Virus record (IMG/VR): IMGVR_UViG_3300046665_000548
Coordinates: 434,001-498,000 of that record
DNA: 64,000 nucleotides
Reading direction: 5' to 3' (one strand)
Shown here: positions 1-64,000 of the stretch, piece by piece
Layout of the letters: every line of letters starts with the position of its first letter
Position numbering within the stretch: position 1 is the stretch's first letter
Position numbers and translations under genes: made by a program
The notes under the pieces: model-generated
Databases searched by the model: none
The model's input: only the letters and a program-made list of their open reading frames with translations
What the model was told of the DNA's origin: nothing

Positions 1-1604
1 CCACGGCGCGTGTCCTGAATAAGAAAATCGTGAACGTAGTTGAACGCATCGCTAGATTTTACCGATGGTTGAATGTACGTACCCAGAATGGCATCTGCAC
101 TGACGTTATCGCTGAGCGGAATTTCAACGAAGGTTGTCTGGGGTTCCTTGTAGAACATACCATCGTCGGAAAACACGTTGGTGTCTTGATAATTTCCGGT
201 CGGATCGTTCAGATCGATGAAACGCGAATGTCCCGAATAGACTCGATTTACGGCCTTAATCTTGGTCGCAAGGTTGGACTGGAGCGGGAACGCATTGTAG
301 TCCTCACCAGAGACCATGCGGTTCTGTGTCGAGTATACTTGCGGAGCGCGCAGACGAATCTGTTCTTCTGTCTCTGCCGGAGCAGAGTTCGATACAGGAG
401 ATTCCAGACCCAAGGTGATGGTTAGCGTGCGCTGAACGCCGCGACGATTGAAGTAAGGAACATCAATCCTGATCTGCGACATTTCGAACGGACGGATTTG
501 ATACTGCTGGCCATTAGACGAGCGATACCATGCACGAAGACGCCCGACTGGTGCTTCACCGAAACGACCATCACCGAAACGCAGTGTGATCTGATCTTCA
601 TCACGAGTAGTAACGGAGAAAACCTTGCGAATGTCAGCAGGGATCGAGTTGAACGTGATGTTCTCGTTCAACATCAGGGGGACCTTCTCCCACTGTGCAG
701 TGACATCACCGTTGTCGTCCAGCGATTGGACCCAAACGTCTGTATCATTGATGTTTGCCACATCGATATCAATCGTCTGGTTTTCGATTGGGTTCAAAAT
801 GTTATACTGAGCACGCTTCAAGATGCCTTGACGGAAACCCATGAAGAAACCAGTGTCCGCGCTAGCATTGCCGTTTCCGTCAGTGCGATAGAGCATGTGG
901 AGCGCGGCTTCGGTATTCGGGGTACGCTCGGTGATGCCAAGCGTTTCGTCAAAATCGGTATTGATGACTTCGAAATCCATCGTATCGCCGCCAACCTTTG
1001 CAGCGTAAGAAAGATCGAGGTCGGCAAATCGAGAATTGATGCGGTACTGCTGCGTCTTCACACCAGCCAGTGTTCCATTCTTCAATGGGACGCCGAACGG
1101 GTTGGTGGAAACGAACACGCTGTTCAGAACCAGGACGATACGCTCAAACCAATCCGGATCGTCCGGGTTGTTCCAGTTCAGAATTCGATTCTGTAGATTG
1201 TTACCAAGAGCATCGTAAACGTCATCGTCTGTTTGGATCGCCTGAACCTTCAGGAGACCGCGAGCAGCTTGATTACGGCGAGGATTGTAGGAGAGAAAGC
1301 GGGCAAGGCGCAAAATGCTCTCGCGAGCCTCTGCCTTCTCAAGAAAGTTTTCACGGGCATTGATGTCGGTCTTGAACGCAAGAATGCCGGAAAGCCACGC
1401 AAGCAGATCGATAATCGCGATGAACTCGGAAGATTCGATCCAGTCGTTGAAATCTTCAGGATAGTTGACGCGGATGTACTCGCGAAGCGCAGCAGAGATC
1501 GTCTGAGGATCGGAAGAGTTGAAATTGATTTGCGTGAAAGCGCGGTATAGAACCTGCCAGTCTTGGGCAGCGAACAACTCGCTCTGGCGTTGAACGGAAG
1601 ACAT
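1..1604 (-). CDS. Baseplate wedge protein, T4 gp6-like (C-terminus runs off the window)
   Basis: Not in the ORF track. Manual translation from ATG 1604 (AGGAG upstream) gives MSSVQRQSELF...EDFNDWIESSEFIAIIDLLAW...ENFLEKAEARESILRLARFLSYNPRR, matching the gp6 N-terminal pattern; adjacent to the gp25-like gene. Confidence 0.85.
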   Translation of the reverse strand, partial: MSSVQRQSELFAAQDWQVLYRAFTQINFNSSDPQTISAALREYIRVNYPEDFNDWIESSEFIAIIDLLAWLSGILAFKTDINARENFLEKAEARESILRLARFLSYNPRRNQAARGLLKVQAIQTDDDVYDALGNNLQNRILNWNNPDDPDWFERIVLVLNSVFVSTNPFGVPLKNGTLAGVKTQQYRINSRFADLDLSYAAKVGGDTMDFEVINTDFDETLGITERTPNTEAALHMLYRTDGNGNASADTGFFMGFRQGILKRAQYNILNPIENQTIDIDVANINDTDVWVQSLDDNGDVTAQWEKVPLMLNENITFNSIPADIRKVFSVTTRDEDQITLRFGDGRFGEAPVGRLRAWYRSSNGQQYQIRPFEMSQIRIDVPYFNRRGVQRTLTITLGLESPVSNSAPAETEEQIRLRAPQVYSTQNRMVSGEDYNAFPLQSNLATKIKAVNRVYSGHSRFIDLNDPTGNYQDTNVFSDDGMFYKEPQTTFVEIPLSDNVSADAILGTYIQPSVKSSDAFNYVHDFLIQDTRR

Positions 1605-1617
1605 ACGTTAAAACTCC

Positions 1618-2010
1618 TCAGTCGCCTGAATATGCAATGGATTGGTTCTTCTGAAACGTAGCAAACATCGTGTCCACAATACCCCATCCAAGAAACTCAA
1701 GGGTATTTTCAACTCGCACACCCTGGTCAAAATCGACAACAACGGTGCGAACAAGTTTCACACGGGGATCGGACTGACAAATGCGCACGGCATCATCAAT
1801 GATCTCTTGTCGAATGACGGATGTTAGTTGCTCGTCCAGCAAGTCCCAAATGCGCGACCCGAAATTAGGGCGCATCACGCGCTCGCCAATTCTCGTCATA
1901 AAATGATTGAGAAGATCGCGCTTGATGAGATCAATATCCGTCAGCACCCAAGACATGGTGCGTTCGGCGTCAATCGTGCTGAATCCTCGGAAAGATTTCT
2001 GTCGTGCCAT
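1618..2010 (-). CDS. Baseplate wedge subunit, gp25-like
   Basis: LLNHFMTRIGERVMRPNFGSRIWDLLDE...DPRV is the GPW/gp25 signature. Confidence 0.9.
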   Translation of the reverse strand: MARQKSFRGFSTIDAERTMSWVLTDIDLIKRDLLNHFMTRIGERVMRPNFGSRIWDLLDEQLTSVIRQEIIDDAVRICQSDPRVKLVRTVVVDFDQGVRVENTLEFLGWGIVDTMFATFQKNQSIAYSGD

Positions 2011-2035
2011 CCAAATTGCCAGATTACTATTGCTT

Positions 2036-2043
2036 TATTTATG
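2036..2043 (-). promoter_or_regulatory. T4-like late promoter (CATAAATA)
   Basis: nnTAAATA 26 nt upstream of the gp25-like start; recurring motif. Confidence 0.6.
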
Positions 2044-2076
2044 CGCTCTAAAAAACCGCTCTTTTCTACCTTATGC

Positions 2077-2104
2077 TTGACAAAAGAACATTTCGTGGTA
2101 GAGT
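2077..2104 (+). promoter_or_regulatory. Host sigma70-type early promoter TTGACA-N16-TAGAGT with extended -10 TGG
   Basis: One of 10 similar copies; heads the + strand small-ORF cluster. Confidence 0.7.
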
Positions 2105-2132
2105 TTGCACCGGAACGCATTGGGAACACTTC

Positions 2133-2342
2133 ATGGCGATCAAGTTTGCGGAAATCATCGGCGCATATGCAACCGCGTACGAGGCGGCTAACGGCAAGCC
2201 TGCGCCGAAAATCAAGTACGAGCAGGGATGGTTCATTTTCCTGTACGATACCGGGTACAAGCCGCGCTACCGGGCCGCCAAGCTTATCGAAATGGGTGAG
2301 CGGTTGCTGCGGACGGCTGCCGAAGCAAAGGCAGGAGCCTGA
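2133..2342 (+). CDS. Hypothetical protein
   Basis: ORF start reassigned to ATG 2133 downstream of the promoter; coupled to the next gene. Confidence 0.6.
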   Translation: MAIKFAEIIGAYATAYEAANGKPAPKIKYEQGWFIFLYDTGYKPRYRAAKLIEMGERLLRTAAEAKAGA

Positions 2343-2701
2343 TGTCTCTCGCCGGTCAGTATAAGATTCTGTCGTTTCTTTGGAACAACTCCGATGGGCA
2401 CGACAAGGTATGGGGGTACTTTATACTCTCCAGCGATCCCAGCACGTATTACAACTTTTGGGGACGGCGCGGGAAGAAACTGACCTGGAAGGAATACAAG
2501 GACGACGGCGGAATCATGGGGGCGCGAGCAGCCCTCAAGCTCGATAACCTGCGCATTACCAAGTCCAGAGGGAAGGGCTATCGAGAGGTCGCGGTGGACC
2601 AAATAGAGGCGATCACGCCCGGTTTCACGGACGAGTTCGAAAAGAACTTTACGCTGGCCCGGCTTTTCGACAACTTCCACAATAAGGTTCAGGAGGAATA
2701 A
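2342..2701 (+). CDS. WGR-domain-like protein
   Basis: YYNFWGRRGKK...KSRGKGYREV resembles the WGR...KGY signature. Confidence 0.6.
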   Translation: MSLAGQYKILSFLWNNSDGHDKVWGYFILSSDPSTYYNFWGRRGKKLTWKEYKDDGGIMGARAALKLDNLRITKSRGKGYREVAVDQIEAITPGFTDEFEKNFTLARLFDNFHNKVQEE

Positions 2702-3147
2702 TGCCTCGGCGCTACGATTATGACGCGGATGACATCGCGGCTGTCGAATATGACGGCAAGATACTAACCGACCGCAAGGTTGGTCGTCTGGAAGATAGGA
2801 ACGCGTTCTTCGGTCCGCCGAAATGTATGGGTTGGTTCTATGGCCAGTATCGGGCGTGTATCTACGACACGCCGTTCATGGACGAGGTTTTCGACTGGTG
2901 CGACGAGAATGCGACCGCGCCATGGTACTGGTTCGAACACTCCTGCAATCACGGCCACTCGGTCGAGACGAATGTGTGGTTCAGCAGCGAAGACGACGTG
3001 GGACGGTTCAGGGAACGCTGGGGCGATAAGGGATCGCCACGAGGCAAGAGCGACACGTTCGAGTTCAACAAGACCGCGATACGTCTCAATGAGAATTCAA
3101 TCGAAGCACGCAAGCGCTATGCGGCAAAGATGGAGAAATCGGCATGA
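2701..3147 (+). CDS. Hypothetical protein, member of the dispersed small paralogue family
   Basis: VFDWCDEN...VWFSSEDDVGRFRERWG. Confidence 0.65.
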   Translation: MPRRYDYDADDIAAVEYDGKILTDRKVGRLEDRNAFFGPPKCMGWFYGQYRACIYDTPFMDEVFDWCDENATAPWYWFEHSCNHGHSVETNVWFSSEDDVGRFRERWGDKGSPRGKSDTFEFNKTAIRLNENSIEARKRYAAKMEKSA

Positions 3148-3437
3148 CGTTTCTTAAGCGAATATTGCCGTTGCTGCCGGATGCGGTAACTGGAACTGCT
3201 CCGCGACCCACCCGCGCGCCGTACACCGACAATGAGCGGTCAGTTATTCGGGCCTATGCGAATGGCGATCTGTCCTACCGCGAGCAAGCCCTTATTATTT
3301 TTCGCGGCCATCTTCGCGCCGGGGTGTTTCGCAAGGACCCTTATTTCGAGTTCATGAGCGAGATCGACTCGCCCGTTCCGTGCTGGATCGTGAAAGGCCG
3401 TGCGCGCTCGGCTATTACGGGAAAGCCGTTTCCGTGA
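3144..3437 (+). CDS. Hypothetical protein
   Basis: ATGA-coupled ORF in the + strand operon. Confidence 0.6.
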   Translation: MTFLKRILPLLPDAVTGTAPRPTRAPYTDNERSVIRAYANGDLSYREQALIIFRGHLRAGVFRKDPYFEFMSEIDSPVPCWIVKGRARSAITGKPFP

Positions 3438-4051
3438 GCAAGCCAAAGCCAATGAAAATTGGGGAGGTCCGCGTATACGATGTCGCCGGAACGGCGGTCG
3501 AACTCACACGGGTAGACCCGACAACACGTGAGTACAGCTTCCACACGTTCAAGGACCAAAAATCTCGATACGAGGTCCGGGTCGATGGTGTTCTACGAGC
3601 ACACATTCAGTGCCCGGCAGGGTTTGGTAATCCTTGGGAAATCGTCAGCCTGGGGCGGGACGGGATGCACGTCTACGACTTCGAACGTGACGATCCTCAA
3701 CGGGTTTATCCGGAAAAGAACTACCGTATGCGCGGCGCACCTGTTGAAGGACGGGATGAACTTGTTCTGCTCATCCCAGGTTTTATCGCAAACGGTAAGC
3801 TGCCGACGCAGGAAAAAATCATAGCTGATACGAAAGCAGCAGCGGAGCGCGCTAAGCAACGCGAAGAAGAGAGCCGTATTTCTACCGAACGTTCGAAAAT
3901 CGAATATGCTGAACGCCAGCGGCTCCAAGAAGAACATCGTCAGTTTACATTGGAAGGTCTTGAGTCTATACGAGACCGTTTCCAAGGCCAGTTGAGTAAT
4001 ACGGAAACCGAAGCTCTGTTAACCGCAATTGAAAAATGGAAACCAAAATGA
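3434..4051 (+). CDS. Hypothetical protein with C-terminal coiled coil
   Basis: GTGA overlap with the previous stop; charged helical C-terminus. Confidence 0.65.
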   Translation: MSKPKPMKIGEVRVYDVAGTAVELTRVDPTTREYSFHTFKDQKSRYEVRVDGVLRAHIQCPAGFGNPWEIVSLGRDGMHVYDFERDDPQRVYPEKNYRMRGAPVEGRDELVLLIPGFIANGKLPTQEKIIADTKAAAERAKQREEESRISTERSKIEYAERQRLQEEHRQFTLEGLESIRDRFQGQLSNTETEALLTAIEKWKPK

Positions 4052-4326
4052 TCAACTTTACTCAGAACTTCTGGCACGATCACGGGGTGTTCTTTCTCAT
4101 CTTCATGATGATCTTTCCCCGACTGACGCTGCTGTTCGCAACGTCCGTGACGTTCGGCGTCTTTGCGTGGATCGGATGGCTAATTGGTCCGCGCGTCGTA
4201 GCGGCCTACTACGCGTCTGTGTTTTACTGGGACTCGAACCCATTCCTAGTTGCTATCGCGTGGGTCTTGTCGATCTCTACGCTTCTCGGGTGGGCGGGCG
4301 TGATCAATCGGAAGCTTGGTAGATGA
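4048..4326 (+). CDS. Small membrane protein
   Basis: Several hydrophobic segments; ATGA overlap. Confidence 0.65.
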   Translation: MINFTQNFWHDHGVFFLIFMMIFPRLTLLFATSVTFGVFAWIGWLIGPRVVAAYYASVFYWDSNPFLVAIAWVLSISTLLGWAGVINRKLGR

Positions 4327-4706
4327 GGACCAAATTCATCGAAGCAACCAACTGCCCTATGAACTGGGGTAAGTTCATGATCGGTGAGTTCACCGCCGAA
4401 GAATGGGCTCTACGATCTCAAGTCGATGATCGGTCAATCATTCGTGGCCGAGGCTGGAGTTCGAAGCACAAACTCGTGCTGGATTTGCAAACCGGGGAGG
4501 GAGCGGTGTTCTCTCCCGGTGGTTACGCAAAGGCCGACTTGGACAAGCACAAGATTTGGGTTTGTCCGCTGTTCGAACCATTCCTAGAGTGGTTTTATAA
4601 GCAGGACCTGTCTGATATCGATGCGCTTCCGACACATGTCGATCTTCCTGACGCTCCGTTCTCGATGTCTGGATATCGTCGTGCCGGGGTCAGGGAAGAT
4701 ACATGA
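4323..4706 (+). CDS. Hypothetical protein
   Basis: Coupled ORF, 127 aa. Confidence 0.65.
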   Translation: MRTKFIEATNCPMNWGKFMIGEFTAEEWALRSQVDDRSIIRGRGWSSKHKLVLDLQTGEGAVFSPGGYAKADLDKHKIWVCPLFEPFLEWFYKQDLSDIDALPTHVDLPDAPFSMSGYRRAGVREDT

Positions 4707-4975
4707 AACCGAGCGCCGCTACGCAAGCCGCCTATGACGCAGTGAGCGATGATATCAAGAGCGATATCGTTGATGCGGCTAATTGGGCGCGGAATACGCT
4801 GACCAATCTCGAAGGCTCTGGTCACCACATTGTAGTGACCGGAGAAAAATCGACTGGGCTGGTGGTATGCTCGTTCGCCAAGGCATCCTGGGCAGGAGAC
4901 CATAGCGGGCCTGCGATGGAAGAAGGTGCCGAGGCAATCGTCATGGCGGTTTGTTCTTACATGAACGGGCAATAG
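4703..4975 (+). CDS. Hypothetical protein
   Basis: Coupled ORF, 90 aa. Confidence 0.6.
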   Translation: MKPSAATQAAYDAVSDDIKSDIVDAANWARNTLTNLEGSGHHIVVTGEKSTGLVVCSFAKASWAGDHSGPAMEEGAEAIVMAVCSYMNGQ

Positions 4976-4985
4976 GAGGCGAGCT

Positions 4986-5141
4986 ATGAAATGTGTTAGA
5001 TTTACTCTGAATGATTTGAAGAACCCAAAGATCGCCCGACTGTCCGACGATGAAGCGGCTGGCTATGTCAGCACTGGGCATTGGAAATACTGCCCAAAGC
5101 ATGAATACAAGACTCTGCATGGGCGCGAGGAGACCAAATGA
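4986..5141 (+). CDS. Small hypothetical protein (51 aa)
   Basis: Not in the track; GGAGG upstream, ATGA overlap with the next gene. Confidence 0.6.
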   Translation: MKCVRFTLNDLKNPKIARLSDDEAAGYVSTGHWKYCPKHEYKTLHGREETK

Positions 5142-5485
5142 AAATTGAATTACTCGAAAAGCCGATATGGATCGAACGCATCGAAGCTTCGATCAAATTC
5201 ATTTTGGACTATCGGGCCAAGAAGGACAAAGATATGGAGGATAAGGCGGCAGCCTACTACGATTCGCGGTCGCCTCTTCGTCGTTGGTTCTTCGGCCCTT
5301 CAACTCGAACGCCCGATAAGAGAGATTTGTATGTTTCGTGGAGGTACCCCTGCATGTCCGGTTGGAAAAGGCTGGAGCGGCTGCGCCGCATGCAGAATGT
5401 TCTGAACGATCCACTCGTCGGTGTCGTCTATCTAGATGATAATGATATCGATTCGATTCGGAAGACTGGAGATGTCGGTATCTAG
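5138..5485 (+). CDS. Hypothetical protein
   Basis: GGAG RBS, 115 aa. Confidence 0.65.
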   Translation: MKIELLEKPIWIERIEASIKFILDYRAKKDKDMEDKAAAYYDSRSPLRRWFFGPSTRTPDKRDLYVSWRYPCMSGWKRLERLRRMQNVLNDPLVGVVYLDDNDIDSIRKTGDVGI

Positions 5486-5610
5486 GACCTAGCCTGATCT
5501 CTTCGGTAAGTATCTTCCCATTTCTTACGAAGCTCTGGCGGAAACTCCGAAATCATGGATGCGCGCCCGAAGGCGCGCAATTCGCGTAGTATGATGCGGA
5601 TGATTTTCAT
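5482..5610 (-). CDS. Small ORF (42 aa) downstream of prs containing a cUUCGg hairpin
   Basis: MKIIRIILRELRAFGRASMISEF...; GAGG upstream; fills the intergenic gap. Confidence 0.4.
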   Translation of the reverse strand: MKIIRIILRELRAFGRASMISEFPPELRKKWEDTYRRDQARS

Positions 5611-5622
5611 CTGAGAAATCCC

Positions 5623-6555
5623 TCAAGAGTACAGGCTGGAGACGCTGAGCCCGCCTGACATTCGCGCAATGGCCTCCCCCAGCAATGGCGAGATCGACAG
5701 GACGCGGATGTTCGGAGCGGCAAGAACCGCTTCGGTTGGCATGATTGAATCGGTGATCACCAGTTCTTTCAGCTTCGAGCCGGAGACGCGTTCGACAGCC
5801 GTTCCAGACAGCACGCCGTGCGAGATGTACGCATAGACATCGGTCGCTCCCTGATCGAGCAGGGCGGCTGCCGCGTTGCAGAGCGTTCCACCAGAATCGA
5901 TCATATCGTCAACGAGGATACAGGTCTGCCCCTCGACGCTTCCGATGATGTTCATGACCTCGGATTCGCCTGCGCGCTCGCGGCGCTTGTCCACGATGGC
6001 CAACGGCGCATTGATGCGCTTCGCGAGAGCCCTGGCCCGGACCACACCGCCCACGTCGGGCGACACAACCGTGGTTGACGTGGAATTCAGACGCTGACGG
6101 ATATCTGCCGTGAAGACCGGAGCACCAAACAGGTTATCGGTCGGAATATCGAAAAATCCCTGAATTTGACCAGCATGTAGATCGAGAGTTAGAACATGAT
6201 CAACGCCAGCGTGCGTGATGAGATTAGCAACCAGCTTTGCCGAGATCGGCGTGCGGGCGGCCGACTTTCGATCCTGCCGGGCGTAACCAAAATACGGAAT
6301 AACCGCAATGATTCGGTTGGCGGATGCACGCCGCAGCGCGTCCGTCATGACCAGTAGCTCCATCAGATTGTCGTTGGTCGGAGCCGACGTTGACTGGACC
6401 AGATAAACATCCTCGCCTCGGACGTTTTCTTCAATTTCAACAAAGATTTCCCCATCAGCAAAGCGGCGAACGATAGCCTTGGTCAGCGGCAACTTTAGGT
6501 ATTCGCCAACGGCTTTTGCTAGAGGGATATTGGAGTTACCAGAAATGATTTTCAT
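5623..6555 (-). CDS. prs: Ribose-phosphate pyrophosphokinase (PRPP synthetase)
   Basis: [44 protein letters not shown] motifs; alphaproteobacterial-like. Confidence 0.97.
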
Positions 6556-6585
6556 TGAATGACCATGTGAAAGAATAGGGTCTGT

Positions 6586-6613
6586 ATATTACCACAGTTT
6601 TGTGACACGTCAA
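6586..6613 (-). promoter_or_regulatory. Early promoter TTGACG-N16-TAATAT for prs
   Basis: Matches the recurring motif with TGG before -10. Confidence 0.7.
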
Positions 6614-6670
6614 ATGCTGCGTTGACTTTCCCACAAGTTTGTACCATCAATTGGGCGACTTAGGGAGCCA

Positions 6671-6940
6671 GTGATGCAGGTCATCGTTCGTAACAATAAT
6701 ATCGATCAAGCTCTGCGCGTTCTGAAGAAGAGAATGCAACGAGAGGGTATCTTCCGCGAAATGAAGCAGCGTGAAGCTTACGAAAAGCCGTCCGAGAAAC
6801 GAATCCGTGAGCGCTCGTCGGCCATTGTCAGAGCCAAGGTATCGGCTCGAAAACAAGCAATCCAGGAGGGCTTAATTCCGCCCCCCAAAAAACGGATCAA
6901 ACCGGAAGACAAAAAACGCGAGACGGCCAATGGCAGATGA
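6671..6940 (+). CDS. rpsU: Ribosomal protein bS21
   Basis: [43 protein letters not shown]; alphaproteobacterial-type C-terminal EGLIP tail. Confidence 0.95.
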
Positions 6941-7085
6941 CGTTGCCGGGGAAACATTTCGGTTCACCATCATGATACCGGAATGGGATACCTCAATCAC
7001 CGGCTACGAATGGTGGAACGACTGTATAGTTGATGTCGAAGTCCCAATTGCCGCAAAGGCTGAGACTGCCGACATCAAAAAATGA
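6930..7085 (+). CDS. Small hypothetical protein (51 aa)
   Basis: Overlaps the rpsU end; open frame to TGA at 7083-7085. Confidence 0.45.
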
Positions 7086-7478
7086 TCACTGAAACAGTTT
7101 GGGGATAACCTTGAATGGGATGCGCGGGACTGCATCCCATTTCTTTTCCCGGATCACGTCATTGGACATGGCTGGCTTTGCGCCCTGCTCACGGTCGAGA
7201 GACCATGTGACATGGTAGGTCTTGCCATCCGGTCGCGTGGTAGTGCCGCCAACCTCGCAGACAAGCGCCTGGACGCGTTCGCCATCATTGGCGATACCTA
7301 CCACTACGGCTTGAGTTTCCTCCGGCAGGGGCTCGTCCTCGGTCACCCCAAAGGTGCGCGTGATGTGGTGCGCGACAACATCCGGGTAGACGGCCGGAAA
7401 CAGCGAAAGCAGTCGTGATCGCTCCCCCTCAGGAAGCTCCCATCCATTGTAAAATGACTTTTTCTTCATCATGAACAA
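7086..7478 (-). CDS. 2H phosphoesterase superfamily protein
   Basis: Two HxT motifs (HHIT, YHVTW) about 50 aa apart. Confidence 0.65.
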   Translation of the reverse strand: MFMMKKKSFYNGWELPEGERSRLLSLFPAVYPDVVAHHITRTFGVTEDEPLPEETQAVVVGIANDGERVQALVCEVGGTTTRPDGKTYHVTWSLDREQGAKPAMSNDVIREKKWDAVPRIPFKVIPKLFQ

Positions 7479-7828
7479 CTACCGCTGTCGCGTTCTGCCG
7501 TGGAGAATGATGAGCCGCAACCGCAGCTACCCACTGATTGAGGATTGTTGAATACAAATCCACCGGAGAAGGTATCTTCGCTCCAGTCGATTACTGTGCC
7601 GACAACAGACGGAACAGCAAATCCATCAATAACAAATACAAGACCTTCGTCCAATACTATTGTCTCGTCTTGTTCAGCAATTTCTTCTGCATCGATCACG
7701 CCCATCTCGTATCCGTTTCCACCGCACCCCTTCGAGTTAACAGTGAAATACGCGGTGGTCTCGTTTTGAGCACGAAGGAACGTTGTTAGGCGTGTCTTCG
7801 CGCTTTCAGTTAGTGTTACAGAACTCAT
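7469..7828 (-). CDS. iscA: A-type Fe-S cluster carrier (IscA/HesB family)
   Basis: KGCGGNGY and C-terminal FVFNNPQSVGSCGCGSSF. Confidence 0.9.
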   Translation of the reverse strand: MSSVTLTESAKTRLTTFLRAQNETTAYFTVNSKGCGGNGYEMGVIDAEEIAEQDETIVLDEGLVFVIDGFAVPSVVGTVIDWSEDTFSGGFVFNNPQSVGSCGCGSSFSTAERDSGSCS

Positions 7829-8055
7829 AGTTTCTCCTCGATCAGCGTGATCTCTGCGTCAGTTTCGATCCACAATTTAGCACCGCATGAGAGCGGCTTA
7901 TCGGGACGATAGACCATACGTGATGGTCCGTGAATTTCGACCTCCATGGCATATCGAATGTGCTTCCCATCTTGCACCCGACACACGGGTTCTGTGCGCC
8001 CATGCTTGGCATTTTGTTGGATCACGTTTCGATTGATGTGGATGATCTTTGTCAT
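7825..8055 (-). CDS. Hypothetical phage protein
   Basis: Coupled ORF MTKIIHINRNVI...CGAKLWIET. Confidence 0.65.
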   Translation of the reverse strand: MTKIIHINRNVIQQNAKHGRTEPVCRVQDGKHIRYAMEVEIHGPSRMVYRPDKPLSCGAKLWIETDAEITLIEEKL

Positions 8056-8059
8056 GTGT

Positions 8060-8305
8060 TCACTCAGGCAAAATCAAACGACGATCTTTGTCCATGCACA
8101 GGACTTGATCCAAGGTGTAGCTGTTCTTTCCCGAACCATGCTTCTCTGTGATACTAGCATTGGCGTATCCATGATCGGTGCACCACGTCCGCTGTTCCGC
8201 GCGAATACGATTAGCCTCACGCTTTTCGGGAATGATAACCAAGAAAATCAGCAAAGAAAACGGGATAACAACACCCGCAACACAGAGCAAAAATAAACGC
8301 ATCAT
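8060..8305 (-). CDS. Small membrane-anchored protein
   Basis: N-terminal hydrophobic helix; start reassigned to ATG 8305. Confidence 0.5.
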   Translation of the reverse strand: MMRLFLLCVAGVVIPFSLLIFLVIIPEKREANRIRAEQRTWCTDHGYANASITEKHGSGKNSYTLDQVLCMDKDRRLILPE

Positions 8306-8313
8306 GAAAATCC

Positions 8314-8856
8314 TCAGTATGTAGTAACAATTTTGTCGGCTAAGCCGAGTTTCACTGCTTCCTTCGAGTCTAACCATACGTCTTCCGGAGGCAATAGCTT
8401 TTCTTGAATAACCTTCTCTTTCAGTCCTGTGCACTTTTTGTAGTGCTCCATGATGCGATGCTGAAGAAGACTGAATTCACGCATGGTCGCGAATAGCTCG
8501 TGCTCTTTACCGAATTGGCCCCACGAGTATTGGTGTGAAAGAATGGAGGTGTTTGGTGTAATCACGCGGTGGCCGGGCTTACCGCTAATGAAGAGCAGAA
8601 GACCGCAGCTTGCGATTGATCCGAGACCAACGGTGTGCACGGGAATCTTCGAACCCTTGATCGTGTCGATCAAAGCGAAACAGTCTGGCACGCTTCCGCC
8701 AGGAGAATTAATTACGAAGGTCAGAGATTTCGGGCGTTCATCGCCCTTGGTCAAATTCTTTTCTAGAACAAACCGAATAGCTTTCTCACAGCTACTCGCA
8801 GTGAAATTTTCCATAAACAGGAATACGCCGCTCTTCTCTAAAGGACTGTCAGTCAC
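8314..8856 (-). CDS. Divergent ClpP-like serine protease
   Basis: INSPGGSV, IASCG (catalytic Ser), LSHQY (His), DVWLDSKEAVKLGLADKI. Confidence 0.85.
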   Translation of the reverse strand: MTDSPLEKSGVFLFMENFTASSCEKAIRFVLEKNLTKGDERPKSLTFVINSPGGSVPDCFALIDTIKGSKIPVHTVGLGSIASCGLLLFISGKPGHRVITPNTSILSHQYSWGQFGKEHELFATMREFSLLQHRIMEHYKKCTGLKEKVIQEKLLPPEDVWLDSKEAVKLGLADKIVTTY

Positions 8857-8887
8857 TGAAAATCTTTCAAATAAAATAATGATCTAA

Positions 8888-8916
8888 ATCGTACGAGGGG
8901 AAATCGAAAAGGTCAA
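8888..8916 (-). promoter_or_regulatory. Sigma70-type promoter TTGACC-N17-TACGAT
   Basis: Directly upstream of the clpP-like gene. Confidence 0.5.
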
Positions 8917-8918
8917 AA

Positions 8919-9443
8919 TTAAGTGGTCGGCATTACGCCGTCGAACAGGTATACGACTGGTTGGAAATCGACGCTTTCTTCTTCGATGATTTCCGAAATA
9001 ATTTTCCAAGAACCACCAGCTAGTCCTGCGCCGATCAGGGGGAAAGCTACGGTATCGATACGACCAAAGTAGTTGATAGCTCCCTGAACCTGCGATGCTT
9101 TGGCGGTCGCGTTGATCTGCTGCATGACCTTACGAATCGCATCGTAGTCCGCATATCTCACGCCATCTGGTTCGTACGATTTACGATAGGTCTCCTGGGT
9201 GATCGCGTTGATGATGACGTGCTTTTCGCCCATCACCCAAACTGCCGTGCCGAGTGGAATAAACTTCTCACCTCGGGATATCGCTCCTGCGTGAGCATTC
9301 ATATAGAATTCATACGCGGCCGGTTCTTGTTCGCGAACCTGCTTTGCGATCCCCTTGCCCATCTTGCCTTGGGCGTTGCAGCCATGGCAGATGACTCTCT
9401 CGGGTGCGGCGAGCAGATCGCCGGTCTTATAAATGATCTTCAT
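8919..9443 (-). CDS. Macrodomain protein (ADP-ribose binding/hydrolase, T4 Tk.4-like)
   Basis: GDLL...HGCNAQGKMGKGIA...AFPLIGAGLAGGSW. Confidence 0.88.
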   Translation of the reverse strand: MKIIYKTGDLLAAPERVICHGCNAQGKMGKGIAKQVREQEPAAYEFYMNAHAGAISRGEKFIPLGTAVWVMGEKHVIINAITQETYRKSYEPDGVRYADYDAIRKVMQQINATAKASQVQGAINYFGRIDTVAFPLIGAGLAGGSWKIISEIIEEESVDFQPVVYLFDGVMPTT

Positions 9444-9672
9444 GCAAAATCTTCCTATCGCAAATTAGCTTAAACGCGACAGCGCCTTCATTGGTCTGAA
9501 ATGAGACCTTGGTCGTCTGCCAATCGATTATCCGGATGCTTGGATTCTCCGATCCAAGCTCGCCAAGTCGCCAGACTATCTCAAGCAGATTGTTAATGGC
9601 AACATCTAGTGTCCTGTACAGCGAGCTACCATGTTCGTTGGAGTCAACGGTCTCGATGATGAATTCAATCAT
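9427..9672 (-). CDS. Small paralogue-family protein
   Basis: VSFQTNEGAVAFKLICD. Confidence 0.6.
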   Translation of the reverse strand: MIEFIIETVDSNEHGSSLYRTLDVAINNLLEIVWRLGELGSENPSIRIIDWQTTKVSFQTNEGAVAFKLICDRKILHEDHL

Positions 9673-9919
9673 TAGAAGCCCAGCCGCCCTCCTCGGGCTC
9701 TTCGAAGACCTCGCGCGTCACGGCATCCATCATGGCGCGCTCCAAACTACTGACGATATCTTTCGGTCCATCCTCGGCATCGCATGCGAACGAGCAGGGA
9801 TCGGCGGTCATCGCATATGCTTGTCCAAGCTTATTGAAGTATACCTCGTGAAGACCGTAGCCTTTGTCGTCGCGATATTTCACTATTCGATAGTGCCATG
9901 ACATAATAACTACTCTCAC
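9665..9919 (-). CDS. Hypothetical phage protein
   Basis: WHYRIVK...YGLHEVYF; coupled ORF. Confidence 0.6.
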   Translation of the reverse strand: MRVVIMSWHYRIVKYRDDKGYGLHEVYFNKLGQAYAMTADPCSFACDAEDGPKDIVSSLERAMMDAVTREVFEEPEEGGWASND

Positions 9920-9936
9920 TCGATAATGGAAGTTAC

Positions 9937-10833
9937 GTGGACAAAATTAGACTGAAAGACGTTCCCCTTCACCTTACCACATTCTCGTACATCAGAGAGG
10001 TCTCTGACTGGCGCGATGTGGCTCGAAAGTGCAAGCCGTCTCGCAAGTACCCAGACGTTATTGAGTTCGAAGGAACGTGGATCGATTACCCCAAGCTTCA
10101 ACAGTCTGTCACTGAGGGTTTCGAAACCTTTGGTGAGTTCGGATGGATCAGAACATCTGGGGAGAACAACACCTATACGGGCGTCTCGCTGGTCTACAAT
10201 CCGGATCACCAAGATGGCATCAATATCCACCAGTCCACCTTGGGTACGCCGAAGAACGACGTAGGGCAATATTTTTGGAACAAAACCGATGGTCACGCGG
10301 TGAAGAAGAACAGTTACTTCGACACATATGGCTTTCGTATCCCAACCCCTTTCGCGCAGACCGACTATGTGGGAGAGATTCTGAAGAAATTCACCCTCTC
10401 ACCTATTCGGTCGCGCGTCTCAAACATTCACGCCATTGAACCGGTCGTGAAGGTCGCCAATCCGGACGATCCGATCCGGAATCCGATGGGCTACGACAAG
10501 CGGTGGCACAAAGACGAAACCATTTTCGAGAACGTGCGCATGAACATCCCGATCCGGACTGCGCCGGAATTCATGTTCGAGCTTGACGGCCATGACCCAC
10601 AACATCTGGAAGTCGGCAAACTCTATACCTGGGACACCTATAAGGAACATGGTGTATTCGCGTTGGAGAACACCGGAGCCTGTCGCACCCATATGGTGTT
10701 GGGCTTCTCCCCGTGGTGGCGGTACGACGCGGAAGATGAATCCTGGAGCAAAAACGAGTTCTACGGCAAACATCCCTGGGATATGTACCACGATGGGGAT
10801 ATCTGTCCGGGCTTGATCATATCTAATCTGTAA
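9937..10833 (+). CDS. AspH-like 2OG-Fe(II) oxygenase
   Basis: WHKD (HxD), RMNIPI, WDTYKEHGV (distal His), RTHMVLG (Arg). Confidence 0.65.
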   Translation: MDKIRLKDVPLHLTTFSYIREVSDWRDVARKCKPSRKYPDVIEFEGTWIDYPKLQQSVTEGFETFGEFGWIRTSGENNTYTGVSLVYNPDHQDGINIHQSTLGTPKNDVGQYFWNKTDGHAVKKNSYFDTYGFRIPTPFAQTDYVGEILKKFTLSPIRSRVSNIHAIEPVVKVANPDDPIRNPMGYDKRWHKDETIFENVRMNIPIRTAPEFMFELDGHDPQHLEVGKLYTWDTYKEHGVFALENTGACRTHMVLGFSPWWRYDAEDESWSKNEFYGKHPWDMYHDGDICPGLIISNL

Positions 10834-10839
10834 AAACGC

Positions 10840-10867
10840 TTGACGAAACCTCGTTTCCTGGTAGATT
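10840..10867 (+). promoter_or_regulatory. Early promoter TTGACG-N16-TAGATT
   Basis: Recurring motif upstream of the J-domain gene. Confidence 0.75.
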
Positions 10868-10886
10868 GCTAGAAACGGAGAATCAT

Positions 10887-11642
10887 ATGAGCGGCTTTGA
10901 TCTTTTTCAGAATCCCGATGGTGCCGATTTCCAGGCACAGGCAGTTCTTGCCTACTTGCGTGACCGCCTGGGCTCTGGGATCGAGCAGAGTTGGGACCCC
11001 ACGTATCATCGCTACACGGCAGAGCCGAAGGTAACCCGCTACGACAATGGTCGCGAGCAGGGTTACATCGTGTACATGCGTGGCCGCGATTACAGCGATC
11101 AGATCAACATCGCGTTCTACGAACATCGTAACAGCGACAACATCTGCGCGGTCAAGTCGAACCAGCGCACCTTCAACGCGCCTCTCCTTGACGATATTTT
11201 GAAGGTCATGACGGACAAGTACGACACTACTAAGACCGTGGGCGTCGGTCAGGCGTACGAACTCGCCGGATGGATCGCGGATCAGCTTATCGAGTTTTGG
11301 GATGAGACCGAACTGAACGCGGCAGATCGCACGCGTAAGCGTGAGGAAGAAACCCGTAAGTGGGAGGAATCCGCCGCTAACGCCCGCAAGAAGGCTTACG
11401 AGGAAGATACTAAGCGCAAGGAAGGCGCGCATCGCCGGGCACGCTCCACCGCCCGCAGCGCCCCCCGTAGCTGGTGGGAGGTCCTTGGGGTGACCCGGAA
11501 CTGTACCCAGGCCGAGGCAAGGACGGCTTGGCGCAAGCTGGCCATGAAGAACCATCCGGATAGTGGTGGGGACACGGAGACCATGCAGGAGATCAACGCG
11601 GCATGGACCGAAGCTCAGCGAGGATTCAAGAAGGCTGCATAA
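10887..11642 (+). CDS. Protein with C-terminal DnaJ (J) domain
   Basis: WWEVLGV...AWRKLAMKNHPDSGGD...MQEINAAW (HPD motif); GGAG before ATG 10887. Confidence 0.85.
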   Translation: MSGFDLFQNPDGADFQAQAVLAYLRDRLGSGIEQSWDPTYHRYTAEPKVTRYDNGREQGYIVYMRGRDYSDQINIAFYEHRNSDNICAVKSNQRTFNAPLLDDILKVMTDKYDTTKTVGVGQAYELAGWIADQLIEFWDETELNAADRTRKREEETRKWEESAANARKKAYEEDTKRKEGAHRRARSTARSAPRSWWEVLGVTRNCTQAEARTAWRKLAMKNHPDSGGDTETMQEINAAWTEAQRGFKKAA

Positions 11643-11644
11643 GG

Positions 11645-11671
11645 AAAGGGCGGCCCTAGAGCCGCCCTTTT
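11645..11671. terminator. Bidirectional intrinsic terminator
   Basis: AAAGGGCGGC-cctaga-GCCGCCCTTT(T) between convergent genes. Confidence 0.8.
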
Positions 11672-11882
11672 ACTTGTTGAACCACACGACGTGCGTGGCA
11701 TCAGGTGGCATTTCTTCAATCTTGCTCGGCAACAGATAAACGTCAGGCGCACATTTGCCATTCTTCACCGGATGCCCAAAACCGTCATAGTCGGTGAAGA
11801 AATGATCGCGCACGCTCTCCAGAAAGTCCGCAACCGTGTATATGTCGTCGCCTAGCGTGACCTGTTCGGTGTAGGACGCCAT
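11670..11882 (-). CDS. Hypothetical protein
   Basis: Last gene of the minus-strand operon. Confidence 0.6.
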   Translation of the reverse strand: MASYTEQVTLGDDIYTVADFLESVRDHFFTDYDGFGHPVKNGKCAPDVYLLPSKIEEMPPDATHVVWFNK

Positions 11883-12349
11883 TACGCGTCCTCGTCTTCA
11901 TCTTCGTCGGCAGACTCGGCCTTGGAAATGGCCTCGGCCAGGGGCGTATATGTCGGGCCTAAGCGCCGATCCTCGAAGAGAAACCAGCCGCCATCCTTCC
12001 ACACATAGGTGTATTCGTTGAGGTCACCAGCCTTGATAGCGGCTTTGATGCTGTCGAACACCTTGGTGTCAACATCCTCCTCGCCACGATCTCGACCATA
12101 ATAGGTGGTGTATCCTTTCACGGGCTTGTCGTAACTGTGCCCCGGAGGCTTGTCACACATCGGCCCCAGGGAAGAGATATCGCCGGGCGCAACCAGTGCT
12201 TCTGCAAGCTCCTGCGACGTGTAATGATCCCGCAGGATCACGCCATTGTGGGACAGATAGCCGTCCCAATGGCAGTAGATGCGGCGAGCCTTGCCGTCTG
12301 TACATTCTACGATCACATCACTGCGCGTTCCCATTTGCTCTCCTGCCAA
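11882..12349 (-). CDS. Conserved hypothetical phage protein
   Basis: MGTRS...IYCHWDGYL...LRDHY; acidic tail. Confidence 0.7.
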   Translation of the reverse strand: MAGEQMGTRSDVIVECTDGKARRIYCHWDGYLSHNGVILRDHYTSQELAEALVAPGDISSLGPMCDKPPGHSYDKPVKGYTTYYGRDRGEEDVDTKVFDSIKAAIKAGDLNEYTYVWKDGGWFLFEDRRLGPTYTPLAEAISKAESADEDEDEDA

Positions 12350-12351
12350 GA

Positions 12352-12681
12352 TTAAGAATCAAAGACACCGCACAGCTTGGCATGCAAGGTATCTCGGTTG
12401 AAATGTTCGAAATCGCCTTCGAAGCGGTCAAAGCTGACCTCTCGCGTCGCTCGTCTGGACAGCAATGTCAGCTTCCACCGGCCGCATTCGTAGCGAATGC
12501 GGTCGTGAGTTCGACTGTTCTCCCATGACATAAGGAGGGGATCAGTTATCCAGAAGACACGAATAGTGCGCTGATCGGAAATAGCAACGCGCTTGGCTTC
12601 GGTTGGTCCATAGTTGCCGCCGCCCGGTATAACCGAGCGCCAAGACAGGCAAAGGTCCTGATCAGGTTTCATCAGAATCAA
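12352..12681 (-). CDS. Hypothetical protein (related C-terminus to 14199..14642)
   Basis: FEGDFEHFNRDTLHAKL. Confidence 0.55.
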   Translation of the reverse strand: MILMKPDQDLCLSWRSVIPGGGNYGPTEAKRVAISDQRTIRVFWITDPLLMSWENSRTHDRIRYECGRWKLTLLSRRATREVSFDRFEGDFEHFNRDTLHAKLCGVFDS

Positions 12682-12922
12682 GCAAGCTCTCCAGAATTTT
12701 TACGGCTTCCTCTTTCGTCTCGTATCCGCGAATACCAAGCTGCTTGCGCGTGTCGAAGAACATCTGCGCCATCTTCGCCACTCCGCCCGTGGACATGTTC
12801 AAAAACACGCTGTTGTGGGCGACCTGTGGGCCTGTGAAATGCTCGGCAATGGCTTCGATGGTTTTCGCGCGGCTCATGGGAGGTTCCTCAGACGGAGCAG
12901 TACAATGGTTCTTTGCGGGCAA
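12662..12922 (-). CDS. Hypothetical protein
   Basis: In-operon ORF. Confidence 0.55.
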   Translation of the reverse strand: MPAKNHCTAPSEEPPMSRAKTIEAIAEHFTGPQVAHNSVFLNMSTGGVAKMAQMFFDTRKQLGIRGYETKEEAVKILESLLDSDET

Positions 12923-13457
12923 TCGCCTTGTCGAGCAGGGCGATCAGGTTTTCGCGCTTGTTAGCGAACATTTGGTGCCATTCTTTGACACTGTTGCCCT
13001 TCTCGTGAAAATTGATCTTGTCCCAGGCCCGGCCCTTCGGGGGCTTGCTCTTCTCCGCCGCCCATGCCTTGACGCGCGCCTCCAAATCGATCTCTTCGAG
13101 ATATTTCTTGAGCCGCTTCATGCTGGTGACAGACATGCGGCGTTGCTTGTTGATCAGCTTGCCGACAGGGGAATGCTTGGAGCCTCCGTTCACGTCCGCA
13201 GCTTGCCACCAGGAAAGCCCTAGGACGCCGAATAGGCTGCTTGCGTTGTAGGAGTCGCGATAGTATCCATCGTCGGGATACATCGCGTCATACGCCTCCC
13301 CAACGGCTTCCTGGAGCTTCTTATAAGCGCGGCTGTTGCCGGAGTTCGGATTCTCCTGTGCAAAGATGTCGCGAGCCGCGCAGGCCGCATTGAACCGGGG
13401 CTCCCACTTTGCTCTGGCAGCGTCCGAAATGCTCTTGAGGTAAATGTCAGCGCCCAT
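12888..13457 (-). CDS. Hypothetical protein
   Basis: Likely start MGADIYLKS at 13457. Confidence 0.65.
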   Translation of the reverse strand: MGADIYLKSISDAARAKWEPRFNAACAARDIFAQENPNSGNSRAYKKLQEAVGEAYDAMYPDDGYYRDSYNASSLFGVLGLSWWQAADVNGGSKHSPVGKLINKQRRMSVTSMKRLKKYLEEIDLEARVKAWAAEKSKPPKGRAWDKINFHEKGNSVKEWHQMFANKRENLIALLDKAIARKEPLYCSV

Positions 13458-13713
13458 CGTTATTCTCCAGTTTTGCGTACACCGTATCCATGAGGTCGCG
13501 CCAATCACCGTTGGCTTCCGCCCAATCGTAAAAGCCGGATTCGGTCTGGCCAGCAGCAACAGCGTTGCGCCATGCCGTGCGGAGTTCGTTGGCTGCCTGC
13601 TCGTGCGGCGAGTCGGGCTTCAAAGCGGGGCAAGTTTCATCTTCCCCGTATTTGCACGAGCCTAGGTTCTCACCGAAGTTGCAATGTGTCAGATGTACGC
13701 CGTCGCTGGACAT
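13447..13713 (-). CDS. Hypothetical protein
   Basis: In-operon ORF. Confidence 0.6.
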   Translation of the reverse strand: MSSDGVHLTHCNFGENLGSCKYGEDETCPALKPDSPHEQAANELRTAWRNAVAAGQTESGFYDWAEANGDWRDLMDTVYAKLENNDGR

Positions 13714-14141
13714 TATTTTTTGAATACCTTCTTGAACGTCTCGTCCATGCTCTTGAAGGTTTTGTCCATGCTCTCGCCCATGTCCTTGAACACGTCGTCC
13801 ATGGCGGCGAATTGTTCGTCGGCCTGATCCGTGTATTTTTTGATGAAAGCTTCCGGATCATCGACGTTCTCGGACTCGACCACTTTGCCGTTTTCCGTCC
13901 GAACGAACTTGCGCACACCGTTATCGGTGATGCTGATGCTCACGCTTTCGGTTTTATTCACCGCTCCGCGTGTCCACGTGTAAGAGTTTTCTTGTTCGGC
14001 ATGGAGGCGATCCAAGTAATCGTCCTCAGGCGTGGACTTTTTTCCACTGCCTCCGAATACCGAAGCAAAGCCGTTGCCTATAGCGGCAAGGCCGTCACCA
14101 ATGAGGGCCAGTCCGTCACCGATAACGCTGAGAAATTTCAT
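13713..14141 (-). CDS. Hypothetical protein with short amphipathic repeats
   Basis: IGDGLA repeats at the N-terminus; M(D/G)xxF repeats at the C-terminus. Confidence 0.65.
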   Translation of the reverse strand: MKFLSVIGDGLALIGDGLAAIGNGFASVFGGSGKKSTPEDDYLDRLHAEQENSYTWTRGAVNKTESVSISITDNGVRKFVRTENGKVVESENVDDPEAFIKKYTDQADEQFAAMDDVFKDMGESMDKTFKSMDETFKKVFKK

Positions 14142-14174
14142 ATGATCACGCCCACGGTTTGAATCAGATTACGC

Positions 14175-14202
14175 ATCATGCCACGGTTTAGACATTCGTC
14201 AA
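14175..14202 (-). promoter_or_regulatory. Early promoter TTGACG-N16-CATGAT
   Basis: Heads the 11.7-14.1 kb minus-strand operon. Confidence 0.65.
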
Positions 14203-14642
14203 GCGATTTTTCGGTGGTTCTTCCGGTCTCGAAACAACTTCACAATACAAAGATCGTTTTCGAACTGTCCGAAATCTCCACGAAATCTGATATCTATTAT
14301 GCGCCATCCTTTGGGTGAATTGATCGCGCTATAGTCCACTCGCCAAGACTGTTCTTCATCACTCTTCATCCCAAGAGCGGTATGTTTTACCATGTATTGG
14401 CTCACCCGAAATGAGCGGGTGCCAATCGTTCTCCGGCTTACTAAGTTACTGCGATACTTTTCATAATAGGTGCTCGGTCGGCGCACGAACCAATACAGAA
14501 CATGCACGTGATATTGCTCAAGCTGATGCTCGGTCTTCTTGTGTTGTGATTCGATGAAGCATGTGTTGGGCCACTTTTCTTTACCTAGTGCGAAGCGGCG
14601 CATCATTTTTTGGCTATCCGAGAAATTGGTCGATTTACCCAT
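14199..14642 (-). CDS. Hypothetical protein, possible paralogue-family member
   Basis: IRFRGDFGQFENDLCIVKLFRD. Confidence 0.55.
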   Translation of the reverse strand: MGKSTNFSDSQKMMRRFALGKEKWPNTCFIESQHKKTEHQLEQYHVHVLYWFVRRPSTYYEKYRSNLVSRRTIGTRSFRVSQYMVKHTALGMKSDEEQSWRVDYSAINSPKGWRIIDIRFRGDFGQFENDLCIVKLFRDRKNHRKIA

Positions 14643-14699
14643 GCCATAGTTTTGTAAAACGTCAAGTGTTTTCTATTTGCGTCTTGAACGAAATAGTCG

Positions 14700-14707
14700 T
14701 ATAAATA
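14700..14707 (+). promoter_or_regulatory. T4-like late promoter TATAAATA
   Basis: Perfect T4 gp55 consensus 53 nt upstream of nadM. Confidence 0.65.
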
Positions 14708-14760
14708 ATCACGGATGGCGATAGACGCCTTCCCGTAACATACCGATTAGGAGTCTAATC

Positions 14761-15837
14761 GTGCGCAATAGCACAACAAAAGGCACGCCAGCGCGTGTCG
14801 AAAAACCCCCGTACAATCTCGCCGTCTTCATAGGCCGTTTCCAGCCCTTCCACCCCGGCCATCTGCACGTTTTGCAGAGTGCTTTGGATAGTGCTGACGC
14901 GCTCACAGTTCTGGTCGGCTCCTCGAATGAGCCCCGCACATATCACAATCCGTTCACGTTCGAAGAGCGTAAACGGATGATCGAAGCTAGCCTTGCGCCA
15001 GAGCTTCGGTCACGCGTGCTGATCCTACCCATCCACGATCACATGTACAACAATTCGGCATGGGTCCTGGAAGTGCAGGATGTCGTGAACGAAGCGAAAG
15101 ACCACTTTGGTCTGAAGAATTCAGCCAAGGTCGCGCTCGTCGGTCACAGCAAAGACCACACGAGCTTCTACCTCAAGATGTTCCCTCAGTGGGGAGCTAT
15201 GGAGGTTGGAAATTTCCGCAGCATCAGCGCCACACCGATCCGTGATCTGTTCTTCAATACTCGCACGTACAGTAACTTTTGTCTGTCGGTCGGTGACGAA
15301 CTGGAGCAGCCGGTACTGGACGTTCTCTACAAGTTCGCGAACGAGGAATGCTATCGCGATTTGATCGCGGAGTACGAACACGTCCGTAGACTACAGCAGC
15401 CCTATTTGGGTCTGCCGTATAAGCCGATCTTCCAGACCGTGGATGCCTGCATTGTGCAGTCCGGACACGTGCTGATGATCAAGCGACGCAGCCTTCCTGG
15501 TCGCGGCCTGTGGGCTCTACCGGGCGGGTTCATCAAGGCCGAAGAGACCATCAACGATGGTATGATTCGGATCGTTCGGGACAAGACGAAGATCGAAATC
15601 CCGGAACGTGTTCTTCGGATGTCGATGACGACAAATCGGCGCTTCGATGATCCTCATCGTTCGTCAAGAGGTCGGACTATCACTGACGCTTTCCTGCTTC
15701 GACTTCAGGATAACGTCGAACTGCCTAAGGTGGCCAAGTCAGAAGATATTCAGTGGTGGCCCATCGCGGATGTTCAGCGAAACATGTGCTTTGAAGATCA
15801 CTACTACATTCTGAGCAACCTCCTCAGTATATCGTAA
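14761..15837 (+). CDS. nadM: Bifunctional NMN adenylyltransferase / Nudix ADP-ribose pyrophosphatase (NadM-Nudix)
   Basis: IGRFQPFHPGH, NPFTFEER, ISATPIR; C-terminal GLWALPGGF Nudix domain (Nudix box atypical); AGGAG RBS. Confidence 0.93.
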   Translation: MRNSTTKGTPARVEKPPYNLAVFIGRFQPFHPGHLHVLQSALDSADALTVLVGSSNEPRTYHNPFTFEERKRMIEASLAPELRSRVLILPIHDHMYNNSAWVLEVQDVVNEAKDHFGLKNSAKVALVGHSKDHTSFYLKMFPQWGAMEVGNFRSISATPIRDLFFNTRTYSNFCLSVGDELEQPVLDVLYKFANEECYRDLIAEYEHVRRLQQPYLGLPYKPIFQTVDACIVQSGHVLMIKRRSLPGRGLWALPGGFIKAEETINDGMIRIVRDKTKIEIPERVLRMSMTTNRRFDDPHRSSRGRTITDAFLLRLQDNVELPKVAKSEDIQWWPIADVQRNMCFEDHYYILSNLLSIS

Positions 15838-15927
15838 TCGTTTTCACTATTCCCAATCTACCAGAAGTTCTATAAGACGGCGAGATATACTCGGCGCATG
15901 AACATTACCCCAAAGGAGCCTTTGGCT

Positions 15928-17367
15928 ATGACTAACCTATTTTCTGTTCCCCTACTCGCTCAAGCAACCCGCGCCGAACGCGAAGCATTTGCTCTCGCAA
16001 TGTTCAACAATCCGTGCATCATGACGGACAGTTACAAGGCCAGCCATTACTTGCAGTATCCGCCGAACACCAACTACGTTTATAGCTACATCGAGAGCCG
16101 TGGCGGCCGGTGGGCTAAGACGGTCTGGTTCGGCGCACAGGGCCTAATCAAGAAGCACCTGCGTACGCGCGTGACGCGCGAAATGGTCGAGGTCGCGAAG
16201 CTGTTCTGGGCCGCACACGGCGAGCCCTTTAACTACGACGGCTGGATGTACATCGTTGAGAAATACAAGGGTCGTATCCCGTTGACGATCAAGGCCGCGC
16301 CAGAAGGCATGGTCATCCCGACGCACAACATTCTGCTGTCGGTGATCAACAACGACCCGAACCTCGGCTGGCTCACCAGTTGGTTCGAGACCCTTCTTCT
16401 GCGCGTCTGGCACGCCACGACGGTTTCGACCGGCTCCTGGTACTGCAAGCAGATGATCATGGAAGCTCTGAACGTATCGTCGGATATCCCCGAAGAAGCG
16501 ATCCTGTTCGCTTTGCATGATTTCGGTATGCGCGGTGCGGTCGATTCATCGCTGTCTGGCGCTGGTCACCTTGTCCACTTCATGGGCACCGACAACACCG
16601 AGGGTATCATCGGCGCGATGGCGTTCTACGATGCGCAGATGTGCGGCCTGTCGATCCCCGCTGCCGAACATTCGTCCATCACGTCCTGGGGCCGCGAGAA
16701 CGAGGTCGAGGCGTATCGCAACATGCTTCGCCAGTTCGCCAAGCCCGGCACCATGGTGGCAGTGGTTTCGGACAGCTACGATCTGTGGAACGCCATCGAT
16801 AACCTGTGGGGCGACAAGCTTCGCCAGGAGGTGATCGACAGCGGCGCGGTCGTCGTGGTTCGCCCCGATTCGGGTGATCCGACCGTCGTTCCGATCCAGG
16901 CCATTCAGCGTCTGGATGCGCGCTTCGGTTCGACCGTCAACAGCAAGGGCTATCGCGTTCTCAAGAACGTGAAGGTCATTCAGGGCGACGGCATCACACC
17001 GGACACGATCCCGGTGATCCTGAAGAACCTGCTGGCGGCTGGCTACTCGGCCGAGAACCTTGCCTTCGGTATGGGCGGCGGACTGCACACGGTCGGCATC
17101 GACCGCGACACGCAAAAGTTCGCGATGAAGTGCTCGGCCGCGCTGGTCGATGGTACCTGGATCGATGTGTTCAAGGACCCGGCCACCGATCCTGGCAAGC
17201 GTTCGAAGAAGGGCAAGCTGGCGCTGGTCAAGAACGACGCTGGCGAGTTCGAGACCGTGCCGCTGGAGGGCAACGAGGATCGCGATCTCCTCGTAACCAT
17301 CTACGACAACGGCGACATCGTGAAGGACTGGACCTTCGAAGAGGTTCGCGCCAACGCCGCTGCATAA
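15928..17367 (+). CDS. nadV: Nicotinamide phosphoribosyltransferase (Nampt)
   Basis: TDSYKASH, LHDFG, PAAEHS, VSDSYD, VRPDSGDP, IQGDG, FGMGGG, KKSKKG-like motifs; AAGGAG before ATG 15928. Confidence 0.95.
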   Translation: MTNLFSVPLLAQATRAEREAFALAMFNNPCIMTDSYKASHYLQYPPNTNYVYSYIESRGGRWAKTVWFGAQGLIKKHLRTRVTREMVEVAKLFWAAHGEPFNYDGWMYIVEKYKGRIPLTIKAAPEGMVIPTHNILLSVINNDPNLGWLTSWFETLLLRVWHATTVSTGSWYCKQMIMEALNVSSDIPEEAILFALHDFGMRGAVDSSLSGAGHLVHFMGTDNTEGIIGAMAFYDAQMCGLSIPAAEHSSITSWGRENEVEAYRNMLRQFAKPGTMVAVVSDSYDLWNAIDNLWGDKLRQEVIDSGAVVVVRPDSGDPTVVPIQAIQRLDARFGSTVNSKGYRVLKNVKVIQGDGITPDTIPVILKNLLAAGYSAENLAFGMGGGLHTVGIDRDTQKFAMKCSAALVDGTWIDVFKDPATDPGKRSKKGKLALVKNDAGEFETVPLEGNEDRDLLVTIYDNGDIVKDWTFEEVRANAAA

Positions 17368-17385
17368 ATCATTCATGAAAGGAAC

Positions 17386-17409
17386 AGGGCCGGGATTAAC
17401 CCCGGCCCT
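17386..17409 (+). terminator. GC-rich hairpin after nadV
   Basis: AGGGCCGGG-attaac-CCCGGCCCT; weak U-tract. Confidence 0.55.
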
Positions 17410-17421
17410 AGCCTCGAATGA

Positions 17422-17727
17422 ATGAATGACTCGCTTCAGCGAATCAAATTTGTCTCAAGACGCAAAAGATTAACCGATGGCAATCTCTACTACGTAGTCG
17501 AGTATATCGATTACTCATTGGCGTTCGGTTACTTTGGCGTCCCTGGTAACTCGGCAGAAGAATTACACACCGAGCTAATGAATTCCGTCTCTGGAAACGT
17601 GCTATCGGAGCCAATTCGATTACAGAGGGTGTCGATGGCTTGCATCATTGGTTGGCGATTCTTTGTTCGCGAAACCAATGATGTCGTATACCTGAAACTG
17701 CTCGGAGACGCCGTTTTCCAACGGTAG
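17422..17727 (+). CDS. Small paralogue-family protein
   Basis: WRFFVRETNDVVYLKLLGD. Confidence 0.55.
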   Translation: MNDSLQRIKFVSRRKRLTDGNLYYVVEYIDYSLAFGYFGVPGNSAEELHTELMNSVSGNVLSEPIRLQRVSMACIIGWRFFVRETNDVVYLKLLGDAVFQR

Positions 17728-17800
17728 GCAGGAGGGGGTTGCTCAGGGTTTTTGGCTGGTGTAGATTCATGACATTAGTCCTCATGGAGACCCCTAGCTT

Positions 17801-18958
17801 ATGGCCATCCCCCACGGAAGGCGCTGGGAACCGCGCAGAATACGTTTCGGCAATGGTTCAAAGAACATATTTTCATGCACATGTTCTAAGTGCGGATGGA
17901 TAGGGACATTTGATTCCCTACAAAACCTGCCAGACGAAGTTGTAAGCAAAAAGTTCAGCCATTTCGGTTGGCTATTAGGTCGATCCAACGCGCACAATAT
18001 CTGCAAGCGTTGTCTGAGTGGCCAAGCTGGCGTTCAACCCAAAAATGAATTGGCAAACGTATTCAGGGTAGTCGAGAACGGCGTGCCGGTGCCGCCCTCC
18101 AAGGAATTGCGCGCTCGGGTCGCAAAAGAGATCGTCAAACACGATACCGCGAAACGCGCTGATCTCGATGACATTATCAATCGCCATTTCCCCAAGAAAC
18201 CTTTGGAGGAATCTGTGTCTGAAACAGAAACAGAAACAGAAACAGTGGCGAATCCAGAAATCTCAGGAGACCTGTTAGACACGCTGAAGGGTATCAGAGA
18301 GAATATGGGATTGATCGCTTCTGAACTTGGGAATGTTCGTGCTGCGCTCGAACTCCAAGCAGAACAGACCAGCTATATGGTCGCCAACACGAGCAATCAG
18401 ATCAAGGCTCTAACTATCCTTGGACCATTGATCGCCAAGACAACCGAAGCCGTTGGTTCTGGCTTCGCAGACCAGCAGCAGTTTCTTCTCGATATGTTGA
18501 AAAAACTACCGTCGCCATCTCGTCCGGAACCTCAGATCGAACCGCAGCCTGAGCCGTCTCACTCCAATATCTCCCTGTTGAAAAAGGTGTTGAAAGAGCC
18601 TCGACAATATACGCATTCGCCAAAGAAGGCCGTGAAAGGTCGTACAGAAAGCGAAGTGTCGATTTATTCTAATGCGGTGAAGACTGGATCAAGTGCAGGA
18701 CGCAAATGGTCAACTACAATTCGCGTTTCGCGTGATCTGTGGGACGCTGCTGATCTCAACGGCCAGGAACGCGTAGTAGTCACGCAGAAGAATGGCTCGA
18801 TCAAGGTTTCAAAACCCAAGCACGGCGATATCGGAATCAAAGTGAAGAAGCTCAGTGAGATGGTAGCGGTTCTCCAAGTTTCGACACTAGGAGATATCAA
18901 TACCAAGGACATGAGTGCTTCCGTTGGGAACGGGTCTCTCACCCTTCGACCGGCATGA
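17801..18958 (+). CDS. Protein with N-terminal Cys-rich Zn-binding motif and C-terminal AbrB-like domain
   Basis: CTCSKCG...HNICKRC; TTIRVSRDLWDAADLNGQERVVVTQKNGSIKVSK. Confidence 0.55.
   Translation: MAIPHGRRWEPRRIRFGNGSKNIFSCTCSKCGWIGTFDSLQNLPDEVVSKKFSHFGWLLGRSNAHNICKRCLSGQAGVQPKNELANVFRVVENGVPVPPSKELRARVAKEIVKHDTAKRADLDDIINRHFPKKPLEESVSETETETETVANPEISGDLLDTLKGIRENMGLIASELGNVRAALELQAEQTSYMVANTSNQIKALTILGPLIAKTTEAVGSGFADQQQFLLDMLKKLPSPSRPEPQIEPQPEPSHSNISLLKKVLKEPRQYTHSPKKAVKGRTESEVSIYSNAVKTGSSAGRKWSTTIRVSRDLWDAADLNGQERVVVTQKNGSIKVSKPKHGDIGIKVKKLSEMVAVLQVSTLGDINTKDMSASVGNGSLTLRPA
18221..18244 (+). repeat. (GAAACA)4 in-frame microsatellite encoding ETETETET
   Basis: Read directly from the sequence. 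Confidence 0.9.
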
Positions 18959-19230
18959 CTTTTTCAATCAAAGAACATTCGAATTCGCTGACGCCGGAGG
19001 AATACAACAAAGGTCTTCGCGACCCTTACTGGTTCGCTACCGTGGTTTTAAAGGGAGATTCTGGACACCCATACGTTCCGCAGTACCTTTGTAGAAAGCA
19101 TCCATTTTATGTGTGGTGTGTTGAGAAGGGGATTCGATTGGAGGTCGTCCACTCGGGAATGGCGACTATGATCTACGGTTACATTCAACATCACACTCAG
19201 GCGGTCGAAGCGAAAATTCGCTTCGGCTAG
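18955..19230 (+). CDS. Small paralogue-family protein
   Basis: YVWCVEKG...HHTQAVEAKIRFG. Confidence 0.6.
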   Translation: MTFSIKEHSNSLTPEEYNKGLRDPYWFATVVLKGDSGHPYVPQYLCRKHPFYVWCVEKGIRLEVVHSGMATMIYGYIQHHTQAVEAKIRFG

Positions 19231-19231
19231 T

Positions 19232-19570
19232 TCATCCAATGAACTTTTTGATGTGAGCCAGCGTCATCTTTAATTTCTTAGTGGGGTCTTTCTCGTCCTC
19301 GATTTTCTGAAAGTTACGCAACGCTGCGTCTTGCTTTCGCTTAATCCGATATTCGAGTTGTTTCTTGCTCGGGCCTAAAGACAGGCCATGTTCCTTGCAA
19401 AAAATTCGTACGATATTCTTTGCAATTCCCAAGTTATGATTGTCGTAGTTGCTATAGTTGATTTCTTGACCGGCAGTGTCGATAGACTCCAACACCTGCC
19501 TGGGTGTTCGATACCGATTAACACCTTTGCTATCGGTATAATCGAGGAAAAGCTCTTTCGGATTTTTCAT
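19232..19570 (-). CDS. Hypothetical protein
   Basis: Coupled ORF. Confidence 0.6.
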   Translation of the reverse strand: MKNPKELFLDYTDSKGVNRYRTPRQVLESIDTAGQEINYSNYDNHNLGIAKNIVRIFCKEHGLSLGPSKKQLEYRIKRKQDAALRNFQKIEDEKDPTKKLKMTLAHIKKFIG

Positions 19571-20043
19571 TCTTCAGGTCTCCAGCTTGGTCCGTCTTCT
19601 GCCGTGCGCACGCCCCAAAAGATGCCCTTGGTCCAGCCCGTGAGACGATCACGTTCGGCATAGCTCAGGTTATGTTCACTGTCTTTTGCGAGTTGTTTGT
19701 CGATGCTGTCCAGATCGTCACCAAAGCCACGGAAGCGCATGTAATCTTCAAGCACCTCCAGCTTGGTCTTAGCTTGCGCGTGGTCTCCGTAAAGCTTGTT
19801 CTTCTCAGCCAGCGCATCATGCCACATATGCACGGGGACGGTCTCTTCCGGATTCATCGCGTTCCGAAGCCAGGAAGCAAATATGAAGGGCCAATACACT
19901 GCGGTTAAAAGCGTGTGCACGACCATTTGCTTCCAGCGCCACCCGGCACTGAAAAAGTAAGCGGCGGCCGACATCGTGCGAAGCAAGCCGATCAGCAAGC
20001 TAAGCACGATATAGACGGCAAAAATAACCAGTGCGGTAATCAT
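19567..20043 (-). CDS. Membrane-anchored hypothetical protein
   Basis: Two N-terminal hydrophobic segments. Confidence 0.6.
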   Translation of the reverse strand: MITALVIFAVYIVLSLLIGLLRTMSAAAYFFSAGWRWKQMVVHTLLTAVYWPFIFASWLRNAMNPEETVPVHMWHDALAEKNKLYGDHAQAKTKLEVLEDYMRFRGFGDDLDSIDKQLAKDSEHNLSYAERDRLTGWTKGIFWGVRTAEDGPSWRPEE

Positions 20044-20055
20044 GTCAAATCCGTT

Positions 20056-20205
20056 CTATCCCAAAATCAATGCACAGATGACGATGCCAACAAGGATAAC
20101 CAAGCCCTGCCATGGTGCCGGGCTCATCGAATTGAGCGGTCCCATCGCATCGTCGGCCAGTATTTGCCCCCACTGTTCGTCAGTGAGGTGCTTCGGCTTG
20201 ATCAT
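20056..20205 (-). CDS. Small membrane protein
   Basis: TGATG-coupled; C-terminal TM helix. Confidence 0.5.
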   Translation of the reverse strand: MIKPKHLTDEQWGQILADDAMGPLNSMSPAPWQGLVILVGIVICALILG

Positions 20206-20663
20206 CAGAGTATCCCCGAAAAGCTGTTGCAAAGCGTGTCTACGTCGATCTTCGGTGCGCCCTCCACCACGTATCGTCCCCAAATGGTTTCGGGAATAAT
20301 GCGAGCCTGAGTGTCTTGGCGTCCGAGTATGTGGGCCTTCACGTATCGATGATGGCCGTCCAGGGTCAGGTGCGATCCATCGTACCAAGTAGCGATCATC
20401 ATCGGGTACTTGTCGAGATCGTCGGCCGTGATTCTTGCGAGACGATGTTGCTCGATGCCGCGTTCATCTCGAAACTGCGCAGCAATCTCCGACAGGACCG
20501 GTATCAGAAAAATCTCCAACGCGAGCATGTCTGGATCGCGCATTAGTCGCTCGACCGCAATAATCGTGATCTCGCCCGAATCGGGGTCCTGGTACGTGTA
20601 TGCGACCTCTCGCTTGCGTACTAACTCTTCAAACTGAGGGCGCATCCTCTTTCCTTCATTCAT
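20205..20663 (-). CDS. ParB/Srx N-terminal-like domain protein
   Basis: LTLDGHHRYVKA motif. Confidence 0.6.
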   Translation of the reverse strand: MNEGKRMRPQFEELVRKREVAYTYQDPDSGEITIIAVERLMRDPDMLALEIFLIPVLSEIAAQFRDERGIEQHRLARITADDLDKYPMMIATWYDGSHLTLDGHHRYVKAHILGRQDTQARIIPETIWGRYVVEGAPKIDVDTLCNSFSGIL

Positions 20664-20890
20664 CCGAACCTCAGTTTAAAAGCGAGCGCCGTATCGGCGT
20701 CTGAGAACCAGAAGTCCCATGCCCCATTACCAGCAGTCCACTTGCCGCGTGCGTTCACATCGTGGTCCAACCAATCCCAAATCCCCTTATCGTATTCACC
20801 TGAGGTACTGGATAGATCGAGTCTGACGCAATGCCACGCGCTCCAGTCGATCTTCCGGATGTCCCAGGTTTCTACGATCTCTCGCGCCAC
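20660..20890 (-). CDS. Small paralogue-family protein
   Basis: IWDWLDHD...FWFSDADTALAFKLRFG. Confidence 0.7.
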   Translation of the reverse strand: MAREIVETWDIRKIDWSAWHCVRLDLSSTSGEYDKGIWDWLDHDVNARGKWTAGNGAWDFWFSDADTALAFKLRFG

Positions 20891-21111
20891 TGGCCCGTAA
20901 CTTTCACGTTGACGATATAGAGAGGATACGCAACGGGATGGTCTCTCAGATAAGCCGCGACAGCACGAGCGTTTTTTCGGCTCATGCCATCAGTCTGCTC
21001 AACCGTGCCGAAGCACGACATGTAGAAGAGATAGCTCACCGCCCGAATATCACCTCTAATATTTTCCAAATTCCGATCATTGCGAGAAGCCAAAACAACA
21101 GCGCGTGCCAC
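20872..21111 (-). CDS. Hypothetical protein
   Basis: In-operon ORF. Confidence 0.45.
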   Translation of the reverse strand: MARAVVLASRNDRNLENIRGDIRAVSYLFYMSCFGTVEQTDGMSRKNARAVAAYLRDHPVAYPLYIVNVKVTGQWRERS

Positions 21112-21157
21112 CCATCCACGTGGATGTATGTGTTATTGAGCATCCAGCGCAGGGCCT

Positions 21158-22309
21158 TCACGCTACGATCTCCACGACGATCTTTTTCTTCGTCAACACG
21201 TGGCGTTCACCGGCCACGAGAGGCTTAGCCCAACCATTTTTGCGGGCCTGCGAGAGGGATGGAAACATACCAATGGCGACGCAGACGGTCGCCATTGATG
21301 CGCCCGGCCCAAGCTCAGCAATCGAGAATCGACGTGTAGCCGGAATTGGCGTACCGTCGTCCTCAAAGGACGTGAATAGGTTTTCCACGTGATCGTGCAC
21401 CAACGTGGTTACCTGATTGGCGAGCATGATTTTAGCGGCGTTGATGTCGCGAGACATGATCTGTTCGATGATGTCGAGCCGAAGCATCGTGAATAGCTTT
21501 AAGAAGCGCTCCACGTCGCGGTCATCGGTATTGCGCCAGAACTGCCAGAACTCAAAGGGGCTCGTTCGCTCGCGATCCAACCAGACGGCCCCGCCTGCGG
21601 TCTTTCCCATCTTGTCACCAGAAGCGGTCTGGATCAGCGGACACGTTAGGCCGAACAACTGCTTACCGTCCATGCGGCGGGCGAGGTCAATACCGTTGAT
21701 GATGTTGCCCCATTGATCGGAGCCGCCCATCTGGAGCGTGCAGTCAAACCTGCGGTTCAACGTCATGAAATCGAATGCCTGGAGAACCATGTAGTTGAAT
21801 TCCAGCAGGGACATCTCCTGCTGACGTTCCAGTCGCCCCTTAACGCTGTCCATGGCGAGCATGCGGTTTACGGAAAAATGCGTGCCGACCTCTCGCAGAA
21901 ACGAGATGAAGTTCAGATGCTGCAACCAATTGGCATTGTCGAGCACCCATGCGCCGGTTGGCTCTGTAAAATCGCGTATCTTGAGGAAGCGCCCGAATAC
22001 CTTACTAAGGCTGTCTTTGTTAGCCTCAATCTGTTCGACAGTCAGAATCTTTCGTGTAGCGTCTTTCCCCGAAGGGTCGCCCACCATGGACGTTCCGCCA
22101 CCCAGCAGGACGACAGGTGTGTGACCGCACTGCTGAAACCAGTGCAGCATCATGATCGGCAGCAGTGAGCCGACGTGCAGCGATGGCGCTGTGCAGTCAA
22201 ATCCGATATAGCCGACTGACGGCTTCGAAAGCTGCGCACGTAGTCCGGCCTCGTCCGTGCACTGATGCACGAAACCACGCTCTTGCATTATAGTCAAAAA
22301 ATCCATCAT
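21158..22309 (-). CDS. tyrS: Tyrosyl-tRNA synthetase
   Basis: YIGFDCTAPSLHVGS, EFNYMVLQAFD, QMGGSDQWGNI, KMGKT; start reassigned to ATG 22309 just after the promoter -10. Confidence 0.96.
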   Translation of the reverse strand: MMDFLTIMQERGFVHQCTDEAGLRAQLSKPSVGYIGFDCTAPSLHVGSLLPIMMLHWFQQCGHTPVVLLGGGTSMVGDPSGKDATRKILTVEQIEANKDSLSKVFGRFLKIRDFTEPTGAWVLDNANWLQHLNFISFLREVGTHFSVNRMLAMDSVKGRLERQQEMSLLEFNYMVLQAFDFMTLNRRFDCTLQMGGSDQWGNIINGIDLARRMDGKQLFGLTCPLIQTASGDKMGKTAGGAVWLDRERTSPFEFWQFWRNTDDRDVERFLKLFTMLRLDIIEQIMSRDINAAKIMLANQVTTLVHDHVENLFTSFEDDGTPIPATRRFSIAELGPGASMATVCVAIGMFPSLSQARKNGWAKPLVAGERHVLTKKKIVVEIVA

Positions 22310-22314
22310 GTCGC

Positions 22315-22342
22315 AGATTACCATGTAACAAACTTTTGGCAA
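22315..22342 (-). promoter_or_regulatory. Early promoter TTGCCA-N16-TAATCT (probably leaderless tyrS mRNA)
   Basis: ATG lies 5 nt after the -10 hexamer. Confidence 0.65.
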
Positions 22343-22343
22343 G

Positions 22344-22751
22344 TCACTCGTGGAACATTTTGAACAACGTAGCTAGATGATCGCTCACAAAACCGAAACC
22401 GATCTTCTTGCTATATTGAAAGTCCCAAACCGCGAAATACTCGTTATGAAGGACGTATTCAAAAGACGAGCACGACTGGATAGGATATGATTTGCTTCGA
22501 TCAAGCTGACACTCAATCCAGTAAAGCAAATCCAAGACGGGCTGTTCGTCTCTCTCAAACGGTGGCAGCGGAAGAACGACTAGAAATTTCGGCGGTTCGA
22601 TGCCTCTCCATGCGTTGTTGACCATCATATCCATGATGACTTCAAAACGAATTTCTTTGCGTTCGTCGCGACTCATCCGATGGCCGAGAGAATTCCAACA
22701 CCCAGGAACAGTGCGGGATTGGCGATCATTGCGATTGCCAGACCAACGCAA
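22344..22751 (-). CDS. Small paralogue-family protein
   Basis: GFGFVSDHLATLFKMFHE; true start probably further downstream. Confidence 0.6.
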   Translation of the reverse strand: MRWSGNRNDRQSRTVPGCWNSLGHRMSRDERKEIRFEVIMDMMVNNAWRGIEPPKFLVVLPLPPFERDEQPVLDLLYWIECQLDRSKSYPIQSCSSFEYVLHNEYFAVWDFQYSKKIGFGFVSDHLATLFKMFHE

Positions 22752-23383
22752 GCGAGTGCGATCAGGAAGAAGAACAAGACGGACAGGGTGAGATTCAGTA
22801 TGGAGAAGGTCACGACAAGCTGACCATTCTTGATCTCAACTTGCTTGAGCGAAGACTTGATCACCCAGGCCCATTTCATTTCGTCCTTGATCTTGAATAC
22901 TGGTATCTCCTGCAAGGTCGAAATCGCGATGGTCTGCGAGTAACTGATCAGCCATGTCTCGAAACGTTGAGCGAACACTGCTGTCTGTGTGCCAATGGCT
23001 GAGCCAATCACATCGGATGGCTTCTGCCCCTTCCAGTCGATCTGCTCGACGGTTACCGCGTCTGGTTCAAAGAAGAATTCGGCCGTGTTGCGGTTGTATC
23101 GGGGGCGGCCGATGGCACTCACCACGGCATGCATGTTGCCGGTTTTATTCCCCTCGACATCGATAAGGACCTTGACGGCCTGATCGGTCAATTCGACTTT
23201 GGCTGAAGTGACTTTGAACCGATTGAACGCAACTGGCTTCGGCAGCTTTTCATTCACCTTCTGCTGGATGTACTCCTGCGAGAATGTCTTCGTTTGCTCG
23301 ATGCTCAGAAAATGCACCAGCATGATGCCGGAGATAATCAGCGCCGGTAGAACGGCAATCCATACTTTCAATCGGTTAGTCAT
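22673..23383 (-). CDS. Membrane protein (N-terminal anchor, C-terminal TM region)
   Basis: Hydrophobic termini; weak DUF1439-like impression only. Confidence 0.65.
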   Translation of the reverse strand: MTNRLKVWIAVLPALIISGIMLVHFLSIEQTKTFSQEYIQQKVNEKLPKPVAFNRFKVTSAKVELTDQAVKVLIDVEGNKTGNMHAVVSAIGRPRYNRNTAEFFFEPDAVTVEQIDWKGQKPSDVIGSAIGTQTAVFAQRFETWLISYSQTIAISTLQEIPVFKIKDEMKWAWVIKSSLKQVEIKNGQLVVTFSILNLTLSVLFFFLIALACVGLAIAMIANPALFLGVGILSAIG

Positions 23384-23384
23384 G

Positions 23385-23687
23385 TTAACTCCATCTGATC
23401 TTAAATTCTAAAGCTTCAGTCTCGTCCTTGACGCCGAACGCAAATAACTCCCATGTCTGTATTCGGCTGATCTTGTAGACGGGCGAAATATCAATTCCTT
23501 TTTTCTCGCACCAGTCTTCAAATTCTTCGAATTCGGGAAGGGTCGTGTTCCAATACATGTTCACGACCCAATAGTCTTTACCGCGAACATGAATTGGTGA
23601 GATATCCGTAACTTCGTGTGTTTTTCTCGACATCAGAAAACCCATAATGAAATGGGTCACTGTAAGATGCAGAGGTGCCAGCTTCAA
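23385..23687 (-). CDS. Small paralogue-family protein
   Basis: FEDWCEKKG...FGVKDETEALEFKIRWS. Confidence 0.7.
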   Translation of the reverse strand: MKLAPLHLTVTHFIMGFLMSRKTHEVTDISPIHVRGKDYWVVNMYWNTTLPEFEEFEDWCEKKGIDISPVYKISRIQTWELFAFGVKDETEALEFKIRWS

Positions 23688-24301
23688 CTAATTCCGAACC
23701 TCATAAAAAACGCTCCAGCTTCTTGCTTCTTTCGCATTTCAAGAAACTTGAGATCGTTAATCCCACCTGCGAACTTGTTCTCGTTATTAGAATACTCCAG
23801 CCAAGCCGACTGAACGTTCACCATGCCCACCGGATTTAAGCGATGGTAGTAAACGTCTTCGCGAAGCGGTAAAACCAATTCGAGTAATGTTTTTGCCCGT
23901 GCGAACGCCTCGGGATCACCCCAAAGACGAACCTCGGCAGGGTTGCCATATCGGCTTTGAAACGTGCTTCTCCCCTGGCCATTGTCCTCGACTTCGATGC
24001 GACGAACATACGGATTCCACCGGAAGCTGACTCCCCAATCGTTCGCGCTCAGTTCAAAGAACTCGTTGTTGGGTTTGTGCATGGTGAACGAAGTATCGAT
24101 GATTTCGAAGCACAACTCGAAACCGCATGCATCCAAGAACCATGCCGCGCCGAAGATATTCTTAGGCTGGAAGTCTAGAATGCCCGTCACATACGCCGGA
24201 TTGGTTCGCGTCGAGATACCCATGTCCACACTATTTTCGTGATAGCGTACATGGTCACAAACGCGCAGTACCCAGTCGAAATTGATTTGAATGGGCTCCA
24301 T
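23684..24301 (-). CDS. Hypothetical protein
   Basis: Start reassigned to MEPIQINFDW; ends AFFMRFGIS. Confidence 0.6.
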   Translation of the reverse strand: MEPIQINFDWVLRVCDHVRYHENSVDMGISTRTNPAYVTGILDFQPKNIFGAAWFLDACGFELCFEIIDTSFTMHKPNNEFFELSANDWGVSFRWNPYVRRIEVEDNGQGRSTFQSRYGNPAEVRLWGDPEAFARAKTLLELVLPLREDVYYHRLNPVGMVNVQSAWLEYSNNENKFAGGINDLKFLEMRKKQEAGAFFMRFGIS

Positions 24302-24302
24302 T

Positions 24303-24509
24303 TTATTGGATGACGATTTCAGGACGACGCTGCGCGCCGCGAACTGCATCCTCGGCCACACGCCGCCGCTCAGCGCGATAAGCAACGGAAGCTTCATGCG
24401 CGGCCTTGTGCTTGATCTCCCGTGCCTCGCGATGCATCATTGCGATCTTATGCAGAATAGTCCAGACGACCAGAACGACCGCCAGAGCTAAGATCAGATA
24501 ACCGGCCAT
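24303..24509 (-). CDS. Small membrane protein
   Basis: MAGYLILALAVVLVVWTILH N-terminal TM helix. Confidence 0.55.
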   Translation of the reverse strand: MAGYLILALAVVLVVWTILHKIAMMHREAREIKHKAAHEASVAYRAERRRVAEDAVRGAQRRPEIVIQ

Positions 24510-24511
24510 TG

Positions 24512-24907
24512 TTACTCCAAGATTTCCTTGAGATCGCGCTCGGTCATGTTGAGACCGTCGAGGATCGCCTTTTTCTTGCGCAGACGCTCGGCTTCGGCCG
24601 CCTCTGCCGTTTCTCGCTTGCGGTCCTCCGCCTGATGCTCTTCCCACCAGTTGGCGAGATCACGAGCGGTCGCGTCATGTGCGTTATACACGATGGCATC
24701 CCGCTTCTCCGGCGTCAGCGAGCGAAGCAGCTTGCACAGTCCGGTGATGGATTCGCCATTGCTGGCGTATTCGTTGACGGCTTCGCTGGCCACCCACTTA
24801 GGGACAGGCGCACCAAGCTGGGTGAGAACATAGGCCAAGAGGCCAGCAGCCCGCTTAAGCTCGCGCTCGCGGAGGTTCGGCTCCATATAGTCAGAACGGC
24901 AAGGCAT
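24512..24907 (-). CDS. Hypothetical phage protein
   Basis: MPCRSDYMEP...; charged C-terminus. Confidence 0.65.
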   Translation of the reverse strand: MPCRSDYMEPNLRERELKRAAGLLAYVLTQLGAPVPKWVASEAVNEYASNGESITGLCKLLRSLTPEKRDAIVYNAHDATARDLANWWEEHQAEDRKRETAEAAEAERLRKKKAILDGLNMTERDLKEILE

Positions 24908-24933
24908 GGTCGATTCCTTTATTTTGTGATGAA

Positions 24934-25248
24934 TTACTTGGATACGCTGTCGAGAACTTGCAGCATGGCGTTGAACACTGCTGGATCGAACTTTTCGACT
25001 TCCTCGATCAGCACCACCTGGGGCGATTTCCGCTGCAATGCTTCGGTAAGCAAGCCGCCCTTCTCGAAGCCGACGTACCCGGCCGGTGCGCCGATCAGCT
25101 TATTCACGGATGCCGCGTCCGAATATTCGGACCCATTGAGGCGGACCAGCGCGGTATCGTCATCGAACAGATATTCGTGTGTTTCCTTGCCGAGCAACGT
25201 CTTGCCAACGCGGCTCGGCCCGTTCAGGAACGTGATCATCGTGGACAC
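24934..25248 (-). CDS. Stand-alone fragment of Clp/Hsp100 ATPase NBD2 (ClpB/ClpA-like)
   Basis: GPSRVGKT, LIGAPAGYVGFEKGGLLTEAL, VVLIEEVEK, VFNAMLQVLD then stop; GTG overlaps the upstream TAG, GGAGG RBS. Confidence 0.8.
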   Translation of the reverse strand: MSTMITFLNGPSRVGKTLLGKETHEYLFDDDTALVRLNGSEYSDAASVNKLIGAPAGYVGFEKGGLLTEALQRKSPQVVLIEEVEKFDPAVFNAMLQVLDSVSK

Positions 25249-26660
25249 TATGCAACCTCCGCTGCGATGAACGACTTCTTGGCCTTGGTCGAGCCCCAGG
25301 CCAGCCCGTAGTTGGCGGCACAGGTTGAGCCGTAACCAACCTCGATAGAACGGGCGTCCTTGAGAGGCTTGCGGCAGAACGCGCAGTTGCCAGTCTTGCG
25401 CCCGTATTCGGTAGCGACCTTGACCGGATCGGCCGAGAGCGCCAGCAGGGTATCGTTGAGGCCAACCGGAGCAATCCGGGTGCCGTTGAACGAACCGTCC
25501 AGACCGATGCGACCGAACCACTGATTGTCGGGATACTTGCCCAAATCGGTGACATTGATTGAACCCGGAACCTTGGCCTTCGAACCAGCGACCGTCAGCT
25601 TGATCTCAACCTCATTGCCACGGTCGTTCTGCGTCAGCAGCACGATGGCCGGGTTGCGGAGCTTCGACTTGGCGGTATCGAAGAGTGCGACGATGCCCTT
25701 CATGTCCACGTTGATCGCAGCCGGGCGCGGCGTCGAGCGCTCGATCTGGCGCAGGTAGCAGAAGATGATCGAAGCAGCGATGCCGCCATGACGGGTCTCG
25801 ATCATTTCGCTGTTCGCGATGACCGACACGTTGTGCATGTAGTCGGACAGGTTCGACTTCTCGCATTCAGCCCGGATGAAATCCAGAGCCGCAGCCGCGA
25901 TCTCGCGATCTGCCTCGGTCACCTGAGGCTCGAATTCCTTGTGCGACGGAAACATCGAATGGAACGCGTCTTCGCGAGTGCTGGTCAGATAGACGCCGCG
26001 CTCTTCCGCCTCACGGACGGCCTTCATCGACACGTAGCCCTTCTGCTCACGAACCGAGCGAGCGGCGTGGCTCAGGAACTCTTCCAGATCGATGTAGCGG
26101 CGGTCATTCATGCCGCCGAAGCTCTCATCGAGTTCTTCGAAGCCGCGACCGGTCTCGGTGGCGTAGCTCAGAAGCTCAGCGAAGGCTGCAATCTTCGAAA
26201 CGTCGTGACCGAAGAAATCCACCAGACAGGACGAACCGACCTGCTGAAAATTGCCGGTCGCGTCCTCGCACACCACGAAGGTATCACGGCGCTGGCGACG
26301 CACCTTGCAGTGGTCGCAGTTCGGTTCGCAGTTGCGGTAGCGCTCCGGCAGCTTGACGCCAGAGTTGGGAACCGTGCGGATCAAGGTACCGGCTTCCTGG
26401 GAATGATCGAGGCGGGCGACGAAGGTCCAGCCGTCCACGCGGGGAACCTCGGCGGTCAGCATGACCTGAATGACCTTGTAATCGCGGCCCTTCGAGTCCT
26501 TCTGGTAATCGTAACCGAACACGAACGGCTTGATCTCCTGACCGATCAGCTTCACCGACTTACGGGAAAGCTTCTCGATCTTGGCCGAGAACTTGGCCCA
26601 ATTTGCCTCCGGAATATTGAAGGTGGTGCGGCTCTCTGCGGTGTCGGTGATCTGCGTCAT
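25248..26660 (-). CDS. Hypothetical protein with two Cys clusters (C-terminal DUF6011-like Zn ribbon)
   Basis: CDHCKVRRQR...GSSC; CAFCRKPLKDARSIEVGYGSTCA. Confidence 0.7.
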   Translation of the reverse strand: MTQITDTAESRTTFNIPEANWAKFSAKIEKLSRKSVKLIGQEIKPFVFGYDYQKDSKGRDYKVIQVMLTAEVPRVDGWTFVARLDHSQEAGTLIRTVPNSGVKLPERYRNCEPNCDHCKVRRQRRDTFVVCEDATGNFQQVGSSCLVDFFGHDVSKIAAFAELLSYATETGRGFEELDESFGGMNDRRYIDLEEFLSHAARSVREQKGYVSMKAVREAEERGVYLTSTREDAFHSMFPSHKEFEPQVTEADREIAAAALDFIRAECEKSNLSDYMHNVSVIANSEMIETRHGGIAASIIFCYLRQIERSTPRPAAINVDMKGIVALFDTAKSKLRNPAIVLLTQNDRGNEVEIKLTVAGSKAKVPGSINVTDLGKYPDNQWFGRIGLDGSFNGTRIAPVGLNDTLLALSADPVKVATEYGRKTGNCAFCRKPLKDARSIEVGYGSTCAANYGLAWGSTKAKKSFIAAEVA

Positions 26661-26686
26661 GAATCGCTCCTGTCGCTGTGATCCTC

Positions 26687-26714
26687 AGAATAACAGAATT
26701 TGATGTTTCGTCAA
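26687..26714 (-). promoter_or_regulatory. Early promoter TTGACG-N16-TATTCT
   Basis: Recurring motif. Confidence 0.7.
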
Positions 26715-26739
26715 GCGTTTTTCAGTACAGGCATTAAAG

Positions 26740-26747
26740 CCTAAATA
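26740..26747 (+). promoter_or_regulatory. Late promoter CCTAAATA (leaderless candidate)
   Basis: 5 nt before ATG 26753. Confidence 0.55.
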
Positions 26748-26752
26748 GAGCC

Positions 26753-27358
26753 ATGTACGAAAAAGTTCACGCCTACTTTCAAGATGATGCCGAGCCGGTG
26801 CTCAATGAGATGCACTACAAGGACATCATGGGGGAAATTCTACCCAACAACGTGGCGGGGCAGCCATTAAACAAGCTCCCGTTCCGTGACTGGGCTCCGT
26901 TGATCCCCTTTGTAAAGTACCAAGGCTACAAACAAAACGTCATGAAGTTTTTTGTCCCCAACAAGTTCAATGGTTGGGAGACGTATATCATGTTCGATGA
27001 ATGGACCGAACAGATGCAGGACGCAAACTTGAAAGCTCCTGAGGTGGCTCGCCTTCTCCTATGGGGTGGCAACCTTCGTCTGCATTGCGGCTGCCCAAGT
27101 TTCTCTTTCTGGGGCTTCGAGTACATCTGCACGCAACTTGATGCTGCGATCATTCCTGAGGTTCGTTATCCTCATATTCGCAATCCTGAATTGAAGGGCA
27201 TTTGCTGCAAACATTTGATTCGCACGCTCAAGGTTCTTCCGTTCCATCTTGGCAGCATGGCGTCAGCGATTGTTGAGCAGCGCCGGGCTCTCGGTATTCA
27301 TGGCGCTCAGGCGCAAGACCCGGCGCAATCTGGGCAAGACCAACCCCACGATCATTGA
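26753..27358 (+). CDS. SWIM-type Zn-finger-like protein
   Basis: LHCGCPSF...GICCKHL. Confidence 0.6.
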   Translation: MYEKVHAYFQDDAEPVLNEMHYKDIMGEILPNNVAGQPLNKLPFRDWAPLIPFVKYQGYKQNVMKFFVPNKFNGWETYIMFDEWTEQMQDANLKAPEVARLLLWGGNLRLHCGCPSFSFWGFEYICTQLDAAIIPEVRYPHIRNPELKGICCKHLIRTLKVLPFHLGSMASAIVEQRRALGIHGAQAQDPAQSGQDQPHDH

Positions 27359-27366
27359 GGCTGAAC

Positions 27367-28125
27367 ATGACGTTCGAACGCGCGATCCGAGAACTCCTGT
27401 CCGAAAACGATAAAGGTGCGGAAGCCCTGTTCCGAGCTTACCTCAAAGAAGAGGGAACTCGAATTGCATCCATGCTTGCGGAAGACGATGACTACAGTGG
27501 CGGTGACAGTAGCGGTGACACCTCATCAGTAAGCGACACGGGAGGCACGGATACGGCCACTTATGCGGATGCGGGCGACACCACCGCGACGACCGAGCCG
27601 TCTCAGCCTTCAGAACCCGCTACGAGCCCGTCTGAGCCCGCTCCAAGCGTTAGCGAGCCCAGCACTGCGCCGAGCGCATCTAACGCGTCCACGGCCCCCA
27701 CAGACACCGCTGCGTCCGCGCCAGCGCCTTCCGCCCCGGCCCAATCAGCGCCCGCATCGACACCTTCGAGCAGCAGTGCTCCTAACTTTGGATCGATGAT
27801 CTCTAGCCTTGGATCAGGTAGCAATCCGATTGGCGGCGCGATCTCCAGTATCGCATCTCAAATTCCTGGCGGTATCGGTAATGCAATCGGCAGCATTGCC
27901 GGTGGAGGAGGCAATCCTATGAGTGCCATTTCCAGCATGATTCCTGGCGGCGCTGGTGGTATCAGTAACGCAATCGGCGGCATTGCTGGCGGAAACCCGA
28001 TGGGCGCAGTTTCGAATATCGCCTCTCAGATTCCCGGAGTAGGTGGCCTCGTGAACAACATCGCTCAGGGCAACATTGGCGGCATGGTCCAGCAGGGACT
28101 AGACTTGGCTAAGCGTCGCCGTTAA
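27367..28125 (+). CDS. Low-complexity S/T/P/A- and Gly-rich repeat protein
   Basis: Disordered-looking middle region; GGNPM/SQIPGG imperfect repeats. Confidence 0.7.
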   Translation: MTFERAIRELLSENDKGAEALFRAYLKEEGTRIASMLAEDDDYSGGDSSGDTSSVSDTGGTDTATYADAGDTTATTEPSQPSEPATSPSEPAPSVSEPSTAPSASNASTAPTDTAASAPAPSAPAQSAPASTPSSSSAPNFGSMISSLGSGSNPIGGAISSIASQIPGGIGNAIGSIAGGGGNPMSAISSMIPGGAGGISNAIGGIAGGNPMGAVSNIASQIPGVGGLVNNIAQGNIGGMVQQGLDLAKRRR

Positions 28126-28820
28126 ACGGCTCTTGCTTTCCACTTAGCCACTTCTACGTCGTAGTGCTCACGCCAAGTTTCCAACTTTGGAAACCACTTG
28201 TTCAAATCTTGTGAGTTCGTTTCAGCTAGATATCGCTGATAGTCGGTGTGGTACTCAACTGGAAGATCACCCGGATAATTGTCCGGGAGCAAGTCCAACA
28301 CAAAGTGATAACGTAGATTCTTTCCGCCATGCGTGACGGAATGTACTTTCATGTTGTTAATTTCGGCCAGCGTACCTACCGGCATGTGAGCGGTGTGCTC
28401 ATCCGTGAAATGCATGAGCACTTCGGGTTCCGTGACTAGCGGCAAGTGAAGACGATGGCATTCCGTGTAGATCGGATGGATGCCGTCGAAATGAGCCTTG
28501 ATGTCCAAATCGGGATAGAGCCGCGTAAGCATCGCTCGAACGAGTTTGCCCGGCACAAGCGTGCGAATTTGCTCTAATGTATCGAGCGCGAGACGGCCGA
28601 AATTGCTTTCTTCCCAACGCGCACGCTTATCGTAGACGGAGAATTTATCGTACAGGAATGGCGACCACATAAAGTGGAGAGATTCGGTGTGCTGAAAGTT
28701 GCTGAGTCGTTTGCGTCGCCAGTCACTGGCCCAAACCTCATCAGGAACCTCGGAGACGGCCTTTGCGATCTCCGTCACATCGATCTTGCCGAACTCTCTA
28801 ACCCATCCATCAAACCACAT
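28122..28820 (-). CDS. AspH-like 2OG-Fe(II) oxygenase
   Basis: RAMLTRL...AHFD...RLHLPLVT...NNMKVHSV...RYHFVLD. Confidence 0.8.
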   Translation of the reverse strand: MWFDGWVREFGKIDVTEIAKAVSEVPDEVWASDWRRKRLSNFQHTESLHFMWSPFLYDKFSVYDKRARWEESNFGRLALDTLEQIRTLVPGKLVRAMLTRLYPDLDIKAHFDGIHPIYTECHRLHLPLVTEPEVLMHFTDEHTAHMPVGTLAEINNMKVHSVTHGGKNLRYHFVLDLLPDNYPGDLPVEYHTDYQRYLAETNSQDLNKWFPKLETWREHYDVEVAKWKARAV

Positions 28821-28843
28821 AACCGGCCTCCATTAACACCGGT

Positions 28844-28851
28844 TATTTATC
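28844..28851 (-). promoter_or_regulatory. Late promoter GATAAATA
   Basis: Upstream of the GGAGG RBS of the AspH-like gene. Confidence 0.55.
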
Positions 28852-28852
28852 G

Positions 28853-29314
28853 TCATCCGGCTCTCATTGCCTCGAACAGCCCGACGTGAGCGATCTCGGT
28901 GATCTGTCCAGGTTTATGCGCCTGGATATCCTCGACATGTCGCTCAAGAACCTTGATCCGTTCAACGGGAAAGCTCCATCCCACGGAATTGACCGTCGTG
29001 AGGTCAGCGATTTCTTCTCGGCATGCGTTGAGCGCATGATCACGGACTTGATCGGGAATGGTCGCGCCAGTTGCCAAATAGGCAGCGGCGATCACCAACC
29101 ACTCTTCGGTGCTCCAGGGAACAGTTTTCCCTCGCAGTACCTTACCCGCGATGATCTTAGTTTCGCTCGCTTCCAAGCGCGAACGCACCTTTCGCGTCTC
29201 CGAAGGGTTGAAGTCAAGCGGATACAAATCATTGACACCAATCAGTCCTTCGATGTCGATGATCGTATCCATCGCACCATCGCTACCGAGGATATCAGGC
29301 GACCACGTTCCCAT
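28853..29314 (-). CDS. Hypothetical protein (DUF4259-like N-terminus)
   Basis: MGTWSPDILGSDGAMD. Confidence 0.55.
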   Translation of the reverse strand: MGTWSPDILGSDGAMDTIIDIEGLIGVNDLYPLDFNPSETRKVRSRLEASETKIIAGKVLRGKTVPWSTEEWLVIAAAYLATGATIPDQVRDHALNACREEIADLTTVNSVGWSFPVERIKVLERHVEDIQAHKPGQITEIAHVGLFEAMRAG

Positions 29315-29585
29315 GTTTCTTCCCCAGTTTGATGTGAAATTCGGAGATCATTCTATCCACCACGTCTGGCACATTTGGGCCGTTATGGCAAACCTCGGCG
29401 GCATGATCATCATCGTCATCGGTAATCGTGAATGAGACCACGCCGTTGACCAGTTCTTCACACTCGAACCAGTATCCGGCGTTGATGATATCATTGGCCA
29501 TCTGCTCGATCTCGGCCGGGCGGGAGATAGTTACAGGTTTCTTGCGCCCATCGGGGCGTAAGTATTGGGTAAACGGAATAGGCAT
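29295..29585 (-). CDS. Hypothetical protein
   Basis: MPIPFTQYLRPDGR...; in operon. Confidence 0.65.
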   Translation of the reverse strand: MPIPFTQYLRPDGRKKPVTISRPAEIEQMANDIINAGYWFECEELVNGVVSFTITDDDDDHAAEVCHNGPNVPDVVDRMISEFHIKLGKKHGNVVA

Positions 29586-29954
29586 TCAGGTGGCTCTCAG
29601 CAGGGTAACGGTCAATCCTTGATCGGGATTAGCTTCGCGGCGCTTCTCAAATCCCTTATCGGAAAGCTTGTTGCACACCCGGTGGAAAAAGTCTCCCCAA
29701 TACTTGCGCTGATCATCCGGCAACGCAGCAACCGGCAGCAAAATGGACGAGAGAGGCGCAGCGCCGTTCTTTCCGATGACCTTGCAGGTCCAATCCGGCG
29801 CACCCTTCAAAGTAAATTCGTAATCGCCCTCCTGGATGATCACGCCGTCCAGATAGTCCTCGGTCGGAGCGAAAGACGGCCCTACTGGAATCCACAGGTC
29901 AAACATGTGAGCATTATATGCGTCACCATCGAACAGTTGCGCTTCCATACTCAT
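29586..29954 (-). CDS. Hypothetical protein
   Basis: In-operon ORF. Confidence 0.6.
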   Translation of the reverse strand: MSMEAQLFDGDAYNAHMFDLWIPVGPSFAPTEDYLDGVIIQEGDYEFTLKGAPDWTCKVIGKNGAAPLSSILLPVAALPDDQRKYWGDFFHRVCNKLSDKGFEKRREANPDQGLTVTLLRAT

Positions 29955-29957
29955 GCA

Positions 29958-30140
29958 TCACCAACCCAATGATTTGGAAATCTCCGGCGAAAAACCGCCG
30001 AGATCATCAAAGAACCGTTTCTTGAAGTAGGAACCGGCATCGCCCGACAGCAGGGGATGGCCCGAGTCGGCAAAGCGCCACAGCTTGGCCATGCCGTAGC
30101 GATCCATGCCGTCGATTTGCGCTTTCTGTTCCGGCGTCAT
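29958..30140 (-). CDS. Small hypothetical protein
   Basis: TGATG-coupled, MTPEQKAQID. Confidence 0.6.
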   Translation of the reverse strand: MTPEQKAQIDGMDRYGMAKLWRFADSGHPLLSGDAGSYFKKRFFDDLGGFSPEISKSLGW

Positions 30141-30769
30141 CACGCCACTGCCTCCAGCGTGGCGAGCAGGTCGCGCGTGATCCGGACGCGGCAATTGTCC
30201 GGACGGCGAAACACGATCCGCTGGCCCTTGCGCTCGATCAGCGTCAGGGTGTCGGTTTCGCTGCCGTCATTCCATCGGACCATGTGGGGAAGCTTGTAGG
30301 TCACGCCCACGGTCAGAGTCTTGCGGCCCTCCGCCCTCTTGCGGCTAGCCGCGCGCCAATCACGCGCTGAAAGCGTGGGGTGATAGAAAAATTCTTCCTT
30401 GGGATGGGCGGCGCGCTTGGCCTCGGCCTCGGCAATGGCCTCCGGCTTGAACGGCGATAGCATGTCGAGCAGCTTGAGCGGGCACTTGGCCTCGACAGGA
30501 CCCGAGAACTCGCTCATGTCCTTGTAGCCCCAGTTGTAATCGTCGCCGCGAACCCACTTGGTGAGCAGCACCAAGCACAGGCGAACGTTGCCGTTTTCAT
30601 CCGGAACCAGGGAGGTCTCTTCATGGGCAGGGATTTGGATAACGACATGCGTCACGCCGAGCGACGACGACACCGCGACGATCTTTTTGGAATACTCCGC
30701 GCCAAACTGGCGCTCGATCCAGGAGCATTCGGTGTAGCCCTTCGGCCGATGCATGAAAAGCCAACCCAT
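30140..30769 (-). CDS. Hypothetical protein (DUF6927-like)
   Basis: MGWLF...WGYKDMSEFSGPVEAKCPLKLLDML. Confidence 0.6.
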   Translation of the reverse strand: MGWLFMHRPKGYTECSWIERQFGAEYSKKIVAVSSSLGVTHVVIQIPAHEETSLVPDENGNVRLCLVLLTKWVRGDDYNWGYKDMSEFSGPVEAKCPLKLLDMLSPFKPEAIAEAEAKRAAHPKEEFFYHPTLSARDWRAASRKRAEGRKTLTVGVTYKLPHMVRWNDGSETDTLTLIERKGQRIVFRRPDNCRVRITRDLLATLEAVA

Positions 30770-30794
30770 CGCGTGCGTCTCCTGTTGTCGATTC

Positions 30795-30822
30795 AATCTA
30801 CCACGAAAATGGTGAACGTCAA
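30795..30822 (-). promoter_or_regulatory. Early promoter TTGACG-N16-TAGATT
   Basis: Recurring motif. Confidence 0.75.
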
Positions 30823-30824
30823 GC

Positions 30825-31646
30825 TTAAAGCTCGACGGACAACATCTTGCGCACAGAGACAAGGCGCTCTTGGAGTTCAACCGCCTTGAACAGGCCATCG
30901 CCGTTCAACGCAGCGATCACCTTATCTCGAATGTCGTTGAGACGCTTCAATTCCACCTGTTCCGCGTTGGGCTTGGGCGGCGTCAAATCGATTGCGGGTT
31001 CGCCACGAGGGTCCTTTGCGCCCTGCACGCGTCCAGCCTCGAACATGTTCGAGAAATTGGGACGATAGGGCTCGCCCTTGCGAATCGTCGTGACATGATG
31101 GCCCTCATGAAGATTGCCGTCAGAGCCGATGCGTGGCAGGTCGTGGGCCTTCCAGTTCCCGACCAGCGCGATTGGGCGCATCATCTTTTCGCCCTTGTAG
31201 TCAACGATCTCGCCGCGCACAAACTCACCGAAACCGTTGCTGTAATGAACGATCTCACCGAGCTTCCTGGCCGCCCACCAGCGACCATGGTCGGAATCGG
31301 CGTCGGTGCCGAACAGCTTGGACATCTTTTCCAAGCTTTCGATCCGCGCAATGATTGCTGACTTGGGCAAGAAACCAACATCCCGGCTGGAATAGGCGTC
31401 GCCGTACGGCAGATGAATGAGGATACCGCTTCGACCCTTGTCGCCAACCATATAGCTGGCATGGCCGTCCGCCACGGGAGTGCTGAAAATCTTGCCCGTA
31501 TACGGGCCGTTGTAGCCGTTGGCGCGAAGCCATTCAGCCAGCTTGACCTGATGCTCTTCTTCGCGCTTTTGCTCGACCTTGGCGTCGTAGTTGCGGAAGT
31601 CTGGCGTCGGGGCAGGAACGGCATCCGGGCACGAATAGACCTTCAT
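30825..31646 (-). CDS. Hypothetical protein
   Basis: AGGAG RBS, 273 aa. Confidence 0.7.
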   Translation of the reverse strand: MKVYSCPDAVPAPTPDFRNYDAKVEQKREEEHQVKLAEWLRANGYNGPYTGKIFSTPVADGHASYMVGDKGRSGILIHLPYGDAYSSRDVGFLPKSAIIARIESLEKMSKLFGTDADSDHGRWWAARKLGEIVHYSNGFGEFVRGEIVDYKGEKMMRPIALVGNWKAHDLPRIGSDGNLHEGHHVTTIRKGEPYRPNFSNMFEAGRVQGAKDPRGEPAIDLTPPKPNAEQVELKRLNDIRDKVIAALNGDGLFKAVELQERLVSVRKMLSVEL

Positions 31647-31655
31647 GTTATTCTC

Positions 31656-32054
31656 CTATACTGCACGATGAAGAAGGGGACGCCCGGAAGGCGAGAACCC
31701 GGTGATCTCGAAATGCTCTTCGAAGCGGGCGATATCCGACAGCCTGTCGAAGATGATGAAAAAGTCCTTGTCGGCCGGGTTGTTAAGCACAACCCCATCG
31801 AAGCCGTTACCAAAGCGCGGCGTGCCGGTGGCCTCAGCGAGAAGCCAATTCGTGATGTTGGTGCGGAACATGAGCGCGTCCATACCAGCATGACCAGTCA
31901 GCTTTACACGAAAGCAATACCCGTTGCCGCGCAGGCCCTCGTAGGCGATCTTAATTTGACCGCGCCGCAAGTCCCTATCGTAAGGGTTCTTCATCAGGTG
32001 TTCAGGGCGTAAGCGACGAAATGACCGAGCGAGTCTCCCGGTGCGGCCTTCCAC
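31656..32054 (-). CDS. Hypothetical protein, possible paralogue-family member
   Basis: ITNWLLAE...FIIFDRLSDIARFEEHF; likely start MKNPY. Confidence 0.55.
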   Translation of the reverse strand: MEGRTGRLARSFRRLRPEHLMKNPYDRDLRRGQIKIAYEGLRGNGYCFRVKLTGHAGMDALMFRTNITNWLLAEATGTPRFGNGFDGVVLNNPADKDFFIIFDRLSDIARFEEHFEITGFSPSGRPLLHRAV

Positions 32055-32233
32055 TCGTAAAACGAGTGTTCCGTAAGCTGCTCGCGCTGTACAATCGACA
32101 TGATCGCACCCTTCGCATTGCGCAGCGGTTTCAAGTGAACACGGATTTCGGTCTGCGACCGAATCGTGACCAGTTCCACAGGCATAGTCATGTGGCGCTC
32201 AAGCTGGGTCTTGATCTGATTGGCGTCGAGCAC
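31994..32233 (-). CDS. Hypothetical protein
   Basis: AGGAG RBS after the promoter. Confidence 0.6.
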   Translation of the reverse strand: MLDANQIKTQLERHMTMPVELVTIRSQTEIRVHLKPLRNAKGAIMSIVQREQLTEHSFYEWKAAPGDSLGHFVAYALNT

Positions 32234-32255
32234 TGGCGTTCTCCTGTGTGGGTTT

Positions 32256-32283
32256 AATCTACCACGATTCGGACGAACGTCAA
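32256..32283 (-). promoter_or_regulatory. Early promoter TTGACG-N16-TAGATT
   Basis: Recurring motif. Confidence 0.75.
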
Positions 32284-32287
32284 GCGT

Positions 32288-32590
32288 TTAGTCTAGGGTA
32301 AAATCCTCTGGCAGGTAGCCATTTTGGATTAGAGTTGAGACGAACGTATCCGTAATCGATGCCATAGCTTCGGGCATATCTCCGATTTTGTCGATAAGTT
32401 CTGGTTCGTAATTGAACCCATCTCTAACCATGATTTCGCACATTTTCTTGACCAGTCCCTGGACTGGAACTTCGAGGATGTCCTTTTCATAGAACACTCC
32501 GGCGAGATGCCGAGTGATTTTCAAACCCAATTTGTCTAGAGCTTGATGACGGAGTGCTTGTCGAGATGTGAATGAGATAATTTCGACCAT
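32288..32590 (-). CDS. Hypothetical protein
   Basis: In-operon ORF. Confidence 0.6.
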   Translation of the reverse strand: MVEIISFTSRQALRHQALDKLGLKITRHLAGVFYEKDILEVPVQGLVKKMCEIMVRDGFNYEPELIDKIGDMPEAMASITDTFVSTLIQNGYLPEDFTLD

Positions 32591-32597
32591 CCAATAT

Positions 32598-33152
32598 TTA
32601 CTCTGGATGAGTAGCTACCGTTAGATCAACTAGCACGCCGTATGTTGCCGCGCGAGGATTCACGCTGAGCCAAACATCATTGTCTTGTGCGGACACCACG
32701 GCAGCGCCGTCGTACTGGTTATGCCCTTTGTAGAGTACAAGCGCGTGGTATGGGGGAATAATATCTGACTGGTAAATCGGATCGCCCAGTAGCTTTCGGC
32801 GTATGAGATGCAAGGGCGCTGTCCCGCCGTGAGTAATGATGACGTTCCCTTTACCTCGCTTGGAAATCGTAGCGATGCGTAAGCTACTAGCATTCAAAAC
32901 GAACGGGATACCTTCCTCTTTATTGATCGGTTCTCCACCATAACGATGTGCATGTTGAACCATAAATTTGAGGAAGAAATCTTCCGCCTCAGGAATGCTT
33001 CCAAAGTGGTTCTCTGGAATTGCATGCTCTAGTCGGAACTGTGATTCGTCCGAACCGTGCACTTTACCAACGACCAAATGGTGAACTACAAACACACCTT
33101 TGGTCCCACCAGGAGCAGGATTTTGTACGCAAAAATACGGATGCTCGTTCAC
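32598..33152 (-). CDS. Hypothetical protein
   Basis: Coupled to the DnaE-like gene. Confidence 0.6.
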   Translation of the reverse strand: MNEHPYFCVQNPAPGGTKGVFVVHHLVVGKVHGSDESQFRLEHAIPENHFGSIPEAEDFFLKFMVQHAHRYGGEPINKEEGIPFVLNASSLRIATISKRGKGNVIITHGGTAPLHLIRRKLLGDPIYQSDIIPPYHALVLYKGHNQYDGAAVVSAQDNDVWLSVNPRAATYGVLVDLTVATHPE

Positions 33153-33670
33153 TTCAGGAATTCACCAATCGAGAGACCATACCTGATTGGATCGATCTTA
33201 TGCACGCCGATTCTGTACAGGACATAACTGGCCACGGATGATCCACGACCGACGCCCCACACGATCTTGTTTTGGCGGAAGTGATCAACGAGGCACATCA
33301 TCGTCTGTAGAAGCGGAACAAGACCCCTCACCTCGAACAGGTCCATCTCTTCGTTGACGCGAGTCTTCTGATCGTCTCTCTCACAAAGACTCAATATGAA
33401 TTCACGCACGTCTACATCACGAAGATGCTCGCAAACAAGCCATTCGCTTCTCCGTCTGGCATGCTCCTCTTCGGGAGTACACGCCATCGGGCCAGGAGTG
33501 TGAAGGACGAACTCAGAACGATCCTGAGAGCGGCAGAGCGCATTGAAACGCTCTACAGCCTCGGAAGGATCGACCAGAACTCCTTGGATATCACCACCGG
33601 CATAGAGAATGCTCTCGATGTCGGCCAACTCAACAATCGTCCGACCCCAGGCATCAACTCTAGTCATCAA
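33149..33670 (-). CDS. Short DNA polymerase III alpha (DnaE)-like fragment
   Basis: RVNEEMDLF...VWGVGRGSSVASYVLYRIGVHKIDPIRYGLSIGEFLK parallels the DnaE GPGRGSGAGSLVAY...DP...FL segment. Confidence 0.75.
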   Translation of the reverse strand: MMTRVDAWGRTIVELADIESILYAGGDIQGVLVDPSEAVERFNALCRSQDRSEFVLHTPGPMACTPEEEHARRRSEWLVCEHLRDVDVREFILSLCERDDQKTRVNEEMDLFEVRGLVPLLQTMMCLVDHFRQNKIVWGVGRGSSVASYVLYRIGVHKIDPIRYGLSIGEFLK

Positions 33671-33672
33671 TA

Positions 33673-34416
33673 CTACTCGTCTTCTTTCTTCCCGCCGTCG
33701 ATGATCGTTGGCTTAAATGCTGGCCTAACGATCTCGGCTTCGTCCTTCTCAGTCTCGACCATCGTATCCAAACTGAATGCCCACTTCGGCGTCTTTGTCA
33801 GATCAGCATCCTCTGGCGGGATAACGTCCAATGTAGACGAATCATCCCTATTCCACCATGGCTTGTCAAAATAGTTTCGCTCTCCCATCCAACGATCCAT
33901 CGACGGAAGTAACTTGGTGGCGTCTCCTACGAAGGTGAAGCTCAAGCCAATGGGATTGTCAGACTTTATTTCGACCAGTCCGAATTCTACAGCATCCCCG
34001 CCAAGAGCGTTGAGTTTTGCCTGAAAAAGCGCTGCTAGAACATCATCGGTAGGATCGCCCGGCGTAATCATCAGAACGTTTGCTGTTCTATTCTTGCCTT
34101 CATCGTTGATGACTATTCCTAGTGCCTCTTCATTGTCACTCGAAAAAGCAATACTGCGAGAAACGATGCTATCGAACCAAAACTTCACCTTTGTCATGAC
34201 ATTGTTGAGTTGTGCTTCAGTCACGTCATCGTTGGGACAAACGTCAGCACGGATATGAAGCCGCGACGGCAGCATTACATTATCCGCAAGTCTAATGAGA
34301 CTTATGCGAGTATGAAAGCTAATGAATAGAGCTTCGCCATCATCATCGTCATCAATTGGGATCATTCGCATCTTTCTTCTTGTCGGCCCCTGGACCGAAC
34401 GTGTGATTTTCTTCAA
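33673..34416 (-). CDS. Conserved-looking hypothetical protein
   Basis: 247-aa ORF directly upstream of the DnaE-like gene. Confidence 0.7.
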   Translation of the reverse strand: MKKITRSVQGPTRRKMRMIPIDDDDDGEALFISFHTRISLIRLADNVMLPSRLHIRADVCPNDDVTEAQLNNVMTKVKFWFDSIVSRSIAFSSDNEEALGIVINDEGKNRTANVLMITPGDPTDDVLAALFQAKLNALGGDAVEFGLVEIKSDNPIGLSFTFVGDATKLLPSMDRWMGERNYFDKPWWNRDDSSTLDVIPPEDADLTKTPKWAFSLDTMVETEKDEAEIVRPAFKPTIIDGGKKEDE

Positions 34417-34750
34417 CAGGTCTATTAGAACGCGTGATCACAGGCTTAGGTCTGGACGCAGGAACGATCTTGCCCTTCGTGACAGGCTCTTGTTCTCTTC
34501 CTGCATTCGCCAGATCAGGGTCAGACTCGATAACGTCTGGGAACATGTTGCTCCGTTCCGTCACGATGAACCTGACTACTCGCTCCTGGCGCTCAAATTC
34601 AATCATCGCCAGTAATTCTTGCAACCGCGTGATGATCTCTGCGCCACCAAAACGATTGGCCCACACGAGACGAGCGTGAATATCCATGCTCTTTTGCATG
34701 AGTTCTTCATCACTCATCCCGGTAGGGTCGAAACCAAATAATCCAAACAT
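34352..34750 (-). CDS. Hypothetical protein
   Basis: Follows TATAAATA by 5 nt. Confidence 0.6.
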   Translation of the reverse strand: MFGLFGFDPTGMSDEELMQKSMDIHARLVWANRFGGAEIITRLQELLAMIEFERQERVVRFIVTERSNMFPDVIESDPDLANAGREQEPVTKGKIVPASRPKPVITRSNRPVEENHTFGPGADKKKDANDPN

Positions 34751-34755
34751 AACTG

Positions 34756-34763
34756 TATTTATA
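34756..34763 (-). promoter_or_regulatory. Late promoter TATAAATA (leaderless candidate)
   Basis: Perfect T4 consensus. Confidence 0.65.
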
Positions 34764-34956
34764 GGCGTTCAACGCGGGAGGCCCCGCCTGTTTCGCTTGA
34801 ACGTTGTGGGACAAAGTACCACCACGCGTCATCACCCCGAAGCTTCGCTTCCATGACCCATCGCTCTCGTACTTCTTGTACGTAGTCGGTAACCCTGAGC
34901 GCAGGCATGTTGCCTATGTCTACATAGACCACGAAGCGTTCTTTGGGTGGGGTCAT
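34759..34956 (-). CDS. Small hypothetical protein
   Basis: VYVDIGNMP...; ATGA-coupled. Confidence 0.6.
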   Translation of the reverse strand: MTPPKERFVVYVDIGNMPALRVTDYVQEVRERWVMEAKLRGDDAWWYFVPQRSSETGGASRVERL

Positions 34957-35396
34957 TTGGTCTTTGCGAGGCGAGCGATAATTCCCTTGATATCGGGTTT
35001 CGAATAGTTCGGACCCTTCAGCACCTTGCCGTCTTCGCGATAGATCGGCTTGCCGTCTTCGCCCAGCTTGGACATGTTGGAGCGCTGAATCTCGTTGAAG
35101 ATTTCATCCATCGGCAGGCCGTATGCGACGCCTGTTCCGTAAGCGATATAGATGATGTCGCCCAATGCGTCTGCGATCTCGACCAGATCGTTGTTCAGTT
35201 CGCCGTTGAGGTATTCCTGGTATTCTTCTTCAAGAAGGTCTTTGCGAAGCTCGCGCATGGCCTTGTCGGGTAGACCTGGAGTTTTGGTTCGGATGAGGTT
35301 GTAGGTTTCGTGAAACTTCCAAACGTCATGAAACGGGTGGGCTTGGGACTTAGAAATGTAAACATCTTCAAGCATAGAAATTGGTTTGTCGGTCAT
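34953..35396 (-). CDS. MazG-like / PRA-PH-like NTP pyrophosphohydrolase (possible dUTPase)
   Basis: LLEEEYQE, EIADALGDIIY, EIQRSNMSKLGEDGKPIYREDGKVLKGPNY. Confidence 0.88.
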   Translation of the reverse strand: MTDKPISMLEDVYISKSQAHPFHDVWKFHETYNLIRTKTPGLPDKAMRELRKDLLEEEYQEYLNGELNNDLVEIADALGDIIYIAYGTGVAYGLPMDEIFNEIQRSNMSKLGEDGKPIYREDGKVLKGPNYSKPDIKGIIARLAKTK

Positions 35397-35454
35397 AGTA
35401 AATGCCTTGAGCAAGTTATAACCAAATCTAGCACTCTGCTTTCCAATACTACAA

Positions 35455-35483
35455 AATAAAAAGGCGGGCACTTGGCCCGCCTT
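35455..35483 (-). terminator. Intrinsic terminator after the fibre genes
   Basis: AAGGCGGGC-caagt-GCCCGCCTT followed by a T-run on the minus strand. Confidence 0.8.
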
Positions 35484-35501
35484 AGTGTTCACGTTTTGTT
35501 C

Positions 35502-38500
35502 TTAGTGGCGTTGGATGGCGATTTCGATAATGCCTTGACCGGTCGTTGTCTTGTCTTCCAGAGCCTTGCCGATGATCGATCCCATAGTGAAAGCCGTTGA
35601 AGCCTTGGCGAAACCAGGAGTGGTGCTAGTCGTCAGCATCTGGCCCTTCTTGACCTTGCCGATAACCTTACACGGAACACGTCCAACGAGAGCCACATAC
35701 GGATGGGTCTCATCTGTTCCGGCATTAGCGTTGAGCATCGATCCTGGAGCGGTCGAGATAACACCTGCAACTGCCTGATCGTCCGCGACGGTCGATTCGG
35801 TGATCTCCTTGTCGCCACCGTAGCTGACAACAGTTCCTGGTTCGTATGGCATGTCCGAGCAATAACGCTCGGCCAAGTCGGCGTATTGAGCCGCAGTCGC
35901 CGTGCCGTTCATCACGTTACAGTAAATGCTCGAATACTGAGTGCCAGTGTAGCCAGTCTGACGGAAATGGAACGTGCCGTCAGAGTGCATGGCCATCGTA
36001 GCCTGCGTACGGCCCGACCAGTTGAAGTTCACGGCCGGAGCGTAGTTGTAGCTGCTTTGAGCAACGCCTACCTGTCCGATTTCACGAATAGACACGCCAG
36101 AGTTGGCCTGATCCGCACCTGCCGTGCTCGAACCGATGATGAGCGTACCAAGCTGAGGAGTAGCGTCGATGCGAGCAAAGTTTGAGCCCGAGACGCCGTT
36201 GATTTGAGACGCGCTGGTAGCCGTGGTAGCGTTTCCGGTCAGAGCCGCCGTGATAGTACCTGCCGAGAAATTACCAGAAGAGTCACGGAGGACGATAGTC
36301 GATGCAGTGTTTGCGGCAGTGGCGTTCGAAGAAATCGTGATCGCCGCTGTTTCCGATCCAGAGCCGCTAACAGTGATACCCGCACCGCTGCCCACAACGG
36401 TGGCCACATAGTTGCCAACCGTATGAGTGCCAAGCGTGATGGAATCATTTGCGAGTGTTGCGTTGAGCGTAGTGTTGCCCAAATCAGTGACAGTTGCTGT
36501 TCCAGTAAGTGCACCTGATAGGGTGATCGTGAAATCGTTCACGTCGAAGCTAAGCTTACCGCCGCCCGTACCACCCGTCCCGGTGTCATCGTAAACGACC
36601 GAAATACCCTTCTGCGAACCGATGCTACCAGAAGGGGTGACCATGCCACCAACAATATCCTGGACCGCTTCAGCGAGAGCCGTGCTGGCTGCGTCGATAG
36701 CCAGGGTGATTCCCGTACCGGCTCCGGCAGCGCCGGTCACCTGAATGCCGCCGCCGCCCGACACTGTAGCGACGTAGTTGCCCGAGGTATGAGTACCGAG
36801 GGTCACAGCGCCAGCCGCGATGCTTGTGGTGATAGACGTGTTCGCCAGATTGGTAACGGTGGCCGTTCCCGTGATCGGACCAGCGAGTGTGATCGAGAAG
36901 TCATTCACGTCAAAGTTCAGCTTACCGACGCCTACGACTGGATCATCATAGTAAGTGACCGAGATACCAGCGGATGTGTTGCTGGTGACCATGCCGCCAA
37001 CCACGTCCTGCACGCCTTCTGCGAAGTTAGCTGAGCCCGTATCGAGAGCGACAGTCCACTGTGCGCCATTGTTTCCAGTGATACCATTCGTGAGAGTGAT
37101 ACCAGTTCCGGCAGTCATGGTCGCAACATAGTTGCCCGTCGTGTGCGTACCTAGAGTGACGGAAGAGTTCGGCAATGTAGTCGAAATAGTAGTGTTGCCG
37201 AGATTGGTCATCGTGGCGCTACCCGACACGGCACCAGAGATGGTGATGGTCGGATCGTTGACGTTGAAGTTCAGCTTGCCGTTCGTGTCGTCATAGATGA
37301 CCGCAATACCAAGCTGTTGAGAAATACCAGAGACCATCGTACCAACGAGGTCCTGCATGGCTTCAACGAAACCTGCTTCGTTAGTATCCAAGTTAAGCGT
37401 ATACGCAGCGCCTTCGGCTGTGCTGGAGGCATTTGTGAGACCGAGACCAGTACCGGTAGCCAACGTAGATACGTAATAGCCAGTCGTATCCGTGCCAAGG
37501 GCAACAGCGTCCGTGCCGACCACCGTGTTGATAGTTACGTTACCGAGGTTCGTAACAGTCGCGGTGCCCTGTACGTCGCCCTGAAGGGTGATCGTGAAAT
37601 TCTTGGTCTGGTAGTTGATCTTTCCGTTAGCACTGTCGTAGGTGACGGTGATGCCGTTCTGAGTGCTACCAGTGTTGAGTGCGCCAACAATGTCCTGAAC
37701 CTGAGAGGTCGTGAGACTTGCAGGGACGTTCAAGGTTACAAGCGATGGATCAGTACCATCGGCTACAAGTGTAGCACCGCCTGTGAAATTGATCGTCTTG
37801 ATACCGTTCGAAACACCGACCGTTGACGAGTTCAGCTTAGTCGTCAGCTTAGTCGTGTGCTGGCTGTTTTCCCACTTTGACGTGGCGCTGTTGTACAGGA
37901 GCGAATCGCCATTGGTCAGATTTACAATCGACAAATCCGACAGGTTGGACAGACCAGCGGCAAGGTTCAACGTGATGTTGCTGCTAAGTGCACCGCCGCC
38001 AGAAAGACCTGTGCCTGCGATAACCTGACGGGCTACCGGAACAGCGCCAACATCAGTAGCGGTCGGCATTGAGTGAATATGATCAGCGCGCGCAACTTTA
38101 TTCGATACGCCAACGTAAGCCGATCCCAGATTGGAAGGGACCGTGCTGGCAAAGTCAGCAGCAAGCGTGAAACCACCGCCAGCACCGCCGTCATTTGCCG
38201 TAATACCGAGGCCAGCCTGTAGTCTTCTCTCATTAGTGAGAGTTCCGTTAAGGCTCACAGTCAAATATGTGGCGTCGAGGGGCGCTCCATCTCCGGTGCC
38301 ACCACCACCGGTGCCACCTGAGATACCGGCTGCGGCTGCCTTTGCGGCGAATGTCGAATTGTCAATGTTAGTCAAGTCAACACGAGCTACCTCGTAACCG
38401 CCCTGCGTAACGCCATCGTGAACATGGAGAGACTTATGGTCAGTGTTGACAGTCAACTCGGCGTTGGCACCAACGAATGTTGCGTGTTCGGTGTCCGTGC

Positions 38501-38540
38501 CTCTACGAAGCTTTAGCTCATTAGCCATAGTATTTGTCAA
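35502..38540 (-). CDS. Tail fibre-like protein with four ~115-aa repeats and a C-terminal intramolecular-chaperone-like domain
   Basis: N-terminal LKLRRGT...HDGVTQGG; repeats VQD(I/V)VG...GI.V.YD...NDFTITL.G...LGTHT.GNYVA; C-terminal ADLAERY...GRVPCKV...IIGKALE. Confidence 0.8.
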   Translation of the reverse strand: MTNTMANELKLRRGTDTEHATFVGANAELTVNTDHKSLHVHDGVTQGGYEVARVDLTNIDNSTFAAKAAAAGISGGTGGGGTGDGAPLDATYLTVSLNGTLTNERRLQAGLGITANDGGAGGGFTLAADFASTVPSNLGSAYVGVSNKVARADHIHSMPTATDVGAVPVARQVIAGTGLSGGGALSSNITLNLAAGLSNLSDLSIVNLTNGDSLLYNSATSKWENSQHTTKLTTKLNSSTVGVSNGIKTINFTGGATLVADGTDPSLVTLNVPASLTTSQVQDIVGALNTGSTQNGITVTYDSANGKINYQTKNFTITLQGDVQGTATVTNLGNVTINTVVGTDAVALGTDTTGYYVSTLATGTGLGLTNASSTAEGAAYTLNLDTNEAGFVEAMQDLVGTMVSGISQQLGIAVIYDDTNGKLNFNVNDPTITISGAVSGSATMTNLGNTTISTTLPNSSVTLGTHTTGNYVATMTAGTGITLTNGITGNNGAQWTVALDTGSANFAEGVQDVVGGMVTSNTSAGISVTYYDDPVVGVGKLNFDVNDFSITLAGPITGTATVTNLANTSITTSIAAGAVTLGTHTSGNYVATVSGGGGIQVTGAAGAGTGITLAIDAASTALAEAVQDIVGGMVTPSGSIGSQKGISVVYDDTGTGGTGGGKLSFDVNDFTITLSGALTGTATVTDLGNTTLNATLANDSITLGTHTVGNYVATVVGSGAGITVSGSGSETAAITISSNATAANTASTIVLRDSSGNFSAGTITAALTGNATTATSASQINGVSGSNFARIDATPQLGTLIIGSSTAGADQANSGVSIREIGQVGVAQSSYNYAPAVNFNWSGRTQATMAMHSDGTFHFRQTGYTGTQYSSIYCNVMNGTATAAQYADLAERYCSDMPYEPGTVVSYGGDKEITESTVADDQAVAGVISTAPGSMLNANAGTDETHPYVALVGRVPCKVIGKVKKGQMLTTSTTPGFAKASTAFTMGSIIGKALEDKTTTGQGIIEIAIQRH

Positions 38541-41422
38541 ACTCCATCTGTGAGAAGGCCCATATTGGGGGCAGTTTCGATGATGCCAACGCCAATATCG
38601 CCAAGGTCAATGCTGTTGCCGTATTTATCTGTGATAAGTCCGCAGTCAATTATCGGCTTTCGGTACCAACCATCCATCAGACTATACATCTGGATGACTA
38701 CCTTGTTGTTTTCCACATCGTCTTCTAGCACTGCTGTAATTTGCTGAGTGCTGACAATATCCATAATCGCGCGTTCAGCTATCAGTTCTCCATTGTAGAG
38801 AAACTGGCTCTTTGCAATGATGGCATCGCTCTGGGCGCTAATGGTGACTGTGCCGCCAGGACCGCCGTCGTTGATGCTGATGCCGGTACCAGCCGAGAGA
38901 ACTCGCGCGTTGGGGACGTTCTCGCTGCCGTTATCAAGTACGATAAATTTTTCGTTGCCCGGTGAGTTCGGAATAAAAATCGTAGCAAGCTGACCATCGA
39001 CCGTAACCGCGCTGGTTACGCCGCCGCCAACGAAGTTGATCGAAGAAACCGCAGTACCCTTGACGTTGCCTTCGTCGCGAACCTCAAGACCAGAACCGAA
39101 TGCGCTTCCAGATGTGACCATCAACAACTTGCCGTCGTTCTGGCCACCAGTGAAGGAGATAGTTCCAGTACCTTGAACGGCTCCCGTGAGAGTCAGCGTA
39201 ATCGGCTTCGTCTGAAACTTGATCTTCTGGTTAGGCGAATCGTAAGTAACATCGACGCCGAGTTGAGAGCCGGAAATCAAGTTAGTAACGATGCCGCGAA
39301 CTTCGCCAGCATCGAGGTCTGGTATGACCGCAATATTAGCCGTGTCACCGACGACGGTTGCCGTGATTCCGCTTCCGACAAAATTGATAGACTTAACCGC
39401 TGCGATATCGCCCGAGCGAACGCCTTCGTCCAGAATAGTGACGCCGGTAATACGATCTGATGTCGTATTGATTGTAACATCTCGAAGCTTAGAGACTTTG
39501 GCCGTACCTGTGACAGCGCCTGCGAGGTTGATGTTAAATTCGCGGACGCCAAGTTCTACGATGTTGTTTCCCGCATCATAATTGACGGTGACGCCGGTTT
39601 CTGTTTCCAGATTAGAGTTTGCCTCGCGGACTGTTCCCTTGATCGTCGTACCGATTGTGTTACGAACATCGGTGACGGTGATTGCTTGTGGAATGTCAAC
39701 TGTAGCGACACCTCCCGACTGGGAAACGGTGACGCCTGAGCCTGTGAAATTGAGGCTTTGTACGGACTGATCGAGGCCAATAGTGTTCCCGTGATCTTTT
39801 ACGGTGACACCCTTGATGAGGTCAGTAGATGTAAAGATATTGATGTCACCAAGGCGCGATGAATGACCCGTGCCGGTCACTGCGCCAGTAAGATTGACAT
39901 CGAACTCTTTGACGCCGATTTCGAGAACGTTGTTGGTCGCATCGTAATTCGTCGTAATACCGGTTTCGGCAGGCAACGTGACATTCGGATCACGAACAGT
40001 ACCGCGCACAAAGGTGCCGACGATATCCCGGACTTGCGACGGCAACAGTCTGCTGAATGTGAGGTCAACCTGATTTCCGTTTTGGACGGCGGTGATCGCG
40101 TCTCCCAGCAGATTGAATACCTTGACCGTTTCTGGATCACCAAGTGGGGTACCTGCTGTAAGGATTTGGACGCCCTTGATACGGTCCGATGTCGTATTGA
40201 TAACGATATCCTGGAGACGCTTGCTGTGGCCCGTACCTGTGACGGCACCGGTCAGCGTTACGTCGAATTCTCGAACACCAAGCTCGACCGTATTATTTGA
40301 TGCGTCGTAATTAGTCGTGATGCCAGTTTCGGTCTCAAGTTGTGTGTTCTGATCACGAACCGTTCCCTTAACGGTTCCGCCGATCTGATCTCGAACATCA
40401 CGCGCCGTCAGGATAGCCGGGATGTCGATGATCGACACCTCTCCTGTCTGAGTGACGGTTACTCCACTGCCAGTGAAATTTAGGAAGTGAGTGCCATCAA
40501 CAGGGCTTACGTTGACTCCGCTCTTCTGAACCGTGAAGCCGCTTCGGAAATTGCTCGTCGTGTTGATCGTGACATCAGAGAGATGCGAAACAGTAGCGCT
40601 ACCCTGGACAGTACCGGCCAGCGTGATCGTGAAATCTTTCGCTGAAAGGTTGACCTTGCCGCGAGTACCGTCGAAAACCGCGTTAATGCCTTCTTCAACG
40701 TTGTCATCGAATGCAGATGCGAGAATACCAGCCGAACCGTTATTGATCGGAAGATCGCCCAGACGAGCGTTCAGATAGGCTAGATTGATTACGTCTGTCG
40801 GACCAACTGGATTGTTCTCAATCGTCAGAGACTGGGTGATTTCGGCGCGACCGACACGGAGAGCCCAACGATCCTGAGAGAAGAACTCCCATACGTTTTG
40901 GTCGTTATTGTATCGGAACGTTCCTGATACTGGATTGACCGGACGAGTGTTTGTCGTTCCTTGCGGAGCACGGATATAGTCGCTGGTGACAATGAGCGGA
41001 GCGGAGACCTGAACTGCGTCTCCAACAAGAAACTTGTCTTTGCTCTGATAGCTGACGTTCAGACCATTGTTGACCCTAGCACCGAGGGTGAAAAGAGAAA
41101 TCCAATCGGTGCCGTTGTAATATTGAACAAGGCCCTCATCGTATCGGAGCATACCAGGACGAACAGTGGTCGTCGGTGCTCCCTGTGGCAACGTCAAAGA
41201 GTTGCCAGTATAGCTCGCCTTGAAGTATACATGACCGCCAGCGTCACCGATGACGGGAACGACTTCGATTACGCTTCCATCTAAGGGTGTAGCGGTCTGC
41301 AAGTTTTCGATAGCAGCCTTAATGACCGTGAAATTGTCACGGAATTGCTGAGAAGGCTGCGTTACACCTGGAACTGGATAGTTCGGATCGTAAGTTTGTG
41401 GAAGACCCGTATCAATAGCCAT
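38537..41422 (-). CDS. Virion fibre/baseplate-associated protein with about five ~120-aa repeats
   Basis: QPSQQFRDNF N-terminus; repeats VR..(I/V)G...ETG(I/V)T.NYDA.NN.VELGVREF..L.GAVTGT. Confidence 0.78.
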   Translation of the reverse strand: MAIDTGLPQTYDPNYPVPGVTQPSQQFRDNFTVIKAAIENLQTATPLDGSVIEVVPVIGDAGGHVYFKASYTGNSLTLPQGAPTTTVRPGMLRYDEGLVQYYNGTDWISLFTLGARVNNGLNVSYQSKDKFLVGDAVQVSAPLIVTSDYIRAPQGTTNTRPVNPVSGTFRYNNDQNVWEFFSQDRWALRVGRAEITQSLTIENNPVGPTDVINLAYLNARLGDLPINNGSAGILASAFDDNVEEGINAVFDGTRGKVNLSAKDFTITLAGTVQGSATVSHLSDVTINTTSNFRSGFTVQKSGVNVSPVDGTHFLNFTGSGVTVTQTGEVSIIDIPAILTARDVRDQIGGTVKGTVRDQNTQLETETGITTNYDASNNTVELGVREFDVTLTGAVTGTGHSKRLQDIVINTTSDRIKGVQILTAGTPLGDPETVKVFNLLGDAITAVQNGNQVDLTFSRLLPSQVRDIVGTFVRGTVRDPNVTLPAETGITTNYDATNNVLEIGVKEFDVNLTGAVTGTGHSSRLGDINIFTSTDLIKGVTVKDHGNTIGLDQSVQSLNFTGSGVTVSQSGGVATVDIPQAITVTDVRNTIGTTIKGTVREANSNLETETGVTVNYDAGNNIVELGVREFNINLAGAVTGTAKVSKLRDVTINTTSDRITGVTILDEGVRSGDIAAVKSINFVGSGITATVVGDTANIAVIPDLDAGEVRGIVTNLISGSQLGVDVTYDSPNQKIKFQTKPITLTLTGAVQGTGTISFTGGQNDGKLLMVTSGSAFGSGLEVRDEGNVKGTAVSSINFVGGGVTSAVTVDGQLATIFIPNSPGNEKFIVLDNGSENVPNARVLSAGTGISINDGGPGGTVTISAQSDAIIAKSQFLYNGELIAERAIMDIVSTQQITAVLEDDVENNKVVIQMYSLMDGWYRKPIIDCGLITDKYGNSIDLGDIGVGIIETAPNMGLLTDGV

Positions 41423-41443
41423 TAATTAACTACCCCTGGAGAT

Positions 41444-43672
41444 TTAGAGGTATTTATTCGGCTCTAGTAACTGACCGTCGAACACTGTTTGGAAGGTGAT
41501 ATCGGAGCTATCGAACGACGTAATCGTACCATCGAAGGCCGTTTGCTTGACGATCAGATTGACTGTCGCGACGTAGCGGTCGAATGTAAACACGTGTCCA
41601 TCGTTCATTAGCTCGTCATCATGGACCCGCAGCGTCTCAAGAAGATTGGCTCCTTGTCCGGGTTGCAAGTGGGCAATTACGATGGAAGGAACATATCCCA
41701 AGACGCTGGATGGCACATTGCGAACCTGCTCTGCGCGCATCCACAATGGAAGACCTTCCGGCCCGGATGGTCCCAAAGTCGTAGTCTCCAGAAGATTGAC
41801 TGCTGGAAACTGAATATCCTTCGCAAGGTCTTTACGGATGTTTTCAAGGCTGATCGGATAGATGTACTCAATCGACTTCGACTGCGGATAGACGACCTTT
41901 TCTTCTATTGGAGCATTGTTCGTTCGGCTGAAACCACCTGAACCGGTATTAGGATCGTACACGTCTCGATATAGGACCTCATATGCTACGGCCCCGGTTT
42001 GATCACGAACAACCGCAATTTTATGATCTCCCAAAATGAGATCGAGCGAGCCATGATAGTCCGGATTCATAAGATGTGGGCTACCATCACCGCTTGTTGC
42101 GGTCTGGAGGCTCACTCCGTTAGCATTCAACCCGCGCACCACGTATACTCGCGGCTCACGCACCATACCGAAGTTGGCATCGTCTGCTCTGAATAGCATA
42201 TTCGTGTTGATGAAATCTCGGTAGTTCCTAAGAAAGTTATATCGATTAACCACCATCAGTTTCAGACCGATGTCGTAGAACGTGCGAGATGTAATTCTAG
42301 ATTTTAGAGTCAAAGAAAATGTTCTATCTACGAATGTCGGACCAGATTCGGCTCTGACCGTAAAGCTATACTTGCTGTCATAAGTGACAAAGCCGTTGAT
42401 CCCGCGAATTTCGCCAGTGCTTTGCACTATAATCAAACCGGGCGGCAAGCCGCGTGAGCTTGGGGCCATAGAATAGGTTATGACTGCATTATCTTCGCCG
42501 CCAATGATCTGTGCTTCGATCTTCAAGAAGCACGGCTCGGCCGAGTAAATCGTACCTAGATCGGTTTGAGTGATCCAATTGATCTTAGGGGTGGCTTCGA
42601 GTTTACTCGCAAGTTCATACAGTACCTCGATCATAAACGTGAAGACCGTCGTGTTGTCGTTGGTCTTCAATTGAAAGAAATACTGCCCGGCAGGGATCGA
42701 TGGATCGATCATGCCTTCGATCTGATAGCCGTTCAGCTTGAGACCTGTCGGCATACCGCCAAAATATTCACCGATGTCGGGGAGACCCGTAACCTTCTTG
42801 ACGAAAAGCGTCGGATGATCTCCGTCAGGATCGATAACGTCGAGTGTATACGCGAAGCTCTGACCACGCTTCAATCGTGCAAGGCGACGATATTGAATTG
42901 TTGTGTCGGGTAGAGTTTGAAGTGCCGGTAGTGAGCGCGATTCATACGTCGTCGGATAGTCCACACCAGTTACCGCAATACTAAATGTGCGGTCACGCGA
43001 CCGAAGACCGTTGGATGCACGTACAGTGAATCCATAGGTAGTAAGCTCGGGAGGATTCACATTGCCGACCGTGCCCACGATTTCACCGGTCTCTGGAGCG
43101 ATACCAAGTCCAGGCGGCAATGCCCCATTCAATATAGTGTAGGTCAGACGATTAGTCGTATATACCTCAATTACGGAAATAGCCGGAAGAGGATCAAATA
43201 GAATCGATCCCGATCCCTTCGTAAATGAAATCGCGTCTCCGTTCACGACTACACTATTGACATACGTTACTACATTCGTAGGCATAGTAATGAACGCCGT
43301 TCCTGCCGGAACAATCGTCGTTAGTACATCAACCGCGTCTAGAAAATAGGATGCCTGCTCGCCTTCTTGAGACGTTAAAAGAAGAGAGGATGGAGTTTGC
43401 CAATGAGGAACGAAACCTTCATGGGAAATATTGTTGAAGGACGTGAACTCCCGAATTGAGTTACTGGCCGATCCAACGATAAAGACGCGAAGATTAGAAT
43501 TGCCCGTGATAGGAGCGAGGGTAGAAGCGACCACGCCTCGAACGGGCAGTTCGCTATCCACTTGTTGCGTCAGCAAACCGATTGGATCGTTTCCAGACAG
43601 AGAAACCAGAAGGTACGCTGCGGATTCCGTCTCTAAATTGTCATACGTGTTAGTAGCGGAACCTACCGGCAT
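41444..43672 (-). CDS. Baseplate/virion structural protein with putative Ig-like (He_PIG) repeats
   Basis: GALPPGLGIAPETGEIVG and GLPPGLIIVQSTGEIRG; late promoter upstream. Confidence 0.7.
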   Translation of the reverse strand: MPVGSATNTYDNLETESAAYLLVSLSGNDPIGLLTQQVDSELPVRGVVASTLAPITGNSNLRVFIVGSASNSIREFTSFNNISHEGFVPHWQTPSSLLLTSQEGEQASYFLDAVDVLTTIVPAGTAFITMPTNVVTYVNSVVVNGDAISFTKGSGSILFDPLPAISVIEVYTTNRLTYTILNGALPPGLGIAPETGEIVGTVGNVNPPELTTYGFTVRASNGLRSRDRTFSIAVTGVDYPTTYESRSLPALQTLPDTTIQYRRLARLKRGQSFAYTLDVIDPDGDHPTLFVKKVTGLPDIGEYFGGMPTGLKLNGYQIEGMIDPSIPAGQYFFQLKTNDNTTVFTFMIEVLYELASKLEATPKINWITQTDLGTIYSAEPCFLKIEAQIIGGEDNAVITYSMAPSSRGLPPGLIIVQSTGEIRGINGFVTYDSKYSFTVRAESGPTFVDRTFSLTLKSRITSRTFYDIGLKLMVVNRYNFLRNYRDFINTNMLFRADDANFGMVREPRVYVVRGLNANGVSLQTATSGDGSPHLMNPDYHGSLDLILGDHKIAVVRDQTGAVAYEVLYRDVYDPNTGSGGFSRTNNAPIEEKVVYPQSKSIEYIYPISLENIRKDLAKDIQFPAVNLLETTTLGPSGPEGLPLWMRAEQVRNVPSSVLGYVPSIVIAHLQPGQGANLLETLRVHDDELMNDGHVFTFDRYVATVNLIVKQTAFDGTITSFDSSDITFQTVFDGQLLEPNKYL

Positions 43673-43697
43673 TCAACTATCACTCCTCTTGAGCAAG

Positions 43698-43705
43698 TAT
43701 TTAGC
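43698..43705 (-). promoter_or_regulatory. Late promoter GCTAAATA
   Basis: Upstream of GAGGAG and the structural operon. Confidence 0.55.
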
Positions 43706-43739
43706 GGTTCGAAACGCTAAATCTGCACATGGAGTGAGC

Positions 43740-44474
43740 TTAAAGGCTCAAGCCTCTATCTTGAGCTTGCGTCCTAGCATCACGAAGGCGATCTAGGTAA
43801 CCCAGCGCCCTGAGGCTCTTGAAGGCAAGGTTCTCTGTTGAGAATTCACCACCATCCCGGAGTCCGCTTTGGCGCATTTCTCGTAGGCGGCTCATCAGCG
43901 CGGAAAGTCGATCCATATCTGGCTGGCCATCTAACAGAGCATCTATCTCGTCTGCTAGATGTTCGGTTTTGGCGAGCACGGCGGCGTCGTCATAGGACGG
44001 TTCGACAGGTTCGGGATGATTCAACCAGCTACCGCGAAGAATACTGAATACCCCATTGGAGTAAGCGGGTGAGCGCTGGTCTTCGACGTACATCTCGATC
44101 TTGAAGCCACGCACCGAAATGTCGTGGCTGACGTTCCAGAGGGTTTTCTTTGCAGAGAAAAAGTTCTCCGCCAACTTCGGACACGTGGTTTTGCTGTAAT
44201 CCACGATGAGATGGACATCGATGTCACTCAAATCGGTGTAATTGTATGCGGCGTTCGATCCGGTAACCACAACGTCGGACAACTTCAATTCAGGCATTTC
44301 GAGAAAATCGTAAAAAGCCATCGCTGCTTTAAGCAGGCGCGCTCGCACGGGTAGCAACATATCGTCGCTTTCGTCCCACAAGCCTGGGTTCAAGCGATCA
44401 TGGAATGCGATGTTTTTGGAGACGGCTGCCGGATCAATCCGTGCCTCAAGCTCAATTTCTCGACTGCGAATCAT
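43740..44474 (-). CDS. Pol-beta-superfamily nucleotidyltransferase
   Basis: VVVTGSNAAYNYTDLSDIDVHLIVD (GS..DxD) plus IEMYVED third acid. Confidence 0.75.
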   Translation of the reverse strand: MIRSREIELEARIDPAAVSKNIAFHDRLNPGLWDESDDMLLPVRARLLKAAMAFYDFLEMPELKLSDVVVTGSNAAYNYTDLSDIDVHLIVDYSKTTCPKLAENFFSAKKTLWNVSHDISVRGFKIEMYVEDQRSPAYSNGVFSILRGSWLNHPEPVEPSYDDAAVLAKTEHLADEIDALLDGQPDMDRLSALMSRLREMRQSGLRDGGEFSTENLAFKSLRALGYLDRLRDARTQAQDRGLSL

Positions 44475-44479
44475 GCGCG

Positions 44480-44487
44480 TATTTACA
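44480..44487 (-). promoter_or_regulatory. Late promoter TGTAAATA (leaderless candidate)
   Basis: 5 nt before ATG 44474. Confidence 0.55.
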
Positions 44488-44837
44488 CAAACTTCCGCAA
44501 ATCAAGCGTTCTTTTGATGGCCTCACGAACTCGTGATAATCGACCAAAACGCGCGAGTAAAATTCCTACCAAAATCGGTTTTTTCTGTTTATTGAACCAC
44601 GATAAGCCCTTGAATTAAATCATAAAGGCTTGAAAAGAATGACATTCATAGATTCGACACATGCCGGTAAATTGAAAATCGAGGCTATTTACGCCTAAAT
44701 TTGGTATCCGAATTTCGACCTCAAATGATGCTATTTTGGTGCTTTTCGTATCAAGGCTTGCAGGGGTAAGCCATTGTGCATATTATGCTTCTTAACGGCG
44801 ACCCTACCTAGAAGTCGATCACGCACGGAGTACCAAA

Positions 44838-45698
44838 ATGTTCGCGATCACATTGAACAAACCAGCCCACCATAGTTTTTTCCGCGAAGAACGAGCGCGG
44901 GGAATGCGGGTCAAAATCACGCCGAACAAGACCGTCCAATTTCAGCCGGTCCATGACACCAAAGAAGATGACGTGATCCCGTTAGATTTCAGATCAAGAG
45001 GGGGTCTCGGCGGGACCATCGAAGGTTCCATGGCCGAAGAACTCCAGAAGTACCTTACGAACCCTAACGGGAATCCATTCTTCACTATCAAGCGCGTTAG
45101 GGACGGATGGTATGCCCTGAAGCCAGCATCAAGCCAGCCATCCCGCTTCACACCGCACCTTCGTATTTGGTCGAAGGACGGCACTACATCTGCTCGGCCT
45201 TTGGACCACTCTCGTATTCTTGAGGAAGTCCGTGAAGCTAAGGCCATTATCTACGATCACGAAAATCAGCGAAACACCAAAGCGACGAAAGCCGGAAGGC
45301 CGCCGCGCGAGGTCACTGATGCACGCGCCAAGCTTCAGGCTGTTGCCGAGGCGGCCCGTGAGGTTCTACCGGTGGATGAGATCAAGCGAGCTTGCTCGAT
45401 GCTGATCAACTACCTGGAGGGACCTTCTCCGTCCATAGATGCGGTAATGGAAGCCGGTAGGCTTCTCGGCGTTAAGCCATCCGCCAGTGCCTCTTCTCGA
45501 ACTGGCGTGACCACCTTATCTCGAACCACGATCAAGCAAGGAAGACACAAGGTCACCCTTAGCCGAGCCAACGTCGATCCAGACTCGGATCAAATTGCCT
45601 CAGCAGCGGCTTCCAAGCTTGGTTTCAAAAATGATCCCCTACCGGTCGTAGCTTCATCGAGGCGGCGATCTCAGCAACACGCAGTCGCGGCCTACTAA
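44838..45698 (+). CDS. Hypothetical basic protein
   Basis: GGAG RBS; followed by a terminator. Confidence 0.65.
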   Translation: MFAITLNKPAHHSFFREERARGMRVKITPNKTVQFQPVHDTKEDDVIPLDFRSRGGLGGTIEGSMAEELQKYLTNPNGNPFFTIKRVRDGWYALKPASSQPSRFTPHLRIWSKDGTTSARPLDHSRILEEVREAKAIIYDHENQRNTKATKAGRPPREVTDARAKLQAVAEAAREVLPVDEIKRACSMLINYLEGPSPSIDAVMEAGRLLGVKPSASASSRTGVTTLSRTTIKQGRHKVTLSRANVDPDSDQIASAAASKLGFKNDPLPVVASSRRRSQQHAVAAY

Positions 45699-45728
45699 TA
45701 GGCTTAGGCTCGTCATCTTTTCTATCAC

Positions 45729-45758
45729 AACGCGCGGCTCTGGGGCCGCGCGTTTTTT
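45729..45758 (+). terminator. Intrinsic terminator
   Basis: AACGCGCGGC-tctggg-GCCGCGCGTT followed by TTTT. Confidence 0.85.
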
Positions 45759-45774
45759 GTTGTCCACAGAAAGA

Positions 45775-45782
45775 GATAAATA
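45775..45782 (+). promoter_or_regulatory. Late promoter GATAAATA
   Basis: 24 nt upstream of ATG 45807. Confidence 0.55.
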
Positions 45783-45806
45783 ACTGGAATTTTCCTGAGA
45801 GTATCA

Positions 45807-46379
45807 ATGCTTGATATCGAAAAACTAGAAGACTCCCCGCATCTTCTCGATCTGCTGGTTCAGATGGAAGACGTGCTCGACTCCATGGACGTGTACGTTT
45901 TTAAGAACTGGATCGATGGAGAGATTGTTGAAGGGCCGAAGGTTCGACGCTATTGGCTCGACATGACCCTCAAATATCCTTACGACAAGATGCCCGATCC
46001 GCGTGCAGGTCTTCGTCTGCTCAAGCACGGCGTGCGAGTTGATTTTAGCAAAGCCCACGAAGACGACAGCGGAGACGCAAAACCCGTCGAGGGCGAAGGC
46101 GAGAAGGACAGCATGGTCTGGCTCGTTCACGTTTCAATTCCTCGTCGTCTGATTGTTGAAATCAATGCTGGTCAGCTTGACTTCTATGATGATGAAATCG
46201 ACAGCGAGGACGTTGAGGACGCACAGGACTCCGGCGTAACCGACGAGACCGGATATACGGCTCCCGAAGAAGGTGGCCTGCCTCCTCCTGGTGGACCCGA
46301 AATGGCCCCACCAGCGCCGGGAGGTCCAGGTGGCCCCCCACCGGCACAACCGCCAATGGGAGGACCGCCGCGTGGCTAA
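45807..46379 (+). CDS. Conserved-looking hypothetical protein with acidic and Pro/Gly-rich tail
   Basis: YVFKNWIDGEIVEGPKVRRYW...MPDPRAG; C-terminal PPPGGP tract. Confidence 0.75.
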   Translation: MLDIEKLEDSPHLLDLLVQMEDVLDSMDVYVFKNWIDGEIVEGPKVRRYWLDMTLKYPYDKMPDPRAGLRLLKHGVRVDFSKAHEDDSGDAKPVEGEGEKDSMVWLVHVSIPRRLIVEINAGQLDFYDDEIDSEDVEDAQDSGVTDETGYTAPEEGGLPPPGGPEMAPPAPGGPGGPPPAQPPMGGPPRG

Positions 46380-47088
46380 TCTATTTGAAGGAATGCGCCA
46401 GGGCGATCTGGAGGACATGCTCCTCCCGCTCATTTCTGTGGATGAATACGAAAGCAAAATCGATAAGAGTGCGGTCGTGATCGGTTTTTACGTTGGCGAC
46501 CAAGATGCGGCAGAAGATTTGAACAGGTTTATCCAACGGTCTCCCGTTGAAATCCTCGACACTGAAATCTCGCCCGCGCCAGATCAACAGGGATACTATA
46601 TGGTATTCGTTGAATTGTTGAACAATGACAAACTGGCGGGGAATATCGAAGACCTATTGAAGGAGATTCAGCCTCTCAGTCAGGTCGATAATTGGCAGAT
46701 GCATATTCGCGGGGAGCCCGATCTTGTTCCTTTCTCTGACAAAGCGATCTCTAAGCATGTATTGCCGCCATCCGAAGAAAAAGTTGAGGAAAGCATTCTT
46801 GCATTCTTGACCAAGAGCGTTCTTCGTGATGCACATGTAGACAATAATCAAGTGGTCCTGGAGGGTGATTCGGGTCGGTTTGAGCTTAGCTATGTTGGGC
46901 TTGGACCTTATCAGGAGACGATGTGCGAACACGGCCTAGAAGAAGCCGCTGTTGGATTGAGTCTGCAAGACGCTGCTCGCAGTTCTAAAATCCAGACAAT
47001 GCTTGGCGAAGGTTGGTCTGTATCTCGGGTTGGTGATTGCGATGTCTTGCATCGCCTTGACACTGATATGGTCTTAATTCTATCATAA
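46372..47088 (+). CDS. Conserved-looking hypothetical protein
   Basis: GTG start with GGAGG; ISVDEYESKI...YMVFVE. Confidence 0.7.
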   Translation: MANLFEGMRQGDLEDMLLPLISVDEYESKIDKSAVVIGFYVGDQDAAEDLNRFIQRSPVEILDTEISPAPDQQGYYMVFVELLNNDKLAGNIEDLLKEIQPLSQVDNWQMHIRGEPDLVPFSDKAISKHVLPPSEEKVEESILAFLTKSVLRDAHVDNNQVVLEGDSGRFELSYVGLGPYQETMCEHGLEEAAVGLSLQDAARSSKIQTMLGEGWSVSRVGDCDVLHRLDTDMVLILS

Positions 47089-47140
47089 CGTTGTTCGAAT
47101 CAGGACACAATTGCCCCCTTAAACATACTTCTGAATAACG

Positions 47141-47506
47141 ATGTTGGAATCGGGCGTACTCGATTACCCAGTCACGTGGCGACACATGAAGTCAGGGTTC
47201 CTTCTAATGGGAAAGCCAAAGGGCTTTTTTCCAGATATCACCGATCTTGTCCAAAGGGGCGTTGAGCCACCGATCTCCGACGAAGAGAAAATGTTCAACG
47301 TTGTGATTTTTCCAGAACCAAATTTGATTTCCGAACTGCGTGAATGGTTGTCAGAAAATACAGACATGCAGGTCGGAATGTTCGCCCGATTTTCATGGGT
47401 CACACAGAAATATCGTATCGACCGAGAGTATCAAGGTGTACGTTTTGTGTTCGAAGATATGAACGTCGCGGTTCTTTTTAAGCTGTTTTGGGCACAAGGT
47501 TCTTAA
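47141..47506 (+). CDS. Small paralogue-family protein
   Basis: LREWLSEN...FVFEDMNVAVLFKLFWA. Confidence 0.65.
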   Translation: MLESGVLDYPVTWRHMKSGFLLMGKPKGFFPDITDLVQRGVEPPISDEEKMFNVVIFPEPNLISELREWLSENTDMQVGMFARFSWVTQKYRIDREYQGVRFVFEDMNVAVLFKLFWAQGS

Positions 47507-47518
47507 TGCCTGGGTTTT

Positions 47519-47526
47519 GCTAAATA
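47519..47526 (+). promoter_or_regulatory. Late promoter GCTAAATA
   Basis: Heads the TM + PAS two-gene unit. Confidence 0.55.
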
Positions 47527-47560
47527 CCTGCAAGTAGAGCAGAAAAGAGTAAAACCCCCA

Positions 47561-47812
47561 GTGTTTGAAAGTATCATTCAGAAATTGTTAGAAGCCATGC
47601 TTGCGGGTGGACCGCAGGCGTTTGTTGCTATTCTGGCTCTTATTGTTGCTCTCCTTCTATTGGAGAGGCGTCGTCTCGTTGCCGACATCCAGAAGAAAGA
47701 TGACAAGATCGAAAAGATCATTGATGACTATTACAAGGGCAACCTAAGTCTGTCTGAAGCGCTGACCCATCTGAAGCTAGTTCTGTACGAAATCAAAGGC
47801 AGAATCCAGTAA
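47561..47812 (+). CDS. Single-TM coiled-coil protein (holin-like architecture)
   Basis: AFVAILALIVALLLL followed by ERRR and a heptad-like C-terminus. Confidence 0.6.
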   Translation: MFESIIQKLLEAMLAGGPQAFVAILALIVALLLLERRRLVADIQKKDDKIEKIIDDYYKGNLSLSEALTHLKLVLYEIKGRIQ

Positions 47813-47825
47813 TCGGCGTACGAGG

Positions 47826-48677
47826 ATGTGGTCCATGTTTTTCAAAACAAAAAAGAGACAGAAGGAAGCTCTGACAGCCGCGAAGATGGCAGAGAGCCAA
47901 CTCACTTTGATCCAGGCCGCAACCGATACTGCGGAAGCCGCACGAGATGTCGCGGCTTCGCTAAAATCAAAAATCGATGATGCGTTTACGCAGCTAGAAA
48001 ACACCGCGCGCATTATTAACGATGCTCTTTTTCTTTGTAGCGAGGATGGGAGCATTGTTACGAGCAATACGGCGGCGACCGCCATGTTTGGATACGACGC
48101 TCAAAACGTTCTTGAAGTATTTGACATGGCTGGCGCACCGCTCCCTGATGCGGCAACTCTTTGGGATCATATTCAACACACCTCGTCCTGGATGCCATCT
48201 TCAAGAAGACCTCTTCGATGCAAAAGGGATAATGATCTTATTTGGGTCGAACCGAAAATGTCTCGCCTTGTGTGGTCTGACGGTTCCAAAAGCATCCTCG
48301 TCTTAATCCGAAGCATTGACAGCCTCGTAAAGATTCAAAAATCCGCTCAAGAGGCGCGCAAGCGATATCGCGCTCTAATGGACAAGTCGGTAGATGGAAT
48401 ATTGGTCATTCAGCACGATTTGATCATTGCCGCAAATCCCGCCGCTCGTAAAATTTTCGGTTATGAAATTCAGGAACTCCTCGGTCAGCCGATAAGTTTT
48501 CTGTTTCATGAAAGCGATCACGATTTGATCATCGAACACGAGGTTGTCCACACTATCGTAAAGGGTGTGCATGATGACAATACAACCGTGGATTTACTTT
48601 TCACGGCGGTGCCCATTGAGTGGCACGATGAACCTGCCAAATTAGTGACGGTTCGCGACACCTTCACTCCGAAATAA
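47826..48677 (+). CDS. Tandem PAS-domain protein without an output domain
   Basis: INDALFLCSEDGSIVTSNTAATAMFGY and YRALMDKSVDGILVIQHDLIIAANPAARKIFGYEIQELLGQPISFLF...LVTVRD then stop. Confidence 0.82.
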   Translation: MWSMFFKTKKRQKEALTAAKMAESQLTLIQAATDTAEAARDVAASLKSKIDDAFTQLENTARIINDALFLCSEDGSIVTSNTAATAMFGYDAQNVLEVFDMAGAPLPDAATLWDHIQHTSSWMPSSRRPLRCKRDNDLIWVEPKMSRLVWSDGSKSILVLIRSIDSLVKIQKSAQEARKRYRALMDKSVDGILVIQHDLIIAANPAARKIFGYEIQELLGQPISFLFHESDHDLIIEHEVVHTIVKGVHDDNTTVDLLFTAVPIEWHDEPAKLVTVRDTFTPK

Positions 48678-48690
48678 CTCCCCAAAACAG

Positions 48691-48718
48691 TAGACATATT
48701 TTCGTTTTCTGGTAGATT
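48691..48718 (+). promoter_or_regulatory. Early promoter TAGACA-N16-TAGATT (leaderless cca candidate)
   Basis: ATG 6 nt after -10. Confidence 0.65.
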
Positions 48719-48724
48719 GATTCA

Positions 48725-49858
48725 ATGCAATTGATTCATATCCCAGAGTTGGTACATCTGCGCAATACCTTCCAGAAGTCGGGCTTCGATATCCGACTGG
48801 TTGGTGGTTGTGTGCGCGATATGCTGATGGACATTCAGCCCAAGGATATTGATCTGTGCACGGATGCCTCGCCTGACGAGCAGATCGCTCTGTATAAGGC
48901 TGCCGGTGTTCGGTTTGCTGAGACCGGTCTCCAGCATGGCACGATCACTGCAATCCTGCCGGAGGGCGTCTACGAGATCACGTCCCTGCGTACCGAGACG
49001 GAGCACGATGGCCGCCACGCGACCGTCAACTATACCCGTGACTGGAACGAGGACCTGGGCCGTCGCGATCTGACCATCAACGCGATGGCTATGACCTTCG
49101 AGGGGCAACTGCTGGACCCGTTCGGCGGGCAAGAGGATTTGAAGGCCCGTAGGCTGCGTTTCGTCAATGATCCGGATCAACGTATGCAGGAAGATTACCT
49201 GCGTATTCTGCGCTGGCTGCGGTTTCAGGGTCGAATTGCCCCCGGTCAGCAACTGGACCAGGATACCTGCGCCGCCGCAATGCGCAATGCCAAGGGTCTG
49301 GAGCGTATCTCGCGTGAGCGTGTCTGGTCCGAGGTCTCCCGGATGCTGTCCACGGACGGCGGTCCGGAGATGCTGGATGCTATGTGGAATTTGGGTCTGG
49401 CCGATCCATGCGGTCTGCCACGCGGGTATAGCGCCGAGGTTCGGCGCGTGCATCAGTATACGCGCGATCCCGTTGCACTGATGGCTACCTTCATCGGTGA
49501 TTCGGAAACGATGGCCGCGCTGGCTCGCGCGTGGAAGTGGAGCACCGATGAATCGAAGCTGGCGCAGTTTCTGACCAAGAATCGTTTCCGCAAGGACTTG
49601 GACTTCAAGCGGATGGTCGCGCTGAACGGCGTCACCAAGGATGCGATTTTTGCCCTGTCTATCCTGGAGGATCGCAGGGTGGAGGGTGAGGCCGTGATGG
49701 GCTGGGACGTACCCGTGTTCCCGGTGACCGGCAACGATCTGATCGCGGCTGGCATTCAGCAGGGTAAACAGATTGGTGAGACCAAGACTCGTCTGATGAA
49801 CCTGTGGGCCGATTCGGAGTTCAATATGTCCAAGGACGACCTGATGGGGGCAATCTAA
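48725..49858 (+). CDS. cca: tRNA nucleotidyltransferase (CCA-adding enzyme, class II)
   Basis: [42 protein letters not shown]. Confidence 0.92.
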
Positions 49859-49993
49859 CCATGATGCGTTTCCTGCGACGCTTGCAGCGCTATTTCAAGA
49901 AGGAAGATCGTTCGTCTATAGCGTACATGACGCCAATCGTTGGCGTCATGCTCGTTATCAACGGCCGAAGCATCACCCCAGCAGCGACCAGAT

Positions 49994-50257
49994 ATGAACG
50001 AACCATTTCTCATCGAATTGGAACGTGATCCGTCTCTCTATGGGGAGATTAACGCGCAATTTCGAATATTCGAAATGCGTTGGGTCGAGGTCACTCGTAT
50101 AAAAATGATGGAGGAATGGTGCGCCTCCATGTTTGGTGTCGATCCACGCATGGAGAACGATAAGCTTCCCATCGAGCGCTGGAGTAGAATGGGACCACGC
50201 TGGTATTTTAGGGACGAGACCGACGCCCTTGTCTTCAAAATGATGTGGACGACTTAA
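49994..50257 (+). CDS. Small paralogue-family protein
   Basis: MEEWCASMFG...WYFRDETDALVFKMMW. Confidence 0.7.
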   Translation: MNEPFLIELERDPSLYGEINAQFRIFEMRWVEVTRIKMMEEWCASMFGVDPRMENDKLPIERWSRMGPRWYFRDETDALVFKMMWTT

Positions 50258-50522
50258 TCCGGTAATCCGTAACGATGCTTCCCGGAACCAATGGAACAAG
50301 CACTCTCTGGTACATGATCCAGGTTTCGCGAATTCCCTTGACGGGATATCGCTGAACCCAATCGTCAAAATCCACATCAACCTCAGTGGCTGACACCAAA
50401 ACAACCGTGCCTTCGTCGTACCAATCGTTGTGGTCGTAAACGCGAAGTTTATCGCCTTCGTTGATCATCTGTCCTACCAAGCTACTAATTAATAGCTTTA
50501 GGACAAACGATTTCCTGATCAA
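50235..50522 (-). CDS. Hypothetical protein
   Basis: Downstream of the 588-aa gene. Confidence 0.5.
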   Translation of the reverse strand: MIRKSFVLKLLISSLVGQMINEGDKLRVYDHNDWYDEGTVVLVSATEVDVDFDDWVQRYPVKGIRETWIMYQRVLVPLVPGSIVTDYRIKSSTSF

Positions 50523-50528
50523 CCCGTA

Positions 50529-52295
50529 TCAGGAAATCTTTTTTGCGAAGAGTTCCGCAGCGTGCGTTGGATCAAATCCTTCGCGAACTCGGCTCATGAT
50601 TTCGTGCACGACCTCATCGGACGAGGCTTGCGCTTTCCATTCCATCGCATCGGATAAGTTGGCATCGCGCCGACGTTCAGCGGTCTCGTCATCATTGAGA
50701 GTGTCCCAATCACGAGCCTCGCGAACGTCGTAAACGTCACCGAGATAGTCTTCGTCGTGCTCATCAGATGCAGTGACCATAGCGATCAGATCGTGAGCGG
50801 ACACGCGAAGCTGCACAGGAGCATCCCAGTCGCGCCCGACATGGGCGTGCTGCCAGCGACCCTTAAATGCCCAACCAACATCCACATAGGTCTGGATGCG
50901 GTTCTGGAGGGCCTGGAGATCATTGTGGCTGAGCTTGGCTGATTCGTTCACTGCCGCAACCATCTCTTCATAGAAGTGGCTCTCACGAAGACGGGAACCC
51001 GCAAGACGCATGGCGGCTTCGAATCGGCTGTCGTACTGAGGGACCGCCCTCACGCCCATGGCCATCATGACCTTGGCGTATTCTTTCGGGCTTAGCTTGA
51101 CGAGGATGTTACGAATGTCTTCGTCAGTAAGATTTTCAACAGGATGAATTTCATGAGCGCGACCGGAATAGATCGCAAGCATCTCTTCAAGGAGATGATC
51201 CTTGATGGCCTGAGCGAAATGATCCAGGTCCGAATATTCAGTGATGATGAACTCTTTCGCGTCAGACGTTAGCTCCAACACGGGCGGCTTGATAGATTCG
51301 CTCTCCAGAAGTTCAACGAGGCATTCTTGAACACGAGGGTCCTCAACGCCGAAGCTCTTATACATTGCCCACAGGCCGCCCAATTCCGGCTTCTCAGCAA
51401 GCAGACTATCGAGAACGTCACTCTCCAGATCAGACAAACGGAAGTTATGCTCCGGCGACGTGCCGCCACCCTTGATGCCGTGAACGAGAGGCAGGCGAAG
51501 AAGCGCAACGATCTCGTTATAATACTGAGGGTCTGGGCGCTGATTGAAGCGTCCCTTCATTTCACCGAGCATTCCGTTTTTATCGAGAATGAAAGTCAGG
51601 ACCGGCTTCATCATAGTCCGACCATCTTCGTGATACATTTCACGGAGGCTCAGGATCGTGTCGCCAGACATCTCACGCGGCTTGTTGCCGGAATGACCCA
51701 TTGCCTTTGCTTCTAGCGGACAGTGAGCACGACCGAGATTGAACCAAGCAAGGCCGTTTGCAAACTTCAAGATAGCGGTAGACGAAGGGTCTTCAAAAGA
51801 ATCCTTCTGATCATGCTGCCAACGAGTTTCGAACTTGCGGAAATTAGCAAGGATACGCTCCGGATCATCGAAGCGGAAAACATGACTCTGGATTGACGGG
51901 ATCGGCAAAGAGAAAAGCTGCTCAAGCGTAGCAAGTAGAGTGTGATCCTGGTAGACCATCCAGCCTTGGCTCAACGCTTCAGTTGGTGTGCAATGAGCGC
52001 GGCGCGCATATTCGTTGGCAAGCTTCTCAGCAACATGTGGAGCTACGATCTCGGGGAAACGCTTTGACTGCGCATCCATGAAACCAATCTTCCAGAGGCG
52101 AAGCCACCACGTTACGCGGTCATTCTTCTTGAGCTTCGCACGAGCCTTGGCAATCTCAGCCTCGATCTCTGCCGGTCGCTGACCAGAAAATGCGCGAGTA
52201 ACATCGCTGAACATCTCGGCGTAACTCACAGTCTCCGTGAGGAGCCCATTGAGCACACGCACGTCACGATCAAAAATGTCATTCAATAGCGACAC
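50529..52295 (-). CDS. Large protein with a PcfJ-like central domain
   Basis: EAKAMGHSG...ILSLRE...LTF...EMKGRFNQRP; late promoter and GGAG upstream. Confidence 0.6.
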   Translation of the reverse strand: MSLLNDIFDRDVRVLNGLLTETVSYAEMFSDVTRAFSGQRPAEIEAEIAKARAKLKKNDRVTWWLRLWKIGFMDAQSKRFPEIVAPHVAEKLANEYARRAHCTPTEALSQGWMVYQDHTLLATLEQLFSLPIPSIQSHVFRFDDPERILANFRKFETRWQHDQKDSFEDPSSTAILKFANGLAWFNLGRAHCPLEAKAMGHSGNKPREMSGDTILSLREMYHEDGRTMMKPVLTFILDKNGMLGEMKGRFNQRPDPQYYNEIVALLRLPLVHGIKGGGTSPEHNFRLSDLESDVLDSLLAEKPELGGLWAMYKSFGVEDPRVQECLVELLESESIKPPVLELTSDAKEFIITEYSDLDHFAQAIKDHLLEEMLAIYSGRAHEIHPVENLTDEDIRNILVKLSPKEYAKVMMAMGVRAVPQYDSRFEAAMRLAGSRLRESHFYEEMVAAVNESAKLSHNDLQALQNRIQTYVDVGWAFKGRWQHAHVGRDWDAPVQLRVSAHDLIAMVTASDEHDEDYLGDVYDVREARDWDTLNDDETAERRRDANLSDAMEWKAQASSDEVVHEIMSRVREGFDPTHAAELFAKKIS

Positions 52296-52324
52296 AAACA
52301 GTCTCCGACAAAATATTCTTTGTC

Positions 52325-52332
52325 TATTTAGG
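52325..52332 (-). promoter_or_regulatory. Late promoter CCTAAATA
   Basis: Upstream of the 588-aa gene. Confidence 0.55.
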
Positions 52333-52333
52333 C

Positions 52334-52639
52334 TTAAAGGTAGTTGCGGAGATTCGGCTCGTCGCCGTACCGAATAAGATGAAACTCTACCTCAGCAATG
52401 GCCTGTTCCACACTCAACTTAAACCATTCTCCGTGAGAACGACGATATTTGAGTGTCTTGTGGATCATCTGTTCCATCAGCTTGGCTTGTTTAGGAGAAA
52501 ATTCCTGCTGATGCCAAAGAGTGAGAGGCTTGGGATATCCCGTTTGGAGTTCTTTGAGGCGACGATTGGGATCGTTGCTGAATCCAATTTTAACTGGACC
52601 CTGCTCGTCGGCGGCAATGACATAAATGAAAATTTCCAT
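52334..52639 (-). CDS. GIY-YIG (T5orf172/MUG113-like) domain protein
   Basis: FIYVI...VKIGFSNDPNRRLKELQTG...EWF. Confidence 0.85.
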   Translation of the reverse strand: MEIFIYVIAADEQGPVKIGFSNDPNRRLKELQTGYPKPLTLWHQQEFSPKQAKLMEQMIHKTLKYRRSHGEWFKLSVEQAIAEVEFHLIRYGDEPNLRNYL

Positions 52640-52688
52640 GGCGATAGCTCACCATGGAGTAGGAATATCTTCTTGTCAAAAAAGAAGT

Positions 52689-53114
52689 TTATTCCGGTAG
52701 AAGATCGCTCCAAAGCGGCGTCTCGATGTTGAAATTCGGACGGTGATCGTCGTAGGCGCTGATTCGAACCAGCATCCTGACCGGCTTATCCAGCTTACGG
52801 GCCATTTCCATTTCCATGCGCATGCCCTCAGAACGATCCCATCCGTCGAGAGGAAAAATCCAATACTCATCGCACTTTTCCACCATCTTGACCGAATAGT
52901 TGAGCCAAAACTGGCGATCCGAATGGGCGGTGCCATATTCGGGGATGTAATCCATGAGATTGGGAGAGACGACGAAGCCAAGCCCGTTATTGTGAATCCA
53001 AAAAGCAGCGCGCCGCGTCTCATCGAGACGAATGTCGATGACTGACCGATCAGGGTCATAATAGGGCGCACCCAAGAGGATGAAGGGGCGGTTCGGAATA
53101 GATGATACAGGCAT
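52689..53114 (-). CDS. DUF1937/nucleoside deoxyribosyltransferase-like protein
   Basis: LLGAPY...VVSP...KCDEYWIFPLDGWDRSEGMRMEMEMA. Confidence 0.6.
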   Translation of the reverse strand: MPVSSIPNRPFILLGAPYYDPDRSVIDIRLDETRRAAFWIHNNGLGFVVSPNLMDYIPEYGTAHSDRQFWLNYSVKMVEKCDEYWIFPLDGWDRSEGMRMEMEMARKLDKPVRMLVRISAYDDHRPNFNIETPLWSDLLPE

Positions 53115-53170
53115 GAGACCTCAGAGAGACGGAAGAATTTTGGCGACGATTGACGGGGCTCGCCGCATCA

Positions 53171-53467
53171 TCACGCATCCGCCTGATTGAAAAGGATTTC
53201 GGTCATGGCGGCGACCTCAGGCGATGTGGCCTTGGCCCATGCAAGAGCCCGGTCGCGTTGAGTGGAGGTACGAGAGAGTTCGATAAGAGCTTGGGGGATG
53301 CCCATCATCACATGAGGGCCAAATGATTCGCCTTTAATCGAGATACCGGCCAGGATCATGGCGGCAAGGCGGTGGGATTCTTTCTCGTTCGCGTCCAAGA
53401 TGCGCATATGCGGCATCTTGCGGCGAGCGGATTCTACCAATTCGGCAGGTGTCGGACTTTTCTCCAT
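53171..53467 (-). CDS. Hypothetical protein
   Basis: ATG 53467 lies 5 nt after a -10 box. Confidence 0.55.
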   Translation of the reverse strand: MEKSPTPAELVESARRKMPHMRILDANEKESHRLAAMILAGISIKGESFGPHVMMGIPQALIELSRTSTQRDRALAWAKATSPEVAAMTEILFNQADA

Positions 53468-53472
53468 GGCTA

Positions 53473-53500
53473 AGAATACCATGGAGAATCATTTTGGCAA
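53473..53500 (-). promoter_or_regulatory. Early promoter TTGCCA-N16-TATTCT
   Basis: Recurring motif. Confidence 0.65.
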
Positions 53501-53507
53501 GCGTTTT

Positions 53508-54206
53508 TTAGCTAGCAAAAAGCGCTTCGAGCTTGTCTGCATCCATCCAGCCGCAGACCTTCAGGACGAATGCCGTTTCCTCACCGGCAACCATACCCCA
53601 GGCATTGTGATCCTGGAAAAAGTATGCGGGCGCGGCCAGATCAACGATCTTATCGTCAATCAGCGCCTTGGTCTTCTCGCCGGGGGCAATAACGAACGAA
53701 AGGGTAACGTGTCCGGCATTAGCGAGGCCCTGGCCCGGTGAATCGTAGTGGGGCACGTGCACGCCGTGTGCGGGCAGCATGATGATACGAACGATATCGA
53801 TATCGGTGAACGGAAGGCTTTCAACGAACGCCTTGATTTCCGGAATGTGGCTGAGCATCTGCGTGCGCCAAACCCATTTTCCACGCAGGGTGCCACGGTA
53901 GATAAACTGTCCGTTGCGTGTGGGCTTGTTACCCGGAATTTCAGTCAGGCTGAAACCATGCGCACACGGTAGTTCGCGCTGATCGAGATGGAAACGACCA
54001 TTAATGTCGTAGTCGCCACGAGTTACGCGATCCAAATCGGTTTGCGATACTATTTCGAATGGCGGAGCGAAAAAATACGCCTCGGATGCAGCCTGTCTTT
54101 CACTCAAAAGAGCAGGAGCCAAATCTTTTACCTCAGTGATAACCGAGGCTGGAATTTCAACGTTCAAAGGTTGATATAGCGGAAGTTCAGACATTGAGTT
54201 CTCCAA
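53508..54206 (-). CDS. AspH-like oxygenase-fold protein (distal His possibly degenerate)
   Basis: IVRIIMLPAHG...PHYD...FFQDHNAWG; likely start MSELPLY at 54194. Confidence 0.55.
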   Translation of the reverse strand: MENSMSELPLYQPLNVEIPASVITEVKDLAPALLSERQAASEAYFFAPPFEIVSQTDLDRVTRGDYDINGRFHLDQRELPCAHGFSLTEIPGNKPTRNGQFIYRGTLRGKWVWRTQMLSHIPEIKAFVESLPFTDIDIVRIIMLPAHGVHVPHYDSPGQGLANAGHVTLSFVIAPGEKTKALIDDKIVDLAAPAYFFQDHNAWGMVAGEETAFVLKVCGWMDADKLEALFAS

Positions 54207-54218
54207 GAGAGTTATGTC

Positions 54219-54226
54219 TATTTATT
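54219..54226 (-). promoter_or_regulatory. Late promoter AATAAATA
   Basis: Between the terminator and the GGAG RBS. Confidence 0.5.
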
Positions 54227-54233
54227 CGCAACG

Positions 54234-54262
54234 AAAAAAGGCGGGGAAAATCCCCGCCCTTT
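54234..54262 (-). terminator. Intrinsic terminator
   Basis: GGCGGGGA-ttt-TCCCCGCC followed by TTTTTT on the minus strand. Confidence 0.8.
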
Positions 54263-54280
54263 GTTTTGATCGAACGCTGT

Positions 54281-54898
54281 TTACTTGCGAATGTATTCTG
54301 GTTTGACCCGCGCCTGCGCGCGGTCTGCGATAGCTTGAAGCGTGCTGGAAATCTGCTGGTACGCGTAGATGTAGAAGCTGCGAACTGGGTCCTTGAGCAG
54401 TGTCCAAAGTCCAACAATCGGCCAGAATGTCATCCACGTAGTGATGCGGGCCTTGTGCTGATATAGATGCAGCGGGTAGGCGAATTGATTGCCATTGGTC
54501 ACGTATCGAACGGCCGAATCGATATAGCTGTTCTTCTCCGATTCACTGAGTTGGTCGAACGTCTTTCCATTTTGGAGAAGCATCGTATCGATATTCTCCT
54601 CGTAGTCGTGGTTCAGATTCACCGCGAAACGCCACCACTTGTAGATTCCTACTCCGATCCCCGAGATCAAGAACAGGACAGCGTATCCGAGCGCAGTGGT
54701 CGGATGCTGATAGGCTAGAGTGAATGGATGAAAGTCTGTGCACGTTTGAAGGAAGAGCAGGGTCACCAAGACGGTGAAGCTCGCCCATCCAGCATGACTG
54801 TTTTCGACCAGATACAGAAGACAGGCGGCCCACGCCAACAGGAACACGGACCACATAAAGAAGTTGCCGAAGAATTCGAATGCAGGGACGAATCCCAT
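54281..54898 (-). CDS. Multi-pass membrane protein
   Basis: Three to four hydrophobic segments. Confidence 0.7.
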   Translation of the reverse strand: MGFVPAFEFFGNFFMWSVFLLAWAACLLYLVENSHAGWASFTVLVTLLFLQTCTDFHPFTLAYQHPTTALGYAVLFLISGIGVGIYKWWRFAVNLNHDYEENIDTMLLQNGKTFDQLSESEKNSYIDSAVRYVTNGNQFAYPLHLYQHKARITTWMTFWPIVGLWTLLKDPVRSFYIYAYQQISSTLQAIADRAQARVKPEYIRK

Positions 54899-55462
54899 TT
54901 AAAGTCTCCTAATGGTTGGAATTTCAGATTTAAGACCAATTTCGGTTAGCACTCTTGCGGCGATTTTGCTAGGGGCTTCATCATCTCCCAGCATCTCTAT
55001 TACTGGCATGTGCTTCCGACCTAGCTCCAATAGTTCAAGCGAAATTTCGTTAGCCTCTTCCTCGCTCTGGTAACGCCCGATAGGGTCGTAAGCGTGCGCG
55101 CGATGGAGGAAGAAAGTCAGGCCGCCGAGAGCCTTCCAATGTTCGGCCACGAGCGTATCAAAAATGGCAGGATATCGGCCGGGACAGTTACGCAGATTGT
55201 AATAACTGGAAAGTATGAGCGGGCTATCTGTCACGATGACATCCACCTCTCCCATGAGGCTTTCCATGTTCTTTAGCTGCTTGCCGTAGATATACGGCTG
55301 GCACGTCAGAGCTTTTTTGCGGTGTTCGAATACGAAGCTTTTAGCAACTTCGTTGCAGTATTCCACGCTGACACCCTTGACTCGGAGGTCACAAGTCGTG
55401 CGCATTGCCGCAATACTTTTGCCCGCGCTCGGTGCCCCCAGGATGTTGACAATAATCGTCAT
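54899..55462 (-). CDS. P-loop kinase, NadR/AAA_28-like
   Basis: LGAPSAGKS Walker A, EVAK, IVTDSPLILSSYY, RYQSEEEA. Confidence 0.75.
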   Translation of the reverse strand: MTIIVNILGAPSAGKSIAAMRTTCDLRVKGVSVEYCNEVAKSFVFEHRKKALTCQPYIYGKQLKNMESLMGEVDVIVTDSPLILSSYYNLRNCPGRYPAIFDTLVAEHWKALGGLTFFLHRAHAYDPIGRYQSEEEANEISLELLELGRKHMPVIEMLGDDEAPSKIAARVLTEIGLKSEIPTIRRL

Positions 55463-55507
55463 GAAAGAGCTTTCTGTTAAAAACCAAATTCTAGTCTCGT
55501 GATTCGC

Positions 55508-55536
55508 TTGAAAGCAAATTGAAACTGGAGTATACT
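55508..55536 (+). promoter_or_regulatory. Sigma70-type promoter TTGAAA-N17-TATACT
   Basis: ATG 55542 lies 5 nt after -10. Confidence 0.55.
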
Positions 55537-55541
55537 GAAGT

Positions 55542-56003
55542 ATGACCTTTCCTATTCTTGCACAGCACGACGCCATTGGTTGGGACTTTGACGAGACTTT
55601 GGCTCGTCATGGGAACAGCGAGGCGATGCACGCCTTCATTAAGGCGCACCCCGATAAGCGCCATGTCATCGTGACCTTCCGTACGCACGGAATGCAGGAT
55701 GGCGTGTTTGATGAGCTTTCGGTGTATCCGAATGCGCCTGGGCCGGAAGCGTTCGAAGCCGTGCTGAATATCGAGGATGAGGCTTGGGAGAGGTTTTCCG
55801 CTCATCGTCACGCCCGTCAGCGCGGGGAGATCGGTGCCGCGTTAACCGAGGCCGAAACCTATTATCTGGAATGGAAGGGCGCGATGTGCCGCAAGCATGG
55901 ACTAACCGTGCTCGTGGACGATATGGTTGATCGCGTGAAGGACGGCTGCGAGAAGAACGGGATCGTCTACATCAACCCGGACGACCTGATCCCAAATGGC
56001 TAG
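55542..56003 (+). CDS. HAD-superfamily hydrolase
   Basis: IGWDFDETL (DxD), IVT, K...VLVDD. Confidence 0.7.
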   Translation: MTFPILAQHDAIGWDFDETLARHGNSEAMHAFIKAHPDKRHVIVTFRTHGMQDGVFDELSVYPNAPGPEAFEAVLNIEDEAWERFSAHRHARQRGEIGAALTEAETYYLEWKGAMCRKHGLTVLVDDMVDRVKDGCEKNGIVYINPDDLIPNG

Positions 56004-56223
56004 ATATTTCGTGGTGCGGCCGGATCAAGTTAAGGCGTACGCCCCTATCCGTGATATGCACCATGAGCGCGACGGCTGGAGAATCATGACCGAGGTCAAA
56101 ACCCGGAAGGGTACTCGGTATGGCAGGGTGCTAGAACAAGAGGCAAACGGCAATATACGCCACGCTCGTTTTACGAGCGAGGCTGAGGCCGCTGCGGCAA
56201 TCCCTGAGGTATCTCGCCGTTAG
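55996..56223 (+). CDS. Hypothetical protein
   Basis: Coupled to the HAD gene. Confidence 0.5.
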   Translation: MARYFVVRPDQVKAYAPIRDMHHERDGWRIMTEVKTRKGTRYGRVLEQEANGNIRHARFTSEAEAAAAIPEVSRR

Positions 56224-56942
56224 GTCATCAGCTTGGTCACGAGCGCGTCCAGATCGGCTGCGCGCTCTGACGCACGACCGTGTAGCACATGGTCGAAGCT
56301 TTCATCACGGATAGATTCTGCGCTCTCCAGATTGCTGAGGACCGTAGTTGCGTAAGAGGACTCTGCGATGTCGCCAATGTCGATAACCTGACCACTGGTT
56401 CCAATCACGACCAGCACGTCTTCCTTCGTGAGCGATTCGATAATCTTCCACAGCTTGGGGTATTCTGGCGCGATCTCGTTGAAGAACACGACATTTGGCT
56501 TCACGCCCTTGAGGGAATTGCAGGCCGGGCAACGACCCTCTTTTGCGGACCACTCGGCATAGCCAATGTCCCAGGTAGGACAGCCCATGGCGGTGCACTG
56601 CATCTTCTTGAGATCGCCATGCGCGTGGATGACGTTCGCGCACCCGGCGCGCTCGAAGAGATCGTCAATATTCTGAGTGATTACCTTGGCGTCGTAGCGC
56701 TTTTGCCAGTCCGCAACCACGAAATGCGCCTTATTGGGCTCAACATTCGCCAGTTGGGTGCGCCGCTCATTGTAGAAACGGTGAACAAGTTCCCGATTCT
56801 GCTTCCACGTCAATAGGTTAGCAACAGCATCAACGCTGTGGTTCTCCCAAAGACCATCCTTGTCGCGAAAGGTTTGGATACCCGAATCAGCACTGATTCC
56901 GGCCCCGGTGAAGACGACTAGATTGCGGTGAGTTCTATCCAT
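56220..56942 (-). CDS. Sirtuin (Sir2/CobB-like NAD-dependent deacylase)
   Basis: TGAGISADSGIQTFR, TQNIDDL, HAHG, KPNVVFF, IGTSG, CxxxC/CxxC Zn sites. Confidence 0.93.
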   Translation of the reverse strand: MDRTHRNLVVFTGAGISADSGIQTFRDKDGLWENHSVDAVANLLTWKQNRELVHRFYNERRTQLANVEPNKAHFVVADWQKRYDAKVITQNIDDLFERAGCANVIHAHGDLKKMQCTAMGCPTWDIGYAEWSAKEGRCPACNSLKGVKPNVVFFNEIAPEYPKLWKIIESLTKEDVLVVIGTSGQVIDIGDIAESSYATTVLSNLESAESIRDESFDHVLHGRASERAADLDALVTKLMT

Positions 56943-57247
56943 GGACCCAGTTTACCACGAGAACAGCCGAAACGCAACTTGAATAGCACGGCCGAGTGGT
57001 CGTCTTCAAAGCGGAACAGTGCTCCGGTACAGACCCCGGTCTCCGCATGAATAACGTTCTTAAAGGCCCATTTTCCTATCGAGTACGCAAATAGCCAGTG
57101 GACTATTCGTCCCTCATCATTTGATGGGAGAAAGTTCGCGGCTGCCACCTCATATCTAAGGGTGTCAAAATCAGCAACTCGCACACGCAATAATTGTAAT
57201 TCAGTTATCCAGTCCAACCATGACTCCACATACACGCCATTGTCCAA
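56918..57247 (-). CDS. Small paralogue-family protein
   Basis: IVHWLFAYSIGKW...FRFEDDHSAVLFKLRFG. Confidence 0.7.
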   Translation of the reverse strand: MDNGVYVESWLDWITELQLLRVRVADFDTLRYEVAAANFLPSNDEGRIVHWLFAYSIGKWAFKNVIHAETGVCTGALFRFEDDHSAVLFKLRFGCSRGKLGPWIELTAI

Positions 57248-58110
57248 AGTAAAGTCGCCGCCGTAAGTGCAGTGGTGCCAGTTGGATCATAAGGTGGGCT
57301 CACTTCGACCAAATCCATACCGATGAATTGATCACCCGTTAACCGATCAAGAAAATTGAGCACAAAATGCGGATTAAGCCCGGCAATTTCTGGCGTCCCC
57401 GTTCCTGGTGCATACGCGGGGTCCAGAGCATCGATATCGAAGGATAGATAGATGTTCTGTTTCTCGGAAAGCTTTCTCGCAAGACTATCGCCGCCTCTAC
57501 TCAAAGCATCACGCGCAGATACCACCGTACCGCCTCGGTTGCGTAACCACTCTCGCGTGACAGGATCGACTGGCGATCTAACGCCGATCTGAATAACGTT
57601 TTCGGCTTTCACGAAGCCACGTTCGACTACATTTCGAACCCAGGTGCCGTGCCCAATAGGGTCGCCAAAATGGTCAGCCCACGTATCGCAGTGTGCATCA
57701 AAATGTAGAAGGGTGATGTCTTTGTATTTTCGCGAATATGCTTCGAGCAAAGCCAGTGAGATCGTGTGATCGCCGCCCATAAACATTAGTTTGGCTGTAT
57801 CCAACAGGAACATTGGATGATTACATACGCTCTCTACAATCGTGTTCAGGCTCTTCTGAACATCAATGTTAGATACAGAAATGTCTCCGAGGTCCGTTAC
57901 ATACGGAACGGGATCAACTCCAAGAATCGGATGAGCCCCGTCCGTGAGCATCATGCTGGCTTCCCGAATTGCTTTCGGCCCGAAGCGTGTCCCAGGCCGA
58001 AAGCTATTTGATCCATCGTATGGAATACCGAACACGCCGATCCTACGAGAGAGATCGCCAATAGGGCTCTTCAAGAACGTAGCAAAACCTTCGTATGGCT
58101 TTTCGAGCAT
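57205..58110 (-). CDS. speB: Agmatinase (ureohydrolase family)
   Basis: FRPGTRFGP, GGDHTIS, HFDAHCD, SFDIDALDPAYAPGTGTPE. Confidence 0.88.
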   Translation of the reverse strand: MLEKPYEGFATFLKSPIGDLSRRIGVFGIPYDGSNSFRPGTRFGPKAIREASMMLTDGAHPILGVDPVPYVTDLGDISVSNIDVQKSLNTIVESVCNHPMFLLDTAKLMFMGGDHTISLALLEAYSRKYKDITLLHFDAHCDTWADHFGDPIGHGTWVRNVVERGFVKAENVIQIGVRSPVDPVTREWLRNRGGTVVSARDALSRGGDSLARKLSEKQNIYLSFDIDALDPAYAPGTGTPEIAGLNPHFVLNFLDRLTGDQFIGMDLVEVSPPYDPTGTTALTAATLLWTMACMWSHGWTG

Positions 58111-58122
58111 CAGTCTCTCTCG

Positions 58123-59346
58123 TTAGTCGTCTAGTTGAACGTTGCGATCTCGGTAATTGTCCCACGATAGCCCATTTACGGCCCATCGCGCGGATTCCAC
58201 TTTAGTGCGAGTGTGCATATTCTTGGACAAGAATTTTCGGACTACTTCTACCGGTTCGATCTTATCCCAGATCGCAAACAGTAATGCACTATGCTCTTTC
58301 GGTTGAGTCAAAACTGCTTCGGTAGCGAAACGCTTTTTATCACCAGCAAGCTCGATTCGCTTCAACTCTACGAAAGCTTGTAGTCTTCCGGCTGTCAAAG
58401 CGATTTCAGTCTCGAAGTCGTTTACGTATCGTTTAACGCGATCTTGATCTGCATCATCCATGAACGCAAGAGCATCATCCATCCGTTCTTCTAGGATTAG
58501 CGCCCACACATCCTTTTCCTGTTGCAGCAAGTCTTTGGTGCTGTGGATTTGACAATACCATGCGCCTTTGACCTTCAGCATGTGGCCATTATCGAAGCGG
58601 ATCACATAACCCTCCGAGCCCTCAAGATCGCGAGCTTCCGCCATGAACGTTTCGATACTTTGGATCGAACCGGGTAGCGCTCGGACAACTGGAATTGAAA
58701 ACTTTCGTCCCAGTTTGATAAGCTCGCCATGCGAAAGATACGATCCGTCACCGTTATTGCGGACTGCGGTTAGGATCAAAGCATCTTCAGGATAATCGAT
58801 CACGATCTTCTGCTTGCGCGAACACCACTCGAAAATTGGTGTACGCTCTTGCGTCAGTTCAGACATCGCGTAATTTACGTAGCCCAAATTTTTCGCGATA
58901 AAATCTTCGACAGGCAGCGCTACGTCAGTCAACCCCATTTTCGTCCCCCAACGTAGACAACTATCCGAGATGAAAGGCGTGATCATCGACCCGTCTAGTT
59001 TCTCCAAGACGTGATGTGGCGCACTCCAATCTACCAGATTTGCCTGCGTGAAAGGTTTTTCATTGACGTTGAAAAACTTATGATACCGACGCGCAAGTAT
59101 ACGGCCTGTTTTTTTACATACGATCAAGCCTCGGCATTCTCGCAAAATAGAATACTGTCTGTTTAGCGACTGATCATCCGTATCTGGCTGTGGGAATGAA
59201 CCATCAAACGCGACGATGTAATTGAAGACGACATGATCTCCACGGTCGGCTTCAATAAACGCAGTAGTTCCGGTCCTTGCGTTATGCTCTGTGATTACAG
59301 ACCTAACCTCTTCAAGCGACAGTTCGCTTGGAAATTCGTAAAACAT
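58123..59346 (-). CDS. T4 RNA ligase 1-like (Rnl1)
   Basis: RECRGLI, YHKFFN, EKLDGS (motif I), FEWCS, EGYV, KVK. Confidence 0.9.
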   Translation of the reverse strand: MFYEFPSELSLEEVRSVITEHNARTGTTAFIEADRGDHVVFNYIVAFDGSFPQPDTDDQSLNRQYSILRECRGLIVCKKTGRILARRYHKFFNVNEKPFTQANLVDWSAPHHVLEKLDGSMITPFISDSCLRWGTKMGLTDVALPVEDFIAKNLGYVNYAMSELTQERTPIFEWCSRKQKIVIDYPEDALILTAVRNNGDGSYLSHGELIKLGRKFSIPVVRALPGSIQSIETFMAEARDLEGSEGYVIRFDNGHMLKVKGAWYCQIHSTKDLLQQEKDVWALILEERMDDALAFMDDADQDRVKRYVNDFETEIALTAGRLQAFVELKRIELAGDKKRFATEAVLTQPKEHSALLFAIWDKIEPVEVVRKFLSKNMHTRTKVESARWAVNGLSWDNYRDRNVQLDD

Positions 59347-59476
59347 TGATGCTTAAAATCACTTAATGAAAGCACCAATCTACCCGTTAGAACTGGCCTA
59401 TACCAAAATCTATTTTTTGGTCCGTCTTGCATTCTTGGTCGGAAGTTGGTAAAACGCTGCACCTACCGACATCAAT

Positions 59477-60256
59477 TTGAGAGGCAAACCTATGGTCGAG
59501 ACAACGGCGAGTGAAAAAATCGGCTCCGATGAGCGGAAAGAGACGGCAATCGCAGCCGCGACAGCCACGGTAACGGCAGCAGCAGCGGCAATCGCCGCAG
59601 CCCCAGGAAAGCCCGAAACGGATTCGGAGATCGATCCTCCGGCTTGTAAATTGGCGCTGAACGGCGTCATCGAGGCCGGTCAGCGATTGGACACTGCCAA
59701 GGAATCCATGCAGAAGATCGCGAAGGAACTTTCCGATCTTCGCGTTAACCTCGACTCCAGTCCCCCGGACAAATTCATCGACTCGAATATCGTCGGCGTA
59801 CGAGTTCCAGTCACGTCCAAGGTGGCACTACTCGCGAAGCGCGCCGAACTCCAGAGAGCGTCGGATGATGTCCGGGAATGCGTGGAGAACCTGATGGACC
59901 ATCAGGCTCGCCTCGTGGCCACTGCGCATCTCCCCGAGCCCGAGGAAGAGCACCCAGTGGCATCGTCACCACCACGGTCGATCTTCCAGCCCACCGAAAC
60001 AGAAGAACCGGACGCGCTACAGGCGCTGTCAGACGTGATCGCAATTGAGTTGGCGGAGACCGTCGCAGGCGTCGAAAGGGACCGCCAGCAGCCACCGGAA
60101 CGCTATGTGCCGCGCCAACCACTGCGACCTCAGCCTCAGCCCCCGGCATTTCTGAGGCAGGTTGTCGAGCGTAACGAAAGCCCGGACGATCCCCAAGAGA
60201 CCGGCATCCTGCGCAACATCTTCAAGACGCGAAGGGCAGAAGCCGTAGACGGCTAG
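59477..60256 (+). CDS. Hypothetical protein, partly low-complexity/coiled coil
   Basis: GAGG RBS; 259 aa. Confidence 0.6.
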   Translation: MRGKPMVETTASEKIGSDERKETAIAAATATVTAAAAAIAAAPGKPETDSEIDPPACKLALNGVIEAGQRLDTAKESMQKIAKELSDLRVNLDSSPPDKFIDSNIVGVRVPVTSKVALLAKRAELQRASDDVRECVENLMDHQARLVATAHLPEPEEEHPVASSPPRSIFQPTETEEPDALQALSDVIAIELAETVAGVERDRQQPPERYVPRQPLRPQPQPPAFLRQVVERNESPDDPQETGILRNIFKTRRAEAVDG

Positions 60257-60567
60257 AACATCCACGAAACTAGTGGCTTATCATTGAGGATCGCTTTCCA
60301 GCGATCCTCATAATATCCGTACTCGTTGCTGATTTTGAACAGAACGGCGTCTCGTTCGTCTTCAAACGAAACAGTCATGTAGTAGTCGGCAAGCTCGATA
60401 CGCCAGAGACCATGACAGTTCTTTTGGCACCAAAACTCAATAAACCTACAGAGCAGTTCGGCCCTCACCTCATCAATGCCCGCGCGGATGAGGTTCAGCG
60501 AGGTCACGAAGTGCTGGTCGTTCACCGCGCCAGCGTCGAAGCGGGCAAAGGCTGTGGAGTGTGCCAT
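60253..60567 (-). CDS. Small paralogue-family protein
   Basis: IEFWCQKNCHGLW...VSFEDERDAVLFKIS. Confidence 0.7.
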   Translation of the reverse strand: MAHSTAFARFDAGAVNDQHFVTSLNLIRAGIDEVRAELLCRFIEFWCQKNCHGLWRIELADYYMTVSFEDERDAVLFKISNEYGYYEDRWKAILNDKPLVSWMF

Positions 60568-60573
60568 CCATCC

Positions 60574-60581
60574 TATTTATG
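60574..60581 (-). promoter_or_regulatory. Late promoter CATAAATA (leaderless candidate)
   Basis: 6 nt before ATG 60567. Confidence 0.55.
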
Positions 60582-60599
60582 GATAGTTTGACCGCTTAA

Positions 60600-60950
60600 T
60601 CAAGTGGGCGGAATGACGCTGAGATCAATCTCGCCGCAGAAGCCTGGATGAATAAGCGTGTAAGCCACACGACCGTGCGGCTTCTTCGAGCTTTCCGACA
60701 TACGCAGGCAATTGCCTAGAATGCCCCCTACCGCGCCTTGGATGACCGTCACTAACTCGTCGGCGGTACAGGCATGGTCTGCCCAAGCAACAGCCACGAG
60801 GTCTATGTCTCGTTTGAGACTACCATGGACGGCAACGGCGTATCCCTGGAAACGTGCCGCTTCTCGAATCGCAGGAAGAATGCTGTCAAGGATCGACTGA
60901 CAGAAAGCTCCCTGGGCCTCTCTGATAGCGGGGTTCATAGGATTCTTCAT
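60600..60950 (-). CDS. Minimal nucleotidyltransferase-like protein
   Basis: GYAVAVHGSLKRDIDLVAV (GS..DxD) and EIDLSV. Confidence 0.55.
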   Translation of the reverse strand: MKNPMNPAIREAQGAFCQSILDSILPAIREAARFQGYAVAVHGSLKRDIDLVAVAWADHACTADELVTVIQGAVGGILGNCLRMSESSKKPHGRVAYTLIHPGFCGEIDLSVIPPT

Positions 60951-61411
60951 AGATGGTTCGCGATCACGAGAAGACCGATGTAGGTGATCTGATGTAGAAA
61001 CTGATCAAATCCGGTGAGCCACCAGAACTGCGGATGCGTGAGTGGACCCCAACCGGTCTTGGCGTTGAGGCTCATCTTCGACCAATCAACATGATAGTGG
61101 ATCACAAAATCTAGCAATGCTAGGACGAAAGCGTTGCCGATGCTAATCGATCCACTCAATCCAATGTATAGCGCGAGACCTGTACCAATCGCGTTCTTAC
61201 CAGCGTGACGAATGCCACCGAAATGACCGTAGGTGCCTTTGTTGGACCATTCATACTTGGGCTGCCAGCACCAATCTATAATCAGATGCTTGACTTGAAG
61301 AAGAAATAGAGTCCAAAGGAAAAGATCGATACCCATTCGCATGTTTACTCTGCTTTGTTGCTTCTCAACTGCCAGAACATTTTGACAACTGAGGGGAGAA
61401 AATACAAGCAC
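60947..61411 (-). CDS. DUF3307-like membrane protein
   Basis: KHLIIDWCWQ...K...H...HYHVDWSK...GFDQFLH; true start probably near MGIDL. Confidence 0.7.
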   Translation of the reverse strand: MLVFSPLSCQNVLAVEKQQSRVNMRMGIDLFLWTLFLLQVKHLIIDWCWQPKYEWSNKGTYGHFGGIRHAGKNAIGTGLALYIGLSGSISIGNAFVLALLDFVIHYHVDWSKMSLNAKTGWGPLTHPQFWWLTGFDQFLHQITYIGLLVIANHL

Positions 61412-61554
61412 GTTACTGCATTCAGACCGAGACCTAAGAACGTCAACGCGCCAGGGCTCGTCAGCGAATGAGTCGTGAAATAGATTTTCGAACCGTTGGC
61501 GAGAAGGAAGAACAGGTTTGTACTAAAGAGGATAAAACGAAGAACTGAGAGCAT
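61345..61554 (-). CDS. Small membrane protein
   Basis: Hydrophobic 69-aa ORF. Confidence 0.45.
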   Translation of the reverse strand: MLSVLRFILFSTNLFFLLANGSKIYFTTHSLTSPGALTFLGLGLNAVTCLYFLPSVVKMFWQLRSNKAE

Positions 61555-61557
61555 TAC

Positions 61558-61749
61558 TCACCTCAATGACTTAATGTACGCGTCAATAGCCGCGCGAGCT
61601 TGGCGCATACTGTGACAATTTTTTATCGTGCAAGGGCGAGGTTCCTTGTCGAGACAATAAGAAGGCCCGCTGTCTGCTTCACATATAGCTCGGCCAACGA
61701 CGCGCACCCTTTTATGATGCGCGTCTTTGCGGGTTTTCTTCTCGGTCAC
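61558..61749 (-). CDS. Small Cys-containing hypothetical protein
   Basis: ATGA-coupled to clpP. Confidence 0.5.
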
Positions 61750-62339
61750 GCGATATCGGAACGGCTCGCAACAACCTTATCGATGAGACCAAATTCCATG
61801 GCCTCCTGTGCCGACAAGAACGTGTCGCGATCCATTTTCGACTCAATGACCTCAAGCGGCTGTCCTGTGTTATCGGCAAGCATCTGATTGAGCATTTCCT
61901 TGAGGCGCTGAATCTCTTTGTAGGAGATTTCAATATCCGAAGCCATGCCGCGAGCGCCACCAGAAGGCTGATGGATCATGATGCGGGAGTTCGGAAGGGA
62001 GATACGCTTGCCCTTGGCACCAGCAGAAAGTATCATCGCTCCCATCGACGCGGCCTGACCGATACATACCGTGCACACGTCCGGCTTGATAAAGTTCATC
62101 GTGTCGATGATGCCGAGACCTGCCGTAACCACGCCGCCCGGCGAGTTAACGTACATGTAGATGTCCTTATCGGCGTCAACACTTTCGAGGTACAGAAGCT
62201 GCGCCTCGATGAGGCTAGCCATACCGTCTTCGACCTGATCAGCACAGAAAATAATGCGGTCGCGCAGCAGTCGGGAGTAGATGTCAAACGAACGTTCGTT
62301 GCGACCGTCGTTTTCGAGAACCATGGGCACGAGAGCCAT
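61746..62339 (-). CDS. clpP: ATP-dependent Clp protease proteolytic subunit
   Basis: [43 protein letters not shown]. Confidence 0.96.
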
Positions 62340-62340
62340 A

Positions 62341-62562
62341 TCAGTAAACCTTTTTACGCAATGCGTCTTGGATTGAAAATAATGAAGCCAAGATCAAAAG
62401 AACCACGATCCCAGCAATGTAAAATGCTCCTACCAGAAGAACCGGAACAATTGGTATCCAAACCGGAGTAAGGACCCAGAACCAAGACCAGTTAATAAAA
62501 CCGGCAAGCTTCAATGAAATCGATAAAACTGAAAGAAGTAAGAAGAACCTTCCGTAAGTCAT
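62341..62562 (-). CDS. Small membrane protein
   Basis: [21 protein letters not shown], a common phage TM motif. Confidence 0.65.
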
Positions 62563-62600
62563 GAACGAATACTACAACCTCCTGGTTTCGGCAAACAATA

Positions 62601-62921
62601 TCAGAAATAATTCTCTCGACCGCTAAACGCTTCGTTCTCACCGTCCATCAATTTGAACATGAGACCATCGTTGATCTGCTCGAACAAAATGACGAACTGA
62701 ATGCTACCGCCAGTGTATTGGCTGTAAGAACCCCACCGACCGGTGATGTTTTTTTCAAGCCAAGCATCGAGAGTTTTGAGATTTGCTCTGCCGTCGTATT
62801 CGCGAGAAAACTGATGGCGGACCCAATCCAATGGGTACGCCCCGTCAAATTTCTTACGCGGCGTTAGGATGTCTCTCGGAGCAAGGGAGAGATCAGTAAA
62901 ACGAACAGTTTCTGGCAACAT
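62601..62921 (-). CDS. Small paralogue-family protein
   Basis: LDAWLEKNITGRW...ILFEQINDGLMFKLMDG. Confidence 0.7.
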   Translation of the reverse strand: MLPETVRFTDLSLAPRDILTPRKKFDGAYPLDWVRHQFSREYDGRANLKTLDAWLEKNITGRWGSYSQYTGGSIQFVILFEQINDGLMFKLMDGENEAFSGRENYF

Positions 62922-62976
62922 CTAAAATGACCTAAAAGTTAATTACCAATGCGAAAATATGCACTGGTGGAGTAGT

Positions 62977-63057
62977 ATTCAGGCGGCGGGGAAGCCCTGG
63001 GTTCCCCAAGGCTCGACCTCTCCTGTGGGTAGAGGGCTGGGATCGCGCCGCCTGAAT
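62977..63057. ncRNA. Candidate structured RNA element (multibranch)
   Basis: Perfect 12-bp closing stem ATTCAGGCGGCG/CGCCGCCTGAAT enclosing two further hairpins; intergenic. Confidence 0.45.
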
Positions 63058-63062
63058 TATTA

Positions 63063-64000
63063 TTAAGCCGCCTTCTGAGCGAACGACTTCTTGTCCTTCG
63101 GATCGTAATAGCAGGTGATGCCGAACGGAGCCTTGAGGTTGTGGTTCGAACCATGAACGACGAACAACGTGTCGCAATAGTTCGGATCGCCCCAGGTGCC
63201 GCCTGGATAGCCGTCCGTGAACATCACGAAGCGCTGCGGCTCGATGCCCTCACGTTTCATGTGCTCCCAGTTGCACTCGAACATGGTGCCACCGCCGCCA
63301 GCCATACCGTATTCATCGATCTCGTGAATGTTCTCGGCGGTGAATTCTTTGTAGTTGTAAATCTCGGTATCGAAGACCCACAGACGTACCTTGAAGTCGC
63401 GGAACGTAGTCATGATGCCCTTGACCTCAGAGAGGAAATCCCTGAGCATTTCCTCCGACATCGAGCCCGAACAGTCGATGGCAGCCGCCACATCAACGGT
63501 GTCCATGAAATCCTGCGCCGGAAGCATTGGGACAACACCCGCTCCGAATGCATCGAACACGTCATCCACGGAGTTTGCGCCGCCGTCGAAACGGTCGGTC
63601 AGACCGTCAGCCGCTTCCTTGGCAATCGACCACGTACGACGCGAAATGCGCGAGAAGGTGTAGTCGTCCTTGATCGAGCTACGAATGTGAGCATCGAGCA
63701 GCGAACGCCAATCCATCTTCGGGGTCAGCAGTTCATCGATCATGCGGCGAACGCCAGCCGGTACCTTACCGGCACCAACCTGCTGGGCGCTCTGGATGAC
63801 CGCAGCCTTGATCTCCGAGCGGATACGCTGGATGTCGTCTTCCGACAGCTTCGGCGGGCCGTTCTTGCCAGTCACGGTCACATCGACGTACTGACCATCA
63901 CCGTCGCCATCGCCATCCTGATCATCGCCGTCAGCACCAAGCTCCAGGTGCTCGTCCAGCGGCATGCGGATGGTCACCGAATCCTTCTGGAGCAGCGCGT
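63063..64000 (-). CDS. VWA-like domain protein (DUF2201-type metallopeptidase C-terminal part; N-terminus outside the window)
   Basis: AIDCSGSM MIDAS, FDT, GGGGTMF, FTDG. Confidence 0.85.
   Translation of the reverse strand, partial: ALLQKDSVTIRMPLDEHLELGADGDDQDGDGDGDGQYVDVTVTGKNGPPKLSEDDIQRIRSEIKAAVIQSAQQVGAGKVPAGVRRMIDELLTPKMDWRSLLDAHIRSSIKDDYTFSRISRRTWSIAKEAADGLTDRFDGGANSVDDVFDAFGAGVVPMLPAQDFMDTVDVAAAIDCSGSMSEEMLRDFLSEVKGIMTTFRDFKVRLWVFDTEIYNYKEFTAENIHEIDEYGMAGGGGTMFECNWEHMKREGIEPQRFVMFTDGYPGGTWGDPNYCDTLFVVHGSNHNLKAPFGITCYYDPKDKKSFAQKAA

What the first reader, a model, noticed from the sequence alone, without database searches (positions are those of the whole stretch)
2701..62921. Dispersed family of about 15 small paralogues with a W..E...F..E.DA..FKL motif
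Seen: many 75-150-aa ORFs share a mid-protein xxW(C/L)xE helix and a C-terminal F(x)(E/D)xxxAxxFK(L/I/M) motif. Examples: 20660 FSDADTALAFKLRFG; 23385 KDETEALEFKIRWS; 47141 FEDMNVAVLFKLFW; 49994 FRDETDALVFKMMW; 56918 FEDDHSAVLFKLRFG; 60253 FEDERDAVLFKIS; 62601 FEQINDGLMFKLM; 22344; 9427; 18955; 17422; 2701; weaker 12352, 14199, 31656. They lie on both strands, inside unrelated operons, and differ widely outside the motif. Inference: an expanded, diversifying family such as host-protein-binding anti-defence factors or adaptors on a shared small scaffold.
Basis: partly seen in the sequence, partly recalled or inferred. Interest (0 to 1): 0.68.

Follow-up and report, generated by a model that had tools for sequence, protein, structure and literature searches.

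The report
Expanded small-protein family in a giant phage
The motif marks a real, uncatalogued small protein domain found in this work only in phages, present in about 63 diverged copies (about 7% of genes) in this 608-kb phage genome and in tens of copies in several other giant phages; its function is unknown.

Summary
The window lies in a complete 607,744-bp phage genome.

**Window count.** Of the 15 ORFs named, 8 are firm members (2701, 20660, 23385, 47141, 49994, 56918, 60253, 62601). ORF 22344 is probable and 9427 is marginal. ORFs 17422, 18955, 12352, 14199 and 31656 are not supported.

**Genome count.** Profiles built from the window copies recover 63-64 copies across the genome, with no reversed or shuffled decoy at E<=1e-3.

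**Fold.** The domain is 55-70 aa and usually C-terminal. It is predicted at pLDDT 82-84 as beta-alpha-beta-beta-alpha. The conserved residues look like fold core. No Pfam, PHROG, NCBIfam or PDB relative was found.

**Distribution.** An exhaustive search finds 5,039 clusters. The nearest ESM Atlas clusters are 93-100% viral. A motif scan was true in 33 of 33 viral contigs and 0 of 9 prokaryote contigs. Other giant phages carry 6-66 copies; the cultured Sinorhizobium phage Phosso has 49.

**Evolution.** Paralogues are old (median 24% identity). Orthologues are under purifying selection (dN/dS about 0.1). The three PA5oct copies are not flagged as virion proteins.

**Best guess, inferred only.** These are soluble binding modules with paralogue-specific targets. 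An anti-defence role is untested.

The parts
2701..3147 (+). Family member, 148 aa; domain at about 2851-3033, followed by a 40-aa tail
   Evidence: E 1.6e-13 with the iterated profile and 5.9e-10 with the A2 profile. It was not found by the seed profile and was recovered on iteration.
20660..20890 (-). Family member, 76 aa; domain at about 20663-20818, at the C-terminus. Lies about 270 bp downstream of the class-I (W/Y) aminoacyl-tRNA synthetase gene, with one small ORF between
   Evidence: E 6e-9 and 7e-10; gene map
22344..22751 (-). Probable family member (up to 135 aa; the start is uncertain). Domain at about 22347-22547, with a long insert between the first helix and the hairpin
   Evidence: E 2.6e-5 (iterated profile), 0.025 (A2 profile) and 4.9e-6 in the six-frame search. 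Above the best decoy in both script profiles, but it was not picked by my crude gene caller.
23385..23687 (-). Family member, 100 aa; domain at about 23388-23564
   Evidence: E 3e-8 and 2e-11
47141..47506 (+). Family member, 121 aa; domain at about 47303-47500
   Evidence: E 1e-12 and 1e-11. The orthologue in contig L044 is 81% identical, dN/dS 0.11.
49994..50257 (+). Family member, 87 aa from the ATG at 49994 (the longest ORF starts at 49940). Domain at about 50069-50254. Follows the CCA-adding/poly(A) polymerase gene
   Evidence: E 1.6e-13 and 5.5e-13. The 87-aa product is on record as P0001. The domain model has pLDDT 84. The orthologue in L044 is 74% identical, dN/dS 0.11.
56918..57247 (-). 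Family member, 109 aa; domain at about 56957-57133. Sits between a SIR2-like gene and an arginase-family gene
   Evidence: E 3e-11 and 7e-10. The orthologue in L044 is 63% identical, dN/dS 0.08. Neighbour families come from the orthologues' Pfam hits.
60253..60567 (-). Family member, 104 aa; domain at about 60319-60480, followed by a 25-aa tail
   Evidence: E 3e-11 and 1e-11
62601..62921 (-). Family member, 106 aa; domain at about 62631-62810
   Evidence: E 9e-11 and 9e-12
9427..9672 (-). Possible, very divergent member, 81 aa; not counted
   Evidence: 31.7 bits only against the seed profile, which it helped to build. E 1.3 (iterated profile) and 0.14 (A2 profile), at the level of the best decoy.

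Best explanation
**Shown.**
- The ORFs belong to one real protein-domain family.
- The domain is 55-70 aa and normally sits at the extreme C-terminus.
- It is predicted to fold as strand-helix-strand-strand-helix: a three-stranded sheet with two helices on one side.
- The family was found only in tailed phages. It has no entry in Pfam, PHROGs or NCBIfam and no solved relative.
- This 608-kb phage carries 63-64 copies. They are dispersed on both strands and mostly packed tightly into co-directional gene strings.
- Several other giant phages carry 6-66 copies.
- The conserved positions are aromatic or aliphatic, plus a helix-capping D-A and one always-basic residue. The hairpin, the loops and the N-terminal extension vary freely.

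**Inferred.**
- The conserved residues build a stable mini-fold.
- Each paralogue uses its variable sheet face, loops and N-terminal extension to bind its own macromolecular target, host or phage.
- The repertoire therefore acts as a set of soluble, probably non-virion modulators or inhibitors kept for separate jobs.
- Whether the targets are defence systems is not known.
For: **Family reality.** See, with negative-control genomes.

**The ORFs are genes.**
- 97% of members have positive codon-usage scores, against 39% of other small ORFs.
- Orthologues are retained in synteny with dN/dS 0.08-0.11.

**Fold.** Two models (pLDDT 84 and 82, pTM 0.67 and 0.71) share the helix-hairpin-helix core. 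The full-length model adds an N-terminal strand.

**Conserved residues look like core, not a catalytic set**.

**No fused known domain.**
- None in 9 longer genome copies.
- None in 10 longer outside proteins.
- N-terminal regions are mutually unrelated.

**Soluble proteins.** No membrane-like segment, and isoelectric points are mixed: 36 acidic and 15 basic domains.

**Phage-only distribution.**
- 5,039 clusters at E<=1e-3 in the exhaustive search.
- The nearest Atlas clusters are 93-100% viral.
- The DAxxFKLRWG DNA pattern hit a true domain in 33 of 33 viral contigs and 0 of 9 prokaryote contigs.

**Recurrent expansion.** Copy counts are 62, 66, 38, 19 and 6 in five complete 360-480-kb phage genomes and 49 in Phosso. 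Tandem arrays occur in L041, L043 and L128.

**Probably not virion proteins.** The PA5oct copies (the gp246/247 locus, gp274, gp275) carry no ESI-MS/MS flag, while flagged virion proteins sit beside them. Gene-product and locus-tag numbers agree.

**Stand-alone domains exist.** Proteins of 54-66 aa consist of the domain alone, so the domain must act by itself.
Against: - No partner, ligand or phenotype is known for any member.
- The binding role rests on the pattern of conservation and on analogy.
- The models are predictions. I could not inspect coordinates, so 'core' versus 'surface' is read from residue type and periodicity only.
- The always-basic residue in the last helix (K 89%, R 11%) could be functional rather than structural.
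- Purifying selection and stable synteny are not what fast arms-race anti-defence genes usually show.
- In PA5oct the copies lie outside the strongly early-transcribed block, gp34-gp105, so an immediate-early takeover role is not indicated there.
- The expression of these genes in this phage is unknown; no sequencing run was listed.
Confidence: 0.42

Rival explanations
1. Docking module. The conserved C-terminal domain binds one shared hub, such as a protease, a polymerase, a ribosome or a phage compartment. The variable N-terminal part is the cargo or specificity element, as in F-box or capsid-targeting designs.
For: The domain is within 3 residues of the C-terminus in 48 of 63 copies, and N-terminal regions are unrelated and run from 3 to 223 aa. 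One fully conserved basic residue and a conserved terminal W-G could be a recognition element. In PA5oct two copies lie two and three genes downstream of a ClpP gene.
Against: Many family proteins are the bare domain, 54-66 aa, with nothing to deliver. Tandem two-domain proteins exist. The conserved residues are mostly hydrophobic, as expected of a core. The ClpP adjacency is a single case.
Confidence: 0.2
2. Nucleic-acid-binding regulators. The family is a reduced RRM-, KH- or ACT-like sandwich that binds RNA or DNA, and the many copies act as gene-specific regulators. A similar role was proposed for the zinc-ribbon expansion of phage G.
For: The best solved-structure alignments are ferredoxin-like modules, including KH, RRM, La-related and ACT domains at Z 4.1-5.1. 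The conserved K and R lie in the last helix. The genes sit inside many different operons.
Against: These Z values are below the tool's own noise mark of about 8, and Foldseek found nothing at E<1. No RNP-type motif is present. Only 15 of 64 domains are basic and the median net charge is -1. No Pfam nucleic-acid-binding family matched at E<=1.
Confidence: 0.17
3. Small-ligand sensors or regulatory subunits. The domain is ACT-like and pairs up to bind metabolites, tuning neighbouring enzymes such as the tRNA synthetase, the CCA enzyme, or the SIR2-like and arginase-family proteins.
For: The secondary-structure order matches the first five elements of an ACT domain, with a weak match to the TyrA ACT domain (Z 5.1 and 4.9, 16-18% identity). 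Two-domain tandem forms exist. Window copies abut enzyme genes.
Against: There is no fourth strand and no ACT Pfam match. The neighbours are unrelated to one another and mostly of unknown function. The homodimer prediction gave no verdict.
Confidence: 0.07
4. Packaged or structural proteins, such as internal head or ejection proteins, which form paralogous families in some jumbo phages.
For: Paralogous virion-protein families are known in phiKZ-like phages (my own knowledge). Some window copies lie within about 10 kb of tail-fibre genes.
Against: None of the three PA5oct copies is flagged as detected in the virion proteome. The copies are dispersed through the whole genome rather than sitting in structural modules.
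Confidence: 0.05
5. There is no family. The motif is a chance or compositional resemblance among unrelated short ORFs.
For: Pairwise BLAST between window copies is weak, with a best E of 1e-4.
Against: No decoy scores E<=1e-3 against 64 real ORFs, with two different profiles. Held-out copies are recovered. Two control giant phages give zero. Thousands of outside homologues exist. The predicted folds agree.
Confidence: 0.01

Closest known systems
Unannotated homologues: 'uncultured Caudovirales phage' proteins in BFVD (e.g. A0A6J7WE82), Sinorhizobium phage Phosso hypothetical proteins, Pseudomonas phage PA5oct gp274/gp275, Agrobacterium phage Atu_ph07 AUZ95037
   Same: Same domain by profile and by predicted shape: TM 0.6-0.7 with probability about 1 in BFVD, TM 0.70 in the Atlas. 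All are small hypothetical proteins, often in arrays.
   Different: None has a name or a described function, so they identify the family but not its role. Copy number ranges from 2-3 (Atu_ph07, PA5oct) to 49 (Phosso) and 62-66 (two uncultured genomes).
Lineage-specific expansion of a zinc ribbon in Bacillus phage G (about 35 copies; Iyer et al. 2021, PMC7824862)
   Same: Tens of copies of one very small domain within a single giant phage genome. Its function is unknown and is proposed to be binding or regulation.
   Different: The fold is different and this family has no metal ligands. Phage G itself has no copy of it. This family is expanded in several giant phage genomes, not one. Paralogues here are no closer to each other than to copies in other phages.
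Ferredoxin-like two-layer sandwiches: ACT domain (TyrA, 5uyy/5v0s), PII-like SbtB, RRM, KH
   Same: The order of secondary-structure elements is strand-helix-strand-strand-helix, with helices on one face of an antiparallel sheet.
   Different: The last strand is missing. The best Z is 5.3, below the noise mark. Foldseek gives E>1. There is no sequence match, and no ligand-binding or RNP motifs.
Small phage anti-defence proteins (anti-CRISPRs, Ocr, T4 Arn)
   Same: Small, soluble, phage-encoded proteins with no enzymatic motif that act by binding (my own knowledge).
   Different: There is no sequence or fold relation: T4 Arn Z 3.5, the Csy-AcrIF5 entry TM 0.47 at E 5.3. Known examples are usually single-copy and patchy, not 60 old paralogues under purifying selection.
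Multigene adaptor families of large eukaryotic viruses (ankyrin, F-box/PRANC, BTB repeats)
   Same: A repertoire of many diverged copies of one small scaffold in the largest genomes of a virus group. These are thought to give many binding specificities (my own knowledge).
   Different: The folds and the hosts are unrelated. This is an analogy of design only, not tested here.

Membership tests
The uncatalogued phage domain family defined here (W-helix ... F-x-F ... D-A-x-x-F-K-L-R-W-G) | Profile match above all reversed and shuffled decoys | tested here: met
Met by 8 window ORFs at E<=1e-8 and by 22344 weakly.
The uncatalogued phage domain family defined here (W-helix ... F-x-F ... D-A-x-x-F-K-L-R-W-G) | Shared predicted fold: helix, hairpin, helix, with an N-terminal strand in the full-length protein | tested here: met
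   Models of window 50069-50254 and of genome ORF 337733-337981 agree. Outside homologues match by shape. Only two members were modelled.
The uncatalogued phage domain family defined here (W-helix ... F-x-F ... D-A-x-x-F-K-L-R-W-G) | Domain at the extreme C-terminus | tested here: met
   In 48 of 63 genome copies, 3 residues or fewer follow the domain. Window copies 2701 and 60253 are exceptions, with 40- and 25-aa tails.
ACT domain (ferredoxin-like, small-ligand binding) | Four-stranded strand-helix-strand-strand-helix-strand fold with a Pfam ACT-clan match | tested here: not met
   Only three strands are predicted. No Pfam match at E<=1 for 58 members. The TyrA ACT domain scores Z 4.9-5.1, under the noise mark.
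RRM / KH RNA-binding domains | Family sequence motifs and a significant structural match | tested here: not met
   No Pfam hit. Z is 4.1-4.8 only. Charge is mixed to acidic.
Pfam DUF3110 (PF11360) | Score above the gathering threshold (20.2 bits) | tested here: not met
   One outside member scored 12.1 bits, E 0.24, over the strand-helix motif only.
Known anti-defence proteins (anti-CRISPR, Ocr, Arn) | Sequence or fold relation to a characterised inhibitor, or a demonstrated inhibition | tested here: not met
   No PDB sequence match. The fold rows for Arn and the AcrIF5 complex are at noise level. Inhibition itself is not testable with these tools.
Expanded small-domain families of giant phages (a kind, not a homologous family) | Tens of paralogues of one small domain in one phage genome, with tandem arrays | tested here: met
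   63-64 copies here. The largest BLAST-detectable family in the genome has 8 members. Three recent tandem pairs are present. Arrays of up to 13 domains in 6.7 kb occur elsewhere.

The most novel reading that the evidence does not exclude
The domain is a general-purpose binding scaffold evolved by phages. Giant phages would keep a library of 40-66 versions, each neutralising or redirecting a different host protein, defence systems included. On this reading about 7% of the genes of these genomes form one combinatorial host-manipulation toolkit built on a fold with no solved relative.
Probability: 0.22. Interest if true: 0.8.

Novelty: new member of a known kind. Interest (0 to 1): 0.6.

Why it matters
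**Scale.** Giant phages are full of small genes of unknown function. Here one profile accounts for about 7% of the genes of a 608-kb phage, and for tens of genes in at least five other 360-480-kb phages. It also matches about 5,000 protein clusters in public data. None of these has a name in Pfam, PHROGs or NCBIfam.

**Immediate use.** Defining the family improves annotation of such genomes at once.

**A route to experiments.** Two cultured phages carry the family: Phosso with 49 copies and PA5oct with 3. The question of what the repertoire does is therefore testable at the bench.

**If the copies prove to be target-specific binders.** They would be a new natural scaffold and a source of inhibitors of bacterial proteins.

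**If they all do the same thing.** The reason for keeping 60 old copies would itself need explaining.

Tried and rejected
- **Family libraries.** Pfam, PHROGs and NCBIfam scans of window, genome and outside members found nothing significant.
- **Fused domains.** Pfam on 9 longer genome copies and 10 longer outside proteins found none. P0008 (Ig-like repeats) and P0013 (a tandem repeat) look like false positives of the big search.
- **Solved structures.** Nothing by sequence. Nothing by Foldseek. The exhaustive aligner reached only Z 4.4 and 5.3.
- **Homodimer prediction.** No verdict, so it counts neither way.
- **The search for related loci.** The single protein found nothing. The 588-aa neighbour protein found nothing in viral contigs. 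That protein is also absent from five other family-rich genomes, so their kinship to this phage is unknown.
- **tblastn.** One member found nothing in cultured phages. A more consensus-like outside member found PA5oct-like phages, Phosso and Atu_ph07.
- **Shared upstream motif or mobile cassette.** No enriched k-mer. The genes are tightly packed in strings, with a median gap of -4.
- **Neighbourhood bias.** Neighbours are no shorter than average (p=0.08).
- **Lineage-specific burst.** Rejected; the nearest-neighbour test is at chance.
- **Literature.** No paper holds the motif in this sense. Phosso is in no held paper. The PA5oct paper gives no per-gene data for the copies, and no supplement is held.
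- **Sequencing runs.** None was listed.

Full report
**Setting.** The window is bases 434,001-498,000 of a single 607,744-bp viral record. It has 51.7% G+C, is linear, and CheckV rates it 100% complete. The gene content is that of a giant tailed phage:
- tail-fibre-like ORFs of 742-1,012 aa carrying Mtd_N and He_PIG domains;
- a nicotinamide phosphoribosyltransferase;
- a class-I (W/Y) aminoacyl-tRNA synthetase;
- a CCA-adding/poly(A) polymerase;
- a T4-type RNA ligase.

The RNA ligase's best cultured relative is Sinorhizobium phage Phosso at 40% identity, followed by phages of other alphaproteobacteria. A 220-kb metagenome contig (L044) is syntenic with window positions of about 41-58 kb, at 63-94% protein identity.

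- A profile of the C-terminal ~60 residues of nine window ORFs was searched against every ORF of 45 aa or more in the genome, plus reversed and shuffled copies of them all.
- It found about 50 further ORFs outside the window before the first decoy, at E=0.2.
- Five iterations converged on 64 ORFs at E<=1e-3, no decoy at that level, and about 80 above the best decoy.
- A second profile, built mostly from outside sequences (A2), gave 64 real and 0 decoys.
- The tool's own six-frame search gave 63.
- Bacillus phage G (498 kb) and Xanthomonas phage XacN1 (385 kb) gave zero.
Four-sequence profiles recovered 16 of 24 held-out window copies above the best decoy, plus 31-42 other genome ORFs.

**Which named ORFs are members?** Eight are firm: 2701, 20660, 23385, 47141, 49994, 56918, 60253 and 62601. 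ORF 22344 is probable and 9427 is at the decoy edge. ORFs 18955, 17422, 12352, 14199 and 31656 are not supported.

**Are they genes?**
- 97% of family ORFs have a positive codon-usage score, against 39% of other 60-150-aa ORFs.
- Three window copies have positional orthologues in L044 at 81%, 74% and 63% identity. Their dN/dS is 0.11, 0.11 and 0.08, within the range of 16 neighbouring genes (0.03-0.22). dS is near saturation, so the ratios are rough.
- In a crude gene call of about 877 genes the family makes up 7.3%.
- It is by far the largest family; the largest BLAST-detectable family has 8 members.

**Anatomy.** The most conserved profile positions are:
- W in the first helix (95%), followed by L or C;
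- an aromatic residue in the first hairpin strand;
- F-x-F in the second strand (second F 92%);
- then D (63%), A (83%), x, x, F (88%), K (89%, otherwise R), L/M, R (59%), W/F (95%) and G.

These are core-type residues plus a helix cap; one basic residue is never lost. The domain ends within three residues of the stop codon in 48 of 63 copies. The part before it runs from 3 to 223 residues. The 40 N-terminal parts of 35 aa or more show no similarity to one another at E<1e-3. No copy has a membrane-like segment. Domain isoelectric points are mixed, with 36 below 6, 15 above 8 and a median net charge of -1.

**Predicted fold.**
- AlphaFold2 on the domain of the 49994 gene, with a 48-row alignment, gave pLDDT 84 and pTM 0.67. 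The order is helix, two-strand hairpin, helix.
- A full-length 82-aa genome copy, with a 134-row alignment that includes outside homologues, gave pLDDT 82 and pTM 0.71. It adds an N-terminal strand, giving strand-helix-strand-strand-helix.

**Relatives and annotation.**
- No member, inside or outside this genome, matches Pfam, PHROGs or NCBIfam at a meaningful level. None matches a PDB sequence.
- Foldseek against the PDB gave nothing below E=1.
- The exhaustive aligner gave at best Z 5.3. Those rows are generic ferredoxin-like modules: V-ATPase subunit a N-terminal domain, TyrA ACT domain, KH, RRM and PII-like proteins. All are below the tool's stated noise mark of about 8.
- Predicted viral structures do match. 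About 20 'uncultured Caudovirales phage' proteins score TM 0.6-0.7. The nearest Atlas clusters are unnamed and 93-100% viral.
- The exhaustive profile search of 1.84 billion cluster representatives found 5,039 at E<=1e-3. Most are 55-200 aa and some carry two domains. At least two of the top hits, a tandem-repeat translation and an Ig-repeat surface protein, are probable false positives.

**Restriction to phages.** I scanned for the DNA back-translation of D-A-x-x-F-K-L-R-W-G.
- Nine stretches matched in 596 Gb of prokaryote genomes. None encodes the domain.
- Thirty-three stretches matched in the viral contigs. All 33 encode it (one only at E 0.0012), and many have several further copies beside them, up to 13 domains in 6.7 kb.

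**Recurrent expansion.** Copy counts at E<=1e-3:

| Genome | Size | Copies |
|---|---|---|
| This phage | 608 kb | 63-64 |
| Uncultured, complete, terminal repeats | 462 kb | 62 |
| Uncultured, complete, terminal repeats | 436 kb | 66 |
| Uncultured, complete, terminal repeats | 480 kb | 38 |
| Uncultured, complete, terminal repeats | 365 kb | 19 |
| Uncultured, complete, terminal repeats | 361 kb | 6 |
| Sinorhizobium phage Phosso (cultured) | 469 kb | 49 |
| Pseudomonas phage PA5oct (cultured) | 287 kb | 3 |
| Agrobacterium phage Atu_ph07 (cultured) | 490 kb | 2 |

Smaller contigs of 35 and 146 kb carry tandem arrays of 8-10 copies. Whether these genomes are kin of this phage is not established. 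A 588-aa marker from the window is absent from five of them.

**Evolution of the copies.**
- Median identity between paralogous domains is 24%.
- Only three adjacent pairs are recent duplicates, at 77%, 58% and 53%.
- Among 122 domains from five phage sources, a copy from this genome has its nearest relative in the same genome in 34 of 62 cases. Chance would give 52%.
- The repertoire is therefore old, or exchanged between phages, and has been topped up by occasional tandem duplication. It is not a recent burst.

**Genomic setting.** The copies lie on both strands (35 plus, 29 minus) in every part of the genome.
- In 54 of 63 the upstream gene is co-directional.
- The median gap is -4, and 40 of 54 gaps are 20 bp or less, against 58% for other genes.
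- They are thus embedded in gene strings rather than carrying their own regulatory cassette. No k-mer is enriched upstream.

In the window they adjoin unrelated genes: 20660 lies about 270 bp downstream of the tRNA synthetase gene and 22344 ends directly upstream of it; 49994 follows the CCA enzyme; 56918 sits between the SIR2-like and arginase-family genes.

**What it most likely does.**

Shown:
- a real, phage-restricted, soluble mini-domain;
- conserved positions of core type;
- variable hairpin, loops and N-terminus;
- no fused enzyme or known domain;
- proteins that are the bare domain;
- each tested paralogue conserved under purifying selection;
- in PA5oct, none of the three copies flagged as detected in the virion, although neighbouring virion proteins are flagged.

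Inferred: the domain is a stable scaffold, and each paralogue binds its own target through its variable surfaces. I give this about 0.4.

Rivals:
- a common docking module with variable cargo (0.2);
- RNA or DNA-binding regulators (0.17);
- ACT-like ligand sensors (0.07);
- virion proteins (0.05).

The anti-defence idea is neither supported nor excluded. Stable synteny and low dN/dS fit it poorly. In PA5oct the copies lie outside the block the authors call early, gp34-gp105.

**Comparison with the known.**
- The closest described phenomenon is the roughly 35-copy zinc-ribbon expansion of phage G (PMC7824862).
- The closest fold class is the ferredoxin-like sandwich, but the membership tests for ACT, RRM and KH were not met.
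- The family itself appears to be undescribed in the libraries and papers I could search.
- I file it as a new member of a known kind: expanded small-domain families of giant phages.

**Limits.**
- Only two members were modelled, and I could not inspect coordinates.
- Gene starts are longest-ORF guesses.
- The homodimer prediction gave no verdict.
- No sequencing run was listed, so nothing is known about expression in this phage.

Noticed in passing
window 15898-17367 (+), 56220-56942 (-), 57205-58110 (-): A nicotinamide phosphoribosyltransferase gene (NAPRTase and NAMPT_N domains) lies in the same window as a SIR2-like gene and an arginase-family gene. The last two are assigned from the Pfam hits of their 80-83% identical orthologues. 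Together they suggest that the phage handles NAD+ or acyl-lysine metabolism, perhaps to counter NAD+-depleting defences.
   Followed up: no
window 21158-22342 (-), 48725-49858 (+), 58123-59346 (-): Translation and RNA-repair genes: a class-I (W/Y) aminoacyl-tRNA synthetase, a CCA-adding/poly(A) polymerase and a T4-type RNA ligase 1. No tRNA gene lies in the window.
   Followed up: partly
window 35502-43672 (-): Three consecutive large ORFs of 1,012, 961 and 742 aa. The first has a major-tropism-determinant N-terminal domain and the third has He_PIG Ig-like domains. They are probably tail fibres. The 961- and 742-aa proteins are 83-84% identical to those of contig L044.
   Followed up: no
window 35005-35089: An 85-bp stretch matches unannotated DNA of Pseudomonas phages Epa5 and Epa43 at 83% identity. 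It is the only nucleotide match of a 9-kb query to any cultured phage and is unexplained.
   Followed up: no
window 12352-12681 (-) and 14199-14642 (-): These two rejected candidates resemble each other near the C-terminus (F-E/R-G-D-F-x-x-F, 50% identity over 18 aa, E 0.028). They may be a separate small paralogue pair. Their coding scores are low.
   Followed up: no
window 47826-48677 (+) and 52334-52639 (-): A PAS-domain protein and a small T5orf172/MUG113 (GIY-YIG-like) protein, both assigned from their orthologues in L044. A sensor domain in a phage and a possible homing-endonuclease relic.
   Followed up: no
window 25248-26660 (-): A 470-aa ORF with a C-terminal DUF6011 domain (E 3e-10). 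It has the highest codon-usage score per length in this part of the window.
   Followed up: no
G000:C1:578475-579131 (+), outside the window: One 218-aa protein carries two copies of the domain in tandem. Two-domain forms are also frequent among outside homologues. This hints that domains may pair, but the homodimer prediction gave no verdict.
   Followed up: partly
G000:C1, several loci outside the window (e.g. 402146-412217; 109804-110951): Other paralogous families are detectable by BLAST. They include an 8-member family of 384-481-aa proteins in a 10-kb array, an 8-member family of 122-265-aa proteins, and a tandem array of five 70-85-aa proteins.
   Followed up: no
L061 (PA5oct 180349-182187): In PA5oct two family copies (gp274, gp275) lie two and three genes downstream of the phage's ClpP protease gene. 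Atu_ph07 also encodes a Clp ATPase. This may be coincidence.
   Followed up: no

What the first reader, a model, noticed from the sequence alone, without database searches (positions are those of the whole stretch)
5623..17367. Complete phage NAD+ recycling loop from ADP-ribose and nicotinamide
Seen: prs (5623-6555), NadM-Nudix (14761-15837) and Nampt (15928-17367). Established: Nampt plus Nmnat is the NARP2-type pathway that counters NAD-depleting defences (Thoeris, DSR, SIR2-type effectors). Inference: the Nudix domain converts ADPR to ribose-5-P, the phage Prs makes PRPP, Nampt makes NMN and NadM makes NAD+. The phage could therefore rebuild NAD+ from both cleavage products without host PRPP, extending NARP2. 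The nadM-nadV operon sits behind a perfect TATAAATA late-type box, which is unexpected for a counter-defence unit. The Nudix box looks atypical.
Basis: partly seen in the sequence, partly recalled or inferred. Interest (0 to 1): 0.66.

Follow-up and report, generated by a model that had tools for sequence, protein, structure and literature searches.

The report
Phage NAD salvage with dead Nudix
A 608-kb phage carries the known two-enzyme NAD+ rebuilding pair and a genuine PRPP synthetase, but the domain meant to feed ADP-ribose into the loop has lost its catalytic residues, so the proposed self-contained loop is only partly there.

Summary
All three genes are real. They are a class I PRPP synthetase (5623-6555, minus strand), a NadM-Nudix NMN adenylyltransferase (14761-15837) and a NadV/Nampt (15928-17367). 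They lie in a 607,744-bp virus record. NadM and NadV form a NARP2-type pair. Prs is a true Prs, not the Adps of NARP1.

The loop as proposed breaks at its first step. The Nudix box of NadM reads RIVRDKT where 117 of the 120 closest homologues read RELxEET, so all three catalytic glutamates are gone. Two relatives (84% and 80% identity) share this change. The domain is still under purifying selection (dN/dS 0.07-0.18), so it is inert but kept.

These three phages also carry a stand-alone NadM-type Nudix with an intact box, 224 kb away and outside the window. Relatives with an intact NadM Nudix lack that extra gene.

Prs has its own conserved sigma-70-type promoter. It is widespread in a clade of huge phages and usually sits next to ClpP, not NadV. 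NadM and NadV lie within 10 kb of prs in 1 of 80 loci.

In relatives the TATAAATA box occupies the -10 position of a sigma-70-type promoter, so it need not mean late expression.

Verdict: partly supported; a new variant of a known kind.

The parts
5623..6555 (-). prs: class I ribose-phosphate diphosphokinase (PRPP synthetase), 310 aa
   Evidence: NF002320 478 bits against a cut-off of 297. PDB 3DAH 378 bits and E. coli 4S2U 356 bits; the DLHA, DKRR-loop and DDMIDSGGT motifs are kept. It is the only Pribosyltran_N and Pribosyltran gene in the genome. NARP1 Adps proteins score only 112-130 bits on the same model and form a separate clade with 100/99 support.
6586..6613 (-). Sigma-70-type promoter-like site in front of prs: TTGACG, 16 nt, TG-n-TAATAT
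   Evidence: Found by the consensus scan, 9 of 12 matches with a TG extension. The same TTGACG-N16-TGG-TAAnAT is kept upstream of prs in both relatives, L024 and L023.
5561..5578 (-). GC-rich hairpin (7-bp stem, TTCG loop) 45 nt after the prs stop codon; possible transcript end
   Evidence: Read directly from the sequence. The terminator scan did not call it because there is no T run. Its function is inferred.
8919..9443 (-). Macro-domain protein (DarG/TARG1-like, 174 aa) in the same leftward gene block; an ADP-ribose-handling neighbour
   Evidence: Pfam Macro 27.7 bits against a cut-off of 22. NCBIfam DarG antitoxin 42.5 bits, below its cut-off of 250. PDB DarG macrodomains 5M3I and 5M31. It is syntenic next to ClpP in L022 and L023.
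14678..14707 (+). Promoter region of nadM-nadV: TTGCGT, 16 nt, TATAAATA (box at 14700-14707)
   Evidence: The box and a TTGC -35-like element at 16-17 nt are kept in L022 and L023. More distant relatives have TTGAC(A/G/C)-N17-TATAAA, TATAAG or TAAATA at the same place; L032 has TTGACA-N17-TATAAATA.
14717..14729 (+). 13-bp palindrome GGCGATAGACGCC just after the box; possible operator or 5' hairpin
   Evidence: Conserved in L022 and L023 and unique in the 608-kb genome. Its function is unknown.
14761..15837 (+). nadM-Nudix: NMN adenylyltransferase fused to a Nudix domain
   Evidence: PDB 2QJO 254 bits over residues 17-355. None of the 41 conserved NMNAT columns is changed, and the GRFQPFHPGH and SATPIR motifs are kept.
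15523..15594 (+). Degenerate Nudix box (residues 255-278): the REx2EE core reads RIVRDK
   Evidence: 117 of the 120 closest homologues have RELxEET. Only this protein and P0002 and P0003 differ. 16 of 60 conserved Nudix columns are changed. dN/dS of the domain is 0.07-0.18.
15928..17367 (+). nadV: nicotinamide phosphoribosyltransferase (Nampt), 479 aa
   Evidence: NAMPT_N and NAPRTase domains; NF006629 585 bits for the frame from 15898. 38-40% identical to the Nampts of RB16 and Vibrio phage F86, but 24-26% to NARP1 Namats, which form their own 100/100 clade. It is the only NAPRTase-family gene in the genome.
17385..17410 (+). 11-bp GC-rich hairpin 18 nt after the nadV stop codon; likely end of the two-gene unit
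   Evidence: Listed by the scan for the minus strand, where the T run lies. Read on the plus strand it directly follows nadV. Its function is inferred.

Best explanation
The region holds two separate modules that fit together biochemically.

Module 1 is a two-gene nadM-nadV unit of the NARP2 type. NadV joins nicotinamide and PRPP to make NMN, and the intact NMNAT half of NadM adenylates NMN to NAD+. The Nudix half of NadM has lost the three metal-binding glutamates. It most likely hydrolyses neither ADP-ribose nor NAD(H). It is kept under purifying selection as a non-catalytic module, either structural or ligand-binding.

Module 2 is prs, a genuine PRPP synthetase with its own sigma-70-type promoter. 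It is a widespread gene in a large clade of huge phages. It probably raises PRPP supply during infection, both for host nucleotide salvage enzymes and for the phage's only own PRPP user, NadV. That would ease the PRPP cost noted for NARP2.

If ADP-ribose is recycled at all, the ribose-5-phosphate must come from a stand-alone NadM-type Nudix hydrolase (genome 224,304-224,870, outside the window) or from host ADPRase.

Both promoters look like host-RNA-polymerase (early) promoters.

Shown by computation: gene identities, loss of the motif, purifying selection, the distribution across relatives, and conservation of the promoter motifs. Inferred: all enzyme activities, the timing of expression, and the counter-defence role.
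For: - Gene identities.
- The Nudix box lacks E271, E274 and E275, while 117 of 120 homologues keep them. Three independent assemblies share the change.
- Nudix dN/dS is 0.07-0.18, against 0.07-0.17 for the NMNAT half and 0.11-0.12 for NadV.
- Perturbed Nudix signatures go with loss of ADPRase activity. In Slr1690, restoring the signature raised kcat 600-fold (PMC2330246).
- The stand-alone Nudix best matches the Nudix half of NadM enzymes and has an intact VRELDEET. It is conserved in the same two relatives.
- G003 and G005, whose NadM Nudix is intact, have no separate copy.
- Prs is distinct from Adps.
- The prs promoter is conserved.
- Prs is found on 465 IMG/VR contigs that share many other genes with this phage. 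ClpP lies beside prs in 24 of 80 loci.
- The genome has no other Pribosyltran gene and only one NAPRTase-family gene.
- The PRPP cost of NARP2 is stated in bioRxiv 10.1101/2024.02.11.579819.
Against: - No biochemistry was done. A few Nudix-fold enzymes work with altered boxes, and one acidic residue (D274) remains.
- The link between Prs and NadV is weak in genomic terms. NadM and NadV lie within 10 kb of prs in 1 of 80 loci.
- None of 7 Prs-bearing fragments of 100 kb or more has NadV, and two complete huge phages have Prs without NadV.
- The complementary distribution of the stand-alone Nudix rests on 3 against 2 genomes.
- Only Pfam Pribosyltran and NAPRTase were searched as PRPP users.
- The genome encodes a gp55-like sigma factor, and TATAAATA is enriched in its intergenic DNA. 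Late transcription of nadM-nadV therefore cannot be excluded.
Confidence: 0.6

Rival explanations
1. The Nudix domain of NadM itself cleaves ADP-ribose to AMP and ribose-5-P, Prs makes PRPP, NadV makes NMN and NadM makes NAD+. This would be a dedicated three-gene closed loop.
For: All three enzymes are encoded. The same logic was proposed for bacterial prs-nadV and nadM-nadV regulons (PMC2330246). In G003, G005, G006 and L032 a NadM homologue is found together with Prs and NadV, and its Nudix box is intact (RELREET) in the three where it was read (G003, G005, G006). There the model is plausible.
Against: In this phage and its two close relatives the catalytic glutamates are replaced: RE..EE becomes R(I/V)..DK. 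prs is on the other strand with its own promoter, and it is not linked to nadV in most relatives.
Confidence: 0.07
2. Prs has nothing specific to do with NAD+. It is a general nucleotide-supply gene of huge phages, providing PRPP for host purine and pyrimidine salvage to feed replication of a 608-kb genome. Its nearness to nadM-nadV is coincidence.
For: Prs occurs on 465 related viral contigs, mostly without NadV nearby, and ClpP is its conserved neighbour. LR756501 and LR756511 have Prs but no NadV. Of 7 other complete Prs-bearing huge phages, 4 have a clear NadV, against a 33% background in jumbo phages (PMC9503650). My own binomial arithmetic gives P about 0.17, which is not significant.
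Against: The phage encodes no other enzyme of the two phosphoribosyltransferase families searched, so NadV is its only detected own PRPP user. Both complete IMG/VR relatives with Prs also carry NadM and NadV. prs lies within 8-13 kb of nadM in this lineage, L032 and G006. This rival overlaps the best explanation; the two differ only in emphasis.
Confidence: 0.28
3. The prs-like and Nampt-like genes are a NARP1 pair. Adps would pyrophosphorylate ADP-ribose and Namat would join ADPR-PP to nicotinamide.
For: NARP1 proteins carry the same Pfam annotations. NF006629 does not separate Namat from Nampt: Namats score 433-476 bits.
Against: The window's Prs scores 478 bits on NF002320, against 112-130 for Adps. 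It is about 55% identical to bacterial Prs and 26-28% to Adps, and the Adps clade is separate with 100/99 support. The two genes are not adjacent, whereas 97% of Adps genes have a Namat beside them. NadV is 24-26% identical to Namats and lies outside their clade.
Confidence: 0.02
4. nadM-nadV is a late, gp55-dependent unit that replenishes NAD+ late in infection, rather than an early counter-defence.
For: There is a perfect TATAAATA conserved in three relatives. The genome encodes a gp55-like sigma factor (phrog_234, 68 bits). It has 23 boxes against about 6 expected, 14 of them in the 9% of the genome that is intergenic.
Against: In L032, G003, G005 and G006 the same position is the -10 of a promoter with a consensus TTGAC -35 element at 17 nt. 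This lineage keeps TTGC at 16-17 nt. The genes behind other boxes are not clearly structural. From memory, the KVP40 genes are early or delayed-early (Lee et al. 2017); that paper is not held.
Confidence: 0.2

Closest known systems
NARP2 (Vibrio phage KVP40 NadV + NatV; Osterman et al. 2024, bioRxiv 10.1101/2024.02.11.579819)
   Same: A Nampt-clade phosphoribosyltransferase and a NadM-type NMNAT-Nudix fusion are encoded together. The chemistry is the same: nicotinamide plus PRPP gives NMN, which is adenylated to NAD+.
   Different: The Nudix half here lacks its catalytic glutamates. From memory, KVP40 NatV is reported active on ADPR, NAD+ and NADH. This phage also encodes a genuine Prs and a separate NadM-type Nudix, neither of which is part of NARP2 as described.
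Bacterial NrtR-controlled prs-nadV and nadM-nadV operons (Rodionov et al. 2008, PMC2330246)
   Same: The same enzyme set, and the same proposed logic that ADPR gives ribose-5-P for PRPP, which feeds NadV. A dedicated Prs for nicotinamide salvage is already known in Shewanella, Acinetobacter, Chromobacterium and Cytophaga.
   Different: Here prs and nadV are not in one operon, no NrtR regulator was found nearby, and the setting is a virus.
NrtR-type non-catalytic Nudix domains
   Same: The domain is related to ADPR pyrophosphatases and has a perturbed Nudix signature, yet it is retained. In NrtR it binds ADPR as an effector without hydrolysing it.
   Different: Here the domain is fused to an enzyme (NMNAT), not to a DNA-binding domain. 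ADPR binding was not tested.
NARP1 (Adps + Namat)
   Same: It carries the same Pfam labels (Prs-like and Nampt-like) and has the same overall aim of rebuilding NAD+ from ADPR and nicotinamide.
   Different: Adps and Namat are adjacent, divergent, phage-specific clades. The window's proteins fall outside both.

Membership tests
NARP2 | Nampt of the KVP40-type clade, not the Namat clade | tested here: met
   38-40% identity to the Nampts of RB16 and Vibrio phage F86, against 24-26% to two Namats. The Namats form a 100/100 clade that excludes the window's protein. Only two reference sequences were used per class.
NARP2 | An Nmnat homologue encoded in the same phage | tested here: met
   It is adjacent upstream, and none of the 41 conserved NMNAT columns is changed.
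NARP2 | Restores NAD+ and overcomes Thoeris, DSR2 or SIR2 defences | not testable with these tools
   This needs infection assays.
Bifunctional NadM-Nudix (NMNAT / ADPR pyrophosphatase; NF003786, PDB 2QJO) | N-terminal NMNAT with the HxGH and SxTxxR motifs | tested here: met
   GRFQPFHPGH and SATPIR are present.
Bifunctional NadM-Nudix (NMNAT / ADPR pyrophosphatase; NF003786, PDB 2QJO) | Nudix signature with the REx2EE glutamates | tested here: not met
   The core reads RIVRDK, while 117 of 120 homologues keep RELxEET. The conserved GGDDA-like loop is also changed.
Bifunctional NadM-Nudix (NMNAT / ADPR pyrophosphatase; NF003786, PDB 2QJO) | Score above the curated equivalog cut-off | tested here: not met
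   376.9 bits against a cut-off of 397.
Class I PRPP synthetase (Prs) | Full-length match above the curated cut-off, with the catalytic loop and the ribose-5-P loop | tested here: met
   NF002320 478 bits against 297; TIGR01251 377 against 113. DLHA, DKRR and DDMIDSGGT align with E. coli and Burkholderia Prs.
NARP1 | An Adps-clade protein with an adjacent Namat | tested here: not met
   The two genes lie 9.4 kb apart on opposite strands.
T4-type late promoter | A TATAAATA box plus a gp55-type sigma factor in the genome | tested here: inconclusive
   Both are present. However, in relatives the box aligns with the -10 of sigma-70-type promoters. Timing was not testable.

The most novel reading that the evidence does not exclude
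The inert Nudix domain fused to NMNAT may be an ADP-ribose sensor. It would bind the ADPR released by NADase defences without destroying it, and switch on or tune NAD+ synthesis. That would be an enzyme-fused counterpart of the NrtR effector domain. Hydrolysis of ADPR would be left to the stand-alone paralogue, and Prs would close a four-enzyme cycle that rebuilds NAD+ from ADPR, nicotinamide and ATP without host PRPP.
Probability: 0.15. Interest if true: 0.75.

Novelty: new variant of a known kind. Interest (0 to 1): 0.45.

Why it matters
NARP2 is thought to be costly because it drains PRPP. A phage that brings its own PRPP synthetase would remove that cost, and this can be tested directly. 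No paper in the held library links a genuine Prs to phage NadV and NadM. The logic is already known from bacterial prs-nadV operons.

The clearer new point is evolutionary. One huge-phage lineage has disabled the Nudix half of NadM while keeping it under selection, and it carries a separate intact Nudix of the same type. This argues against assuming that every annotated 'bifunctional NadM/ADPR pyrophosphatase' in phages hydrolyses ADPR. It also offers a natural separation-of-function variant for asking what the Nudix half does in NAD+ counter-defence.

Tried and rejected
- Megablast of both loci against INPHARED phages gave no match.
- The KVP40 paper (Lee et al. 2017) is not held. Statements about NatV activity and timing are from memory and are marked as such.
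- The contigs behind L022 and L023 could not be searched whole. I walked along one with the look-up of encoding contigs instead.
- NF006629 does not separate Namat from Nampt, so I used identities and a small tree.
- Microcystis phage MaAM05, the only cultured 'phage' with a true Prs, has bacterial-looking neighbours (dinB, trpG, gsiC). I did not count it.
- Many high-identity Prs hits labelled as Listeria, Staphylococcus or Enterococcus phage are unannotated short contigs. I did not count them either.
- The genome has no NAD-dependent ligase and no PnuC, so neither a 'NAD+ for the phage ligase' rationale nor NARP3 applies.
- The sequencing-run search found one DNA holder with a 0.05 share of words and no RNA run. 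Read laying was therefore not used, and no expression data exist.
- The genes behind other TATAAATA boxes gave no clear late or structural signal.
- The big representative-protein search, structure prediction and complex prediction were not run.


Full report
**What the window is.** The window is positions 434,001-498,000 of a single 607,744-bp virus record, rated complete by CheckV. It holds a T4-like baseplate wedge gene, tail genes, a tyrosyl-tRNA synthetase, a CCA-adding enzyme and an RNA ligase. It is therefore a huge phage. Megablast found no close relative among GenBank phages.

**The three genes.** All are real and intact.
- prs (5623-6555) is on the minus strand. It scores 478 bits on NCBIfam NF002320 (cut-off 297). 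It aligns end to end with the Prs of Burkholderia (3DAH) and E. coli (4S2U), and the catalytic and ribose-5-phosphate loops are kept.
- NadM-Nudix (14761-15837) starts at a GTG 6 nt after AGGAG. It aligns over residues 17-355 with Synechocystis NadM-Nudix, PDB 2QJO.
- NadV starts at 15928, where an AAGGAG precedes the ATG, and has the length of its relatives.
- Each gene is single-copy. NadV is the only PRPP-using enzyme I could find, since the genome has no other Pribosyltran or NAPRTase family member.

**NARP1 or NARP2.** NARP1 uses a Prs-like Adps and a Nampt-like Namat, so this had to be tested.
- Two Adps proteins from phages with the adjacent pair score only 112-130 bits on the Prs model.
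- They are 26-28% identical to the window's Prs.
- They sit on a long branch with 100/99 support, apart from all huge-phage Prs.
- The window's NadV is 38-40% identical to T4-type phage Nampts and 24-26% to Namats. The Namats form their own 100/100 clade.
- The pair is therefore NARP2-type, with nadM directly upstream of nadV.

**The Nudix domain.** This is where the proposed loop fails.
- The canonical core RE-x2-EE reads RIVRDK here.
- In an alignment of the 120 closest proteins from a 5.8-billion-sequence collection, 117 read RELxEET. The only exceptions are this protein and two relatives of 84% and 80% identity.
- Those two come from independent assemblies, a Logan run and a JGI metagenome, that are syntenic with the window. 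Sequencing error is therefore excluded.
- None of the 41 strongly conserved NMNAT columns is changed. In the Nudix half, 16 of 60 are changed, including all three glutamates and a conserved GGDDA-like loop.
- The domain is nevertheless not decaying. Identity among the three relatives is 82-84% in the Nudix half against 80-85% in the NMNAT half. dN/dS is 0.07-0.18 against 0.07-0.17 for the NMNAT half and 0.11-0.12 for NadV.
- The conserved D-x-P-x-R-S-x-R-G-R-T-I-T stretch is kept. I take this stretch to be part of the ligand site, by analogy with related ADPRases; that is inference.
- Perturbed signatures in the related NrtR family go with loss of ADPRase activity but retained ADPR binding. 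Restoring the signature of Slr1690 raised its rate 600-fold (PMC2330246).
- I conclude that the domain is very probably not a hydrolase, yet it still does something.

**A second Nudix gene.**
- The genome has five further Nudix genes.
- One of them (genome 224,304-224,870, 188 aa, outside the window) best matches the Nudix half of NadM enzymes. It scores 79 bits on NF003786 and matches Francisella NadM (2QJT). Its VRELDEET core and an AADDA loop are intact.
- It is only 23% identical to NadM's own Nudix domain, so it is not a recent copy.
- Its close homologues (64-71% identity, intact boxes) come from the same JGI sample and from a sister Logan run (SRR13312978) of the run that yielded the other dead-Nudix NadM.
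- In two complete relatives with an intact NadM Nudix (G003 and G005), the only match to this protein is NadM's own Nudix domain.
- The numbers are small (3 against 2). The pattern still fits a transfer of ADPRase activity to a separate gene.

**How prs relates to nadM-nadV.**
- prs lies 8.2 kb from nadM on the opposite strand, at the far end of a block of about 20 mostly unknown genes.
- It has a sigma-70-type promoter, TTGACG-N16-TGG-TAATAT. This is conserved in both close relatives.
- A GC hairpin follows prs.
- In GenBank phages, true Prs occurs essentially only in uncultured phages of 595-735 kb. Two of these five have a clear NadV, one has only a 28% NAPRTase-like gene, and two have none.
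- In IMG/VR, 465 contigs encode a Prs of 57-70% identity. Most share 10-20 other genes with this phage around prs, so they are real relatives.
- ClpP is the neighbour of prs in 24 of 80 loci. NadM and NadV lie within 10 kb in only one locus, L032.
- Both complete IMG/VR genomes with Prs (453 and 500 kb) carry NadM and NadV, and so does one fragment.
- None of 7 fragments of 100 kb or more (31-60% complete) does. If NadV were always present at a random place, I calculate about a 2% chance of that result.
- Against the 33% background of NadV in jumbo phages (PMC9503650), 4 of 7 other complete Prs-bearing genomes is not significant. My arithmetic gives P about 0.17.
- Prs is thus a clade-wide gene whose product NadV can use, not a dedicated part of the NAD+ unit.

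**The promoter.**
- TATAAATA at 14700 is conserved in the two close relatives, together with a TTGC element 16-17 nt upstream and a unique palindrome downstream.
- Points for a T4-type late promoter: the genome encodes a gp55-like sigma factor. The box occurs 23 times against about 6 expected, and 14 of those are intergenic.
- Points against: in L032, G003, G005 and G006, nadM is preceded by TTGAC(A/G/C), 17 nt, then TATAAA, TATAAG or TAAATA. L032 has TTGACA-N17-TATAAATA.
- The simplest reading is that the box is the -10 element of a host-type promoter, like that of prs. This removes the 'unexpected late expression' puzzle.
- No RNA data exist to settle the point.

**Comparison with what is known.**
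- NARP2 is established.
- The idea that ADPR yields ribose-5-phosphate for a dedicated Prs feeding NadV was proposed in 2008 for bacterial prs-nadV operons.
- Surveys of NAD+ systems in phages mention NadV, NadM and NadR, but not Prs and not an inactive NadM Nudix.
- I therefore rate the finding as a new variant of a known kind, of moderate interest.

Noticed in passing
window 8314-9443 (-): A ClpP-like protease (8314-8856) and a DarG/TARG1-like macrodomain protein (8919-9443) sit side by side, also in both close relatives. A DarG-like macrodomain in a phage could reverse DNA ADP-ribosylation by DarT-type defences.
   Followed up: partly
window 34756-34763 (-) with ORF 34352-34750 (-); also genome 77862, 82325, 358793, 379756: Five of the genome's 23 TATAAATA boxes lie only 4-6 nt before an ATG that opens an ORF. 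If these are gp55-type promoters, transcripts would start at or next to the start codon, giving leaderless mRNAs.
   Followed up: partly
genome 81353-82084 and 379769-380500 (outside the window): Two 243-aa homing-endonuclease-like paralogues each follow a TATAAATA box.
   Followed up: no
window 14717-14729 (+): The 13-bp palindrome GGCGATAGACGCC lies just downstream of the nadM promoter box. It is conserved in relatives and unique in the 608-kb genome. It may be an operator or a 5' hairpin.
   Followed up: partly
genome 567158-567634, 147547-148068, 70880-72160, 215463-216056, 100873-101415 (outside the window): The genome holds a NADAR-domain gene and four more Nudix genes. One of them has a KEVKEET box of the NadM-like type. 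The phage thus has a large ADP-ribose-handling toolkit.
   Followed up: partly
L024:13745-13990 (-) and L024:11766-13697 (-): The 220-kb relative carries a ribosomal protein S21 gene and an AAA ATPase inserted between the ClpP block and prs. Both are absent at that place in the window.
   Followed up: no
window 21158-22342 (-), 48725-49858 (+), 58123-59346 (-): The window holds a tyrosyl-tRNA synthetase, a CCA-adding tRNA nucleotidyltransferase and an RnlA-like RNA ligase. No tRNA gene was found in the 64 kb.
   Followed up: no
L019 (LR756502 135162-135581) and L133 (LR756502 431129-431488): In this 642-kb phage an NMNAT-only gene lies next to NadV, and a NadM-type Nudix (42% identical to the stand-alone one here) lies 296 kb away. 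This is another split arrangement of the two NadM halves.
   Followed up: no
L026 (MW495066, Microcystis phage MaAM05, 77598-94533): The region around prs in this 'phage' record is annotated with dinB, trpG and a glutathione transport permease. It looks like bacterial DNA.
   Followed up: no
genome 390965-391273 (-) (outside the window): A gp55-like late sigma factor homologue (phrog_234, 68 bits) lies in a 295-aa frame. That is much longer than the 185 aa of T4 gp55.
   Followed up: no

What the first reader, a model, noticed from the sequence alone, without database searches (positions are those of the whole stretch)
47519..48677. Late two-gene unit: single-TM protein plus output-less tandem PAS sensor
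Seen: a TAAATA motif precedes an 83-aa single-TM/coiled-coil gene and, 13 nt later, a 283-aa protein. That protein has an N-terminal helical region and two PAS domains, and it stops at VRDTFTPK, exactly where a HisKA or GGDEF output domain normally begins. Established: PAS arrays are sensory and dimerisation modules of alphaproteobacterial cell-cycle kinases (CckA, DivL, PleC, PdhS) and cyclases; T4 uses membrane partners to time lysis. Inference: this is either a phage sensory module that times lysis through a holin-like partner, or a decoy that binds host PAS kinases and rewires the CtrA/c-di-GMP circuit. I know of no characterised phage system of this form.
Basis: partly seen in the sequence, partly recalled or inferred. 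Interest (0 to 1): 0.78.

Follow-up and report, generated by a model that had tools for sequence, protein, structure and literature searches.

The report
Huge-phage membrane-anchored PAS sensor pair
A 608-kb phage carries a small membrane protein and an enzyme-less double-PAS "sensor" protein that are kept as neighbours behind a conserved promoter motif in related huge phages and probably bind each other, but what they sense and control is still unknown.

Summary
TAAATA (47521-47526) lies 40 nt upstream of an 83-aa gene for a single-TM protein (47561-47812). After a 13-nt gap comes a 283-aa protein (47826-48677) made of a long N-terminal helix and two canonical PAS domains, with no output domain. 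A CCA-adding enzyme gene starts 47 nt after the stop, so no output domain is hidden there.

New here:
- The pair is a conserved module of uncultivated huge phages (complete records of 424-608 kb) and of Sinorhizobium phage Phosso. It was absent from 185,579 cellular genomes.
- The PAS gene follows the small gene in 17 of 17 testable loci.
- TAAATA sits 26-44 nt upstream of the small gene in 19 of 19 loci, across 28-64% GC.
- None of 63 family representatives exceeds 439 aa. Most carry a third PAS domain, which the window's lineage has lost.
- The most conserved parts are the small protein's cytoplasmic hairpin and the PAS protein's N-helix. A controlled complex prediction places the interface there, but with weak support (0.39 against 0.00 for controls).

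Best reading: a split, membrane-tethered PAS sensor-adaptor that is probably expressed late and acts through protein contacts. Neither a holin/antiholin role nor a host-kinase decoy role is shown. The CtrA-specific decoy is disfavoured. No published description was found.

The parts
47521..47526 (+). TAAATA, core of a T4-late-like promoter, 40 nt upstream of the small gene
   Evidence: 11 of 16 window copies lie within 80 nt upstream of same-strand genes, against 0-2 for other permutations. Present 26-44 nt upstream of the small gene in 19 of 19 loci. Function as a promoter and late timing are inferred.
47561..47812 (+). Gene for an 83-aa bitopic membrane protein: short N-terminal segment, one TM helix (about residues 18-35, nt 47612-47665), then a cytoplasmic helical hairpin (residues 36-83)
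   Evidence: ORF. Hydropathy and the ERRR flank. Family of 53 clusters, with I53 Y57 G60 N61 A67 L71 V74 L75 invariant. Found only in viral contigs and none of 185,579 cellular genomes. No Pfam, PHROG or PADLOC family.
47826..48677 (+). Gene for a 283-aa output-less tandem PAS protein (alternative start 47835)
   Evidence: Pfam PAS_9/PAS/PAS_8/PAS_4 above cut-offs. AF2 model with pLDDT 85. Foldseek best matches are the FixL PAS-A/B dimer, PpsR, DosP and the Brucella LOV-PAS construct. Close two-PAS relatives of 277-290 aa.
47835..48020 (+). N-terminal long helix (residues 4-65), the most conserved part and the predicted docking site for the small protein
   Evidence: Invariant S24 Q25 L28 A31 A32 T35 A39. 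Mean pairwise identity 46%, against 33-35% for the PAS cores. Interface residues 10-50 in the complex prediction.
48024..48314 (+). PAS1 (residues 67-163)
   Evidence: AF2 secondary structure. The profile's best solved relatives by sequence are the heme-PAS domains of DosP and FixL, but no conserved histidine is present.
48396..48659 (+). PAS2 (residues 191-278). The protein ends 5 residues later.
   Evidence: Pfam best stretch 190-278. AF2 model.
47141..47506 (+). Conserved 121-aa gene directly upstream, of unknown function. It is a possible third member of the block.
   Evidence: Homologue in the same position in 14 of 19 loci. AF2 pLDDT 82, with no fold match in PDB or AFDB clusters.
45807..47088 (+). 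Context: two genes matching PHROG 'virion structural protein' families 12928 and 13138, which head the conserved five-gene block
   Evidence: PHROG E 2.8e-37 and 9.2e-42. Syntenic in 15 of 19 loci. Relatives in the Rak2, 121Q, PA5oct and Atu_ph07 jumbo phages. In the PA5oct record the first gene of the equivalent pair is annotated 'structural protein, ESI-MS/MS'.
48725..49858 (+). Context: CCA tRNA nucleotidyltransferase gene, starting 47 nt after the PAS stop
   Evidence: Pfam PolyA_pol 2.3e-31 and phrog_2244 1.4e-60. It leaves no room for a hidden output domain.

Best explanation
The two genes encode a split, membrane-tethered PAS sensor-adaptor of huge phages. They are transcribed together from their own TAAATA promoter. 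That promoter is probably late, because the same motif precedes virion genes. The genes are probably translated in a fixed ratio, since the gaps between them run from an overlap to about 30 nt. The 83-aa protein inserts with its N-terminus out and its C-terminus in. Its strongly conserved cytoplasmic helical hairpin packs against the long N-terminal helix of a dimer of the PAS protein. This holds two (in most relatives three) cytoplasmic PAS domains at the inner face of the membrane. The assembly resembles the TM-linker-PAS part of a one-piece sensor kinase, made in two pieces and without any catalytic output. The PAS domains would read a cytoplasmic cue. That cue is probably a small ligand or a protein partner rather than His-ligated heme or a LOV-type flavin adduct. 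The signal would pass on by protein-protein contact through the conserved helical bundle to an unknown target. Shown: gene structure, PAS identity, absence of an output across the family, strict gene linkage, the conserved promoter motif, and the conservation pattern. Inferred: the complex and its geometry (weak prediction plus conservation), the topology, late timing, and sensing. The target process is unknown. A late membrane event such as lysis timing is the most plausible guess.
For: Linkage: the PAS gene follows the small gene in 17 of 17 loci with enough downstream DNA. The two are adjacent or overlapping in 15 and separated by one inserted ORF in 2. This includes cultured Sinorhizobium phage Phosso, where the small protein is 57% identical and the PAS protein 23%. 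Promoter: TAAATA is present in 19 of 19 loci and also precedes tail and virion genes in the window. Complex: ipSAE 0.39 against 0.00 for three controls, rated 'weak support' by the tool, with 91-95% contact agreement between runs. The interface is PAS residues 10-50 with small-protein residues 47-83. These are the most conserved segments of both proteins, at 46% and 76% mean pairwise identity. The PAS cores reach 33-35% and the small protein's N-terminus 34%. Most invariant residues fall in the interface lists. No output anywhere: all 63 representatives that match the N-helix profile end to end are 113-439 aa, and 20 of 20 members show only PAS families in Pfam. Histidine kinases occur in only 2 of 13 other genomes that carry the pair. 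Lead only: language-model neighbours of the N-helix include TM-linker-PAS segments of sensors such as ArcB, at low scores.
Against: The complex score is in the range the tool calls weak, meaning more often wrong than right without a good prior. It was run with my own alignments and as a 2+2 job outside the calibration. Helices are easily packed together by predictors. No ligand, cofactor or target is identified. Sensing is inferred only from the general role of PAS domains. Late timing is inferred from a motif. No transcript data were available, because no sequencing run could be listed. The TM segment is moderately conserved (52%), so the small protein may do more than anchor.
Confidence: 0.5

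Rival explanations
1. Holin plus cytoplasmic antiholin. The 83-aa protein is the phage's hole-forming holin. The PAS protein binds its cytoplasmic tail, as T4 RIII binds holin T, and delays or triggers lysis according to the energy or redox state of the cell.
For: The small protein has one TM segment and a highly charged cytoplasmic C-terminus, and its promoter motif is late-type. ESM-Atlas feature neighbours include a viral 'Holin' cluster (0.91) and Holin_BhlA clusters (0.89). No other holin was recognised near the GH19 endolysin candidate. T4 RIII is a precedent for a cytoplasmic antiholin (my knowledge).
Against: There is no match to any holin family in Pfam or PHROGs. PF10960 finds nothing in the genome even at E<=10. 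No endolysin or spanin lies next to the pair in any of 19 loci. Candidate peptidoglycan hydrolases lie at about 7, 101 and 255 kb, against 481 kb for the pair. The strongest constraint is on a structured cytoplasmic hairpin (76% identity) across phages of 28-64% GC, which is unusual for holins. Holins diverge fast (my knowledge). Atlas scores near 0.9 are leads only.
Confidence: 0.2
2. Decoy of host signalling. The output-less PAS array forms heterodimers with host PAS kinases or cyclases at the membrane (for example CckA, DivL, PleC) and rewires CtrA or c-di-GMP control.
For: PAS arrays dimerise, and stand-alone PAS proteins can act on kinases in trans. Caulobacter MopJ is an example (PMC4432633, PMC4620464). 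An HWE kinase elsewhere in this genome and the Sinorhizobium host of Phosso fit an alphaproteobacterial host for some members.
Against: The family spans loci of 28-64% GC, which implies diverse hosts. It is inherited within a conserved phage gene block, not recently captured. Similarity to cellular proteins is limited to the generic PAS S-box, and only 6 proteins of similar length reached E<=0.001. A decoy should track host-specific dimer interfaces, yet the best-conserved surface is the one predicted to bind the phage's own small protein.
Confidence: 0.1
3. Assembly or virion-associated factor. The PAS domains serve only as protein-binding modules. They tether a morphogenesis step, or a packaged protein, to the membrane, and nothing is sensed.
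For: In 14-15 of 19 loci the pair ends a five-gene block headed by two homologues of PHROG virion structural protein families, with the same promoter motif. In the PA5oct record the first gene of the equivalent pair is annotated 'structural protein, ESI-MS/MS'.
Against: PA5oct and Atu_ph07 keep the two structural genes without the pair. In Phosso the pair lies about 225 kb from that structural gene, so the link is not obligatory. The PAS domains are canonical signalling-type S-box PAS.
Confidence: 0.12
4. Decaying remnant of a captured sensor kinase with no present function.
For: The window's protein has lost a PAS domain relative to most of the family.
Against: The open frames are intact, and invariant residues persist across very divergent phages. 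The promoter motif is conserved in 19 of 19 loci, and no member has any kinase remnant. The two-PAS form is itself conserved at 75-80% identity in four relatives.
Confidence: 0.03

Closest known systems
Membrane-anchored multi-PAS sensor kinases (FixL, ArcB, DosP-type PAS tandems)
   Same: Tandem canonical PAS domains joined by helical linkers. These are the best structural and sequence matches. The N-helix resembles the juxtamembrane linker that precedes the first PAS domain (lead only).
   Different: There is no DHp/HATPase, GGDEF, EAL or any other output in any family member. The membrane anchor is a separate polypeptide. No heme-ligating histidine is conserved.
PpsR-AppA (Rhodobacter sphaeroides)
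   Same: A multi-PAS protein whose long helical linker is gripped by a partner's helical domain. PpsR is among the top fold matches.
   Different: PpsR has an HTH output and AppA is a soluble BLUF/SCHIC sensor. Here the partner is an 83-aa membrane protein and there is no DNA-binding domain.
Stand-alone PAS regulator MopJ of Caulobacter (PMC4432633, PMC4620464)
   Same: An output-less PAS protein that acts by protein-protein contact on other signalling proteins.
   Different: MopJ has a single PAS domain, is cellular, and has no dedicated membrane partner. No sequence relationship was shown here.
Phage-encoded PAS receptor VqmA-Phage of vibriophage VP882 (PMC8284805)
   Same: A phage-encoded PAS protein used to read the state of the host or its community.
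   Different: VqmA-Phage is PAS plus HTH, belongs to a temperate phage, and controls the lysis-lysogeny switch. Here there is no HTH, the phages are huge and probably lytic, the assembly is membrane-tethered, and the promoter is late-type.
T4 holin T with antiholins RI and RIII; BhlA-type holin-like peptides
   Same: A small single-TM protein with a charged soluble domain and a late-type promoter. A cytoplasmic partner that binds the tail would parallel RIII.
   Different: No sequence or profile similarity. No lysis-gene neighbourhood. T4 T has a large periplasmic domain and the opposite topology (my knowledge).
Small membrane-protein regulators of sensor kinases (MgrB, SafA, MzrA)
   Same: Short bitopic proteins that work by binding a signalling partner at the membrane (my knowledge).
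   Different: Those bind host kinases through TM or periplasmic parts. Here the conserved contact is a cytoplasmic hairpin binding a co-encoded PAS protein.

Membership tests
PAS domain superfamily | Profile match above the curated threshold | tested here: met
   PAS_9 68.6 bits (cut-off 27), PAS 64.1 (22.6), PAS_8 48.7 (21.8), PAS_4 30.7 (23.1), in two stretches. All 20 family members match.
PAS domain superfamily | Five-stranded antiparallel sheet flanked by helices, twice in tandem | tested here: met
   AF2 model with pLDDT 85. Foldseek E 1e-11 to the FixL PAS-A/B dimer, PpsR and DosP.
Sensor histidine kinase | DHp (HisKA/HWE/HisKA_2/HisKA_3) plus HATPase_c domain | tested here: not met
   Pfam finds none in 20 members. 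No N-helix-matching representative exceeds 439 aa. The next gene starts 47 nt after the stop.
GGDEF/EAL c-di-GMP enzymes | GGDEF or EAL catalytic domain | tested here: not met
   No such Pfam hit. The only related hit is the PAS-like 'Diguanyl_cycl_sensor' domain, below cut-off in the window protein.
Heme-PAS (FixL/DosP type) | Conserved proximal histidine on the F-alpha helix | tested here: not met
   No invariant or nearly invariant His in the family. The F-alpha region is the most variable part. Similarity to DosP and FixL lies in the generic S-box.
LOV domain | Flavin-adduct cysteine in the NCRFL motif on E-alpha | tested here: not met
   The motif is absent. The only frequent Cys (85% of rows) is Cys70 on the first strand of PAS1.
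Holin | Small membrane protein with at least one TM segment and a charged C-terminus | tested here: met
   83 aa, hydrophobic residues 18-35, K/D/E/R-rich tail. These features are not specific to holins.
Holin | Membership of a described holin family | tested here: not met
   No Pfam or PHROG hit. PF10960 gives no match in the genome at E<=10. There is only language-model feature proximity.
Holin | Genomic linkage to an endolysin or spanin | tested here: not met
   None in 19 loci. Hydrolase candidates lie more than 220 kb away. Lysis genes of large phages can be scattered, so this is weak evidence.
Holin | Lethal, timed membrane permeabilisation | not testable with these tools
   Needs expression and lysis assays.
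i-spanin (Rz type) | N-in/C-out topology with a periplasmic coiled coil and a lipoprotein partner | tested here: not met
   ERRR follows the TM segment, so the C-terminus is predicted to be cytoplasmic. The partner gene encodes a PAS protein with no signal peptide or lipobox.
T4-type late promoter | TATAAATA -10 element upstream of late genes | tested here: inconclusive
   The core TAAATA is strongly position-biased and conserved and precedes virion genes. The full octamer is not enriched. gp55/gp33 dependence and timing were not tested.
VqmA-type phage receptor | PAS domain fused to a DNA-binding HTH | tested here: not met
   No HTH domain in any member.

The most novel reading that the evidence does not exclude
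Huge lytic phages carry a genuine sensory device. A PAS array is clamped to a holin-like membrane protein, reads the host's cytoplasmic state (energy, redox or a metabolite) late in infection, and gates the lysis clock or another late membrane event. That would be the first lysis-timing system controlled by a sensory domain, and it would be conserved across phages of very different hosts.
Probability: 0.2. Interest if true: 0.85.

Novelty: new variant of a known kind. Interest (0 to 1): 0.62.

Why it matters
The known cases of phages sensing host state are mostly in temperate phages deciding between lysis and lysogeny, such as VqmA-Phage and arbitrium. This is a conserved PAS module with no enzymatic or DNA-binding output. 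It belongs to the largest known phages, appears to be expressed with virion genes, and has a dedicated membrane partner. If it senses something, it shows that huge lytic phages monitor the cell they are consuming, and it gives a defined two-protein system for finding out what they monitor. One member sits in a cultured phage of a harmless soil bacterium (Phosso on Sinorhizobium meliloti), so the question can be tested directly. The work also yields a strongly conserved promoter core (TAAATA) for this phage lineage.

Tried and rejected
1. Hidden or frameshifted output domain: rejected. The gap to the CCA-adding enzyme gene is 47 nt.
2. Family members with outputs: none among 63 representatives.
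3. A phage-encoded kinase as the missing output. This genome has a PAS-PAS-HWE kinase about 280 kb away with no similarity to the PAS protein. Only 2 of 13 other genomes that carry the pair have any HWE or HisKA domain. Rejected as a general partner.
4. Heme or LOV cofactor signatures: not conserved.
5. Holin family membership: no hit.
6. Defence-system models (PADLOC): no hit.
7. The 588-aa neighbour against the 590-aa gene next to the pair in Phosso: unrelated.
8. Fold of the conserved 121-aa upstream protein: confident model, but no match in PDB or AFDB clusters.
9. tblastn of the small protein against the phage collection returned nothing, although Phosso encodes a 57%-identical copy. That negative is therefore unreliable and was ignored.
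10. Sequencing runs for transcript evidence: none was listed.
11. Literature: no description of a PAS and membrane-protein pair in phages. The main text of the jumbo-phage comparative overview does not contain the word 'PAS'.
I rebuilt the alignments without them.

Full report
WHAT IS THERE

The window is bases 434001-498000 of a 607,744-bp IMG/VR virus record, estimated complete.

- The region holds an 83-aa ORF (47561-47812, GTG start). After a 13-nt gap comes a 283-aa ORF (47826-48677).
- A start at Met4 of the second ORF (47835) has better ribosome-binding-site spacing and is the public gene call of 280 aa. This does not change anything below.
- TAAATA lies at 47521-47526, 40 nt before the GTG.
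- The next gene (48725-49858) starts 47 nt after the stop. It is a CCA tRNA nucleotidyltransferase (PolyA_pol 2.3e-31, phrog_2244 1.4e-60). No output domain is hidden by a frameshift.

THE TWO PROTEINS

- The 283-aa protein matches four PAS families above their curated cut-offs, in two stretches.
- An AlphaFold2 model built on a 20-sequence family alignment has mean pLDDT 85. It shows helix 4-65, PAS1 67-163, linker helix 165-187 and PAS2 191-278.
- Foldseek finds tandem-PAS structures first: the FixL PAS-A/B dimer, PpsR, DosP and the Brucella LOV-PAS construct.
- The small protein has one hydrophobic stretch (about residues 18-35) followed by ERRR. This predicts an N-out, C-in topology with about 48 cytoplasmic residues.
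- The small protein matches no Pfam, PHROG or PADLOC family.

THE PAIR IS A CONSERVED MODULE OF HUGE PHAGES

- The small protein defines a family of 53 clusters, many on contigs of 280-520 kb.
- A profile scan found 18 loci in IMG/VR, on contigs up to 578 kb, and none in 185,579 cellular genomes.
- In every locus with enough downstream DNA (17 of 17) the PAS partner follows on the same strand. The two genes are adjacent or overlapping in 15 loci. One inserted ORF separates them in L008 and L012.
- One short contig (L022) keeps only the partner's N-terminal helix, which then runs into HNH/NUMOD-like sequence.
- The cultured Sinorhizobium phage Phosso (469 kb) has the same pair. Its small protein is 57% identical. 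Its PAS protein is 23% identical and has 434 aa.
- In 14-15 of 19 loci the pair ends a five-gene block. The block holds two homologues of PHROG virion structural protein families, a protein of about 120 aa with unknown function, the small protein and the PAS protein.
- Those structural genes place the phage in the wider Rak2, 121Q, PA5oct and Atu_ph07 jumbo-phage assemblage.
- PA5oct and Atu_ph07 keep the two structural genes without the pair. In Phosso the pair lies elsewhere in the genome.
- Loci carrying the pair range from 28% to 64% GC, so their hosts are diverse.

THE PROMOTER MOTIF IS REAL

- Of 16 TAAATA copies in the window, 11 lie within 80 nt upstream of a same-strand gene start. 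About 6% of strand positions are of that kind. Other permutations of the same six bases give 0-2, apart from the overlapping ATAAAT with 7.
- The motif precedes the tail and virion genes at 35.5-44.5 kb and the structural gene at 45807.
- TAAATA lies 26-44 nt upstream of the small gene in all 19 loci, whatever the base composition. The pair therefore has its own conserved promoter.
- That the promoter is late is inferred from its likeness to the T4 late element and from the genes it precedes. The full T4 octamer is not enriched, and no transcript data could be obtained.

NO OUTPUT DOMAIN ANYWHERE IN THE FAMILY, AND A LOST THIRD PAS

- A profile of the N-terminal 110 residues was searched against 1.84 billion representatives. 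It found 63 proteins that match from their first residues. All are 113-439 aa.
- Longer hits match only the generic PAS part.
- Pfam finds only PAS families in 20 of 20 members.
- Most members (51 of 72 in the tree) carry a third PAS domain. The window's nearest three-PAS relative (L008, 408 aa) has the same CCA-enzyme gene downstream.
- The window sits in a well-supported clade of five two-PAS proteins nested among three-PAS ones. The tree needs at least eight changes of state. Some short rows may be truncated gene calls.
- The protein therefore stops where relatives continue with another PAS domain, not with an enzyme.
- Four relatives at 75-80% identity keep the two-PAS form.

WHERE THE CONSTRAINT LIES, AND THE PREDICTED COMPLEX

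Mean pairwise identity by region:

| Protein | Region | Identity |
|---|---|---|
| Small protein | Cytoplasmic residues 47-83 | 76% |
| Small protein | TM segment | 52% |
| Small protein | N-terminus | 34% |
| PAS protein | N-helix | 46% |
| PAS protein | PAS cores | 33-35% |

- A 2+2 complex prediction scored 0.39 against 0.00 for all three controls. The tool rates this as weak support.
- Contacts run between PAS residues 10-50 and small-protein residues 47-83.
- Most invariant residues of both families lie in those lists: S24 Q25 L28 A31 A32 T35 A39 in the PAS protein and Y57 G60 N61 A67 L71 L75 in the small protein.
- Strict linkage, the conservation pattern and the prediction are separate observations that point the same way. 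They are not fully independent, because the prediction used the same family alignments. None of them is a measurement.

COFACTORS

- By sequence profile the nearest solved domains are heme-PAS domains of DosP and FixL. The similarity is in the generic S-box.
- No histidine is conserved, and there is no LOV cysteine motif. The only frequent cysteine is on the first strand of PAS1.
- His-ligated heme and LOV chemistry are therefore unlikely for the family. Non-covalent ligands cannot be judged.

FUNCTION

I read the pair as a split, membrane-tethered PAS sensor-adaptor that works through protein contacts. My confidence in this architecture and mode of action is about 0.5.

- Holin/antiholin version. 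It rests only on general features and on language-model neighbours. No holin family matches. No lysis gene is nearby in any locus. The candidate peptidoglycan hydrolases of this genome lie at about 7, 101 and 255 kb, against 481 kb for the pair.
- Host-kinase decoy version. In its CtrA-specific form it fits poorly with a module inherited within phages of very different GC content, and with a best-conserved surface that faces the phage's own partner.
- Phage-encoded kinase as partner. This genome has a PAS-PAS-HWE kinase. It cannot be the general partner, because only 2 of 13 other genomes carrying the pair have any such domain.
- Assembly-linked role. The gene block suggests it, but the block is not obligatory.

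WHAT IS KNOWN

- Searches of the held literature found no description of such a pair in phages. The main text of the jumbo-phage comparative overview does not contain the word 'PAS'.
- BFVD shows that PAS histidine kinases (for example in Atu_ph07) and short PAS-only proteins exist in phages. I know of none of these that has been characterised.
- The closest characterised analogues are VqmA-Phage (PAS plus HTH; PMC8284805) and the cellular stand-alone PAS regulator MopJ (PMC4432633).
- I rate the finding as a new variant of a known kind, with interest 0.62. Phosso offers a direct experimental route.

Noticed in passing
L027:1324-2820 (+), i.e. G000:C1 about 200.6-202.1 kb, outside the window: The same phage genome encodes a 498-aa PAS-PAS-HWE histidine kinase (HWE_HK 2.7e-28). 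It is unrelated in sequence to the window's PAS protein. HWE kinases are typical of Alphaproteobacteria, which hints at the host. Atu_ph07 also has a PAS histidine kinase (BFVD hit).
   Followed up: partly
window 47141-47506 (+), window 49940-50257 (+), L027:507-827 (-): Small proteins share a C-terminal pattern, roughly G..F.F.D..DA..FKL.W. This looks like a multi-copy paralogue family in this genome. The copy at 47141 is syntenic upstream of the pair in 14 of 19 loci. Its AF2 model is confident but has no fold match.
   Followed up: partly
L022:1174-2154: In one short IMG/VR contig the PAS partner gene keeps only its N-terminal helix and then continues into HNH/NUMOD-like sequence. An HNH endonuclease gene lies upstream and a terminase gene downstream. 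This may be a mobile-element insertion or replacement.
   Followed up: no
L007, L009, L010, L011 and L017, about 25-45 nt upstream of the small gene: In several relatives TAAATA sits in the loop of a GC-rich inverted repeat followed by a T-run. That looks like a terminator hairpin of the upstream gene with the promoter core in its loop. The window itself has only a weak version of this.
   Followed up: no
window 45729-45754 and 45777-45782: A strong intrinsic-terminator-like hairpin (11-bp stem, T-run) is followed immediately by TAAATA and the first structural gene (45807). This marks the start of the conserved block as a separate transcription unit.
   Followed up: no
window 35502-44474 (-): A run of large tail and virion genes (1012, 961, 742 and 244 aa, with hits to minor tail protein and virion structural protein PHROGs). 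TAAATA lies 11-34 nt before three of them and about 90 nt before the fourth.
   Followed up: partly
window 52689-59346 (-): An auxiliary nucleotide/RNA gene set: a protein like nucleoside 2-deoxyribosyltransferase, a thymidylate kinase-like protein, a Sir2-family protein (phrog_2162, 7.9e-58) and a T4 RnlA-like RNA ligase (phrog_562, 3.7e-65). No tRNA genes were found in the window despite the CCA-adding enzyme.
   Followed up: no
L030:1378-1989 (G000:C1 about 101.5-102.1 kb) and G000:C1:6817-7080: Candidate endolysins of this phage: a 203-aa GH19-like protein and a Hydrolase_2 (SleB-like) protein. No obvious holin lies next to the GH19 gene.
   Followed up: partly
search tool behaviour: tblastn of the 83-aa protein against the phage collection returned no match, although Phosso encodes a 57%-identical homologue. 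The cause is probably low-complexity masking. Negatives from that search mode for this protein are unreliable.
   Followed up: yes
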